A DNA stretch of 64,000 bases from Dendrobates tinctorius (GCF_039654945.1 NW_027361798.1:3472001-3536000); one strand, 5' to 3'; positions 1 through 64,000 are shown, counted from the stretch's first letter. Notes: generated by a model not told the origin, from the sequence alone. Numbers and translations are program-made.

Positions 1-3000
1 AGGAGGTGGAGGCACTGATCATACAGCTCTGCATGGAGGAGGTGGTGGCACTGATCATACAGCCCTGCAGGGAGGAGGTGGAGGCACTGATCATACAGCC
101 CTGCAGGGAGGAGGTGGTGGCACTGATCATACAGCTCTGCAGCGAGGAGGTGATGGCACTGATCATACAGCTCTGCAGCGAGGAGGTGATGGCACTGATC
201 ATACAGCTCTGCAGGGAGGAGGTGGAGGCACTGATCATACAGCCCTGCAGGGAGGAGGTGTTGGCATTGATCATACAGCCCTGCAGCGAGGAGGTGATGG
301 CACTGATCATACAGCTCTGCAGCGAGGAGGTGGCAGTGATTATACAGCTCTGCAGGGAGGTGTTGGCACTGATCATACAGCCCTGCAGCGAGGAGGTGGC
401 AGTGATTATACAGCTCTGCAGGGAGGAGGTGGTGGCACTGATCATACAGTCCTGCAGGGAGGAGGTGGAGGCACTGATCATACAGCCCTGCAGGGAGGAG
501 GTGGTGGCACTGATCATACAGCTCTGCAGCGAGGAGGTGATGGCACTGATCATACAGCTCTGCAGCGAGGAGGTGATGGCACTGATCATACAGCCCTGCA
601 GGGAGGAGGTGTTGGCACTGATCATACAGCCCTGCAGCGAGGAGGTGATGGCACTGATCATACAGCCCTGCAGCGAGGAGGTGGCAGTGATTATACAGCT
701 CTGCAGGGAGGAGGTGGTGGCACTGATCATACAGCCCTGCAGGGAGGAGGTGGAGGCACTGATCATACAGCCCTGCAGCGAGGAGGTGATGGCACTGATC
801 ATACAGCCCTGCAGCGAGGAGGTGGCAGTGATTATACAGCTCTGCAGGGAGGAGGTGGTGGCACTGATCATACAGCCCTGCAGGGAGGAGGTGGAGGCAC
901 TGATCATACAGCCCTGCAGGGAGGTGGTGGCACTGATCATACAGCCCTGCAGGGAGGAGGTGTTGGCACTGATCATACAGCCCTGCAGCGAGGAGGTGAT
1001 GGCACTGATCATACAGCTCTGCAGCTAGGAGGTGGCAGTGATTATACAGCTCTGCAGGGAGGTGATGGCACTGATCATACAGCTCTGCAGGGAGGAGGTG
1101 GAGGCACTGATCATACAGCCCTGCAGGGAGGTGTTGGCACTGATCATACAGACCTGCAGCGAGGAGGTGATGGCACTGATCATACAGCTCTGCAGTGAGG
1201 TGTTGGCACTGATCATACAGCCCTGCAGCGAGGAGGTGGCAGTGATTATACAGCTCTGCAGGGAGGTGTTGGCACTGATCATACAGCTCTGCAGGGAGGA
1301 GGTGGTGGCACTGATCATACAGCTCTGCAGGGATGAGGTGATGGCAGTGATCATACAGCTCTGCAGGGAGGAGGTGGTGGCACTGATCATACAGCTCTGC
1401 ATGGAGGAGGTGGTGGCACTGATCATACAGCTCTGCAGGGAGGAGGTGGCACTGATCATACAGCTCTGCAGGGAGGAGGTGGTGGCACTGATCATACAGC
1501 TCTGCATGGAGGAGGTGGTGGCACTGATCATACAGCCCTGCAGGGAGGAGGTGGAGGCACTGATCATACAGCCCTGCAGGGAGGAGGTGGTGGCACTGAT
1601 CATACAGCTCTGCAGCGAGGAGGTTGTGGCACTCATCATACAGCTCTGCAGCGAGGAGGTGATGGCACTGATCATACAGCTCTGCAGCGAGGAGGTGATG
1701 GTAGTGATCATACAGCTCTGCAAGGAGGAGGTGGTGACACTGATCAAACAGCTCTGCAGGGAGGAGGTGGTGGCACTGATCATACAGCTCTGCAAGGAGG
1801 AGGTGGTGGCACTGATCATACAGCTCTGCAGGGAGGAGGTGGTGGCACTGATCATACAGCTCTGCAGGGAGGAGGAGGTGGCACTTATCATACAGCTCTG
1901 CAGGGAGGAGGTGGTGGCACTGATCATACAGCTCTGCAGGGAGAAGGTGACACTGATCATACAGCTCTGCAGGGAGGAGGTGGTGGCACTGATCATACAG
2001 CTCTGCAGGGAGGAGGTGGTGGCACTGATCATACAGCTCTGCAGGGAGGAGGTGGTGGCACTGATCATACAGCTCTGCAGGGAGGAGGTTGTGGCACTCA
2101 TCATACAGCTCTGCAGGAAGGAGGTGGTGGCACTGATCATACAGCTCTGCAGCGAGGAGGTGATGGAACTGATCATACAGCCCTGCAGGAAGGAGGTGTT
2201 GGCACTGATCATACAGCCCTGCAGCGAGGAGGTGATGGCACTGATCATACAGCCCTGCAGCGAGGAGGTGGCAGTGATTATACAGCTCTGCAGGGAGGAG
2301 GTGGTGGCACTGATCATACAGCCCTGCAGGGAGGAGGTGGAGGCACTGATCATACAGCCCTGCAGGGAGGAGGTGTTAGCACTGATCATACAGCTCTGCA
2401 GGGAGGAGGTGGTGGCAGTGATCATACAGCTCTGCATGGAGGAGGTGGTGGCACTGATCATACAGTCCTGCAGGGAGGAGGTGGAGGCACTGATCATACA
2501 GCCCTGCAGGGAGGAGGTGGTGGCACTGATCATACAGCTCTGCAGCGAGGAGGTGATGGCACTGATCATACAGCTCTGCAGCGAGGAGGTGATGGCACTG
2601 ATCATACAGCCCTGCAGGGAGGAGGTGTTGGCACTGATCATACAGCCCTGCAGCGAGGAGGTGATGGCACTGATCATACAGCCCTGCAGCGAGGAGGTGG
2701 CAGTGATTATACAGCTCTGCAGGGAGGAGGTGGTGGCACTGATCATACAGCCCTGCAGGGAGGAGGTGGAGGCACTGATCATACAGCCCTGCAGGGAGGA
2801 GGTGTTGGCACTGATCATACAGCTCTGCAGGGAGGAGGTGGTGGCTGTGATAATACAGCTCTGCAGGAAGGAGGTGGTGGCACTGATCATACAGCTCTGC
2901 AGGGAGGAGGTGGTGGCACTGATCATACTGCTATGCAGGGAGGAGGTGGTGGCACTGATCATACAGCTCTGCAGGGAGGAGGTGGTGGCACTGATCATAC

Positions 3001-6000
3001 AGCTCTGCATGGAGGAGGTGGTGGCACTGATCATACAGCTCTGCAGGGAGGAGGTGGCACTGATCATACAGCTCTGCAGGGAGGAGGTGGTGGCACTGAT
3101 CATACAGCTCTGCATGGAGGAGGAGGTGGCACTGATCATACAGTCCTGCAGGGAGGAGGTGGAGGCACTGATCATACAGCCCTGCAGGGAGGAGGTGGCA
3201 CTGATCACACAGCTCTGCATGGAGGAGGTGGTGGCACTGATCATACAGCTCTGCATGGAGGAGGTGGTGGCACTGATCATACAGCTCTGCAGGGAGGAGG
3301 TGGTGGCACTGATCATACAGCTCTGCATGGAGGAGGTGGTGGCACTGATCATACAGCTCTGCAGGGAGGAGGTGGCACTGATCATACAGCTCTGCATGGA
3401 GGAGGTGGTGGCACTGATCATACAGCTCTGCAGGGAGGAGGTGGCACTGATCATACAGCTCTGCAGGGAGGAGGTGGTGGCACTGATCATACAGCTCTGC
3501 ATGGAGGAGGAGGTGGCACTGATCATACAGTCCTGCAGGGAGGAGGTGGTGGCACTGATCATACAGCTCTGCAGGGAGGAGGTGGTGGCTGTGATCATAC
3601 AGCTCTGCAGGAAGGAGGTGGTGGCACTGATCATACAGCTCTGCAGGGAGGAGGTGGTGGCACTGATCATACAGCTATGCAGGGAGGAGGTGGTGGCACT
3701 GATCATACAGCTCTGCAGGGAGGAGGTGGTGGCACTGATCATACAGCTCTGCATGGAGGAGGTGGTGGCACTGATCATACAGCTCTGCAGGGAGGAGGTG
3801 GCACTGATCATACAGCTCTGCAGGGAGGAGGTGGTGGCACTGATCATACAGCTCTGCATGGAGGAGGAGGTGGCACTGATCATAAAGTCCTGCAGGGAGG
3901 AGGTGGAGGCACTGATCATACAGCCCTGCAGGGAGGAGGTGGTGGCACTGATCATACAGCTCTGCAGCGAGGAGGTGATGGCACTGATCATACAGCTCTG
4001 CAGCGAGGAGGTGATGGCACTGATCATACAGCCCTGCAGGGAGGAGGTGTTGGCACTGATCATACAGCCCTGCAGCGAGGAGGTGATGGCACTGATCATA
4101 CAGCCCTGCAGCGAGGAGGTGGCAGTGATTATACAGCTCTGCAGGGAGGAGGTGGTGGCACTGATCATACAGCCCTGCAGGGAGGAGGTGGAGGCACTGA
4201 TCATACAGCCCTGCAGGGAGGAGGTGTTGTCACTGATCATACAGCCCTGCAGCGAGGAGGTGATGGCACTGATCATACAGCTCTGCAGCGAGGAGGTGGC
4301 AGTGATTATACAGCTCTGCAGGGAGGTGGAGGCACTGATCATACAGCCCTGCAGGGAGGAGGTGTTGTCACTGATCATACAGCCCTGCAGCGAGGAGGTG
4401 ATGGCACTGATCATACAGCTCTGCAGCGAGGAGGTGGCAGTGATTATACAGCTCTGCAGGGAGGTGATGGCACTGATCATACAGCTCTGCAGGGAGGAGG
4501 TGGTGGCACTGATCATACAGCCTTGCAGGGAGGTGTTGGCACTGATCATACAGCCCTGCAGCGAGGAGGTGATGGCACTGATCATACAGCTCTGCAGGGA
4601 GGTGTTGGCACTGATCATACAGCTCTGCAGGGAGGAGGTGGTGGCACTGATCATACAGCTCTGCAGGGATGAGGTGATGGCAGTGATCATACAGCTCTGC
4701 AGGGAGGAGGTGGTGGCACTGATCATACAGCTCTGCAGGGAGGAGGTGGTGGCACTGATCATACAGCTCTGCATGGAGGAGGTGGTGGCACTGATCATAC
4801 AGCTCTGCAGGGAGGAGGTGGCACTGATCATACAGCTCTGCAGGGAGGAGGTGGAGGCACTGATCATACAGCTCTGCATGGAGGAGGTGGTGGCACTGAT
4901 CATACAGCCCTGCAGGGAGGAGGTGGAGGCACTGATCATACAGCCCTGCAGGGAGGAGGTGGTGGCACTGATCATACAGCTCTGCAGCGAGGAGGTGATG
5001 GCACTGATCATACAGCTCTGCAGCGAGGAGGTGATGGCACTGATCATACAGCTCTGCAGGGAGGAGGTGGAGGCACTGATCATACAGCCCTGCAGGGAGG
5101 AGGTGTTGGCATTGATCATACAGCCCTGCAGCGAGGAGGTGATGGCACTGATCATACAGCTCTGCAGCGAGGAGGTGGCAGTGATTATACAGCTCTGCAG
5201 GGAGGTGTTGGCACTGATCATACAGCCCTGCAGCGAGGAGGTGGCAGTGATTATACAGCTCTGCAGGGAGGAGGTGGTGGCACTGATCATACAGTCCTGC
5301 AGGGAGGAGGTGGAGGCACTGATCATACAGCCCTGCAGGGAGGAGGTGGTGGCACTGATCATACAGCTCTGCAGCGAGGAGGTGATGGCACTGATCATAC
5401 AGCTCTGCAGCGAGGAGGTGATGGCACTGATCATACAGCCCTGCAGGGAGGAGGTGTTGGCACTGATCATACAGCCCTGCAGCGAGGAGGTGATGGCACT
5501 GATCATACAGCCCTGCAGCGAGGAGGTGGCAGTGATTATACAGCTCTGCAGGGAGGAGGTGGTGGCACTGATCATACAGCCCTGCAGGGAGGAGGTGGAG
5601 GCACTGATCATACAGCCCTGCAGCGAGGAGGTGATGGCACTGATCATACAGCTCTGCAGCGAGGAGGTGGCAGTGATTACACAGCTCTGCAGGGAGGTGA
5701 TGGCACTGATCATACAGCTCTGCAGGGAGGAGGTGGAGGCACTGATCATACAGCCCTGCAGGGAGGTGGTGGCACTGATCATACAGCCCTGCAGGGAGGA
5801 GGTGTTGGCACTGATCATACAGCCCTGCAGCGAGGAGGTGATGGCACTGATCATACAGCTCTGCAGCGAGGAGGTGGCAGTGATTATACAGCTCTGCAGG
5901 GAGGTGATGGCACTGATCATACAGCTCTGCAGGGAGGAGGTGGAGGCACTGATCATACAGCCCTGCAGGGAGGTGTTGGCACTGATCATACAGACCTGCA

Positions 6001-9000
6001 GCGAGGAGGTGATGGCACTGATCATACAGCTCTGCAGGGAGGTGTTGGCACTGATCATACAGCCCTGCAGCGAGGAGGTGGCAGTGATTATACAGCTCTG
6101 CAGGGAGGTGTTGGCACTGATCATACAGCTCTGCAGGGAGGAGGTGGTGGCACTGATCATACAGCTCTGCAGGGATGAGGTGATGGCAGTGATCATACAG
6201 CTCTGCAGGGAGGAGGTGGTGGCACTGATCATACAGCTCTGCATGGAGGAGGTGGTGGCACTAATCATACAGCTCTGCAGGGAGGAGGTGGCACTGATCA
6301 TACAGCTCTGCAGGGAGGAGGTGGTGGCACTGATCATACAGCTCTGCATGGAGGAGGTGGTGGCACTGATCATACAGCCCTGCAGGGAGGAGGTGGAGGC
6401 ACTGATCATACAGCCCTGCAGGGAGGAGGTGGTGGCACTGATCATACAGCTCTGCAGCGAGGAGGTTGTGGCACTCATCATACAGCTCTGCAGCGAGGAG
6501 GTGATGGCACTGATCATACAGCTCTGCAGCGAGGAGGTGATGGCACTGATCATACAGCCCTGCAGGGAGGAGGTGTTGGCACTGATCATACAGCCCTGCA
6601 GCGAGGAGGTGATGGCACTGATCATACAGCCCTGCAGCGAGGAGGTGGCAGTGATTATACAGCTCTGCAGGGAGGAGGTGGTGGCACTGATCATACAGCC
6701 CTGCAGGGAGGAGGTGGAGGCACTGATCATACAGCCCTGCAGGGAGGAGGTGTTGGCACTGATCATACAGCTCTGCAGGGAGGAGGTGGTGGCTGTGATC
6801 ATACAGCTCTGCAGGAAGGAGGTGGTGGCACTGATCATACAGCTCTGCAGGGAGGAGGTGGTGGCACTGATCATACAGCTCTGCAGGGATGAGGTGATGG
6901 CAGTGATCATACAGCTCTGCAGGGAGGAGGTGGTGGCACTGATCATACAGCTCTGCAGGGAGGAGGTGGTGGCACTGATCATACAGCTCTGCAGGGAGGA
7001 GGTGGTGGCACTGATCATACAGCTCTGCATGGAGGAGGTGGTGGCACTGATCATACAGCTCTGCAGGGAGGAGGTGGCACTGATCATACAGCTCTGCAGG
7101 GAGGAGGTGGTGGCACTGATCATACAGCTCTGCATGGAGGAGGTGGTGGCACTGATCATACAGTCCTGCAGGGAGGAGGTGGAGGCACTGATCATACAGC
7201 CCTGCAGGGAGGAGATGGTGGCACTGATCATACAGCTCTGCAGCGAGGAGGTGATGGCACTGATCATACAGCTCTGCAGCGAGGAGGTGATGGCACTGAT
7301 CATACAGCCCTGCAGGGAGGAGGTGTTGGCACTGATCATACAGCCCTGCAGCGAGGAGGTGATGGCACTGATCATACAGCCCTGCAGCGAGGAGGTGGCA
7401 GTGATTATACAGCTCTGCAGGGAGGAGGTGGTGGCACTGATCATACAGCCCTGCAGGGAGGAGGTGGAGGCACTGATCATACAGCCCTGCAGCGAGGAGG
7501 TGATGGCACTGATCATACAGCTCTGCAGCGAGGAGGTGGCAGTGATTATACAGCTCTGCAGGGAGGTGATGGCACTGATCATACAGCTCTGCAGGGAGGA
7601 GGTGGTGGCACTGATCATACAGCCCTGCAGGGAGGTGTTGGCACTGATCATACAGCCCTGCAGCGAGGAGGTGATGGCACTGATCATACAGCTCTGCAGG
7701 GAGGTGTTGGCACTGATCATACAGCCCTGCAGCGAGGAGGTGGCAGTGATTATACAGCTCTGCAGGGAGGTGTTGGCACTGATCATACAGCTCTGCAGGG
7801 AGGAGGTGGTGGCACTGATCATACAGCTCTGCAGGGATGAGGTGATGGCAGTGATCATACAGCTCTGCAGGGAGGAGGTGGTGGCACTGATCATACAGCT
7901 CTGCAGGGAGGAGGTGGTGGCACTGATCATACAGCTCTGCATGGAGGAGGTGGTGGCACTGATCATACAGCTCTGCAGGGAGGAGGTGGCACTGATCATA
8001 CAGCTCTGCAGGGAGGAGATGGAGGCACTGATCATATAGCTCTGCATGGAGGAGGTGGTGGCACTGATCATACAGCCCTGCAGGGAGGAGGTGGAGGCAC
8101 TGATCATACAGCCCTGCAGGGAGGAGGTGGTGGCACTGATCATACAGCTCTGCAGCGAGGAGGTGATGGCACTGATCATACAGCTCTGCAGCGAGGAGGT
8201 GATGGCACTGATCATACAGCTCTGCAGGGAGGAGGTGGAGGCACTGATCATACAGCCCTGCAGGGAGGAGGTGTTGGCATTGATCATACAGCCCTGCAGC
8301 GAGGAGGTGATGGCACTGATCATACAGCTCTGCAGCGAGGAGGTGGCAGTGATTATACAGCTCTGCAGGGAGGTGTTGGCACTGATCATACAGCCCTGCA
8401 GCGAGGAGGTGGCAGTGATTATACAGCTCTGCAGGGAGGAGGTGGTGGCACTGATCATACAGTCCTGCAGGGAGGAGGTGGAGGCACTGATCATACAGCC
8501 CTGCAGGGAGGAGGTGGCACTGATCATACAGCTCTGCAGGGAGGAGGTGGTGGCACTGATCATACAGCTCTGCATGGAGGAGGTGGTGGCACTGATCATA
8601 CAGCCCTGCAGGGAGGAGGTGGAGGCACTGATCATACAGCCCTGCAGGGAGGAGGTGGTGGCACTGATCATACAGCTCTGCAGCGAGGAGGTTGTGGCAC
8701 TCATCATACAGCTCTGCAGCGAGGAGGTGATGGCACTGATCATACAGCTCTGCAGCGAGGAGGTGATGGTAGTGATCATACAGCTCTGCAAGGAGGAGGT
8801 GGTGACACTGATCAAACAGCTCTGCAGGGAGGAGGTGGTGGCACTGATCATACAGCTCTGCAAGGAGGAGGTGGTGGCACTGATCATACAGCTCTGCAGG
8901 GAGGAGGTGGTGGCACTGATCATACAGCTCTGCAGGGAGGAGGAGGTGGCACTTATCATACAGCTCTGCAGGGAGGAGGTGGTGGCACTGATCATACAGC

Positions 9001-12000
9001 TCTGCAGGGAGAAGGTGACACTGATCATACAGCTCTGCAGGGAGGAGGTGGTGGCACTGATCATACAGCTCTGCAGGGAGGAGGTGGTGGCACTGATCAT
9101 ACAGCTCTGCAGGGAGGAGGTGGTGGCACTGATCATACAGCTCTGCAGGGAGGAGGTTGTGGCACTCATCATACAGCTCTGCAGGAAGGAGGTGGTGGCA
9201 CTGATCATACAGCTCTGCAGCGAGGAGGTGATGGAACTGATCATACAGCCCTGCAGGAAGGAGGTGTTGGCACTGATCATACAGCCCTGCAGCGAGGAGG
9301 TGATGGCACTGATCATACAGCCCTGCAGCGAGGAGGTGGCAGTGATTATACAGCTCTGCAGGGAGGAGGTGGTGGCACTGATCATACAGCCCTGCAGGGA
9401 GGAGGTGGAGGCACTGATCATACAGCCCTGCAGGGAGGAGGTGTTAGCACTGATCATACAGCTCTGCATGGAGGAGGTGGTGGCACTGATCATACAGTCC
9501 TGCAGGGAGGAGGTGGAGGCACTGATCATACAGCCCTGCAGGGAGGAGGTGGTGGCACTGATCATACAGCTCTGCAGCGAGGAGGTGATGGCACTGATCA
9601 TACAGCTCTGCAGCGAGGAGGTGATGGCACTGATCATACAGCCCTGCAGGGAGGAGGTGTTGGCACTGATCATACAGCCCTGCAGCGAGGAGGTGATGGC
9701 ACTGATCATACAGCCCTGCAGCGAGGAGGTGGCAGTGATTATACAGCTCTGCAGGGAGGAGGTGGTGGCACTGATCATACAGCCCTGCAGGGAGGAGGTG
9801 GAGGCACTGATCATACAGCCCTGCAGGGAGGAGGTGTTGGCACTGATCATACAGCTCTGCAGGGAGGAGGTGGTGGCTGTGATAATACAGCTCTGCAGGA
9901 AGGAGGTGGTGGCACTGATCATACAGCTCTGCAGGGAGGAGGTGGTGGCACTGATCATACTGCTATGCAGGGAGGAGGTGGTGGCACTGATCATACAGCT
10001 CTGCAGGGAGGAGGTGGTGGCACTGATCATACAGCTCTGCATGGAGGAGGTGGTGGCACTGATCATACAGCTCTGCAGGGAGGAGGTGGCACTGATCATA
10101 CAGCTCTGCAGGGAGGAGGTGGTGGCACTGATCATACAGCTCTGCATGGAGGAGGAGGTGGCACTGATCATACAGTCCTGCAGGGAGGAGGTGGAGGCAC
10201 TGATCATACAGCCCTGCAGGGAGGAGGTGGCACTGATCACACAGCTCTGCATGGAGGAGGTGGTGGCACTGATCATACAGCTCTGCATGGAGGAGGTGGT
10301 GGCACTGATCATACAGCTCTGCAGGGAGGAGGTGGTGGCACTGATCATACAGCTCTGCATGGAGGAGGTGGTGGCACTGATCATACAGCTCTGCAGGGAG
10401 GAGGTGGCACTGATCATACAGCTCTGCATGGAGGAGGTGGTGGCACTGATCATACAGCTCTGCAGGGAGGAGGTGGCACTGATCATACAGCTCTGCAGGG
10501 AGGAGGTGGTGGCACTGATCATACAGCTCTGCATGGAGGAGGAGGTGGCACTGATCATACAGTCCTGCAGGGAGGAGGTGGTGGCACTGATCATACAGCT
10601 CTGCAGGGAGGAGGTGGTGGCTGTGATCATACAGCTCTGCAGGAAGGAGGTGGTGGCACTGATCATACAGCTCTGCAGGGAGGAGGTGGTGGCACTGATC
10701 ATACAGCTATGCAGGGAGGAGGTGGTGGCACTGATCATACAGCTCTGCAGGGAGGAGGTGGTGGCACTGATCATACAGCTCTGCATGGAGGAGGTTGTGG
10801 CACTGATCATACAGCTCTGCAGGGAGGAGGTGGCACTGATCATACAGCTCTGCAGGGAGGAGGTGGTGGCACTGATCATACAGCTCTGCATGGAGGAGGA
10901 GGTGGCACTGATCATAAAGTCCTGCAGGGAGGAGGTGGAGGCACTGATCATACAGCCCTGCAGGGAGGAGGTGGTGGCACTGATCATACAGCTCTGCAGC
11001 GAGGAGGTGATGGCACTGATCATACAGCTCTGCAGCGAGGAGGTGATGGCACTGATCATACAGCCCTGCAGGGAGGAGGTGTTGGCACTGATCATACAGC
11101 CCTGCAGCGAGGAGGTGATGGCACTGATCATACAGCCCTGCAGCGAGGAGGTGGCAGTGATTATACAGCTCTGCAGGGAGGAGGTGGTGGCACTGATCAT
11201 ACAGCCCTGCAGGGAGGAGGTGGAGGCACTGATCATACAGCCCTGCAGGGAGGAGGTGTTGTCACTGATCATACAGCCCTGCAGCGAGGAGGTGATGGCA
11301 CTGATCATACAGCTCTGCAGCGAGGAGGTGGCAGTGATTATACAGCTCTGCAGGGAGGTGGAGGCACTGATCATACAGCCCTGCAGGGAGGAGGTGTTGT
11401 CACTGATCATACAGCCCTGCAGCGAGGAGGTGATGGCACTGATCATACAGCTCTGCAGCGAGGAGGTGGCAGTGATTATACAGCTCTGCAGGGAGGTGAT
11501 GGCACTGATCATACAGCTCTGCAGGGAGGAGGTGGTGGCACTGATCATACAGCCTTGCAGGGAGGTGTTGGCACTGATCATACAGCCCTGCAGCGAGGAG
11601 GTGATGGCACTGATCATACAGCTCTGCAGGGAGGTGTTGGCACTGATCATACAGCTCTGCAGGGAGGAGGTGGTGGCACTGATCATACAGCTCTGCAGGG
11701 ATGAGGTGATGGCAGTGATCATACAGCTCTGCAGGGAGGAGGTGGTGGCACTGATCATACAGCTCTGCAGGGAGGAGGTGGTGGCACTGATCATACAGCT
11801 CTGCATGGAGGAGGTGGTGGCACTGATCATACAGCTCTGCAGGGAGGAGGTGGCACTGATCATACAGCTCTGCAGGGAGGAGGTGGAGGCACTGATCATA
11901 CAGCTCTGCATGGAGGAGGTGGTGGCACTGATCATACAGCCCTGCAGGGAGGAGGTGGAGGCACTGATCATACAGCCCTGCAGGGAGGAGGTGGTGGCAC

Positions 12001-15000
12001 TGATCATACAGCTCTGCAGCGAGGAGGTGATGGCACTGATCATACAGCTCTGCAGCGAGGAGGTGATGGCACTGATCATACAGCTCTGCAGGGAGGAGGT
12101 GGAGGCACTGATCATACAGCCCTGCAGGGAGGAGGTGTTGGCATTGATCATACAGCCCTGCAGCGAGGAGGTGATGGCACTGATCATACAGCTCTGCAGC
12201 GAGGAGGTGGCAGTGATTATACAGCTCTGCAGGGAGGTGTTGGCACTGATCATACAGCCCTGCAGCGAGGAGGTGGCAGTGATTATACAGCTCTGCAGGG
12301 AGGAGGTGGTGGCACTGATCATACAGTCCTGCAGGGAGGAGGTGGAGGCACTGATCATACAGCCCTGCAGGGAGGAGGTGGTGGCACTGATCATACAGCT
12401 CTGCAGCGAGGAGGTGATGGCACTGATCATACAGCTCTGCAGCGAGGAGGTGATGGCACTGATCATACAGCCCTGCAGGGAGGAGGTGTTGGCACTGATC
12501 ATACAGCCCTGCAGCGAGGAGGTGATGGCACTGATCATACAGCCCTGCAGCGAGGAGGTGGCAGTGATTATACAGCTCTGCAGGGAGGAGGTGGTGGCAC
12601 TGATCATACAGCCCTGCAGGGAGGAGGTGGAGGCACTGATCATACAGCCCTGCAGCGAGGAGGTGATGGCACTGATCATACAGCTCTGCAGCGAGGAGGT
12701 GGCAGTGATTACACAGCTCTGCAGGGAGGTGATGGCACTGATCATACAGCTCTGCAGGGAGGAGGTGGAGGCACTGATCATACAGCCCTGCAGGGAGGTG
12801 GTGGCACTGATCATACAGCCCTGCAGGGAGGAGGTGTTGGCACTGATCATACAGCCCTGCAGCGAGGAGGTGATGGCACTGATCATACAGCTCTGCAGCG
12901 AGGAGGTGGCAGTGATTATACAGCTCTGCAGGGAGGTGATGGCACTGATCATACAGCTCTGCAGGGAGGAGGTGGAGGCACTGATCATACAGCCCTGCAG
13001 GGAGGTGTTGGCACTGATCATACAGACCTGCAGCGAGGAGGTGATGGCACTGATCATACAGCTCTGCAGGGAGGTGTTGGCACTGATCATACAGCCCTGC
13101 AGCGAGGAGGTGGCAGTGATTATACAGCTCTGCAGGGAGGTGTTGGCACTGATCATACAGCTCTGCAGGGAGGAGGTGGTGGCACTGATCATACAGCTCT
13201 GCAGGGATGAGGTGATGGCAGTGATCATACAGCTCTGCAGGGAGGAGGTGGTGGCACTGATCATACAGCTCTGCATGGAGGAGGTGGTGGCACTAATCAT
13301 ACAGCTCTGCAGGGAGGAGGTGGCACTGATCATACAGCTCTGCAGGGAGGAGGTGGTGGCACTGATCATACAGCTCTGCATGGAGGAGGTGGTGGCACTG
13401 ATCATACAGCCCTGCAGGGAGGAGGTGGAGGCACTGATCATACAGCCCTGCAGGGAGGAGGTGGTGGCACTGATCATACAGCTCTGCAGCGAGGAGGTTG
13501 TGGCACTCATCATACAGCTCTGCAGCGAGGAGGTGATGGCACTGATCATACAGCTCTGCAGCGAGGAGGTGATGGCACTGATCATACAGCCCTGCAGGGA
13601 GGAGGTGTTGGCACTGATCATACAGCCCTGCAGCGAGGAGGTGATGGCACTGATCATACAGCCCTGCAGCGAGGAGGTGGCAGTGATTATACAGCTCTGC
13701 AGGGAGGAGGTGGTGGCACTGATCATACAGCCCTGCAGGGAGGAGGTGGAGGCACTGATCATACAGCCCTGCAGGGAGGAGGTGTTGGCACTGATCATAC
13801 AGCTCTGCAGGGAGGAGGTGGTGGCTGTGATCATACAGCTCTGCAGGAAGGAGGTGGTGGCACTGATCATACAGCTCTGCAGGGAGGAGGTGGTGGCACT
13901 GATCATACAGCTCTGCAGGGATGAGGTGATGGCAGTGATCATACAGCTCTGCAGGGAGGAGGTGGTGGCACTGATCATACAGCTCTGCAGGGAGGAGGTG
14001 GTGGCACTGATCATACAGCTCTGCAGGGAGGAGGTGGTGGCACTGATCATACAGCTCTGCATGGAGGAGGTGGTGGCACTGATCATACAGCTCTGCAGGG
14101 AGGAGGTGGCACTGATCATACAGCTCTGCAGGGAGGAGGTGGTGGCACTGATCATACAGCTCTGCATGGAGGAGGTGGTGGCACTGATCATACAGTCCTG
14201 CAGGGAGGAGGTGGAGGCACTGATCATACAGCCCTGCAGGGAGGAGATGGTGGCACTGATCATACAGCTCTGCAGCGAGGAGGTGATGGCACTGATCATA
14301 CAGCTCTGCAGCGAGGAGGTGATGGCACTGATCATACAGCCCTGCAGGGAGGAGGTGTTGGCACTGATCATACAGCCCTGCAGCGAGGAGGTGATGGCAC
14401 TGATCATACAGCCCTGCAGCGAGGAGGTGGCAGTGATTATACAGCTCTGCAGGGAGGAGGTGGTGGCACTGATCATACAGCCCTGCAGGGAGGAGGTGGA
14501 GGCACTGATCATACAGCCCTGCAGCGAGGAGGTGATGGCACTGATCATACAGCTCTGCAGCGAGGAGGTGGCAGTGATTATACAGCTCTGCAGGGAGGTG
14601 ATGGCACTGATCATACAGCTCTGCAGGGAGGAGGTGGTGGTACTGATCATACAGCCCTGCAGGGAGGTGTTGGCACTGATCATACAGCCCTGCAGCGAGG
14701 AGGTGATGGCACTGATCATACAGCTCTGCAGGGAGGTGTTGGCACTGATCATACAGCCCTGCAGCGAGGAGGTGGCAGTGATTATACAGCTCTGCAGGGA
14801 GGTGTTGGCACTGATCATACAGCTCTGCAGGGAGGAGGTGGTGGCACTGATCATACAGCTCTGCAGGGATGAGGTGATGGCAGTGATCATACAGCTCTGC
14901 AGGGAGGAGGTGGTGGCACTGATCATACAGCTCTGCAGGGAGGAGGTGGTGGCACTGATCATACAGCTCTGCATGGAGGAGGTGGTGGCACTGATCATAC

Positions 15001-18000
15001 AGCTCTGCAGGGAGGAGGTGGCACTGATCATACAGCTCTGCAGGGAGGAGATGGAGGCACTGATCATATAGCTCTGCATGGAGGAGGTGGTGGCACTGAT
15101 CATACAGCCCTGCAGGGAGGAGGTGGAGGCACTGATCATACAGCCCTGCAGGGAGGAGGTGGTGGCACTGATCATACAGCTCTGCAGCGAGGAGGTGATG
15201 GCACTGATCATACAGCTCTGCAGCGAGGAGGTGATGGCACTGATCATACAGCTCTGCAGGGAGGAGGTGGAGGCACTGATCATACAGCCCTGCAGGGAGG
15301 AGGTGTTGGCATTGATCATACAGCCCTGCAGCGAGGAGGTGATGGCACTGATCATACAGCTCTGCAGCGAGGAGGTGGCAGTGATTATACAGCTCTGCAG
15401 GGAGGTGTTGGCACTGATCATACAGCCCTGCAGCGAGGAGGTGGCAGTGATTATACAGCTCTGCAGGGAGGAGGTGGTGGCACTGATCATACAGTCCTGC
15501 AGGGAGGAGGTGGAGGCACTGATCATACAGCCCTGCAGGGAGGAGGTGGTGGCACTGATCATACAGCTCTGCAGCGAGGAGGTGATGGCACTGATCATAC
15601 AGCTCTGCAGCGAGGAGGTGATGGCACTGATCATACAGCCCTGCAGGGAGGAGGTGTTGGCACTGATCATACAGCCCTGCAGCGAGGAGGTGATGGCACT
15701 GATCATACAGCCCTGCAGCGAGGAGGTGGCAGTGATTATACAGCTCTGCAGGGAGGAGGTGGTGGCACTGATCATACAGCCCTGCCGGGAGGAGGTGGAG
15801 GCACTGATCATACAGCCCTGCAGGGAGGAGGTGTTGGCACTGATCATACAGCCCTGCAGCGAGGAGGTGATGGCACTGATCATACAGCTCTGCAGCGAGG
15901 AGGTGGCAGTGATTATACAGCTCTGCAGGGAGGTGATGGCACTGATCATACAGCTCTGCAGGGAGGAGGTGGAGGCACTGATCATACAGCCCTGCAGGGA
16001 GGTGTTGGCACTGATCATACAGCCCTGCAGCGAGGAGGTGATGGCACTGATCATACAGCTCTGCAGGGAGGTGTTGGCACTGATCATACAGCGCTGCAGC
16101 GAGGAGGTGGCAGTGATTATACAGCTCTGCAGGGAGGTGTTGGCACTGATCATACAGCTCTGCAGGGAGGAGGTGGTGGCACTGATCATACAGCTCTGCA
16201 GGGATGAGGTGATGGCAGTGATCATACAGCTCTGCAGGGAGGAGGTGGTGGCACTGATCATACAGCTCTGCAGCGAGGAGGTGGTGGCACTGATCATACA
16301 GCTCTGCAGGGAGGAGGTGGCACTGATCATACAGCTCTGCAGCGAGGAGGTGGCAGTGATTATACAGCTCTGCAGGGAGGTGTTGGCACTGATCATACAG
16401 CCCTGCAGCGAGGAGGTGGCAGTGATTATACAGCTCTGCAGGGAGGAGGTGGTGGCACTGATCATACAGCCCTGCAGGGAGGAGGTGATGGCACTGATCA
16501 TACAGCTCTGCAGCGAGGAGGTGGCAGTGATCATACAGCTCTGCAGGGAGGTGTTGGCACTGATCATACAGCTCTGCAGGGAGGAGGTGGAGGCACTGAT
16601 CATACAGCCCTGCAGGGAGGAGGTGTTGGCATTGATCATACAGCCCTGCAGCGAGGAGGTGATGGCACTGATCATACAGCTCTGCAGCGAGGAGGTGGCA
16701 GTGATTATACAGCTCTGCAGGGAGGTGTTGGCACTGATCATACAGCCCTGCAGCGAGGAGGTGGCAGTGATTATACAGCTCTGCAGGGAGGAGGTGGTGG
16801 CACTGATCATACAGTCCTGCAGGGAGGAGGTGGAGGCACTGATCATACAGCCCTGCAGGGAGGAGGTGGTGGCACTGATCATACAGCTCTGCAGCGAGGA
16901 GGTGATGGCACTGATCATACAGCTCTGCAGCGAGGAGGTGATGGCACTGATCATACAGCCCTGCAGGGAGGAGGTGTTGGCACTGATCATACAGCCCTGC
17001 AGCGAGGAGGTGATGGCACTGATCATACAGCCCTGCAGCGAGGAGGTGGCAGTGATTATACAGCTCTGCAGGGAGGAGGTGGTGGCACTGATCATACAGC
17101 CCTGCAGGGAGGAGGTGGAGGCACTGATCATACAGCCCTGCAGGGAGGAGGTGTTGGCACTGATCATACAGCCCTGCAGCGAGGAGGTGATGGCACTGAT
17201 CATACAGCTCTGCAGCGAGGAGGTGGCAGTGATTATACAGCTCTGCAGGGAGGTGATGGCACTGATCATACAGCTCTGCAGGGAGGAGGTGGAGGCACTG
17301 ATCATACAGCCCTTCAGGGAGGTGTTGGCACTGATCATACAGCCCTGCAGCGAGGAGGTGATGGCACTGATCATACAGCTCTGCAGGGAGGTGTTGGCAC
17401 TGATCATACAGCCCTGCAGCGAGGAGGTGGCAGTGATTATACAGCTCTGCAGGGAGGTGTTGGCACTGATCATACAGCTCTGCAGGGAGGAGGTGGTGGC
17501 ACTGATCATACAGCTCTGCAGGGATGAGGTGATGGCAGTGATCATACAGCTCTGCAGGGAGGAGGTGGTGGCACTGATCATACAGCTCTGCATGGAGGAG
17601 GTGGTGGCACTGATCATACAGCTCTGCAGGGAGGAGGTGGCACTGATCATACAGCTCTGCAGGGAGGAGGTGGTGGCACTGATCATACAGCTCTGCATGG
17701 AGGAGGTGGTGGCACTGATCATACAGCCCTGCAGGGAGGAGGTGGAGGCACTGATCATACAGCCCTGCAGGGAGGAGGTGGTGGCACTGATCATACAGCT
17801 CTGCAGCGAGGAGGTGATGGCACTGATCATACAGCTCTGCAGGGAGGAGGTGGAGGCACTGATCATACAGCCCTGCAGGGAGGAGGTGTTGGCATTGATC
17901 ATACAGCCCTGCAGCGAGGAGGTGATGGCACTGATCATACAGCTCTGCAGCGAGGAGGTGGCAGTGATTATACAGCTCTGCAGGGAAGTGTTGGCACTGA

Positions 18001-20317
18001 TCATACAGCCCTGCAGCGAGGAGGTGGCAGTGATTATACAGCTCTGCAGGGAGGAGGTGGTGGCACTGATCATACAGCCCTGCAGGGAGGAGGTGATGGC
18101 ACTGATCATACAGCTCTGCAGCGAGGAGGTGGCAGTGATCATACAGCTCTGCAGGGAGGTGTTGGCACTGATCATACAGCCCTGCAGCGAGGAGGTGGCA
18201 GTGATTATACAGCTCTGCAGGGAGGAGGTGGTGGCACTGATCATACAGCCCTGCAGGGAGGAGGTGGTGGCACTGATCATACAGCCCTGCAGGGAGGAGG
18301 TGGAGGCACTGATCATACAGCCCTGCAGGGAGGAGGTGTTGGCATTGATCATACAGCCCTGCAGCGAGGAGGTGATGGCACTGATCATACAGCTCTGCAG
18401 CGAGGAGGTGGCAGTGATTATACAGCTCTGCAGCGAGGAGGTGGCAGTGATTATACAGCCCTGCAGCGAGGAGGTGGCAGTGATCATACAGCTCTGCAGG
18501 GAGGAGGTGGCACTGATCATTCAGCTCTGCAGGGAGTAGGTGTTGGCACTGATCATACAGCTCGGCAGGGAGGAGGTGGTGGCAGTGATCATACAGCTCT
18601 GCAGGGAGGAGGTGGTGGCACTGATCATACAGCTCTGCAGGGAGGAGGTGGAGGCACTGATCATACACCTTTGCAGGGAGGAGGTGGAGGCACTGATCAT
18701 ACAGCTCTGCAGGGAGGAGGTAATGGCATTGGTCACACAGCTCTGCAGGGAGGAGGTGGTGGCAGTGATCATACACCTCTGCAGGGAGGAGGTGGTGGCT
18801 CTGAACATACAGCTCTGCAGGGAGGAGGTGGCAGTGATCATACAGCTCTGCAGGGAGGAGGTGATGGCACTGATAATACAGCTCTGCAGGGAGGAGTTGG
18901 TGGCACAGATCATACAGCTCTGCAGGGAGGAGGTGATGGCACTGATAATACAGCTGTGCAGGGAGGAGGTGGTGGCACTGATCATACAGCTCTGCAGGGA
19001 GGATGTGGTGACACTGATCATACAGCTCTGCAGGGAGGAGGTGGTGACACTGATCATACAGCTCTGCAGGGAGGAGGTGGTGGCTCTGAACATACAGCTC
19101 TGCAGGGAGGAGGTGGCAGTTATCATACAGCTATGCAGGGAGGAGGTGGTGGCGCTGATAATACAGCTCTGCAGGGAGGAGGTGATGGCAGTGATCTTAC
19201 AGCTCAGCAGGGAGGAGGTGGTGGCACTGATCATACAGCTCTACAGGGAGGAGGTGGTGTCAGTGATCATACAGCTCTGCAGGGAGGAGGTGATGGCACT
19301 GATCATACAGCTCTGCAGGGAGGAGGTGGTGGCACTGATCATACAACTCTACAGGGAGGAGGTGGCAATGATCATTCAGCTCTGCAGGGAGTAGGTGGTG
19401 GCACTGATCATGCAGCTCTGCAGGGAGGAGGTGGTGCCACTGATCATTCAGCTCGGGAGGGAGGAGGTGATGGCACTGATCATACAGCTCTGCAGCAAGG
19501 AGGTGGTGGCAATGATCATACAGCTCTGCAGGGAGTAGGTGGCACTGATCATACAGCTCTGCAGGGAGGAGGTGATGGCTCTGATCATTCAGTTCTGCAG
19601 GGAGAAGGTGGTGGCTCTGATAATACAGCTCTGCAGGGAGGAGGTGGTGGCACTGATCATACTGCTCTGCAGGGAGGAGGTGGTGGCATTGATCATGCAG
19701 CTCTGCAGGGAGGAGGTGGTGGCACTGATCATACAGCTCTGCAGGGAGGAGGAGGTGGCACTGATCATACAACTCTGCAGGGAGGAGGTGGTAGCACTGA
19801 TCATACAACTCTGGAGTGAGGAGGTGATGGCTCTGATCATACAGCTCTGCAGGGAGTCGGTGGTGGCACTGATCATACAGCTCTGCAGGGAGGAGGTGGT
19901 GGCACTGATCATACAACTCTGCAGGGAAGAGGTAGTAGTGATCATACAGCTTTGCAGGGAAGATGTGGCACTGATCATTCAGCTCTGAAGGGAGGAGGTG
20001 ATGGCACTGATCATACAGCTCTGCAAGGAGGAGGTGATGGCACTGATCATACAGCTCTGTAGGGAGGAGGAGGTGGCACTGATCATACAGCTCTGCAGTG
20101 AGGAGGTGGTGGCACTGATCATACAACTCTGCAGGGAGGAGGTGGCACGTGGCAGTGATCATACAGCTCTGTAGGGAGGAAGTGGTGGCACTGATCATAC
20201 AACTCTGCAGGGAAGAAGGTGGCACTGATCATACAGCTCTGAAGGGAGGAGGCAATGGCACTGATAATATAGCTCTGCAGGGATGAAGTAGCAGTGATCA
20301 TACAGCACTGCAGGGAG
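1..20317. repeat. Satellite A: tandem array of 36-bp (and 33-bp) monomers, consensus GGGAGGAGGTGGTGGCACTGATCATACAGCTCTGCA; continues beyond the left edge
   Basis: Head-to-tail monomers throughout. Length variants come from gain or loss of one GGA/GGT triplet. Rare variants recur with a 7032-bp period (2933/9965; 8039/15071). Confidence 0.99.
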
Positions 20318-22957
20318 TACAAGAATACAAGACTAGAAGGATACAACTTATTTGCAAGAAACAGACTTGATAAACGAGGAGGAGGTGTCGCATTGTATGT
20401 TAGAAATGCGTATATCTGTACAGAGGTTGAAGCTTCAGAGACTGGGAGTTCTGTGGAAACTGTTTGGGTAAGAATACAAGGACAGAACAATGGAAAGGAC
20501 ACCATTGTAGGCATTTACTACAGGCCGCCTGTGCAAGCTGAAGATATGGATGAACTCTTTATGCATCAAATGGCCAAGTTCTCCAAAAAATATGACATAG
20601 TTATCATGGGAGATTTCAACTACCCAGACATTTGTTGGGAATCTCTCTCAGGCAAAACTAACAGGTCAAGGAAATTCTTATCCTCTCTTGCTGACAACTT
20701 TATCTTCCAAAAGGTAAGGGAGAAAACAAGGGGAACTGCTACCTTGGATCTAATCCTTATAAACAGGGAGGAAATGGTTGAGGAGGTAAAAGTGGCTGGG
20801 ACCCTAGGAGGTAGCGACCATGCTATTTTAGAATTTTGGATAACTAGAGGCGGAAGACCTGTGAAGACTCAGACGTCAAGGTTAGATTTCAGAAAGGCAG
20901 ATTTTAAGGGATTCAGAAAGAGAATTGGAGGGATCCAATGGCTGGATATCCTTAAAGACAAAAATGTCCAGGAAGGATGGGAAATCTTGAAAAATGAAAT
21001 TCTCAAAGGACAGTTGTTAACAATTCCGAAAAGAGGGAAGAATAGGAAGCATTTAAGGAAACCAGGATGGATGAACACAGAACTTAAGCACATGCTAAAA
21101 AGGAAAAAAAAAATCTTTATAAAATGGAAAGAGGGAGGCATATCTAAAGAAGAATATAATGCTGTCTGCAGAACCCGCAGGGCACAAATCAGATTAGCTA
21201 AAGCTGAAAATGAATTGAGGCTTGCAAGAGATGTCAAAAGCAATAATAAAGGATTTTGGGGATATGTCAAAAGTAAAAGAAAAGTCAAAGATGCTATAGG
21301 ATTTTTACAGGATGAAAATGATGAAATGGTAAGACAGGATGTTGAGAAGGCTGAACTTTTAAATTCCTATTTTGCATCTGTTTTCTCTCAGAAAGGAAAT
21401 GTAACATCAACTGTTATTCACTGTCCTATTAAGGGAATAGAAGAATCCAGGATATCTATAAACAGAAAGATAGTGAGGAAACACTTAGCTAACCTAAATG
21501 AATTCAAGTCTCCAGGTCCAGATGAATTACACCCCAGAGTACTGAAGGAGATAGCAGAAGAAATTTTTGAACCCCTCTCCATAATCTTTGAAAATTCTTG
21601 GAGAACAGTAGATGTGCCAGAAGACTGGAGAAGAGCAAATGTTGTTCCTATCTTCAAAAAGGGGAAGAAGGTGGACCCAGGCAACTATAGGCCGGTGAGT
21701 CTGACTTCTATACCAGGAAAGATCTTTGAACAAAATATTAAACAACATGTATGTCAATACCTGGATAAGAATGAAGTGATTAAACAGAGTCAGCATGGGT
21801 TTGTAACTAATAAGTCATGTCAGACTAATTTAATTTCCTTCTATGACGGTATTACTGATTGGGTGGATCAAGGAAATGCTGTAGATATAGTATATCTTGA
21901 CTTCAGCAAAGCATTTGACAAAGTCTCTCATACAATCCTTATTGAAAAAATGACTAAGTATGGAATGGACAAGGCAACTGTTAGGTGGATTCATAACTGG
22001 CTTAGTGATCGGACCCAAAGAGTGGTCGTAAATGGCTGCACATCCAGTTGGAAGAATGTCTCAAGTGGGGTACCACAGGGCTCTGTCCTGGGCCCTGTAT
22101 TGTTCAACATCTTTATCAACGATTTAGATGAAGGAATTGAGGGTAAACTGATTAAATTTGCTGATGACTCAAAGCTAGGAGGGATAGCTAATACTAGAGA
22201 AGAGAGAGAGAGGATTCAAAAAGATTTAAATAAACTGGAGAAGTGGGCAGCAACTAACAGAATGGTTTTTAACAGGGAGAAATGCAAAGTACTACATCTG
22301 GGCAATAAAAATGAAAAAAGCATATATAGAATGGGAGGAATAGGGCTAAGTGACAGCACATGTGAAAAAGACTTGGGTATACTAATAGATCACAGACTGA
22401 ATATGAGTCAACAGTGTGATGCAGCAGCAAAAAAGGCAAATGCAATTCTAGGATGTATTAACAGAAGCATACAGTCTAGATCACGTGAAGTAATTATTTC
22501 CCTCTACTCCTCTTTGGTCAGACCTCATCTGGAATACTGTGTCCAATTTTGGGCACCACATTTTAAAAAAGACATCAACAAACTGGAGCAAGTTCAGAAA
22601 AGAGCGACCAGAATGGTGACCGGTCTGCAAACCCTGTCTTATGAGGAAAGGTTGCAGGATTTGGGAATGTTTAGTTTGCAAAAGAGAAGACTGAGAGGAG
22701 ACTTAATAGCTGTCTACAAATATCTAAAGGGCTGTCACATTGTAGAAGGATCAACTTTATTCTCATTTGCACAAGGAAAGACTAGAAGCAATGGGATGAA
22801 GCTGAATGGGAGGAGACACAGATTAGATATTAGAAAAAACTTTTTGACAGTTAGAGTGATCAATGAGTGGAACAGGCTGCCACGAGAAGTGGTGAGTTCT
22901 CCTTCCATGGAAGTCTTCAAACAGAGGCTGGACAGACATCTAACTGGGATGATTTAG
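20318..22957 (+). pseudogene. CR1 ORF2 (endonuclease + reverse transcriptase), uninterrupted but missing its N-terminus
   Basis: About 880 open codons to TAG at 22955-22957. The track start at 20294 is a GTG inside the satellite, not a real start. Confidence 0.9.
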
Positions 22958-23043
22958 CGAATCCTGCTTTGAGCAGGGGGTTGGACCAGATGGCCCAGGA
23001 GGTCCCTTCCAACTCTACGATTCTATGATTCTATGATTCTATG
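20318..23043 (+). mobile_element. CR1-clade LINE, 5'-truncated, inserted in satellite A
   Basis: ORF2 with APE endonuclease motifs (GIYYRPP, MGDFN, LDLIL, SDH) and RT motifs (YRPVSL, QHGF, YLDFSKAFD, GVPQGSVLGP, FADD). Short 3' UTR ends in (ATTCTATG)x3 at 23020-23043, the CR1 tail. Confidence 0.97.
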
Positions 23044-26000
23044 AGGAGGTGGTGGCACTGATCATACAGCTCTGCAGGGAGGAGGTGGTGGCACTGATCA
23101 TACAGCTCTGCAGGGAGGAGGTGGTTGCACTGATCATACATCTCTGCAGGGAGGAGGTGATGGCATTGATCATACAGCTCTGCAGGGAGTAGGTGGAGGC
23201 TCTGACCATACAGCTCTGCAGTGAGGAGGTGGTGGCAGTGATCATACAGCTCTGCAGGGAGGAGGTGGCACTGATCATACAGCTCTGCAGGGAGGAGTTG
23301 GTGGCACTGATCATAAAGCTCTGCCTAGGAAGAGGTGATGGCACTGATCATACAGCTCTGCAGGGAGGAGGTGGTGACACTGATCATACAGCTCTGCAGG
23401 GAGGAGGTGGCACTGATCATTCAGCTCTGCAGGGAGTAGGTGGTGGCACTGATCATACAGCTCGGCAGGGAGGAGGTGATGGCATTGGTCATACAGCTCT
23501 GCAGGGAGGAGGTGGTGGCACTGATCATACAGCTCTGCAGGGAGGAGGTGGTGGCACTGATCATACAGCTCTGCAGGGAGGAGGTGGTGACACTGATCAT
23601 AAAGCTCTGCAGGGAGAAGGTGGTGGCACTAATCATACAGCTCTGCAGGGAGAAGGTGGTGGCACTAATAATACAGCTCTGAAGGGAGGAGGCAATGGCA
23701 CTGATCATACAGCTCTGCAGGGAGGAGGTGATTGCACTGATCATATATCTCTGCAGGGAGGAGGTGGTGCCACTGATCATACAGCTCTGGAGGGAGGAGG
23801 TGATGGCACTGATCATACAGCTGTGCAGGAAAGAGGTGGTGGCACTGATCATACAGCTCTGCAGGGAGGAGGTGGCACTGATTATACAGCTTTGCAGGGA
23901 GGAGGTGATGGCTCTGATCATACAGATCTGCAGGGAGAAGGTGGTGGCACTGATAATACAGCTCTGCAGGGTGGAGGTGGTGGCACTGATCATACAGCTC
24001 TGCAGGGAGGAGGTGGTGGCACTGATCATACAGCTCTGCAGGGAGGAGGTGGAGGCACTGATCATACAGCTCTGGAGTGAGGAGGTGATGGCACTGATCA
24101 TACAGCTCTGCAGGAAGGAGGTGGTGGCACTGATCATACAGCTCTGCAGGGAGGAGGAGGTGGCACTGATCATACAGCTCTGCAGGGAGGAGGTGGTGGC
24201 ACTGATCATACAGCTCTGCAGGAAGGAGGTGGTGGCACTGATCATACATCTCTGGAGTGAGGAGGTGATGGCACTGATCATACAGCTCTGCAGGGAGGAG
24301 GTGGTGGCACTGATCATACAGCTCTGCAGGGAGGAGGAGGTGGCACTGATCATACAGCTCTGCAGGAAGGAGGTGGTGGCACTGATCATACAGCTCTGCA
24401 GGGAGGAGGAGGTGGCACTGATCATACAGCTCTGCAGGGAGGAGGTGGTGGCACTGATCATACAGCTCTGCAGGGAGGTGATGGTAGTGATCATACAGCT
24501 CTGCAGGGAGGAGGTGGTGGCACTGATCATACAACTCTGCAGGGAGGAGGTGGTGGCACTGATCATACAACTCTGCAGGGAGGAGGAGGTGGCACTGATC
24601 ATACAGCTCTGCAGGGAGGAGGTGGTGGCACTGATCATACAGCTCTGCAGCGAGGAGGTGATGGCACTGATCATACAGCTCTGCAGGGAAAAGGTGGTGG
24701 CACTGATCATACAGCTCTGCAGGGAGGAGGTGGTGGCACTGATCATACAGCTCTGCAGGGAGGAGGTGGTGGCACTGATCATACAGCTCTGCAGGGAGGA
24801 GGTGGTGGCACTGATCATACAGCTCTGCAGGAAGGAGGTGATGGCACTGATCATACAGCTGTGCAGGGAGGAGGTGGTGGCACTGATCATACAGCTCTGC
24901 AGGGAGGAGGTGATGGCACTGATCATACAGCTCTGCAGTGAGGAGTTGGTGGCACTGATCATACAGTTCTGCAGGGATGAGGTTGCTTTGATCATACAGC
25001 TCTGCAGGGAGGAGGCGGTGGCACTGATCATACAGCTCTGCATGAAGGAGGTGGTGGGACTGATCATACAGCTCTGCATGGAGGAGGCAATGGCACTGAT
25101 CATACAGCTCTGCAGGGAGGAAGTAGTGGCAGTGATCATATATCTCTGCAGGGAGGAAGTGGTGACACTGATCATACAGCTCTGCAGGGAGGAGGTGGTG
25201 GCACTGATCATACAGCTCTGCAGGGATGAGGTGGTGGCAGTGGTCATACAACTCTGCAGGGAGGTGGTGTTGGCACTGATCATACAGCTCTGCAGGGAGG
25301 AGGTGGAGGCACTGATCATACAGCTCTGGAGGGAGAAGGTGGTGGAACTAATCATACAGCTCTGAAGGGAGGAGGCAATGGCACTGATCATACAGCTCTG
25401 CAGGGAGGAGGTGGTGGTACTGATCATACAGCTTTGCAGGGAGGAGGTGGTGGCACTGATCATACAGCTATGCAGGGAGGAGGTGGTGGGACTGATCCTA
25501 CAGCTCTGCAGGGAAGAGGCAATGGCACTGATCATACAGCTCTGCAGGGAGTAGGTGGTGGAACTAATCATACAGCTCTGCAGGGAGGTGATGGTAGTGA
25601 TCATACAGCTGTGCAAGGAGGAGGTGGTGACACTGATCATACAGCTCTGCAGGGAGGAGGTGGTGGCACTGATCATACAGCTCTGCAGGGAGGAGGTGGT
25701 GGCACTGATCATACAGCTCTGCAGGGTGGAGGTGGTGGCACTGATCATACAGCTCTGCAGGGAGGTGATGGTAGTGATCATACAGCTCTGCAGGGAGGAG
25801 GTGGTGGCACTGATCATACAGCTCTGCAGGGAGGTGATGGCACTGATCATACAGCTCTGCAGGGAGGAGGTGGTGGCACTGATCATACCGCTCTGCAGGG
25901 AGGAGGTGGTTGCACTGATCATACATCTCTGCAGGGAGGAGGTGATGGCATTGATCATACAGCTCTGCAGGGAGTAGGTGGAGGCTCTGACCATACAGCT

Positions 26001-28876
26001 CTGCAGTGAGGAGGTGGTGGCAGTGATCATACAGCTCTGCAGGGAGGAGTTGGTGGCACTGATCTTACAGCTCTGCCTGGGAAGAGGTGATGGCACTGAT
26101 CATACAGCTCTGCAGGGAGGAGTTGGTGGCACTGATCATAAAGCTCTGCCTAGGAAGAGGTGATGGCACTGATCATACAGCTCTGCAGGGAGGAGGTGGT
26201 GACACTGATCATACAGCTCTGCAGGGAGGAGGTGGCACTGATCATTCAGCTCTGCAGGGAGTAGGTGGTGGCACTGATCATACAGCTCGGCAGGGAGGAG
26301 GTGATGGCATTGGTCATACAGCTCTGCAGGGAGGAGGTGGTGGCACTGATCATACAGCTCTGCAGGGAGGAGGTGGTGGCACTGATCATACAGCTCTGCA
26401 GGGAGGAGGTGGTGACACTGATCATAAAGCTCTGCAGGGAGAAGGTGGTGGCACTAATCATACAGCTCTGCAGGGAGAAGGTGGTGGCACTAATAATACA
26501 GCTCTGAAGGGAGGAGGCAATGGCACTGATCATACAGCTCTGCAGGGAGGAGGTGATTGCACTGATCATATATCTCTGCAGGGAGGAGGTGGTGCCACTG
26601 ATCATACAGCTGTGCAGGAAAGAGGTGGTGGCACTGATCATACAGCTCTGCAGGAAGGAGGTGGCACTGATTATACAGCTTTGCAGGGAGGAGGTGATGG
26701 CTCTGATCATACAGATCTGCAGGGAGAAGGTGGTGGCACTGATAATACAGCTCTGCAGGGTGGAGGTGGTGGCACTGATCATACAGCTCTGCAGGGAGGA
26801 GGTGGTGGCACTGATCATACAGCTCTGCAGGGAGGAGGTGGAGGCACTGATCATACAGCTCTGGAGTGAGGAGGTGATGGCACTGATCATACAGCTCTGC
26901 AGGAAGGAGGTGGTGGCACTGATCATACAGCTCTGCAGGGAGGAGGAGGTGGCACTGATCATACAGCTCTGCAGGGAGGAGGTGGTGGCACTGATCATAC
27001 AGCTCTGCAGGAAGGAGGTGGTGGCACTGATCATACATCTCTGGAGTGAGGAGGTGATGGCACTGATCATACAGCTCTGCAGGGAGGAGGTGGTGGCACT
27101 GATCATACAGCTCTGCAGAGAGGAGGAGGTGGCACTGATCATACAGCTCTGCAGGAAGGAGGTGGTGGCACTGATCATACAGCTCTGCAGGGAGGAGGAG
27201 GTGGCACTGATCATACAGCTCTGCAGGGAGGAGGTGGTGGCACTGATCATACAGCTCTGCAGGGAGGTGATGGTAGTGATCATACAGCTCTGCAGGGAGG
27301 AGGTGGTGGCACTGATCATACAACTCTGCAGGGAGGAGGTGGTGGCACTGATCATACAACTCTGCAGGGAGGAGGAGGTGGCACTGATCATACAGCTCTG
27401 CAGGGAGGAGGTGGTGGCACTGATCATACAGCTCTGCAGCGAGGAGGTGATGGCACTGATCATACAGCTCTGCAGGGAAAATGTGGTGGCACTGATCATA
27501 CAGCTCTGCAGGGAGGAGGTGGTGGCACTGATCATACAGCTCTGCAGGGAGGAGGTGGTGGCACTGATCATACAGCTCTGCAGGGAGGAGGTGGTGGCAC
27601 TGATCATACAGCTCTGCAGGGAGGAGGTGATGGCACTGATCATACAGCTGTGCAGGGAGGAGGTGGTGGCACTGATCATACAGCTCTGCAGGGAGGAGGT
27701 GATGGCACTGATCATACAGCTCTGCAGTGAGGAGTTGGTGGCACTGATCATACAGTTCTGCAGGGATGAGGTTGCTTTGATCATACAGCTCTGCAGGGAG
27801 GAGGCGGTGGCACTGATCATACAGCTCTGCATGAAGGAGGTGGTGGGACTGATCATACAGCTCTGCATGGAGGAGGCAATGGCACTGATCATACAGCTCT
27901 GCAGGGAGGAAGTAGTGGCAGTGATCATATATCTCTGCAGGGAGGAAGTGGTGACACTGATCATACAGCTCTGCAGGGAGGAGGTGGTGGCAGTGGTCAT
28001 ACAGCTCTGCAGGGATGAGGTGGTGGCAGTGGTCATACAACTCTGCAGGGAGGTGGTGTTGGCACTGATCATACAGCTCTGCAGGGAGGAGGTGGAGGCA
28101 CTGATCATACAGCTCTGGAGGGAGAAGGTGGTGGAACTAATCATACAGCTCTGAAGGGAGGAGGCGGTGGCACTGATCATACAGCTCTGCAGGGAGGAGG
28201 TGGTGGTACTGATCATACAGCTTTGCAGGGAGGAGGTGGTGGCACTGATCATACAGCTCTGCAGGGAGGAGGTGGTGGGACTGATCCTACAGCTCTGCAG
28301 GGAAGAGGCAATGGCACTGATCATACAGCTCTGCAGGGAGTAGGTGGTGGAACTAATCATACAGCTCTGCAGGGAGGTGATGGTAGTGATCATACAGCTC
28401 TGCAAGGAGGAGGTGGTGACACTGATCATACAGCTCTGCAGGGAGGAGGTGGTGGCACTGATCATACAGCTCTGCAGGGAGGAGGTGGTGGCACTGATCA
28501 TACAGCTCTGCAGGGAGGAGGTGGTGGCACTGATCATACAGCTCTGCAGGGTGGAGGTGGTGGCACTGATCATACAGCTCTGCAGGGAGGTGATGGTAGT
28601 GATCATACAGCTCTGCAGGGAGGAGGTGGTGGCACTGATCATACAGCTCTGCAGGGAGGTGATGGCACTGATCATACAGCTCTGCAGGGAGGAGGTGGTG
28701 GCACTGATCATACAGCTCTGCAGGGAGGTGATGGTAGTGATCATACAGCTCTGCAGGGAGGAGGTGGTGGCACTGATCATACAGCTCTGCAGGGAGGAGG
28801 TGGTGGCACTGATCATACAGCTCTGCAGGGAGGAGGTGGTGGCACTGATCATACAGCTCTGCAGTGAGGAGGTGGT
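23044..28876. repeat. Satellite A, H1-proximal block (more diverged monomers, contains a ~2.8-kb tandem duplication)
   Basis: Same monomer. Diagnostic variants repeat at 23440/26265 and 25555/28344. The block ends flush against the H1 stem-loop. Confidence 0.99.
28852..28860 (-). promoter_or_regulatory. Histone downstream element (U7 snRNA-binding site) of H1, lying in the first satellite monomer
   Basis: Minus strand AGAGCTGTA, 16 nt after the stem-loop; complementary to UACAGCUCU near the 5' end of vertebrate U7. Confidence 0.85.
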
Positions 28877-28892
28877 GGCTCTGATAAGAGCC
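28877..28892 (-). terminator. Histone 3' stem-loop of H1
   Basis: Minus strand cacaaa-GGCTCT-TATC-AGAGCC-accac, about 30 nt after the stop codon. Confidence 0.96.
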
Positions 28893-28921
28893 TTTGTGGG
28901 ATGAGGACAAGGCGGCTCCAC

Positions 28922-29557
28922 TTATTTCTTGGCCGCGGGCTTCTTTGCTTTAGCCGCTTTCTTAGCCGGACTCTTGGCAGCTTTGGGTTTTGCCGCCTTC
29001 TTAGCGGGGCCCTTCGTCACCTTCTTGGGCTTCGGAGCGGCCTTTGGCTTCTTGGGGCTCTTGTCTGCTTTTTTGGCTGCTGCGGGCTTCTTGGCTTTTT
29101 TCGGGCTCTTCTTGGCCGCGGTCGGAGCCTTCTTAGGCTTTTTCGGGGATTTGGCCGCTTTCTTGGCTGCGGGTTTCTTGGCCGCAGCCGCCGGCTTTTT
29201 CTTGTCCTTGGTCTCCTGCTTCTTGTTCAGCTTGAATGACCCGGAGGCGCCGCTGCCTTTTATCTGGAGCAGGGCGCCCTTAGTGACCAGACCCCTGACG
29301 GCCAGCTTCAGGCGGCTGTTATTCTTCTCCACATCGTACCCTCCGGCAGCCAGAGCCTTCTTCAGGGCGGCCAGAGACACCCCGCTGCGCTCCTTGGAGG
29401 CGGACACGGCTTTGACGATCAGCTCGGACACGCTGGGGCCGGAGGGCTTCTTGCTCTTCTTGGCGCTCCCTGCAGCGGATTTCTTTGGCTGCTTCTTGGA
29501 CTTGGCGGCCGGTTCGGCGGGAGGAGGAGGCGCGGCGGCTGGTGCGGTCTCTGCCAT
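28922..29557 (-). CDS. H1: Linker histone H1 (replication-dependent, 211 aa)
   Basis: MAETAPAA N-terminus, globular domain [46 protein letters not shown]...[17 protein letters not shown]-rich tail with SPKK motifs; no introns; stem-loop present. Confidence 0.99.
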
Positions 29558-29626
29558 TGTGTAACGAAAAACTGACAGTGTTTTCCTTGCAGGAGATTAT
29601 TCTGAGGACTGAGCGGGAGCAGCCTC

Positions 29627-29757
29627 ATATATACAGTCACACTGCGCACTGATTGGCTGCCGAGCTGCGTCCTCCTGAGCTTCTATTGGCTGACACTGGA
29701 CACAGGCCCCGCACCTCCTGTCTGAGACGGGTGAAGCTCCGCTCTCCCCTTGTGCTT
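29627..29757 (-). promoter_or_regulatory. H1 promoter
   Basis: On the minus strand: TATATAT (29627-29633), two CCAAT boxes (29652-29656, 29685-29689), a GC-rich box near 29706 and an H1-box-like AAGCACA (29751-29757). Confidence 0.8.
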
Positions 29758-30014
29758 CCTTGCCCGGGATAAGCGCCCATTACCGGCCAGGACCGGGCAG
29801 CAGAGCCGCTGTCTCCGTGTCCTCCTCCTCCCTGACATCTCCCCCACATGTCTATAGAGGTCACTGGCGGAGGAGGCAGGAAGGAGCCGGGAGGAGCCCC
29901 GGGATCTGCCCGTAGTCCTGGAGCTGCTGAGAGGCCAGAAGGAGACACAGGCGTCCATCAATCCCAGTGTGTCCAGATCTCTGTATCCAGCGCCATAGGG
30001 AGCATTGCAGAGTG

Positions 30015-30620
30015 ATCAGCGCTATATGGCAGAAGACCGCACTATATGGAGGTCGGGTTTGCTGCAAGATCCGGAGTGTATTCCGCCTTGTTCGATGCTA
30101 ACAGCACCATCTGGACGGAGACAGCACTGTATGGGGGTATATGCAGCAGTCTATCCAGGAATAGAGACTATATGGAGGGCTATTAGCGCTATATGGAGGT
30201 ATACAGTACTTCTTGAAGGGTATATACCAAAACATGTGTATGGATCGGTAATTGGCTGTATACAGCACGGTGTTACAGAAGTATATGGAGATCTCCAGCA
30301 TTTACAGCCAGATAGGGCGGTATACTGCATGATATTGATTTTACAGCACTATATGGAGGTATGCAGTCCCGTATGGTGATATATAGCAGTGTATGATGTG
30401 TAAACAGCAGTATATACAGCCCTATATGGAGGTGTCAGCACTATGTTGGATTCTTCACTATTCGGGGCTGTATAGCAGTATAGAGGGCGCTTACGGCACT
30501 TTATGGAGATATACATGACTATATGGAGGTAAACGGCATTATAGTGAGGGTATTCAACCTTATCTATAGATTATACAGATTTTTCTGGAATCCTTGCTGC
30601 AGTATATGAGTATTCAGCAC
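30015..30620. repeat. Degenerate tandem repeat with core CAGCACTATATGGAGGT
   Basis: Recurrent CTATATGGAGG-like cores near 30042, 30168, 30190, 30349, 30422 and 30518; strongly diverged, boundaries approximate. Confidence 0.6.
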
Positions 30621-30812
30621 TAGATGGCAGTATACAGCATATGTGGCCTCTGTAGTGCTGTATACCGCCCAGTATGGAGTCAGCTGAGGATAAACGGGAA
30701 TTCCACACTCCCTGGTGCTGCGGCCACTGGAGACAATCAGCGCTGGGATCTCCCAATATGTACGCCGCCTGGAGTCACTGAGAATACATCCAGTAACACC
30801 GACCATGAACCT

Positions 30813-31599
30813 GCACTAATAGAGGATTATACCCACTGTGCCAGGCACTAATAGACGGTTATACCCACTGTGCCAAGCACTAATAGAGGATTATACCCAC
30901 TGTGCCAAGCACTAATAGAGGATTATACCCACTGTGCCTCCAAGCACTAATAGAGGATTATACCCACTGTGAATCACTAATAGAAGACTTTACCCACTGT
31001 GCCAGTCACTAATAGAGGATTATACCCACTGTGCCAGTCACTAATAGATGGTTATACCCACTGTGCCAAGCACTAATAGAGGATTATACCCACTGTGCCA
31101 AACACTAATAGAGGATTATACCTACTGTGCCTCCAAGCACAAATAGAGGATTATACCCACTGTGCCTCCAAGCACTAATAGAGGATTATACCCACTGTGA
31201 ATCACTAATAGAAGACTTTACCCACTGTGCCAGTCACTAATAGAGGATTATACCCACTGTGCCAGTCACTAATAGATGGTTATACCCACTGTGCCAAGCA
31301 CTAATAGAGGATTATACCCACTGTGCCAAGCACTAATAGAGGATTATACCTACTGTGCCAAACACTAATAGAGGATTATACCTACTGTGCCTCCAAGCAC
31401 AAATAGAGGATTATACCCACTGTGCCTCCAAGCACTAATAGAGGATTATACCCACTGTGAATCACTAATAGAAGACTTTACCCACTGTGCCAGTCACTAA
31501 TAGAGGATTATACCCACTGTGCCAGGCACTAATAGAGGATTATACCCACTGTGCCAGGCACTAATAGAGGATTATACCCACTATGCCAGGCACTCATAG
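30813..31599. repeat. Minisatellite B, ~32-bp unit GCACTAATAGAGGATTATACCCACTGTGCCAA
   Basis: About 24 tandem copies between the H1 and H4 promoters. Confidence 0.97.
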
Positions 31600-31755
31600 C
31601 TCTCCGGTCATGTGGAGGCGTCTGACTGTTGATGATCTCCCAGAGATTGAATTGTTTCCAGGCCGGAATCTCACATTGTCAGTAATTTCTCGTTCCTCCA
31701 GCGACGCTGACAGGACGAGGTTTGCAGAATTTTCTTGTTAGCATAATACAGAGAA

Positions 31756-31905
31756 GCGGGAAATTCAAATCACCAACTGTCCTGTGCTCAGCCAATCAGC
31801 GAGAAAGGGGAGGGGCTGAAAATGGCAATTCAGGAAAACAAACATCTCCGGTATCGCGTCATCACTGTGCAGTTCTCACTCCGGTCCGCTTAGCCTCCAT
31901 ATAAA
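31756..31905 (+). promoter_or_regulatory. H4 promoter
   Basis: GCGGGAAATTCAAA (E2F/CHR-like) at 31756-31769, CCAAT at 31792, H4-type GGTCCG element at about 31883, TATAAA at 31900-31905. Confidence 0.8.
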
Positions 31906-31951
31906 GGAGGACTCAGCGCTGACCCTTCACAGTCGTCTGAAGATTTTCTGA

Positions 31952-32275
<324 letters not shown>

Positions 32276-32307
32276 TTGTATTCTCGTCTCTGTCCTGACA
32301 ACCCAAA

Positions 32308-32323
32308 GGCTCTTCTCAGAGCC
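32308..32323 (+). terminator. Histone 3' stem-loop of H4
   Basis: cccaaa-GGCTCT-TCTC-AGAGCC-gccca, followed by purine-rich GAGAGGCTG at 32339-32347. Confidence 0.96.
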
Positions 32324-32869
32324 GCCCACATCTCACGTGAGAGGCTGCAATTCCCGCTGGGGTCTAGCGGTCGCTGCTGGTGTGATCGCCGGGACCGGCT
32401 TGTGACGTTGAGCATTGGGGGGAGACGTTCTCTCTTCTGGAGCTGATCCAGTGAGTAGTCTCAGTGTGAGGTGGGGCACAGATGATCCGGGTGTATGGGG
32501 GAATCGATCGGCCGCACAGTCACCTCCTATGATGCTGCAGTTACTACAGAGCAGAAATCCGAGTGCTGGTAATTAATGTGGTTGTGCCACGTCTCCTGCT
32601 GCTGAGATCCTGTGGGTTGTAGGATGGCTGCGAGGAGTGGAATGCGGCTGCACTGATGAATGGACGCCGGTGTGAACGCTCCTGAGCAGCGGCTCAGGAT
32701 TGGGGTATCAACAGGATACCTACATGCGATGAGAGGGGCTGTCTGTGTTTCTGCGCCACCACATGGGCAGGGAGGGACGGTGCAGGAATACAGGGTCGCT
32801 CTGCCTGTGATCAGGAGAACATCTGCCCACATCACACTTTGCGCCAATCACCGGATCTAAATCCCGGAG

Positions 32870-32975
32870 CAAATTATCATATACAGGAATATACCCACTG
32901 TGCCAACTGCTAATAGCAGGAATTATATCCACTGAGTCACCCACTAGAGAGATATATAGAGGATTATACCCACTG
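32870..32975. repeat. Minisatellite B remnant (about 3 degenerate units)
   Basis: ATACCCACTGTGCCAA and GAGGATTATACCCACTG cores. Confidence 0.7.
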
Positions 32976-33068
32976 CTCTGTCACCAGGTCCCAACTCTAC
33001 AATAACGTCATCCGAGATGTGTGGAAAGGAATCAATGACCCCAACTATGGAACCACAGCTCTGCCCCT

Positions 33069-33687
33069 AGTGCCGGCGCCTCCAACAGAGACCAGGAGGA
33101 GGTCGCTGCTCTCTATGGAGCTGCCCCGGGCTCAGTGGGTCCCTGTGATCTCGGGACTCGATGTCGCAGCCCGGGCGGCTCTCTTCCTCCGGACACACTG
33201 CGGTCCCGGCTGCGGCCTCCTCTCTCGGTGCTGCCCCTGTCTTCAGCCCCTGGAGCTCGCACCGCTGTTTGCACTTTCCGATCTATTCTGGGGTTGAGCC
33301 TTGTAACAGGGTGTATGGGCGCTATATCCGGACACAGACCCCTCTGTGCACAGTACAGAGCTCGGAGTGCTGCTGTGAGATGAAGGGAAGGTAACGGCGG
33401 CGGCCGATCAGGGGAGCGATCAGCAGCTCCGGGGAGCAGGACTCTGTGCTCTGCGGGTGCAGCTGCCCCAGACCGGACGGCTCACGTCACAGCGATCTCC
33501 GCTACTAAGCAGAGGGGCCGGGAATAATCCGAAGGACAGGAAAGGGATTGAGCGGGAAATTCAAAACCATCAACGGGTCTGTGATCAGCCAATGAGAGAA
33601 GTCCGCAGGCGCGACCAATCCCAGAGCCGGGTATGGACTCCTCCGGTTAACTCCTTAGTGACCGTGCGCTGCTCATTTCCCCCTTCT
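33069..33687 (+). repeat. ~620-bp GC-rich spacer segment, copy 1 (copy 2 at 58781-59385)
   Basis: Near-identical to 58781-59385 apart from a 12-bp indel and a few small differences. Confidence 0.93.
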
Positions 33688-33928
33688 CTGCTCTCCCCTC
33701 GGATCCCGGGAGATGCTGCTCGCGCTTCCTGGTCTGTTCTGCGGCCGGTGCTGCACAGAACCCCAGGGTGAAGAGACGCAGACATCGCCTTGTAATGGCC
33801 GCGCCCTGTGCTTCTGGTAACCAAGCAAGGCCGGGATTACCGGCTCTGTAGTGGGATCGGCGCCAACAGAGGATCCGGCTCGGTGATTGTACAGAGACTG
33901 CAGGGAGGGAAGCAGGAACAGAACCGCT

Positions 33929-35916
33929 GGATCATACCCACTGTGCCTAGCACTAATAGGGAATTATACCCACTGTGCCAAGCACTAATAGGGAATTATA
34001 CCCACTGTGCCTAGCACTAATAGAGGATTATACCCACTGTGCCAAGCACTAATAGAGGATTATACCCACTGTGCCAAGCACTAAGAGGATCATACCCACT
34101 GTGCCAAGCACTAATAGGGAATTATACCCACTGTGCCAAGCACTAATAGGGGATTATACCCACTGTGCCTAGCACTAATAGGGGATTATACCCACTGTGC
34201 CAAGCACTAATACCAGAGGATTAATTTCACTGTGCCAAGCACTAATACCAGAGGATTTTACTCACTGTTCAAAGCAGTAATAGAGGATTATACCCACTAT
34301 GCCAATTACTAATAGAGCATTATATTCACTGTGCCAGGCAATAATAGGGGAATATACCCACTGTGCCAAGGACTAATACCAGAGGATAGTACCCACTGTG
34401 AAAAAGCACTAATACAGGATTATACCCACTGTGCCAAGTACTAATAGCAGATTATACCCACTGTCTCAAGCACTGATTCCAGACGATTACATTCACTGTT
34501 CCAAGCACTACCAGAGAATTATACCCTCTGTGCCAAGCACTAATAGAGGATTTTACCCACTGTGTCAGGTACTAATAGAGACTTATACCCATTGTGCCAA
34601 GCACTAACAGCAGATGATTTTCCCACTGTGCCAAGCACTAGTAGAGGATTTTACCCACTATGCCATGCACTAATAGAGCATTATATTCACTATTCCAGGC
34701 ACCAATAGAGGATTATATACACTGTCTCAAGCACTAATACAGGATTCTGCCCACTGTGCCTAGCACTAAAAGAGGATTATACCCATTGTGTCATGCACTA
34801 AAAGAGGATTATACCCACTGTGCCAAGCACTAATAGAGGATTATACCCACTGTACAAAGCACTAATAGAGGATTATATCCATTGATCGAAGCAGTAATAG
34901 AGGATTTTTACCCACTGTGCCAAGCACTAACAGGGAATTATACCCACTGTGCCAAGCACTAATAGAGGATTATATTCACTGTGCCAAGCACTATTACCAG
35001 AGGATTTTACTCACTGTGACGAACAATAATAGAGGATTATACCCCCTGTGCCAAGCACTAACAGCAGATTATTTTACCCACTGTTCCAGGCACTAATACC
35101 AGAGGATTATATTCACTGTGCCAAGCACTAATTCCAGAGGATTTTACCCACTGTGCAAAGTACTAATGGCAGATTATAACCACTGTCTCAAGCACTAATA
35201 CCAGAGGATTTTATTCACTGTTCCAAGCACTAATAGATGATTATACCCACTATGCCAAGAACTAATAGAGCAATATATTCACTGTGCCAGGCAATAATTG
35301 GGGATTACACCCACTGTGTCAAGCACTAATTCCAGAGGATTATATTCACTGTGCCAAGGACTAATACCAGAGGATAGTACCCACTGTGCCAAGCACTAAT
35401 TCAGGGTTATATTCACTGTGCCAAGAAATAATAGAGTATTTTACCCACTGTGCTAGGAGGCACCAATAGAGGATTATACCTACTGTGAAAAGTACTAATA
35501 GCAGATTGTACCCACTGTCTCAAGCATTAATAGAAGATTATACCCACTGTGCCAAGCACTAATACCAGAGGATTATGCCCATTGTGCGAGGCACTAATAG
35601 AGGATTATACCCACTGTGCCAAGTACTAACAGCAGATTATACCCACTGTCTCCAGATGCAGGATTATACCCACTGTGCCAATCACTGATAGAGGATTATA
35701 CCCACTGTGCCATGCACTAATAGAGATATATGCCCACTGTGTCAAGCACTAATAGAGGATTATACCCATTGAGCCAAGCAGTAATAGCAGAGGATTTTTA
35801 CCCACTGTGCCAAACACTAATAGAGGATTTTATGCCCACTTTGCCAAGCACTAAAAGAGGATTATACCCATTGTGCCAAGAACTAACAGAAGATGATTTT
35901 ACACACTGTGCCAAGC
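33929..35916. repeat. Minisatellite B, main block
   Basis: Tandem 31-36-bp units, more diverged than 30813-31599; interrupted by a CR1 at 35917. Confidence 0.97.
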
Positions 35917-37413
35917 AAGGAGATAGCAGAAGAAATTTTTGAACCCCTCTCCATAATCTTTGAAAATTCTTGGAGAACAAGAGAAGTGCCAGAAGACTGG
36001 AGAAGAGCAAATGTTGTTCCTATCTTCAAAAAGGGGAAGAAGGTGGACCCAGGCAACTATAGGCCGGTGAGTCTGACTTCTATACCAGGAAAGATCTTTG
36101 AACAAATTATTAAACAACATGTATGTCAGTACCTGGATAAGAATGAAGTGATTAACCAGAGTCAGCATGGGTTTGTAACTAATAAGTCATGTCAGACTAA
36201 CTTAATTTCCTTCTATGACGGTATCACTGATTGGGTGGATCAAGGAAATGCTGTAGATATAGTGTATCTTGACTTCAGCAAAGCATTTGACAAAGTCTCT
36301 CATACAATCCTTATTGAAAAAATGACTAAGTATGAAATGGACAAGGCAACTGGTAGGTGGATTCATAACTGGCTTAGTGATCGGACCCAAAGAGTGGTCG
36401 TAAATGGCTGCACATCCAGTTGGAAGAATGTCTCAAGTGGGGTACCACAGGGCTCTGTCCTGGGCCCTGTATTGTTCAACATCTTTATCAACGATTTAGA
36501 TGAAGGAATTGAGGGTAAACTGATTAAATTTGCTGATGACACAAAGCTAGGAGGGATAGCTAATACTAGAGAAGAGAGAGAGAGGATTCAAAAAGATATA
36601 AATAAACTGGAGCAGTGGGCAGCAACTAACAGAATGGTTTTTAACAGGGAGAAATGCAAAGTACTACATCTGGGCAATAAAAACGAAAAAAGCATATATA
36701 GAATGGGAGGAATAGGGCTAAGTGACAGCACATGTGAAAAAGACTTGGGTATACTAATAGATCACAGACTGAATATGAGTCAACAGTGTGATGCAGCAGC
36801 AAAAAAGGCAAATGCAATTCTAGGATGTATTAACAGAAGCATACAGTCTAGATCACGTGAAGTCATTATTTCCCTCTACTCCTCTTTGGTCAGACCTCAT
36901 CTGGAATATTGTGTCCAGTTTTGGGCACCACATTTCAAAAAAGACATCAACAAACTGGAGCAAATTCAGAAAAGAGCGACCAGAATGGTGACCGGTCTGC
37001 AAACCCTGTCTTATGAGGAAAGGTTGCAGGATTTGGGAATGTTTAGTTTGCAAAAGAGAAGACTGAGAGGAGACTTAATAGCTGTCTACAAATATCTAAA
37101 GGGCTGTCACATTGTAGAAGGATCAACTTTATTCTCATTTGCACAAGGAAAGACTAGAAGCAATGGGATGAAACTGAATGGGAGGAGACACAGATTAGAT
37201 ATTAGAAAAAACTTTTTGACAGTTAGAGTGATCAATGAGTAGAACAGGCTGCCACGAGAAGTGGTGAGTTCTCCTTCAATGGAAGTCTTCAAACAGAGGC
37301 TGGACAGACATCTGACTGGGATGATTTAGCGAATCCTGCTTTGAGCAGGGGGTTGGACCAGATGGCCCAGGAGGTCCCTTCCAACTCTACGATTCTATGA
37401 TTCTATGATTCTA
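35917..37413 (+). mobile_element. CR1-clade LINE, second 5'-truncated copy (RT region only), inserted in minisatellite B
   Basis: Nearly identical to 21545-23040. Ends in ATTCTATG repeats. A TGG>TAG change gives a premature stop at 37240-37242. Confidence 0.97.
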
Positions 37414-37864
37414 ATACCAGAGGATTTTACCCACTGTGCAAAGTACTAATGGCAGATTATAACCACTGTCTCAAGCACTAATACCAGAGGATTTTACTCA
37501 CTATTCCAAGCACTAATAGATGATTATACCCACTATGCTAAGAGCTAATAGAGCATTATATTCACTGTGCCAGGCACTAATAGGGGATTATACCCACTGT
37601 CTCAAGCCTTAATAGAAGATTATACCCACTGTGCCTAGCACTAATACCAGGGGATTATGCCCATTGTGCCAAGCACTAAAAGAGGATTATACCCACTGTG
37701 TCAAGTACTAATAGCAGATTATACCCACTGTCTCAAGTACTAATACAGGATTATACCCACTGTGCCAAACACTAATAGAGGATCTTACCCACTGTGCCAA
37801 GCACTAATAGAGGATTATACCCCCTGTGCCAAACTAACAGGAGAGGATTTTACCCACTGTGCCC
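37414..37864. repeat. Minisatellite B, resumed after the CR1
   Basis: The monomer CCAAGCA|CTAATACCAGAGG resumes in register. Confidence 0.95.
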
Positions 37865-39222
37865 ATAATGCTTCAGGTAACCAAGCAAGGCTGGGATTAT
37901 CGGCTCTGTGGTTGGATCGTCGCCCACACAGAGGATCCGGCCCGGTGATTGTACAGAGACTAATGTTGAGCATTCCGATACCGCAAGTATCGGGTATCGG
38001 CCGATATTCGCGGTATCGTAATTCCGATACTGAGTACCGATACTTTTAGCATATCGAATACCGGAATCGGAAGTTCCCATAATGCTATCAGCCCGCTCGC
38101 TTTGATTCAGCCAATGGGAATCCTCAGAAGTGTGGGCACATCCTGTTAGGCATGTAGGCATGTTAACTAATGGCATGGCTGTGATTGGCTGTTGAAATGG
38201 TGTCATGATGCACTATAAAAGCCGCCCCCATTCTGGGTTCACTCTGCTGTGAATTCAGTTAGGGACAGGCTGCTCTTCTGACTCTGAGGGACAGTTAGAA
38301 ATAGCGATTTGCTATATTGTGCTTTACCCAGGCTACTTTTGCAATCACCTGAGCTTTCTTTTGCCTTGCAGCGCTGTTCACAGCTGTCTGCAAGGTCTGC
38401 AGCTCACGGTGTAGTGTGTTCTGCAGCCACCTCTGGTTGTAGGCCGCTCAGCGTGCGTCACTGCCTCATACTGTATATGTTTTTTTTTTTTTATTGCTGC
38501 TCATTTTTCCTGATTTCTCCTATTAGTGTGCATCCATCCGTATCCATATACATTGGTTGCAAACACTATAGGAGTAGACAGCGGAGCCTTTCTGCAGCCT
38601 GTCAGTGCTAGTGCCCAGTTCTCTGCACTGTTCACGGCTGTCTGTGAGGTCTCTGTGTGAGTGCAGCTCACGTTGTAGTGTGTTCTGCAGCCACCTCTGG
38701 TTGTAGTCCGCTCAGCGTGTGTCATTGCCTCATACATAGTCCTTTCTTTGTTTTATTGCAGCTCATTTTTCCTGATTTTTTTCTCCTATATTAGTGTGCT
38801 TCCATCCGTATCCATGTACATTGGTTGGTTGCAAACACTATATAGGAGTAGATAGAGGAGCCTTTGTGTTGGCTTGTGCCCTGCAGCCGCAGCCAGATTA
38901 GTATTAGCCTATTTTTTGGAGCCTCATCTATTGCATTGTAGGTTACCTTCCTGCATTGTAATAGCTCCAAAAAGTTAGAGATACTATCACTTTCAAATCT
39001 TTGGTCACATCCTTTTTGTTTTTTTAAAAAAAAAAAACACGTAAATAAAGTTCACCCAACACTCCACTTGACAGTTGTGTAGGCCACATTAGCTCCCATT
39101 AAAGTGTAGTCCACACACTTTATAAAATTAGTGTTTCTTATACCTGTAACCAGCTGTTCAGGAATAAGCACACTAAGCCCCCCCCTTTGTACTTTTCTGC
39201 CTGTCTTTATCAGTCTATCAAG

Positions 39223-42200
39223 ATGAAGAAGGCAGGGAGTAAGGCACGTGGTCGTGGGCGTGGAGTTTCAGCAGGGAGAGGACGTGGGGATTCTGCAGGG
39301 AGAGGACGTAGGGATTCTGTGCCTGCTGTTGGCACCAGTGAGTCAGCATCCCCCAGTTTTAGCAGTCAACAGTCCTTTATGCGCAGCTTTGTAGGACCTC
39401 GCCGTGCCCCACTGCTGCGGGAGGAACAAATTGAAGCAGTTGTTGGATGGATGGCAACTAACGCATCGAATTCAATGACTTCCACATCCTCTCAGGGCCA
39501 GAGCACCGAAGAGCAACCATCTGTCTCTTCACCACCTGCCAAAGTGCCCAGGCAGTCAGAGAGCCCTGGACAGGAGCCATCTCAATCTTTACTTCTGTTC
39601 TCAGAATCTGTTGGCTTGGAAAGAGGGGGCCAGCCAAGCAGCATTCAAGAATGTGAAGAAGAGGGAGTATGCAGTGATGCGCAACTGCTTTGTCCCTCAG
39701 AATCTGAAGAGGCGGGTGGGCCAGTGCCTATGGTCAGCACACCTCTGTACGCCTCACATGATGAGACTCAGGTGCCACTTTCTGTTGCGTACGGTGCTGG
39801 CGAGACTACCCAGGAGAAGCAGGTGTTTGAAAAGGGGAGTGTAGATAATGAGGTCCTTGACCCATCATGGCGTGAGGAACAGGAAGGTGGTGGGAGCAGC
39901 TCTGAGGAAGAGATTCCCCGAACGGCCAAGACAGGAGGGCAGGGGCAGACTTGGTTGCCTGTAGCCTCCACTTCGGCACCCGTTAGGAGCATTCCTCTTC
40001 CAAAACCCAAAACGTGCACTCCCAGGAATTGCAGTGCGTGGTCCTTTTTTGACACAGTTGTAGATGACATTTGCTTTGTCAAATGCAAGCTGTGTCATCA
40101 GAAAGTCAAAAGAGGGAAAAGTGTCAGCAACCTCAATACCACAAAAATGTGGAAACATGTGCGGACCAAGCACGAGGTGGAGTTACACAGACACACTGAA
40201 GACGTAGGCCAACGTACAGCACCACCTACCACCTCTTCAGCTCGTGTTGGGGCCTCTTCCTCCAGCTCACACACAGCTGGTTCAGCTTCCTCACAGGATC
40301 GCCAAGGAAGAACCTCTGGCACTGTTGTCCGGAGACCCTGTGACATTCCATCCACAGCACCACGTTCCCTGTCATCCTCACACTCCCAGGCCACTCTACA
40401 GCCATCGGTCGCACAAGCATGGGAGAAAAGGTGGCCATACTCGGCAAACCATCCCCGAGCACAGGCTCTGAATGCTGGCATTGCCAAACTACTGGCCCTT
40501 GAAATGCTCTCATTCAGGCTAGTGGAGACTGACACCTTCCGGGACTTCATGGCATTGGCAGTCCCACAATACACCGTGCCCAGCCGCTTTTATTTCAGCA
40601 GGCGAGCCGTCCCTGCCCTGCAAAAGCATGTGGAGGCAAACATAAAACATGCGATACTAAACGCCGTCAGTAGCAAGGTCCACCTGACCACCGATGCGTG
40701 GACCAGTAGCCATGGACAGGGACGATACCTTTCCCTCACTGCCCATTGGGTCAATGTTGTGGAGCCAGGTACAGATCTGGAGAGTGGCGCTGTACGTATT
40801 TTGCCAACTCCACGGATTGCAGGACTCCAGTCTGTACACATTGACTCCTACTCCTACTCAAGTTCCTCTGAAACAGCAGAGCAGGAGCCTGTTACGACCG
40901 ATATGAGAACAGCCGTGGCCAAACGTCAACAGGCCGTACTGAAATTAATCTCTTTGGGGAATCGAAGCCACACAGCGCAGGAGCTCTGGAATGCCATCAA
41001 GCAGGAGAGCGACGTGTGGTTTGTGCCAGCGAATCTCCAGCCAGACTTGGTAGTGTGTGACAATGGCCGAAATCTGGTGGCAGCTCTGGGCCTAGGCAAC
41101 CTCACTCACATCCCATGTCTGGCACATGTGCTGAACTTGGTCGTGCAGAGCTTTCTGAGGGACTATCCGGATCTTGATGCACTGCTGCACTAGGTCCGCA
41201 AAGAGTGCAGTGCGCTCACTTGCGTCGTTCCAGCATGGCAAGATCGCGCCTTGCTGCTCTGCAGCGACGATTTGGCCTTCCGGAACATCGCATCATATGT
41301 GACCTACCCACCAGGTGGAATTCAACGTTACATATGTTGGAGCGGTTGTGTGAGCAGCAGGCAGCAGTCATGGAGTACCAGCTGCATCAGGCGCAAACAA
41401 GTCGCACTGTGCGCCGGTCACACTTCAGCACCACTGAGTGGGCCTCTATGAAGGACATCTGCTTCGTTTTGCGTGCCTTCGCTGACTCCACGCGGATGGC
41501 CAGTGCAGATGATGCACTAATCAGCATGACTGTCCCCCTTATCTGCATGCTTCAAAAAACACCGCAAGCACTAAGGGAGGAGGTTTTGGAAGAGGTGGAG
41601 GATGAGGAGTCCCAAATGCCATCTGCTTCTGGACAGTCTGCACTACGTGCTTCCTCACAAAGGCCTAGGCAGGGGACACAGTGTGAGGAGGATGAGGAGG
41701 AGTCGATGGAGGAGGAAGACATCTCTCCACAGGAGGGAGGTACACAAAGCTCTAGTCAGTATGTACAGCGAGGGTGGGGTGATGCAGAGCAGGCACAGAT
41801 GACGACTCAAGCAGGGGACAGAGGTTCTTGGGCAGTTGGGAGTCTGCAGCACATGGTTGATTTCATGCTGCAATGCCTGAGAAATGACCGCCGCATCGCC
41901 CACATTCTCTACTCGGCTGATTATTGGGTGTACACCCTCCTAGATCCTCGCTACCGGGACAACTTACAAAGCCTCATAGCACCGTTGAACCGGGAGCGTA
42001 AAATGCGGGCGTACCAAGACACACTGGTGCAGGCCATCATGTTCTCCATTCCACCCGACAGCAGTGGTGCTAGTGCTTTACAAAGCAGCTCTGTGCGTCG
42101 AGGCAGTGGAGGAAGCTCTACACAGAGGGAGCAGAGGCAGCGCCTCAGCACAAGGCAAGACCAGTATGGCCCAAATGTGGCAAAGTTTTGAGTGCCCGCC

Positions 42201-42549
42201 ACAAATGTCTACACCATCACAGACGGCTCCAGTCAGCAGGAGGCAACGTTTTCGTCAGATGGTGACAGACTGCATGTCTTGCCCTGTGAGTGTACTCCCA
42301 GACGGCTCTTCCCCCGTCAATTTTTGGGTCTCTAAGCTGGATACATGGCCAGAGCTTAGCCAGTATGCATTGGAGGTGCTGGCTTGCCCTGCTGCTAGAG
42401 TATTATCGAAACGCGTCTTTAGTGCAGCAGGTGGTGTACTAACAGATCGTCGCACGTGACTATCCTTCGATAACGTTGGCCGGCTTACTTTTCTGAAAAT
42501 GAACAAGGCCTGGATCTCACCGGAATTTGCCAGTCCTCTTCCAGAATAA
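39223..42549 (+). pseudogene. hAT transposase (BED zinc finger, DDE core, hATC dimerisation domain), disrupted
   Basis: BED finger AWSFF...CKLC...WKHVRTKH; HLTTDAW, VCDNGRN, HIPCLAHVLNL, PTRWNST, LLDPRY, FW...WPELSQYALEVLACPAA..SKRVFS. Stops at 41191 and 42457, frameshifts near 41205 and 42120. Confidence 0.93.
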
Positions 42550-42762
42550 ATAATTAGTTGGCAACAGTATCCGGGTCTCCTGTTGTGTTCATGTTTCTAC
42601 CACCTGAACTGTAATCCCTGGGCTCCAACGCAGCCAGTTGTTGCTCAGAAGTGCCGTCTGCACAGAGAAAAACACTAGCTCCTGTGTTATTGGGGTTCAG
42701 TAACGCCAGCTGCTCCCCTGCTGTGTGTCCGGCAATATCTCCTGCTCTGTTGTGAGCTCATT

Positions 42763-43098
42763 ATCTTGTTCGCCTGTGTCTCAGCGCCGACGTCTACGGC
42801 TTTACCTGCCGCTGCGCTGCACTAACCGCAGCTACTCTTGGTCACTGTCGCGACGCCACACGCAGGCCTCTGTGACATTAACTGAGCCGAGTCTCGGCAT
42901 CACATTGTTCCTTGCGACTCTGTGCCAGAACAGAGCCGTCCTTAGCGTTCAGGTGACGTTAACCCGAGCGCAGCACCTCATTGATTAAGTGCATCTGCCA
43001 TTGTTCAGCAGCGGTCTTCTCACCTACCGCACGGTGGACTCCGGGCGGCGAACGCACCTCCTGTTATTTTATATTTGGTGCGTTCCGCCGTCCTAACA
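42763..43098 (+). mobile_element. 3' part of an LTR related to the Gypsy B LTR
   Basis: Diverged match to the reverse complement of about 45030-45380; ends GTTCCGCCGTCCTAACA. Confidence 0.8.
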
Positions 43099-43280
43099 AT
43101 CAGATTTTACACTTGCTCCAAGTAGGCCTCAGCCTACTCCATGATTGACCCTGGGCTCCAACACTGCCAGTTGCTGCTCAGAAGTGCCATCTGCACAGAG
43201 AAAAACACTAGCTCCTGTGTTAGTGGGGTTCAATAACGCCAGCTGCTCCCCTGCTGTGTGTCCGGCAACATCTCCTGCTC

Positions 43281-44106
43281 TGTTGTGAGCTCATTTTCTC
43301 GTTCACCTTTGATGTCCGATGAACTCCCTCTGCTGGTGAAAGGAGGTAGTGAAACTGATTTGGATGGGAGAAACCTGTCACCTGAACAGGTGGATTGCGA
43401 TTGGACATCCGGAATCTCTGAGTGGATATAAGGCAGCCGACACCCTGTAGGGTTGCTGGTGATTTCTCTGCTCTGAGCTCTGGCCTCCAGTTCAGTTCCT
43501 GTCTTCTAAAGCTAAGTTTTGCTCTGTTATCGTTCCATGAGATTTTGTCTGATTTGCTTAGTTTTTTGTTCTGACAGCCCCAGCTGGGGCTCTGCTGAAT
43601 TTCCATTTTTGTCCCTGATCGGTTAAATCTCTTTTGCTCTGTCTTCAGAATATATCGGAGTGCTGATATAGGGATTTTGAAGTCTAGTGACTTCAGGGCC
43701 GTTTTTCCTATCAGACGTGTTGGGAAATTTTTGGTAGGGTTTTTGCAGATTGCAGCCAGCATCTTTTCTGTCCTTTCCTATCTAGTTAGTTGGACCCCAT
43801 CGTTTGCTCTGTCTGTCTTTCTGTCTGTGTTAGTGTTTTCATCTGTTTTCACCGACAATACATGATGGGGGCTGTCTATTGCTTTGGGGTCTGCTCTGGG
43901 GCAGTTTAGATTTCCCTTTTCTTTCTTTAGGCTTATTTAGCTCTCTGGCTGTGACGAGGTGTCTAGGATCACCGTAGGAACCCCCCACGGCTACTGTTGT
44001 GTGAATAGGATCAGGGGTCTGCAATCCGTTAGCTACCAACCTCTCCGGTTTTATGGACTTGACTTGCATTTTTGTTTTTTCCTCCTCCGGTGATTCATTC
44101 ATAACA
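43281..44106 (+). repeat. Putative 5' LTR of Gypsy A
   Basis: TGTTGTG...ATAACA termini, TATA-like TATAAG at about 43427, directly upstream of gag. There is no second LTR to confirm the boundaries. Confidence 0.7.
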
Positions 44107-44249
44107 GAATCACCAGCCATACCGCAGATTCTAGGGTACTCAATAGCAGAAAGGAATTGTAAAAAAAAAACAAAAAGTATCAGAATTTTTTTTTTTTCTT
44201 TTGTATATTTTTTCCTCTTTTTCTCTGGGGCCGTAGGAGGAATTTTTTC

Positions 44250-45029
44250 TTGATGGAGATTAAGCAATTGTCTGATTGTATGGAGCAGTTCGCTGCTGAA
44301 GTGCGGGGAATTTCCTCCAATCTCGCTCATTCACACGCTGCTGAACCAAAGATCCCTACTCCTGATGTGTTTTTTGGGGATCGGTCTAAATTTTTGAATT
44401 TTAAGAATAATTGTAAATTATTTCTTGCCTTGCAGCCTAACTCATCGGGGAGCTCCGCGCAGCAGGTTAAAATTGTCATCTCTTTGCTGCGCGGCGATCC
44501 CCAGGATTGGGCGTTTTCTTTGACACCTGATGATTCTATTCTAACTAATGTGGACGCATTTTTTCAAGCCTTGGGGTTGTTGTATGATGAACCTAATGCT
44601 ATTGATCAAGCTGAAAAAGCCCTGTTGGCATTGAGCCAGGGTCAGGATTCTGCAGAGTTGTACTGTCAAAAATTCCGAAAGTTGCCGGTCCTTACTACCT
44701 GGAATGATAATGCATTGGCAGCTCTCTTTCAGAAGGGTTTGTCAGAAACCATAAAAGATACTATGGTGGGATTTCCTGTTCCCTCTGGTCTTGACGATTC
44801 TATGTCATTAGCCATTCAGGTGGATCGGCGTTTATGTGAACGTAAAATTACACGAGAAATGTTGCCACCTGTTGAACAAATGTCTGAACCTATGCAATGT
44901 GATAGAGTTTTGCCTGGGGCGCAGCGTCAGGAGTTCAGAAGGCGTAATAAGCTGTGTTTTTTCTGTGGAGACGCCTCTCATAATATTTCTGTCTGCCATA
45001 GACGAGAGAAACGCTTTGCACACACATTT
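44250..45029 (+). pseudogene. Gypsy A gag
   Basis: EPKIPTPDVFFGDRSKF, ISLLRGDPQDWA, EPMQCD, CFFCGDASHNISVC; cut by the insertion at 45030. Confidence 0.9.
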
Positions 45030-45920
45030 TGTTATGGTCGGCGGAACGCAACAGATATAAAATAATAAGAGGTGCGTTCGCCGCCCGGGGTCCACCGTGC
45101 GGTAGTTGATAAGACCGCTGCTGGGCAATGGCAGATGCACCAGAAGGTGAAGTAGTGCGCACGGGTTAACGTCACCTGAACGCTAGGAGCGGCTCTGTTC
45201 AGACACAGAGTCGCTTGCCAGAAATATATACAAAGGTGCTGGCCCTGTTATCGTCACAGGAGTCAGCGTGTGGCGTCGCAGCCGCGAACACCAATAGCTG
45301 CTGTTAATGCAGCGCAGCGGCAACTATAGCCGCAAGCGTCGGCGCCGAGGACTGGGCACCGATGGACGCTAGTGTAGGCGAAGCAGCACTGTGGCGTAGC
45401 TTGCCTCTACCTGGTGCTGACATAAGAACACTCTCTGTCACCAATCGTATTATCCAAGGGAAGGGGTTTCATAATGAGTCAGCCACCAGTCCATGCATCC
45501 ATCACCATTCACACACATAGCAAGATAAGTCTACACTAGCGCATCGTCGAGCCGCCCTGCGGGCTTTTTATAGCGATGCGCTTCCGGAACCTTCCATTAG
45601 CTTGGGAAGGACCAATCAGATCCGACGCAGGACCTGAGCATGTGACCCCTGCTCTCCAGTGAGAGGTCAAGTTGCGGGCATGCCCAGTAGCACGGCATGA
45701 GGACTTAGCCTCAGGAGCGGTTCCCTGCAAAGCAGGTTGCGCTGTTATTACTGCACCAGAGGTGGCAGCAACGTCCAGGCTGCCAGAGCGAGTCTGAGCA
45801 GTAAGCCTGGCTCGCTGTGTTTGCTGAGCAACACCCGGAGCGGTTGAAGAAGAATGGGAGACCGCAGCATGTCTGGCTCTGGATTCCTGCTGTGCAGTGC
45901 CAGGAATCCGACGCCCAACA
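45030..45920 (-). repeat. 3' LTR of Gypsy B
   Basis: Direct repeat of 51851-52741 (about 27 mismatches by manual count); next to the PPT; TATAAAAAG and CCAAT inside. Confidence 0.97.
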
Positions 45921-47027
45921 TTACCCCCCCCCCCCAGGGCCCCCTTCCCTCCGAGCCTCACCGCGCCCAAAAGCAGCGATCAGGAGCGGTGCATGAATGT
46001 TCTCCACCGGCTCCCAGGTCCGAGCCTCAGGACCTTGACCCTTCCAGTCCACCAAATAAAACTATTTGCCACGGACAAGCCTGCGCCCCACGATGGCATT
46101 AACCTCAAACCCGTCAGACGATAAGTCTGATGACCCGGTGGATGGTTCAGAAAACCGGACTATGTGAACTGGTTTGAGGAGGGACACATGAAACATGTCC
46201 GATATGGACAAATGTGGAGGAAGAGCCAGGCGGTAGACCACTGAGCTAAGTCGCTCGAGGACCTTGAACAGTCCAATGTAACGTGGTGCGAATTTGGGAG
46301 ACTCGACCCGCAGTTTGATATTCCGGGTGGAGAGCCACACCATGTCACCAGGGGAGAAGCTTGGTGCGTGTCGGCGGACGCCCTCATCCTTTCTTTAGAT
46401 GCCCGGATAGCATCCTGCGTGCGATCCCAAATGTCCCGGGCCTCCACTGCCCAGTCTGCCACCCTGGAGTCAGCGGAGGACACCGGCATTGGGACAGGGA
46501 CGCGAGGGTGTTGACCATAATTTAGGAGAAAAGGCGTCTGACCAGTGGAATCGGCCACCGCATTGTTTAGGGCAAACTCAGCCCAAGGCAGCAAGGATGC
46601 CCAGTCATCCTGCCTGGCAGAGACAAAATGTCGTAGATAGGTGACCAAGGTCTGATTGGCCCTTTCGACAAAGCCATTCGTCTCGGGATGGTAGGCGGAA
46701 GACAGATTTAGCTCGATGCTGAGTAAGCTGCAGAGCTCCCTCCAAAACCGAGACGCAAACTGCGGACCTCGGTCACTTACGATTTTGTCCGGCATACCAT
46801 GTAAACGGAATACATGCTTAATGAACAGGACGGCCAGACCTCGGGCGGAGGGTAGGCGTGCGAGTGGCACCAGATGTGCCATTTTGGAAAAATGGTCGGT
46901 AACCACCCAGATGACCGTACTGCCACTGGACTTGGGCAGGCCAACTATAAAGTCAATGCCCACCATTTCCCATGGTCTATCCGCTACTGGCAGGGGAAAC
47001 AAGAGCCCCGCCGGCCTCTGTCTAGAG

Positions 47028-48799
47028 CAGTGGTCCCCAACCCTTTTTGCACCAGGGACCGGCTTGAACCAAGACCATTCTTCCATGGCCCGGCAGGGCG
47101 GGGATGGAGGTGTGACAGGGGCGGGGCTTTGGTCATAAGGGGGCGGGGCTATGGACGCGGTTGTAGTTTAGCCGTGCATATTTATCATTTAATTATAACA
47201 TTTTTAATGTGACTCAACTCACCATAGGTTTTGAATGAGTGGGAGCACCTGGCTTGTTTCTGTTTCAGTGGGAGCACTGGGCTACTTCTACTGATGACCG
47301 TCACTGCTAATGATGATTGGAACCTACAAGGAAATGGAGCATTGAGCACTTAAGAACAATTGTACTGGAGTACTGTACATGCTGATTATTTTCTAATCAT
47401 CAGAAAATGTATGTGTGGTCCCCCCCGTCCAGCTCTGTGTGGCTCCCCCTGTTGTATGCATGGCTCCCCTGTCCCATCCTGTATGCATGGCTCCCCTGTC
47501 CCATCCTGTATACATGGCTCTGCTCCCACTCTCCCATCCTGTATACATGGCTCCGCTCCCACTCTTCTATCCTGTATACATGGCTCCCCTGTCCCATCCT
47601 GTATGCATGGCTCCGCTCCCATTCTCCCTCCCCTGTGTATATGGCTCCGTTCCCAGTCTCCCTCGCTTGTATATATGGCTCTGCTCCCACTCTCCCTCCC
47701 CTGTGTATATGGCTCCGCTCTCATTCTCCCTCCCCTGTGTATATGGCTCCGCTCCCATTCTCCCTCCCCTGTGTATATGGCTCCGCTCCCATTCTCCCTC
47801 CTGTGTATATGGCTCCGCTCCCATTCTCCCTCCCCTGTATATATGGCTCCGCTCCCATTCTCCCTCCCCTGTGTATATGGCTCCGCTCCCATTCTCCCTC
47901 CCCTGTGTATATGGCTCCGCTCCCATTCTCCCTCCTGTGTATATGGCTCCGCTCCCATTCTCCCTCCCCTGTATATATGGCTCCGCTCCCAGTCTCCCTC
48001 CCCTGTGTATATGGCCCGCTCCCAGTCTCCCTCCCTTGCATATGGCTCCGCTCCCACCCTCCCTCCCTTGTATATATGGCTCCGCTCCCACTCTCCCTCC
48101 CCTGTGTATATGGCTCCGCTCCCAGTCTCCCTCCCCTGTGTATATGGCTCCGCTCCCAGTCTCCCTCCCCTGTGTATATGGCTCCACTCCCAGTCTCCCT
48201 CCCCTGTGTATATGGCTCCGCTCCCAGTCTCCCTCCCCTGTGTATATGGCTCCGCTCCCATTCTCCCTCCCCTGTGTATATGGCTCCGCTCCCACTCTCC
48301 CTCCCCTGTGTATATGGCTCCGCTCCCACTCTCCCTCCCCTGTGTATATGGCTCCGCTCCCACTCTCCCTCCCCTGTGTATATGGCTCCGCTCCCACTCT
48401 CTCTCCCTTATATTTATGGCTCCGCTTGGCTCCCCCATCCTCCCCATCATACTTACCCTCACGTCGCTGAACTTCCTTCCCGTCGCTGCACGTCCCTGCA
48501 TCTCGCGACGCTTCAGCTTCTTCCTGTGCGGAGCGGTCACGTGCTACCGCTCATTAAGGTCCATGAATATGGACGCCACGCCTATGGGAGATGAGTGGCG
48601 TCCATATTCATGACCTTAAATGAGCGGTAGCACGTGACCGCTCAGCGCTGGATGAAGCCGCCGCTGGATGAAGCCGCCGCGGGATGCAGGGTGAGTATCA
48701 GCTGCTGCACCGCCCCCCGGCTCCCCTTGTGTCCGCGGACCGGCAAGGGCACTGCAACGGCCCGGTGCTGGGCCGCGGACCGGCGGTTGGGGACCCCTG
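47028..48799. mobile_element. Non-autonomous hAT element (Charlie/Buster-type MITE) inserted in the Gypsy B integrase
   Basis: TIRs CAGTGGTCCCCAACC / GGTTGGGGACCCCTG (14/15). 8-bp TSD GTCTAGAG (47020-47027) / GTCTAAAG (48800-48807), fitting the nTCTAGAn preference. Confidence 0.93.
47430..48430. repeat. 34-bp minisatellite TGGCTCCGCTCCCATTCTCCCTCCCCTGTGTATA inside the MITE
   Basis: Period 34 (47711/47745), with 27- and 30-bp variants. Confidence 0.95.
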
Positions 48800-51700
48800 G
48801 TCTAAAGGGCCTGTTCCGGGCACACGAGACACATGCTTTCACGTATGCCTTGACGTCTCGAGCCATATGCGGCCATCAATATGACCTTGCCAGGAGTTCG
48901 GTGGTCCGTTTATTACCAAAATGGCCACCTAGCCTGGAGGCATGTGCCCAGGCAAGAACCTCTGGCCGTAGCCGAGGGGGCACTAAGGTCTTGCCTGGCG
49001 GTACCGACTCGAGATCGATAGGAGCCACGGTCGTAAAACTCTCTGGAGGGAGAATTAACCGAGGCTACGCTTCTCCCTCCTCCGCTGAGACCACCGAGCG
49101 TGAGAGGGCATCTGCTCGGACGTTCTTCTCCCCGGAGAGGTAGTGTAGGGTAAAGCGGAAGCGAGAAAAGAAGAGCGACCACCTGGCCTGACGGGAATTC
49201 AGGCGTTGGGCCGTCTGAAGATAGACCAGGTTTTTATGGTCCGTGAAGACCTGAAAGGGGAACCGGGCTCCCTCCAGGAGATGTCTCCACTCGGAAAAAG
49301 CCAATTTCATGGCCAGCAGCTCCCTGTCGCCGATGGAGTAATTTTGCTCCGCCGGTGAGAAGGTCTTAGAAGAAGCAGGGATGCTTCCGACCTTGAACAT
49401 CCTTTTGGTAAAGGACTGCTCCTGCACAGACGGAAGAAGCGTCTACCTCAAGGATAAACGGCTTATCCACATCGGGACGGTGTAAAATGGGAGCGCCTGC
49501 AAAGTGGGACTTTACGGAGGAAAAGGCCTTAGAAACCTGTTCGGTCCACGCCTTAGGATTAGCTCCTTTTTTCGTGAGAGCAACCAAAGGAGCTACCAGG
49601 GTGGAAAAGTGGGGTATAAACTGGCGATAATAGTTAACGAACCCTAAAAAGCGCTACACCGCTTTAAGAGAATGGGGTTCCTGCCAGTCCATAACCGCTT
49701 GCAGTTTGGCCAGATCCATAGTCAACCCCTGGGCCGAGATGACGTAGCCCAGAAATGGCAAGGACTCCTGCTCGAACTGACACTTCTCCAGCTTGGCGAA
49801 CAGGAAATTTGCCCGTAGGCGGTCAAATACCCTGCAGACATCTTTCCGGTGGGTGGGCAAATATGGCGAAAAGATGAGGATGTCATCCAGATAGACTACC
49901 ACCGAGGTAGAAAGCATGTCACGGAAGACGTCGTTGACGAAATCCTGGAAGACAGTGGGAGCATTACAAAGGCCAAAGGGCATGACCAGATATTCATAAT
50001 GGCCATCCCGAGTATTAAAAGCTGTCTTGCACTCGTCTCCCTCACGAATACGGATCAGGTTGTATGCCCCTCGTAGATCTAGCTTAGTAAAGAGTCGCGC
50101 CCCACGCAACCTGTCGAACAACTCGGAGATCAACGGGAGAGGGTACTTATTCTTTACCGTGATGGCATTGAGACCCCGGTAGTCGATGCAAGGGCGTAAC
50201 TCTCTGCTCTTCTTCTGAACGAAGAAGCCTGCCCCGGCCGGTGACACCGACTTCCTGATAAAGCCCCGTGCCAGGTTCTCCCTGATGTATTGGGACATTG
50301 CCTCCGTCTCCGGGAGAGATAATGGGTAAACACAACCTCGAGGAGGTTCTGTGCCTGGCAGGAGGTCAATCGGGCAGTCATAGGGACGGTGCGGTGGGAG
50401 TGTCTCCGCGGACTTCTTAGAGAAGACGTCCGCATATTGATGGTAAGGTTCAGGGAGCGTGGAGAGGTTTGTAGGCAGCTCCGTAGACGCTCCCTGAAGA
50501 CTGTCCCTGAGACACCTACCCTCGCAGTCCTTGCTCCAGCCCAATATTCTCCCCGAAGCCCAATCAATGTGAGGGGAGTGACATCGAAGCCAGGGAACCC
50601 CAAGGAGTACCTGATCGATGCCATGAGGCATAATAAGCAAGGACAGGGTCTCCGGATGTGAGGGGGACATGGCGAGACCGAGTGGGACCGTCTGATGGGT
50701 CACTCGAGACGGCAATGGTGCCCCATCCACCACCCTGATGGTCAGAGGTTGTGGGAGTAATACCAGAGGGATAGTGTGACTCTGGGCAAAACTCGAGGAC
50801 ATAAAGTTCCCCTCGGCCCCGGAATCCAGAGTGACCTCTGCCTCCCAGGTGGAGGAAACATTATCTAGGGTACCCCGGAATACCGGCTTAGGCGAAAAGG
50901 ACTCCATCTGGGACTGGCCACCACCTACAACCATGGAACGGGGTCGTCCCTTCGGCCGCTGAGGACATGTGCCAGCCGTGTGGCCAAAGTGTTGGCAGTG
51001 GTAACAGCGCACGGAGCCCCGCACCTGACGTGGCTTAGTACCGGTGCGAGATACCTCCAAGGGCTCGGTGGAGGGAGACTCCTGTGCGAAATGGCTCAGC
51101 GGTTCGGTAAAGGTGGGAGCCAGGTTAATTTTACGCCGGGATTGAGTCCTCTCCAACCCGCGCTCCTTGAACCGGAGATCAATACGGGTGGAGACGGTGA
51201 TCAATTCCTCCAGAGTTGTGGGAATATCTCGGGTAGCTAGAGCATCCTTGACGTGCTCAGCTAGGCTTCTCCAGAACACTGGGACTAATACTTTGTCCGG
51301 CCACTCCAGTTCGGAAGCCAATGTCCGAAACCGGACAGCATAATGGCTAACCGAGAGTGACCCTTGCGTTAAGGACAACAGGTCGAGAGCCGTATCGTGC
51401 GTGACCTGTGGTCCTAAGAAGACCTGCTTCAGAGCCGCGAGGAACTGAGCAGGCCCCTGAACCAGAGGATCATCACGTTCCCACAATGGCGTGGCCCACT
51501 GCAATGCCCGGCCAGACAATAAGGAGACAATGAAGCCCACCTTAGCCCGCTCTGTAGGAAACCGTGCAGCCAGCAACTCCAGGTGAATGGAGCACTGACT
51601 GACGAATCCCCTACAGGTGGCGCTTTCACCCGAAAACTTATCGGGGAGCGGGAGGGAAGAGATTGTCGGCGAGGGCAAGAGTGTGGGTACACGTGAGACG

Positions 51701-51850
51701 GCCTCAGCGACCGTCTGGGCGGCAGCTAGAGCAGCATTCGCAGCTGAGTTGGTGCTCTCGATAGCCGCCAACCTGCTCTCCAGCTGCCGAATGTAGCGCT
51801 GCAGCTGCTGCACGTCTGCCATTGTCAGCCAGACCCTGGCGCTAGTGTAA

Positions 51851-52741
51851 TGTTATGGTCGGCGGAACGCACCAGATATAAAATAATAAGAGGTGCGTTC
51901 GCCGCCCGGGGTCCACCATGCGGTAGTTGGTAGGACCGCTGCTGGGCAATGGCAGATGCACCAGAAGGTGAAGTAGTGCGCACGGGTTAATGTCACCCGA
52001 ACGCTAGGAGCGGCTCTGTTCAGACACAGAGTCGCTTGCCAGAAATAAATACAAAGGTGCTGGCCCTGTTATCGTCACAGGAGTCAGCGTGTGGCGTCGC
52101 AGCCGCGAACACCAATAGCTGCTGTTAATGCAGCGCAGCGGCAACTATAGCCGCAAGAGTCGGCGCCGAGGACCGGGCACCGACGGACGCTAGTGTAGGC
52201 GAAGCAGCACTGTGGCGTAGCTTGCCTCTACCTGGTGCTGACCTAAGAACACTCTCTGTCACCAATCGTATTATCCGAGGGAAGGGGTTTCATAATGAGT
52301 CAGCCAACAGTCCATGCATCCGTCACCATTCACACACATAGCAAGATAAGTCTACACTAGCGCATCGCCGAGCCGCCCTGCGGGCTTTTTATAGCGATGC
52401 ACTTCCGGAACCTTCCATTAGCTTGGGAAGGACCAATCAGATCCGACGCAGGACCTGAGCATGTGACCCCTGCTCTCCAGTGAGAGGTCAAGTTGCGGGC
52501 ATGCCCAGTAGCACGGCATGAGGACTTAGCCTCAGGAGCGGTTCCCTGCAAAGCAGGTTGCGCTGCCATTGCTGCACCAGAGGTGGCAGCAACATCCAGG
52601 CTGCCAGAGCGAGTCTGAGCAGCAGGCCTGGCTCGCCGTGTTTGCTGAGCAACACCCGGAGCGGTTGAGGAAGAATGGGAGACCGCAGGATGTCTGGCTC
52701 TGGATTCCTGCTGTGCAGTGCCAGGAATCCGACGCTTAACA
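51851..52741 (-). repeat. 5' LTR of Gypsy B
   Basis: Direct repeat of 45030-45920; gag ATG lies about 30 nt downstream at 51822. Confidence 0.97.
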
Positions 52742-52746
52742 CATTT

Positions 52747-55700
52747 GCTGTGGATGGTGTACAACTTAAATTTCTTCTGGCAATTACTCTGATCTGCTCC
52801 CTGTCCACATTTTCCGCTAAGGCTTTTGTGGATTCAGGAGCGGCTCTGGACCTGATGGACTTGGATTTTGCTAAACGTTGTGGGTTTCCTATGACACCTC
52901 TGCGGACGCCTATCCCTTTGAGGGGGATTGATGCTACTCTTTTGGCGAAGAATAAACCTCAGTTTTGGACCCAGGTGGTAATGCGGGTCGCCCCAGACCA
53001 TCAAGAAAATTGCAGATTTTTGGTGTTGCATAATTTGCATGATACCATTGTTCTGGGATTTCCCTGGTTGCAAATCCATAATCCAGTTTTGGATTGGAAA
53101 TCTGTGTCTGTGGTGAGTTGGGGTTGTCGGTGTGCTCTTGGTGACGCTCCTGTTTTCTCCACCTCTCCCCAGTTGCATGATGTTCCTGACTATTTGGCTG
53201 ATTATTATGATGTATTTAGTGAGAATGAGTCTGCGTCTTTGCCTCCTCATAGGAGTTATGACTGTGCAATTGAGCTGAGCCCTGGGTGTAAATTTCCCAA
53301 GGGTCGACTTTTCATTTTATCCGTACCAGAGCACGAGGCTATGCGATCTTATATTAAGGAGTCGTTGGGGAAGGGTCATATTAGACCATCCTCTTCACCC
53401 TTGGGTGCTGGATTTTTTTCGTGGCCAAGAAAGATGGTTCATTAAGGCCTTGTATTGATTATCGTGTCCTCAACAAAATTACTATTAAATATCAGTATCC
53501 GTTACCCCTGATTTCTGATCTATTCTCCAGAGTTAGAGGTGCTTGCTGGTTTACCAAGCTTGACCTCAGGGGGGCGTATAATCTTATTCGCATTAAGCAG
53601 GGGGATGAATGGAAGACGGCGTTTAATACTCCGGAAGGACATTTTGAGTACCTGGTGATGCCTTTTGGGCTCATTAATGCCCCTTCTGTCTTCCAGTGCT
53701 TCATGAACGATATATTCCGAGACTTTGTGGATAAATTTTTGATCATCTATCTGGATGATATTTTGATCTTTTCCAGGGATTGGGATTCTCATGTGGAACA
53801 TGTTCAGACTATGTTCCAGATTTTGAGGGAGAATTCCCTGTATGTTAAGGGATCGAAATGCCTTTTTGGTGTACAGAGGATTTCATTTTTGGGATTTATT
53901 TTGTCTCTGTCAACTATTGAAATGGACCCAGCCAAGGTACAGGCCATTTATTATTGGGTTCAGCCCACTTCTTTGAAGGCCCTCCAGAAGTTTTTGGGTT
54001 TTGCTAATTTTTATCTTAAATTCATAGCTAATTTTTCTGGTATTGCCAAACCATTGACTGATTTGACTAAGAAGGGCGCTGATGTGCTGAATTGGTCTCC
54101 AGAGGCTGTTTCTGTTAGGCGTCGGATTTCCGGCGCTGCACAGCGGGAATCCCGAGCCTTGCCTCCGAGGGTCTCCCATTCCTCCCCAGCCGCAGAGGAG
54201 CTTGCTCAGCAAACTCGTCGGTCCCGGCGCCCTGTCCAGACCAGCTCCGTGGGTTTGCTTGCTGCTGCCACCCCTGGTTCAGCTTTGGTAATGCATGCTG
54301 CTCAGCAGCAAGATCCTCCAGGGACTAAGTCCTCATGTCGGGCCACTGAGCATGCCTGTGGAGTGATCTCCCATTGGAGATCAAAGGTCATGTGCTCAGG
54401 TCCTGCTCGTTTTCGGATTGGCCCATCCGAGAAGCAAGGAGGATCACGGACGCCTGCGGCTATAAAAGGTTCGCATGGCCGCTCGGCCATGCGCTAAGAT
54501 AGACTCAAATAGTTTGGTGTGTATGATGATGGATGCATGTATCTGGTGTCTGACTCATTATGAAACCCCTACCCTTTGATACGTCTGTTGTTAGGGTTTA
54601 GAGTCTGAGTCAGCGCCTGCTAGTGGCTAGCCTGTAGGCCACAGTGCATACCGGCCGTCTGCACACTTGCACACGCCATTTATTTGATCCCTGTTGGTAT
54701 CGCAGTTGCGGTGCCGGGCGCTAGCGGTCTAGAGGGACTTCAGTCCTGCTGTGTAAGGGCTGAGTCCTGTGACGTTACGCTAGCACTTACTCTGCCGAGC
54801 TCTGTGAGCGAAAACAGGCTACGGCATCTATTATTTGCGGTGGTGCGGCTCTAAGTCATAAGAGTTCGCCTCGGTACACCTTGGGTGAGGTTAACCCCGT
54901 GTGTGCCGTTATTGCACCAGCAGTTAACACCTCTGCACGGTGGACCTCGGGCTGCGAACGCACCTAAACACCATCTTATTATTTGGTGTGTTCCGCCAGC
55001 CCTTAACAGTTTCTTCCTTTCAGGAGCTGAAGCAGAGGTTCACTTCTGCTCCGGTTTTACGGAAACCTGATGTCTCACTCCCGTTTCAGGTAGAGGTGGA
55101 CGCTTCTGAGATTGGTGCAGGAGCTGTGTTGTCCCAAAAAGATCCGGTAACATCTAAAATGTGCTTTCTTTTCCCGAAAGTTCTCCCCATCTGAACGCAA
55201 CTATGATGTGGGGAATCGGGAACTGTTAGCCATGAAATGGGCATTTGAGGAGTGGAGACATTGGTTGGAGGGAGCTAGACATCAAGTCGTGGTCCTCACT
55301 GACCACAAGAATTTGTTTTTCCTTGAGTCGGCCAAACGCTTGAATCCTAGACAGGCTAGATGGGCCTTGTTTTTCACACGTTTTGATTTTGTGGTCTCTT
55401 TTCTTCCGGGCACTAAGAATGTCAAGGCAGACGCCCTCTCTAGGAGTTTCTTTGCTGATTCTCCTATTGTGACCAAGCCTGTTACCATCTTAGGCGAGGG
55501 GGTAGTTCTTTCTGCCATCTCGCCCGATTTGAGACGTGCTCTGGAAGAGTTTCAGGAGGACAAACCTGAGGGTTGTCCCATTGGAAAATTGTATGTTTCT
55601 GACCAGTGCAGGAAGAGAGTGATGTCTGAAGTTCAATGCTCCGCATGGGCTGGTCATCCAGGTATTTTTGGTACTAGAGATTTGGTGAGTCGGTCATTTT

Positions 55701-56525
55701 GGAGGCCCACCTTATCTCGTGATGTCAGGAATTTTGTGCAGTCCTGTGGGACTTGCTCCCGGTCTAAACCTTGTTCTCGCTCTAGTGGGTTGTTGATGCC
55801 TTTGCCGATGCCCAGGAGGCCATGGACCCATATTTCAATGGATTTTATCTCGGATATGCCTGTCTGTCAGAGAATGACTGTTATTTGGGTGATTTGTGAT
55901 AGATTCTCTAAGATGGTCCATCTTGTACCACTCCCTAAGTTGCCATCTTCCTCAGAGTTGGTGCCCTTTTTTTTGCAACAGGTGGTTCGCTTGCATGGGA
56001 TTCCTGAGAACATTGTATCTGACAGGAGTTCAGTTTGTCTCTAGATTTTGGAGGACTTTTTGTTCCAAGCTGGGAATTCAGTTGTCCTTCTCCTCTGCGT
56101 TTCACCTTCAGACCAATGGGTAGACGGAGAGAACAAACCAGACTTTGGAGTCGTATTTGAGATGTTTTATATCTGCCGATCAGGATGATTGGGTCTCATT
56201 TTTGCCCTTGGCCGAATTTGCTTTAAATAATAGAGCTAGTTCTGCCACTTTGATGTCACTTTTTTTTTTGTAACTTTGGGTTTCATCCTCGATTCTCTTC
56301 AGGGCAGGTGGAGCCTTCTGCCTGCCCAGGTGATGACACTGTGGTGGAGAGAATGCACCAGATCTGGGACCAAGTGGTGGATAAGTTGTCTCTCTCCCAG
56401 GAAAAGGCCCAGCGGTTTTCCAACCGGCATAGGACCATTGGTCCCCGGTTTAAGGTGGGTGATATGGTTTGGTTGTCATCAAAGAATATCTCTATGAAGG
56501 TGGCTTCTCCAGTTTAAACCTAGAT
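52747..56525 (+). pseudogene. Gypsy A pol (protease, RT, RNase H, integrase), disrupted
   Basis: AFVDSGA, LPPHRSYDC, LRPCIDYR, KLDLRGAY, YLDDILI, VEVDAS, RELLAMKWA, AGHPG, WTHISMDFI, IVSDR; several frameshifts and stops; breaks off after VWLSSKNI. Confidence 0.93.
54113..55008 (+). mobile_element. Solo LTR (896 bp) of a family related to Gypsy B
   Basis: TGTTAGG...TTAACA termini, 5-bp TSD GTTTC (54108-54112 / 55009-55013), clear but diverged similarity to the B LTR. Confidence 0.95.
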
Positions 56526-56528
56526 AAC

Positions 56529-56586
56529 CCGATATGAGCACAGCCGTGGCCAAACGTCAACAGGCCGTACTCAAACTAATTTCTTT
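56529..56586 (+). mobile_element. 58-bp hAT transposase fragment at a deletion junction
   Basis: 54/58 identical to 40898-40955. Confidence 0.85.
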
Positions 56587-56606
56587 ATAATAATTTGTAA
56601 TAATTT

Positions 56607-56732
56607 ACTAATAGAGGATTATACCCACTGTGACGAACAATAATAGAGGATTATACCCATTGTGCCAAGCACTAATAGCAGAGGATTTTTACCCACTGTG
56701 CCAGGCACTAATAGAGGATTATATTCACTGTG
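56607..56732. repeat. Minisatellite B (about 4 units), distal end
   Basis: ACTAATAGAGGATTATACCCACTGTG units. Confidence 0.92.
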
Positions 56733-57249
56733 CGTCGCGGTCATTGGCGGTCTGTGAGAAGCGCGATCTTCCTGTCGGACTCACCACAGATCCATCAGGA
56801 CGTGTCGCCCTTCCTGGGACTGTCAGGACAGAGCTCGTCAGTAGCCGCAGTGTTTTATGGTGAAGCGGCTTCTCACTGATGCTGGGGACAGCTCGGCGCC
56901 TCCTCCGCTCCCGGGAGAAAGTTTCCCGTCACCTCCTGTATTCTCTGCACACTCTGCGGCCCATACAGACACTGCGGCAAGAGCTGCTGCGGTATCATCA
57001 GGAGCAGACTGCAGTCTCTGGTGCCCGCAGCACAAGAGCCAAGATCGTGGGTACAGAGCTCTCTATACCACCCCCGGCGCAGACACCAGTGGGGACCACC
57101 GGCCGAGATCAGCTCTGATGAGAAAATGTGAGGGATCTTAGAAGAGCCTGGATCCTACAGAATGATCTCTATATACCGCCCGGTGCAGACCCCAGTGTGA
57201 CCCATCCTCCGAGATGAGCGGCGTCAGCTCTGGTGGTGAAGGGGTGGGT

Positions 57250-57265
57250 GGCTCTTAGAAGAGCC
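57250..57265 (-). terminator. Histone 3' stem-loop of H2A
   Basis: Minus strand ccaaa-GGCTCT-TCTA-AGAGCC-accca; downstream element CAGAGCTG at 57225-57232. Confidence 0.96.
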
Positions 57266-57297
57266 TTTGGTTGTGTAAATGGGATCGGCGGTAGCGC

Positions 57298-58403
<1,106 letters not shown>

Positions 58404-58427
58404 GATCTGCTCCGCCATCACCCCAAA

Positions 58428-58443
58428 GGCTCTTCTAAGAGCC
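58428..58443 (+). terminator. Histone 3' stem-loop of H2B
   Basis: cccaaa-GGCTCT-TCTA-AGAGCC-gccca; downstream element AGAGCTG at 58461-58467. Confidence 0.96.
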
Positions 58444-58780
58444 GCCCACCCACTCACTATAGAGCTGCTCCTCCGTGTAGGGCCGTGTCCTCCTCACAGC
58501 TGCTCCTGTGTCCTCTCCTTCCTGAGGTGTCCGGCACCGCCCGGGTCTCTGGTGACAGGATGAATAGATGCTGAGGGCGATGGGCAGAGATTCGGGGCTG
58601 GTTTCTGATCTCATTTCTGAGGTTGCTTTGTGTTCCGTGAATGACAATTGTGACTCCATAATAATCCGACGCCATTAGCCTAAAGCAGAGGGCGATGAGA
58701 TCAGTGGGGAAGCGCCGAGCGCTGCGGTCACATCTGCCGGAGACAGGGAGAGATTCGCGGCTGCGATCAGTCAGGGACAC

Positions 58781-59385
58781 AGTGTCGGCGCCTCCAACAG
58801 AGACCAGGAGGAGGTCGCTGCTCTCTATGGAGCTGCCCCGGGCTCAGTGGGTCCCTGTGATCTCGGGACTCGATGTCGCAGCCCGGGCGGCTCTCTTCCT
58901 CCGGACACACTGCGGTCTCCTCTCTCGGTGCTGCCCCTGTCTTCAGCCCCTGGAGCTCGCACCGCTGTTTGCACTTTCCGATCTATTCTGGGGTTGAGCC
59001 TTGTAACAGGGTGTATGGGCGCTATATCCGGACACAGACCCCTCTGTGCACAGTACAGAGCTCGGAGTGCTGCTGTGAGATGAAGGGAAGGTAACGGCGG
59101 CGGCCGATCAGGGGAGCGATCAGCAGCTCCGGGGAGCAGGACTCTGAGCTCTGCGGGTGCAGCTGCCCCAGACCGGACGGCTCACGTCACAGCGATCTCC
59201 GCTACTAAGCAGAGGGGCCGGGAATAATCCGAAGGACAGGAAAGGGATTGAGCGGGGAATTCAAAACCATCAACGGGTCTGTGATCAGCCAATGAGAAGT
59301 CCGCAGGCGCGACCAATCCCAGAGCCAGGTATTGAATCCTCTGGTTAACTCCTTAGTGACTGTGAGCTGCTCATTTCCCCCTTCT
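58781..59385 (+). repeat. ~620-bp GC-rich spacer segment, copy 2
   Basis: Near-identical to 33069-33687. Confidence 0.93.
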
Positions 59386-59535
59386 GTATATGAGGCTGCA
59401 TGGAAGCAGGAACAGAACCGCTGGATCTACCGATAACGGAACCGGCCAGAATAACGGCCCTCAGACAACTGTGGACAAAGCAGCCCAGATATTACCGAAC
59501 CAGGAGGAAGGAGCTCATCTGTGGGAGGATTTGGT

Positions 59536-59551
59536 GGCTCTGAGAAGAGCC
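59536..59551 (-). terminator. Histone 3' stem-loop of H3
   Basis: Minus strand cacaaa-GGCTCT-TCTC-AGAGCC-accaa, followed by GATGAGCT. Confidence 0.96.
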
Positions 59552-59580
59552 TTTGTGTTGTGGTTGGTGCTCGGGAAGAT

Positions 59581-60130
<550 letters not shown>

Positions 60131-60410
60131 AAAACCTGATATGTTTGATCAATTATCGTGAAGCAAACCGCGGCCTCCCGCCCTGTAACCCCGCCTCCTC
60201 CATGATGCGGCTCTCAGCAGATCGCGCTCATCTCCCGCTGTACAGAATAGAGAAATCCGGTGACGTCATCTCCAGCGCAGGAGGAGACCTGGAGCAGCCG
60301 CCACCGCACTGCCATGACCCCGTGTACACAGCGCTGTACAGTGCAGCTCCCCATTATCACCAGATCACACCCATCCTGACACTGCGCCCGGATTATCAGC
60401 AGCTCATAAA

Positions 60411-61797
60411 CTGCAGAGGAGGCACTGATCATACAGCTCTGCAGGGAGGAGGTGGCACTGATCATACAGCTCTGCAGGGAGGTGGTGGCACTGATCATAC
60501 AGCTATGCAGGGAGGAGGTGGCACTGATCATACAGCTCTGCAGGGAGGAGGTGGTGGCACTGATCATACAGCTCTGCAGGGAGTAGGTGGCACTGATCAT
60601 ACAGCTCGGCAGGGAGGAGGTGATGGCATTGGTCATACAGCTCTGCAGGGAGTAGGTGGTGGCACTGATCATACAGCTCGGCAGAGAGGAGTTGGTGGCG
60701 CTGATCACACAGCTCTGCAGGGAGGAGGTGTCACTGATCATACAGCTCTGCAGGGAGTAGGTGGCACTGATCATACAGCTCGGCAGGGAGGAGGTGATGG
60801 CATTGGTCATACAGCTCTGCAGGGAGGAGGTGGTGGCACTGATCATACAGCTCTGCAGGGAGGAGGTGGTGGCACTGATCATACAGCTCTGCAGGGAGGA
60901 GGTGGTGACACTGATCATACAGCTCTGCAGGGAGGAGGTGGTGACACTAATAATACAGCTCTGAAGGGAGGAGGCAATGGCACTGATCATACAACTCTGC
61001 AGGGAAGAAGTGGTAGTGATCATACAGCTCTATAGGGAGGAGGAGGTGGCAGTGATCAAACAGCTCTGCAGTGAGGAGGTGGTGGCACTGATCATACAAC
61101 TCTGCAGGGAGGAGGTGGCACTGATCAAACAGCTCTGAAGGGATGAAGTAGCAGTGATCATACAGCACTGCAGGGAGGAGGTGGTGGCACTGATCATACA
61201 GCTCTGCAGGGATGAAGTAGCAGTGATCATACAGCACTGCAGGGAGGAGGTGGTGGCACTGATCATACAGCTTTGCAGGGAGGAGGTGGTGGCACTGATC
61301 ATACAGCTCTGCAGGGAGGAGGTGGTTGCACTGATCATACATCTCTGCAGGGAGGAGGTGATGGCATTGATCATACAGCTCTGCAGGGAGGAGGTGGTGG
61401 CACTGATCATACATCTCTGCAGGGAGGAGGTGATGGCATTGATCATACAGCTCTGCAGGGAGGAGGTGGTGGCACTGATCATATATCTCTGCAGGGAATA
61501 GGTGGAGGCTCTGACCATACAGCTCTGCAGTGAGGAGGTGGTGGCAGTGATCATACAGCTCTGCAGGGAGGAGTTGGTGGCACTGATCATACAGCTCTGC
61601 CTAGGAAGAGGTGATGGCACTGATCATACAGCTCTGCAGGGAGGAGGTGGTGACACTGATCATACAGCTCTGCAGGGAGGAGGTGGCACTGATCATTCAG
61701 CTCTGCAGGGAGTAGGTGGTGGCACTGATCATACAGCTCGGCAGGGAGGAGGTGATGGCACTGATCATACAGCTCTGCAGGGAGGAGGTGGTGGCAC
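60411..61797. repeat. Satellite A, second array, starting ~420 bp upstream of H3 and cut by an ERV
   Basis: Same monomer and orientation as 1-28876; shares an ordered run of rare variants with 20281-20317 plus 23044-23500. Confidence 0.98.
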
Positions 61798-62190
61798 TGT
61801 CGGGATCCCTCAGATTACTCTTTCATCTGAAGGACCGATGTTCTTGGGTGTGAAGCATCATATGTCTCTAATTAAATCAGCTCCGTGGAGAAGAACTACA
61901 CAGACACCAGCTGTATGGTACAACTCAGGATGCCTCCAAGACGCCTCTGGCTTATCAGTTAGGCTTCCGTCTTTTATAGTAAAGAATTTAAACATTTTAC
62001 AGACATGCGCAGTACAAATGATTTTACAACTTGTTTTAGACAAAGAAAGTCATTTAGGCGAAAAAGCAGAGGTATTTGACCTTGGTTCACAAGGGAGATG
62101 TCTGAGACATCTCCTCGAAGAAAAGATAAGGTTTTAAACAAGAGAATGCAACATAGACAGAACTCAATTTAACTCCTTCAGTTCCTATCA
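61798..62190 (-). repeat. Putative ERV 3' LTR (393 bp)
   Basis: TG...CA ends, preceded by the PPT, minus-strand TATAAAAG at 61971-61978. Confidence 0.82.
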
Positions 62191-62464
62191 TTCCCCCCTT
62201 TGACATCTTCATTTTTCATCAATCTGGAACACTGGGTCCTGCAACGACAGCTGATAGTGCCCTATTCACCAGGTACTATCCCTGGCCGACGGGTTGCCCG
62301 AGGGAGACAGGCATCTTCTTTTACCTTCTCCATCCCCTGGTTACTAAGGCCACGTCTGTCATCACAAGAGTACGCTCCTTCATGCCAGAAATGAGATGTC
62401 AACCTGAAACCTAAAGAAAACAGTTATCAATTTTGGCATATGTTCTGTCATTAATTTATCTATT

Positions 62465-63991
62465 TCATCTATACCTGTACTTTTTCTTACATACATAAAA
62501 ACACCAAAAAACAAGTTTAAAAAATACATATATTACGAAGATACAAACAACAATACGTAATAGACTTAGTATAATCCCAGCTATCCAGCCTCCAATACCC
62601 TTAAACCAATTAGCTGGATTAAGAAAGGAGAAGGTGTCTGACCACCAACTATCCTTAGTACGATCATTGTCTTTATCGTACTGATCTCTAAGTCTTTGAA
62701 CATCCTCTATTTTTTATCTTAACTTTAACCTACTGTTGGGATCTATATAATGACAGCAAGCGGGTCCGATGACTTGACACATACCTCCTTGCGCTGCAGT
62801 TAAATAATCTAATACTATGGTATGCTGATTAGGGACTATGATGAGCTGATTTTGGACAGCAACGGTGGTGTTCAATATATCCAATATATCCCATATTTGG
62901 TCATCTAAGTAATCTGTAGCCCTGACTAATTTATCCCACATTTGAGTGATCATAGGATAAATAAAAATAGAGCTGACAATTTTATTAGCCACACTCATCT
63001 GCACTATATGTGGTCTCCCAGAGAGGCGAGGTGTATTGTCAGCAGCTCTTTTGTACAACGTGTGTTTGGGTATTGCCTTCATATCTAATTGTTGGTTTGG
63101 AACGATAAAGGTAGCCGGAGTCAAACGTCCCAGAGTACAAGTACCTCTTACCCCTACTGGCAACCATTTATATGCATTGTCTCCACATATCCAGTACATG
63201 TCACTAGGTAGGTCCCATAGGGCTGAATGTTGTAATACCAGTCTATGGACTAAATCTATGAACGCAGATACATTCTGAAGCATACACCAATTTGGAAGTT
63301 GTCCTAAAGGGCTACAATACCCTACATCGGGATTTCCACAGGTGGGAGTTCCTTTCTCATATCCAGATAACTCGTTACAAGGTATATTACCTGAAATATT
63401 AATACAAGTTTCGTTAGTGCCCTGGGGAAATAAATTGGAATACTCCCAGGACGTATTATGCAACCTTCTTTCTAGCAGTATTGGCTTAAAGGCGTCAGTA
63501 GAGTGAGAAGTTACACTAAAACTAACTTGTAGGCCATACATTGGAATTTGCCCCAGGTAGGTTAATCGAGTTCTATTCCTGGGTACCCAAGCTCCCCCTT
63601 TATATGCCAGATATTGAAGGTGTGTATTACTTCCTGAAAGGTTACCCTGCCACCAAGGGTATCCTACCCATCCCACAATAGGTATACCGACAGTTGTGTT
63701 CCATAACTTCACATTATTTGTGGCATTATTAGCAAGTGTATCAGAACAACTGGTCCAGGCAAATAATTCCTCGGGTGGCACAGGAATAACAAGGAACGGA
63801 ATACTAGTGGCTGATACTGGTGAATGTGTGCAGATCCAGCAGTCTGCTGGAGACTGAGTGTCTTTTGACCAATCATTTAGTATTTTTTCATGATGTTGTA
63901 TAAACTTATTATTCAAGGACATTGGAGAATTTAGATTGTCCCACGCAGCTACCATTATTACAGAAAATGCAACAAAACCAAACCAAAACAT
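62465..63991 (-). pseudogene. env: Gamma-type retroviral envelope; 425-aa ORF ends at a TAA (62714-62716) before the transmembrane helix, which follows in frame
   Basis: Hydrophobic signal peptide, CWIC motif, basic cleavage site LYKR, fusion peptide, ISD-like NQHTIVLDYLTAAQGG, CX6CC (CQVIGPACC). After the stop: KIEDVQRLRDQY...WFKGIGGWIAGIILSLLRIVVCIFVIYVFFKL. Confidence 0.88.
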
Positions 63992-64000
63992 TATGCACTC

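What the first reader, a model, noticed from the sequence alone, without database searches (positions are those of the whole stretch)
1..28892. A >26-kb satellite built from the H1 3'-processing signal: several hundred tandem U7 snRNA-binding sites downstream of H1
Seen: in H1 sense (minus strand) the gene ends GGCTCTT-ATCAGAGCC-ACCACCTCCTCACTGC-AGAGCTGTA-TG and runs with no spacer into monomers ATCAGTGCC-ACCACCTCCTCCCTGC-AGAGCTGTA-TG. The 36-bp monomer is therefore the loop end and 3' arm of the stem-loop (one A>T change), the ACCAC cleavage region and the downstream element, at native spacing. The other four histone genes here have similar elements (CAGAGCTG, AGAGCTG, GAGAGGCTG, GATGAGCT) at the same position. 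Established: vertebrate U7 snRNA carries UACAGCUCU near its 5' end and pairs with this element; amphibian oocyte histone genes are known to read through into flanking satellite (newt lampbrush loops), and U7-rich histone locus bodies attach at these loci. Inference: about 740 monomers (26 kb / ~35 bp) would make H1 read-through RNA a polyvalent U7 snRNP scaffold or sponge, or a fail-safe cleavage/termination array, lacking SLBP sites because the 5' stem arm is absent. Plus-strand transcripts would instead mimic U7 and be antisense to histone downstream elements. I know of no described satellite with this origin. Function is unproven; neutral slippage amplification is the null model.
Basis: partly seen in the sequence, partly recalled or inferred. 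Interest (0 to 1): 0.92.

Follow-up and report, generated by a model that had tools for sequence, protein, structure and literature searches.

The report
Satellite grown from histone H1's end signal
In the dyeing poison frog, the short signal that ends the histone H1 messenger RNA has been copied about 735 times into a satellite of at least 29 kb directly behind the gene, so each repeat looks like a docking site for U7 snRNA, but nothing here shows that the repeats do more than accumulate.

Summary
Window 1..28885 is a tandem array of about 735 units (571 of 36 bp, 157 of 33 bp). It abuts the H1 gene on the minus strand and is split by one CR1-type LINE insert (20318..23043). A second array in the same orientation lies at 60421..61799, upstream of H3.

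The first unit is the native H1 3' signal: the 3' half of the stem-loop, ACCAC, and the downstream element AGAGCTGTA. It matches the satellite consensus at 34 of 36 positions. At both differences the native unit carries the state required by the stem or shared with paralogous histone genes. The direction H1 signal to satellite is therefore well supported (about 0.9).

Units pair with the mammalian U7 5' arm as well as native H1 does (-14.0 kcal/mol). That is better than the other four histone genes here and better than 99.75% of shuffled units.

Function is unproven:
- The U7-pairing core is not more conserved than the rest of the unit.
- The array grows by multi-kb block duplication and tolerates transposon insertions.
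- The available RNA-library contigs do not show read-through.

The best reading is a gene-signal-derived satellite of neutral origin. A role as U7 scaffold or fail-safe terminator remains possible (about 0.15).

The scan had already noted this satellite on other pieces of the same genome, and one follow-up reached the same reading.

The parts
28922..29557 (-). Histone H1 gene (211 aa, intact ORF including stop)
   Evidence: ORF list. Pfam Linker_histone E=1e-21. Best homologs are dendrobatid H1 proteins.
28877..28892 (-). H1 3' stem-loop GGCTCT-TATC-AGAGCC
   Evidence: Sequence. Rfam Histone3 31.9 bits, E=1.7e-5, spanning 28851..28897.
28850..28885 (-). Native unit: loop end and 3' stem arm (ATCAGAGCC), ACCAC cleavage region, spacer, HDE core AGAGCTGTA (28852..28860), TG. 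This is the founder copy of the satellite.
   Evidence: 34/36 identity to the satellite consensus, in phase with the array. U7 duplex -14.0 kcal/mol.
23044..28849 (-). Proximal, more diverged part of the 36/33-bp satellite. It includes a block of about 2 kb duplicated at offset 2789 bp (about 99.5% identity).
   Evidence: Units that keep the ancestral AGAGCC are found only between about 18.8 and 26.7 kb.
20318..23043 (+). 5'-truncated CR1-type LINE inserted into one satellite unit, with a (TCTATGAT)n tail
   Evidence: Sequence. 98.4% identical over 1497 bp to the copy at 35917..37413. That other copy's ORF matches Pfam RVT_1.
1..20317 (-). Distal satellite, runs off the window start. Built of higher-order blocks, including about 6 kb duplicated at offset 7032 bp with about 100% identity.
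60421..61799 (-). Second array of the same family and orientation (39 units). It ends about 430 bp upstream of the H3 start codon. Its far end is cut by retrovirus-like DNA.
   Evidence: About 89.7% identity to array 1.
61800..64000 (-). Retrovirus-like insertion (LTR-like end abutting the satellite, env-like ORF 62714..63991) that truncates array 2
   Evidence: Sequence. Weak Pfam TLV_coat match, E=2.5e-4. Described only, not reconstructed.
31955..32347 (+). H4 gene with its own stem-loop and HDE (AGAGGCTG, 16 nt after the stem)
57225..57690 (-). H2A gene with stem-loop and HDE (AGAGCTG, 18 nt after the stem)
58023..58467 (+). H2B gene (58124..58260 masked as N, left untouched) with stem-loop and HDE (AGAGCTG, 17 nt after the stem). 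If read through it would enter array 2 on the plus strand.
59511..59991 (-). H3 gene with stem-loop and weak HDE (ATGAGCT, 17 nt after the stem)

Best explanation
The 36-bp satellite is a tandem amplification of the 3' half of the histone H1 pre-mRNA processing signal: half stem-loop, ACCAC cleavage region, spacer and U7-complementary downstream element. A small duplication arose at the H1 3' end. Slippage, and then unequal exchange of multi-kb blocks, expanded it inside the H1-to-H3 spacer of a tandemly repeated histone quintet. It persists as ordinary, selectively near-neutral satellite DNA. As a by-product, any H1 read-through RNA would carry hundreds of stem-loop-less U7 pairing sites at native spacing. 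Shown: anatomy, junction, polarity, pairing potential, and growth by block duplication. Inferred: the slippage founder event and neutrality.
For: Junction and homology:
- The native unit is in phase with the array and matches the consensus 34/36. The other histone 3' ends match only weakly.

Polarity:
- The native A at unit position 6 is needed to pair in the stem.
- The native CTCAC is shared with H4 and H2B.
- The Rfam stem-loop model hits once behind each of the five genes and never in the satellite.

Satellite dynamics:
- About 6 kb is duplicated at offset 7032 bp with about 100% identity, and about 2 kb at offset 2789 bp with about 99.5%.
- Units form higher-order patterns.
- 33-bp units arise from 3-bp deletions in the (ACC)2/(TCC)2 tracts.
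- A CR1 LINE and a retrovirus-like element are inserted and tolerated.

No sign of selection:
- Unit position 28, inside the core, is 26% G.
- Mean conservation of the core equals that of the rest.
- Singleton variants are not depleted in the core (chi-square p=0.46).

Other:
- Earlier scan notes report arrays from about 29 units to 47 kb at other histone clusters of this genome. These are unchecked.
Against: - The units keep a U7 duplex as strong as the native H1 site in 64% of copies, and at or below -12 kcal/mol in 89%.
- The commonest core variant (A to G) keeps pairing as G.U (-13.1).
- No AATAAA or ATTAAA occurs anywhere in the satellite on either strand. An H1 read-through transcript therefore has no alternative 3'-end signal for kilobases.
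- Satellite words occur in contigs of RNA-labelled libraries of this species and of two related species labels, in one at higher depth than H1.
- None of these points excludes neutrality.
Confidence: 0.62

Rival explanations
1. The array is functional as RNA. H1 read-through transcripts (minus strand) act in one of two ways. They may be a locus-tethered polyvalent U7 snRNP scaffold that concentrates U7 at the histone locus body. Or they may be a fail-safe zone where U7 snRNP, binding without SLBP, cuts at a fixed distance from each HDE and lets CPSF73 degrade the transcript and terminate Pol II before it reaches the co-oriented H3 promoter.
For: - Each unit has a 9-bp U7 duplex (-14.0 kcal/mol) at native distance from ACCAC. 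This is as good as or better than the five native HDEs here (-7.4 to -14.0), against -6.95 +/- 2.07 for shuffled units. Mouse H2a gives -17.2.
- PMC7026596 states that substrates forming a strong duplex with U7 are processed without SLBP. [quoted passage not shown]
- No poly(A) signal exists in the array.
- H1, the satellite and H3 are co-oriented.
- Read-through from histone promoters into satellite DNA is documented in newt and Xenopus oocytes (PMC11602149).
- Amphibian oocyte spheres at histone loci contain U7 snRNP (PMC12046345).
- Satellite contigs occur in RNA-labelled libraries.
Against: - The core shows no excess conservation.
- 21% of units have the spacer shortened by 3 nt.
- TE insertions are tolerated.
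- By earlier notes, array length varies from about 1 kb to about 47 kb between cluster copies.
- No RNA contig bridges 28868..28909, and the tool warns that DNA in RNA libraries can explain the satellite contigs.
- Multi-unit sense RNA is predicted to fold partly over the HDE.
- The frog's own U7 was not retrieved.
- 29 kb is far more than a terminator needs.
Confidence: 0.15
2. Reverse polarity: an independent satellite existed first and overwrote the H1 3' flank by gene conversion or unequal exchange. On this view H1 borrowed its downstream element from the satellite.
For: The native unit and the consensus differ at only 2 of 36 positions, so ongoing exchange between the first unit and the array is plausible.
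Against: - The unit contains the 3' arm of the universal histone stem-loop and ACCAC, which make sense only as part of a histone signal.
- The satellite carries the stem-breaking T where the native copy has the pairing A.
- The spacer and HDE of native H1 resemble those of the paralogous H4, H2A and H2B genes in position and in the CTCAC motif.
- The Rfam model covers the native copy end to end.
Confidence: 0.05
3. The size and block structure of the array are partly an assembly artefact: a real but shorter satellite inflated by mis-assembly of long reads.
For: About 6 kb is duplicated with about 100% identity at offset 7032 bp, which assemblers can produce in satellites.
Against: - An independent run of the same species holds satellite words at roughly 5- to 20-fold the word depth of the H1 3' UTR and coding region.
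- Two different transposons sit in the arrays with clean junctions.
- Similar arrays are noted on many other pieces of the genome.
- This rival affects only the length, not the nature, of the feature.
Confidence: 0.1
4. The long open reading frames in the satellite (up to 891 codons) encode a repetitive protein.
For: Four of six frames are open, because 36 bp equals 12 codons without stops.
Against: Openness is a mechanical result of the unit length. The 33-bp units also keep frame, for the same reason. A search of 5.8 billion proteins with 300 aa of the repeat gave nothing at E<=1e-5. No start context or promoter is present other than H1 read-through.
Confidence: 0.01

Closest known systems
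Newt (Notophthalmus viridescens) histone clusters separated by long tracts of satellite 1, with giant read-through transcription units on lampbrush loops (Diaz & Gall 1985, as cited in PMC11602149; sphere/HLB attachment per PMC12046345)
   Same: Histone quintets are embedded in tens of kb of satellite in an amphibian. The satellite lies downstream of histone genes, so promoter read-through could transcribe it, potentially from both strands: H1 into array 1, H2B into array 2.
   Different: To my knowledge the newt satellite has a unit of about 222 bp and has not been traced to a histone processing signal. Here the unit is 36 bp and is itself the H1 half stem-loop plus HDE. Transcription is not shown here.
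PcP190 satellite of hyloid frogs, derived from 5S rDNA (PMC11675491, PMC4201667)
   Same: A satellite whose unit descends from part of a functional, tandemly repeated gene family in frogs. It is a case of a gene-derived satellite.
   Different: PcP190 derives from a transcribed RNA gene body (120-bp conserved region in a unit of about 190 bp) and is dispersed to other chromosomal sites. Here the source is a 36-nt cis-acting RNA-processing signal, and the founder copy is still in place at the array's edge.
HDE-like U7-complementary motifs in human LTR12 elements and lincRNAs (PMC11417402)
   Same: A repeated non-histone sequence that matches the U7 5' end, with U7 proposed to act on it outside histone mRNA processing.
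   Different: Those motifs are dispersed retroviral LTR copies and are reported to act on transcription via NF-Y. Here the motifs are a head-to-tail array physically continuous with a histone gene and descended from a true HDE.
Canonical replication-dependent histone 3' processing signal (stem-loop + HDE; PMC7026596)
   Same: ACCAC cleavage region and U7-complementary purine core, with the core starting 16 nt after the stem position, as in the window's own five genes.
   Different: The 5' arm of the stem is absent and the 3' arm carries a stem-breaking change. No SLBP site is predicted, so units are at best SLBP-independent U7 substrates.

Membership tests
Histone pre-mRNA 3' processing signal | 16-nt stem-loop (6-bp stem, 4-nt loop) bound by SLBP | tested here: not met
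   The native H1 copy has it (Rfam Histone3 31.9 bits, E=1.7e-5). Satellite units lack the 5' arm and give no Rfam hit in 27000..28850 or 60421..61799.
Histone pre-mRNA 3' processing signal | ACCCA/ACCA-type cleavage region just 3' of the stem position | tested here: met
   ACCAC at unit positions 10-14. Position 10 is A in 89% of units, position 11 is C in 69%, and positions 12-14 are 95-98% conserved.
Histone pre-mRNA 3' processing signal | Downstream element complementary to the U7 5' arm at native distance | tested here: met
   9-bp duplex, -14.0 kcal/mol, equal to native H1. 89% of units are at or below -12, and only 0.25% of shuffled units do as well. Caveat: the U7 arm is the human/mouse sequence from PMC7026596, not this frog's.
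Histone pre-mRNA 3' processing signal | U7 snRNP binding and CPSF73 cleavage | not testable with these tools
   Needs CLIP or in vitro processing.
Satellite DNA | Long head-to-tail array of a short unit with higher-order or block structure and homogenisation | tested here: met
   About 735 units over at least 28.9 kb, with block duplications at offsets 7032 and 2789 bp.
Satellite DNA | Present at several loci or array copies in the genome | tested here: met
   There is a second array in the window. An independent run of the same species shows high word depth for the satellite. Earlier scan notes place it at other histone clusters; these are unchecked by me.
Gene-derived satellite (PcP190-like) | Unit homologous to part of a functional gene, with polarity from gene to satellite | tested here: met
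   34/36 to the H1 native unit. The stem-breaking change is derived in the satellite.
Newt-type histone/satellite read-through unit | Histone clusters separated by long satellite tracts | tested here: met
   Array 1 lies behind H1 and array 2 lies ahead of H3, flanking one quintet.
Newt-type histone/satellite read-through unit | Transcription of the satellite by read-through from histone promoters | tested here: inconclusive
   Satellite contigs occur in RNA-labelled libraries of three organism labels, but none bridges the H1 cleavage site and DNA carry-over is not excluded.
Scaffold or sponge RNA for an snRNP | Abundant RNA with many binding sites that sequesters or concentrates the partner | not testable with these tools
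   Only the multiplicity of sites is shown. Abundance and binding are unknown.

The most novel reading that the evidence does not exclude
The satellite is transcribed from the H1 promoter, and from H2B on the other strand. Its RNA is a chromatin-tethered array of hundreds of SLBP-independent U7 snRNP sites. It either helps build or enlarge the histone locus body by concentrating U7, or serves as a U7-dependent fail-safe cleavage and termination zone that replaces the missing poly(A) signals between H1 and H3. This would be a cis-acting processing signal turned into an architectural or terminator satellite.
Probability: 0.15. Interest if true: 0.85.

Novelty: new variant of a known kind. Interest (0 to 1): 0.58.

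Why it matters
The birth of a satellite is rarely caught with the founder copy still in place and still functional. Here the first unit is the working H1 3' signal, so origin, polarity and growth mode can be read directly. It also creates a natural construct that histone-mRNA researchers would otherwise have to build: hundreds of stem-loop-less U7 target sites in cis to a histone gene, repeated across a histone locus. That makes three questions directly testable in one species: whether HDE multiplicity recruits U7 snRNP or nucleates histone locus bodies, whether U7 can cut without SLBP in vivo, and how Pol II terminates behind histone genes. If the repeats are inert, the case still documents that an RNA-processing signal can seed a large satellite.

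Tried and rejected
- Rfam at gathering thresholds gave nothing in the window. With E-value thresholds it gave only the five histone stem-loops and chance hits.
- No U7 gene lies in the window, and the frog's own U7 could not be fetched. PMC5054213 holds no sequences in its text and Wu & Gall 1993 is not held. I used the human/mouse 5' arm instead.
- I tried to reach H1 3' flanks of relatives. The three Logan contigs fetched (L001-L003) are distant vertebrates with ordinary stem-loop/HDE ends and no satellite.
- I searched 5.8 billion proteins with a translated satellite frame, hoping to find the repeat in other assemblies. No hit.
- An exact scan of metagenome contigs for the unit gave none.
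- A cluster look-up of the H1 protein found the exact sequence is not in the collection.
- Read laying gave presence of satellite words in RNA-labelled contigs but no bridging contig and no strand information.
- A coding reading of the long ORFs is rejected: openness is mechanical and the protein search found nothing.
- Literature searches combining satellite DNA with U7/HDE, histone clusters or poison frogs found no description of this satellite.


Full report
**What is there**

Tandem Repeats Finder finds one 36-bp array over window 1..28885 and a second at 60421..61799.

I anchored on the core AGAGCTGTA and parsed 733 units. Of these, 571 are 36 bp and 157 are 33 bp. There are 156 distinct sequences, and the commonest (105 copies) equals the consensus. 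The array runs off the window start, so 28.9 kb is a minimum.

The array is split at 20318..23043 by a 5'-truncated CR1-type LINE with a (TCTATGAT)n tail, inserted cleanly into one unit. That insert is 98.4% identical to another copy at 35917..37413.

The window holds one histone quintet:
- H1 at 28922..29557 (-)
- H4 at 31955..32275 (+)
- H2A at 57298..57690 (-)
- H2B at 58023..58403 (+). Its masked N run at 58124..58260 was left untouched.
- H3 at 59581..59991 (-)

Transposons fill the space between H4 and H2A. The assembly is GCA_039654945.1, which a preprint names as Dendrobates tinctorius. The nearest H1 proteins are from other dendrobatids.

**The junction**

In H1 sense the 3' UTR ends with the stem-loop GGCTCT-TATC-AGAGCC (28892..28877). 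ACCAC, an 11-nt spacer, AGAGCTGTA and TG follow. Satellite units start at 28849 with no spacer.

The 36 nt from the loop's A (28885) to 28850 match the satellite consensus at 34 of 36 positions and are in phase with the array. The consensus aligns only weakly to the 3' ends of H4, H2A, H2B and H3.

The Rfam histone stem-loop model hits exactly five times, once behind each histone gene (27.9-32.9 bits). It never hits inside either array.

**Polarity**

The native copy and the consensus differ at two positions.
- At unit position 6 the native A pairs in the stem, whereas the satellite T would break it.
- At position 21 the native CTCAC is shared with H4 and H2B.

All five genes place an AGAGCTG-like core 16-18 nt after the stem. 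The H1 signal is therefore ancestral and the satellite derived.

Units that still carry AGAGCC occur only between about 18.8 and 26.7 kb, in the older and more diverged part near H1 and the LINE. Array 2 also contains such a unit.

**U7 pairing**

I could not retrieve this frog's U7. I used the 5' arm that is identical in human and mouse U7, as printed in PMC7026596.

| Sequence | Duplex energy with U7 5' arm (kcal/mol) |
|---|---|
| Native H1 element | -14.0 (9 bp) |
| Satellite consensus | -14.0 (9 bp) |
| Other four histone genes in the window | -7.4 to -13.8 |
| Commonest core variant (A to G, 26% of units) | -13.1 (keeps a G.U pair) |
| Shuffled units | -6.95 +/- 2.07; 0.25% as good as the consensus |
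| Mouse H2a element | -17.2 |

Across the array, 64% of units reach -14 and 89% reach -12.

Two caveats apply. A five-unit sense RNA is predicted to fold partly over the core. The antisense strand also scores well in this crude model (-16.9) through its purine run.

**How the array behaves**

The HDE core is not more conserved than the rest of the unit.
- Position 28, inside the core, is the second most variable site (26% G).
- Mean identity of the core equals that of the other positions.
- Singleton variants are not depleted in the core (chi-square p=0.46).

I regard this test as weak. Selection on any one of about 700 copies would be negligible, and variation is dominated by copied blocks.

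Other features are typical of a satellite:
- The 33-bp units arise from two different 3-bp deletions in the slippage-prone (ACC)2 and (TCC)2 tracts. Each deletion shortens the distance from cleavage site to HDE.
- About 6 kb is duplicated at an offset of 7032 bp with about 100% identity, and about 2 kb at 2789 bp with about 99.5%.
- The distal part is built of recurring higher-order patterns.
- Two transposons sit inside the arrays.

Together this is the behaviour of an ordinary satellite growing by unequal exchange.

**Setting**

H1, array 1, array 2 and H3 are all on the minus strand. Array 2 ends about 430 bp upstream of the H3 start codon. Its far end is cut by retrovirus-like DNA with an env-like ORF.

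Earlier unchecked notes of this scan describe macro-repeats of about 53-57 kb made of quintet plus satellite. They also describe arrays from about 29 units to 47 kb at other copies. One earlier follow-up on a neighbouring array reached the same reading as mine.

The satellite therefore occupies the H1-to-H3 spacer of a tandemly repeated histone unit, much as satellite 1 separates newt histone clusters.

Neither strand of the satellite contains AATAAA or ATTAAA. The only such hexamers in 1..28885 lie in the LINE insert.

**Transcription**

I laid contigs of four public runs on 28700..29300.
- Satellite words occur in RNA-labelled libraries of the same species (depth about 2, against about 4-8 for the H1 coding region).
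- They also occur in libraries of two other organism labels. In one, satellite depth is about 100 against H1 at about 10,000-20,000. In the other it is about 5,000 against H1 at about 300-900.
- No RNA contig covers 28868..28909, so none bridges the cleavage site.
- Contigs have no strand, and the tool warns that DNA in RNA libraries could explain the signal. With a satellite this abundant, that is quite possible.

The family thus exists in at least two related species labels. Transcription is neither shown nor excluded.

Run X15 is probably DNA, judging by its mean contig length of about 45 nt. It shows satellite variants with clustered A-to-G changes in H1 sense. These are either genomic variants or editing. 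This stays unexplained (notebook).

**Mechanism**

The best-supported account is a founder duplication of the 36-nt segment at the H1 3' end, expanded by slippage and then by unequal exchange of blocks, and selectively near-neutral.

The functional alternative rests on established biochemistry:
- Substrates with a strong U7 duplex are processed without SLBP.
- CPSF73 then degrades the downstream product 5'-3' (PMC7026596).
- Read-through from histone promoters into satellite DNA is documented in newt and Xenopus oocytes (PMC11602149).
- Amphibian oocyte spheres at histone loci contain U7 snRNP (PMC12046345).

A minus-strand read-through RNA here would be a chain of such sites with no competing poly(A) signal. 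It could act as a fail-safe terminator ahead of H3 or as a U7 concentrator. H2B read-through would enter array 2 on the plus strand, so both strands could be made. All of this is inference.

**Novelty**

Searches of the held literature found no satellite linked to U7 or the HDE, and nothing on histone-associated satellites in poison frogs.

The closest known cases are:
- gene-derived frog satellites such as PcP190 from 5S rDNA;
- the newt histone/satellite architecture;
- dispersed U7-complementary motifs in human LTR12 elements.

I class this as a new variant of a known kind. Origin is firmly supported and function is open.

Noticed in passing
window 31955..32275 (+): The H4 ORF is 106 aa and its N-terminal tail reads [17 protein letters not shown]. 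Compared with my memory of canonical H4 ([14 protein letters not shown]), that is an extra GKG. H4 products of both 103 and 106 aa are called next to H1 on Ranitomeya imitator contigs, so the longer form may be shared among dendrobatids. An earlier scan note flags the same feature.
   Followed up: partly
window 28700..28870, run X15: A contig piece ends at 28868, 9 nt past the H1 stem, and runs into Illumina adapter. Satellite variants with four A-to-G changes (H1 sense) within 25 nt are seen, and A-to-G at unit position 34 takes 13% of depth against 0.5% in the window. These are either genomic variant units (three of the four changes create CpG) or ADAR-type editing of satellite RNA. Unresolved.
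   Followed up: no
window 30813..31599, 33929..35917, 37419..37863, 56613..56733: A second, unrelated 32-bp tandem repeat (unit GGATTATACCCACTGTGCCAAGCACTAATAGA) recurs four times in the histone spacers. One block abuts the CR1 copy at 35917.
   Followed up: no
window 47453..48426: Tandem repeats of 27 and 34 bp, C-rich on the plus strand, give long spurious ORFs in several frames.
   Followed up: no
window 35893..56100: The space between H4 and H2A is packed with transposons. These include a CR1-type RT (35893..37242), a BED-zinc-finger hAT-like ORF (39187..42459), and Ty3/gypsy gag-protease-RT and integrase ORFs (46160..47086, 49654..51822, 52675..56044).
   Followed up: partly
window 61800..64000: Retrovirus-like DNA with a 425-aa env-like ORF (weak TLV_coat match, E=2.5e-4) and an LTR-like end is inserted into a satellite unit. 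It is in the same orientation as H1 and H3. Described only.
   Followed up: partly
window 20318..23043 vs 35917..37413: The CR1 insert inside the satellite has an 879-codon open stretch with only 2 stops in its frame. It is 98.4% identical to the second copy, which suggests a recently active LINE family.
   Followed up: partly
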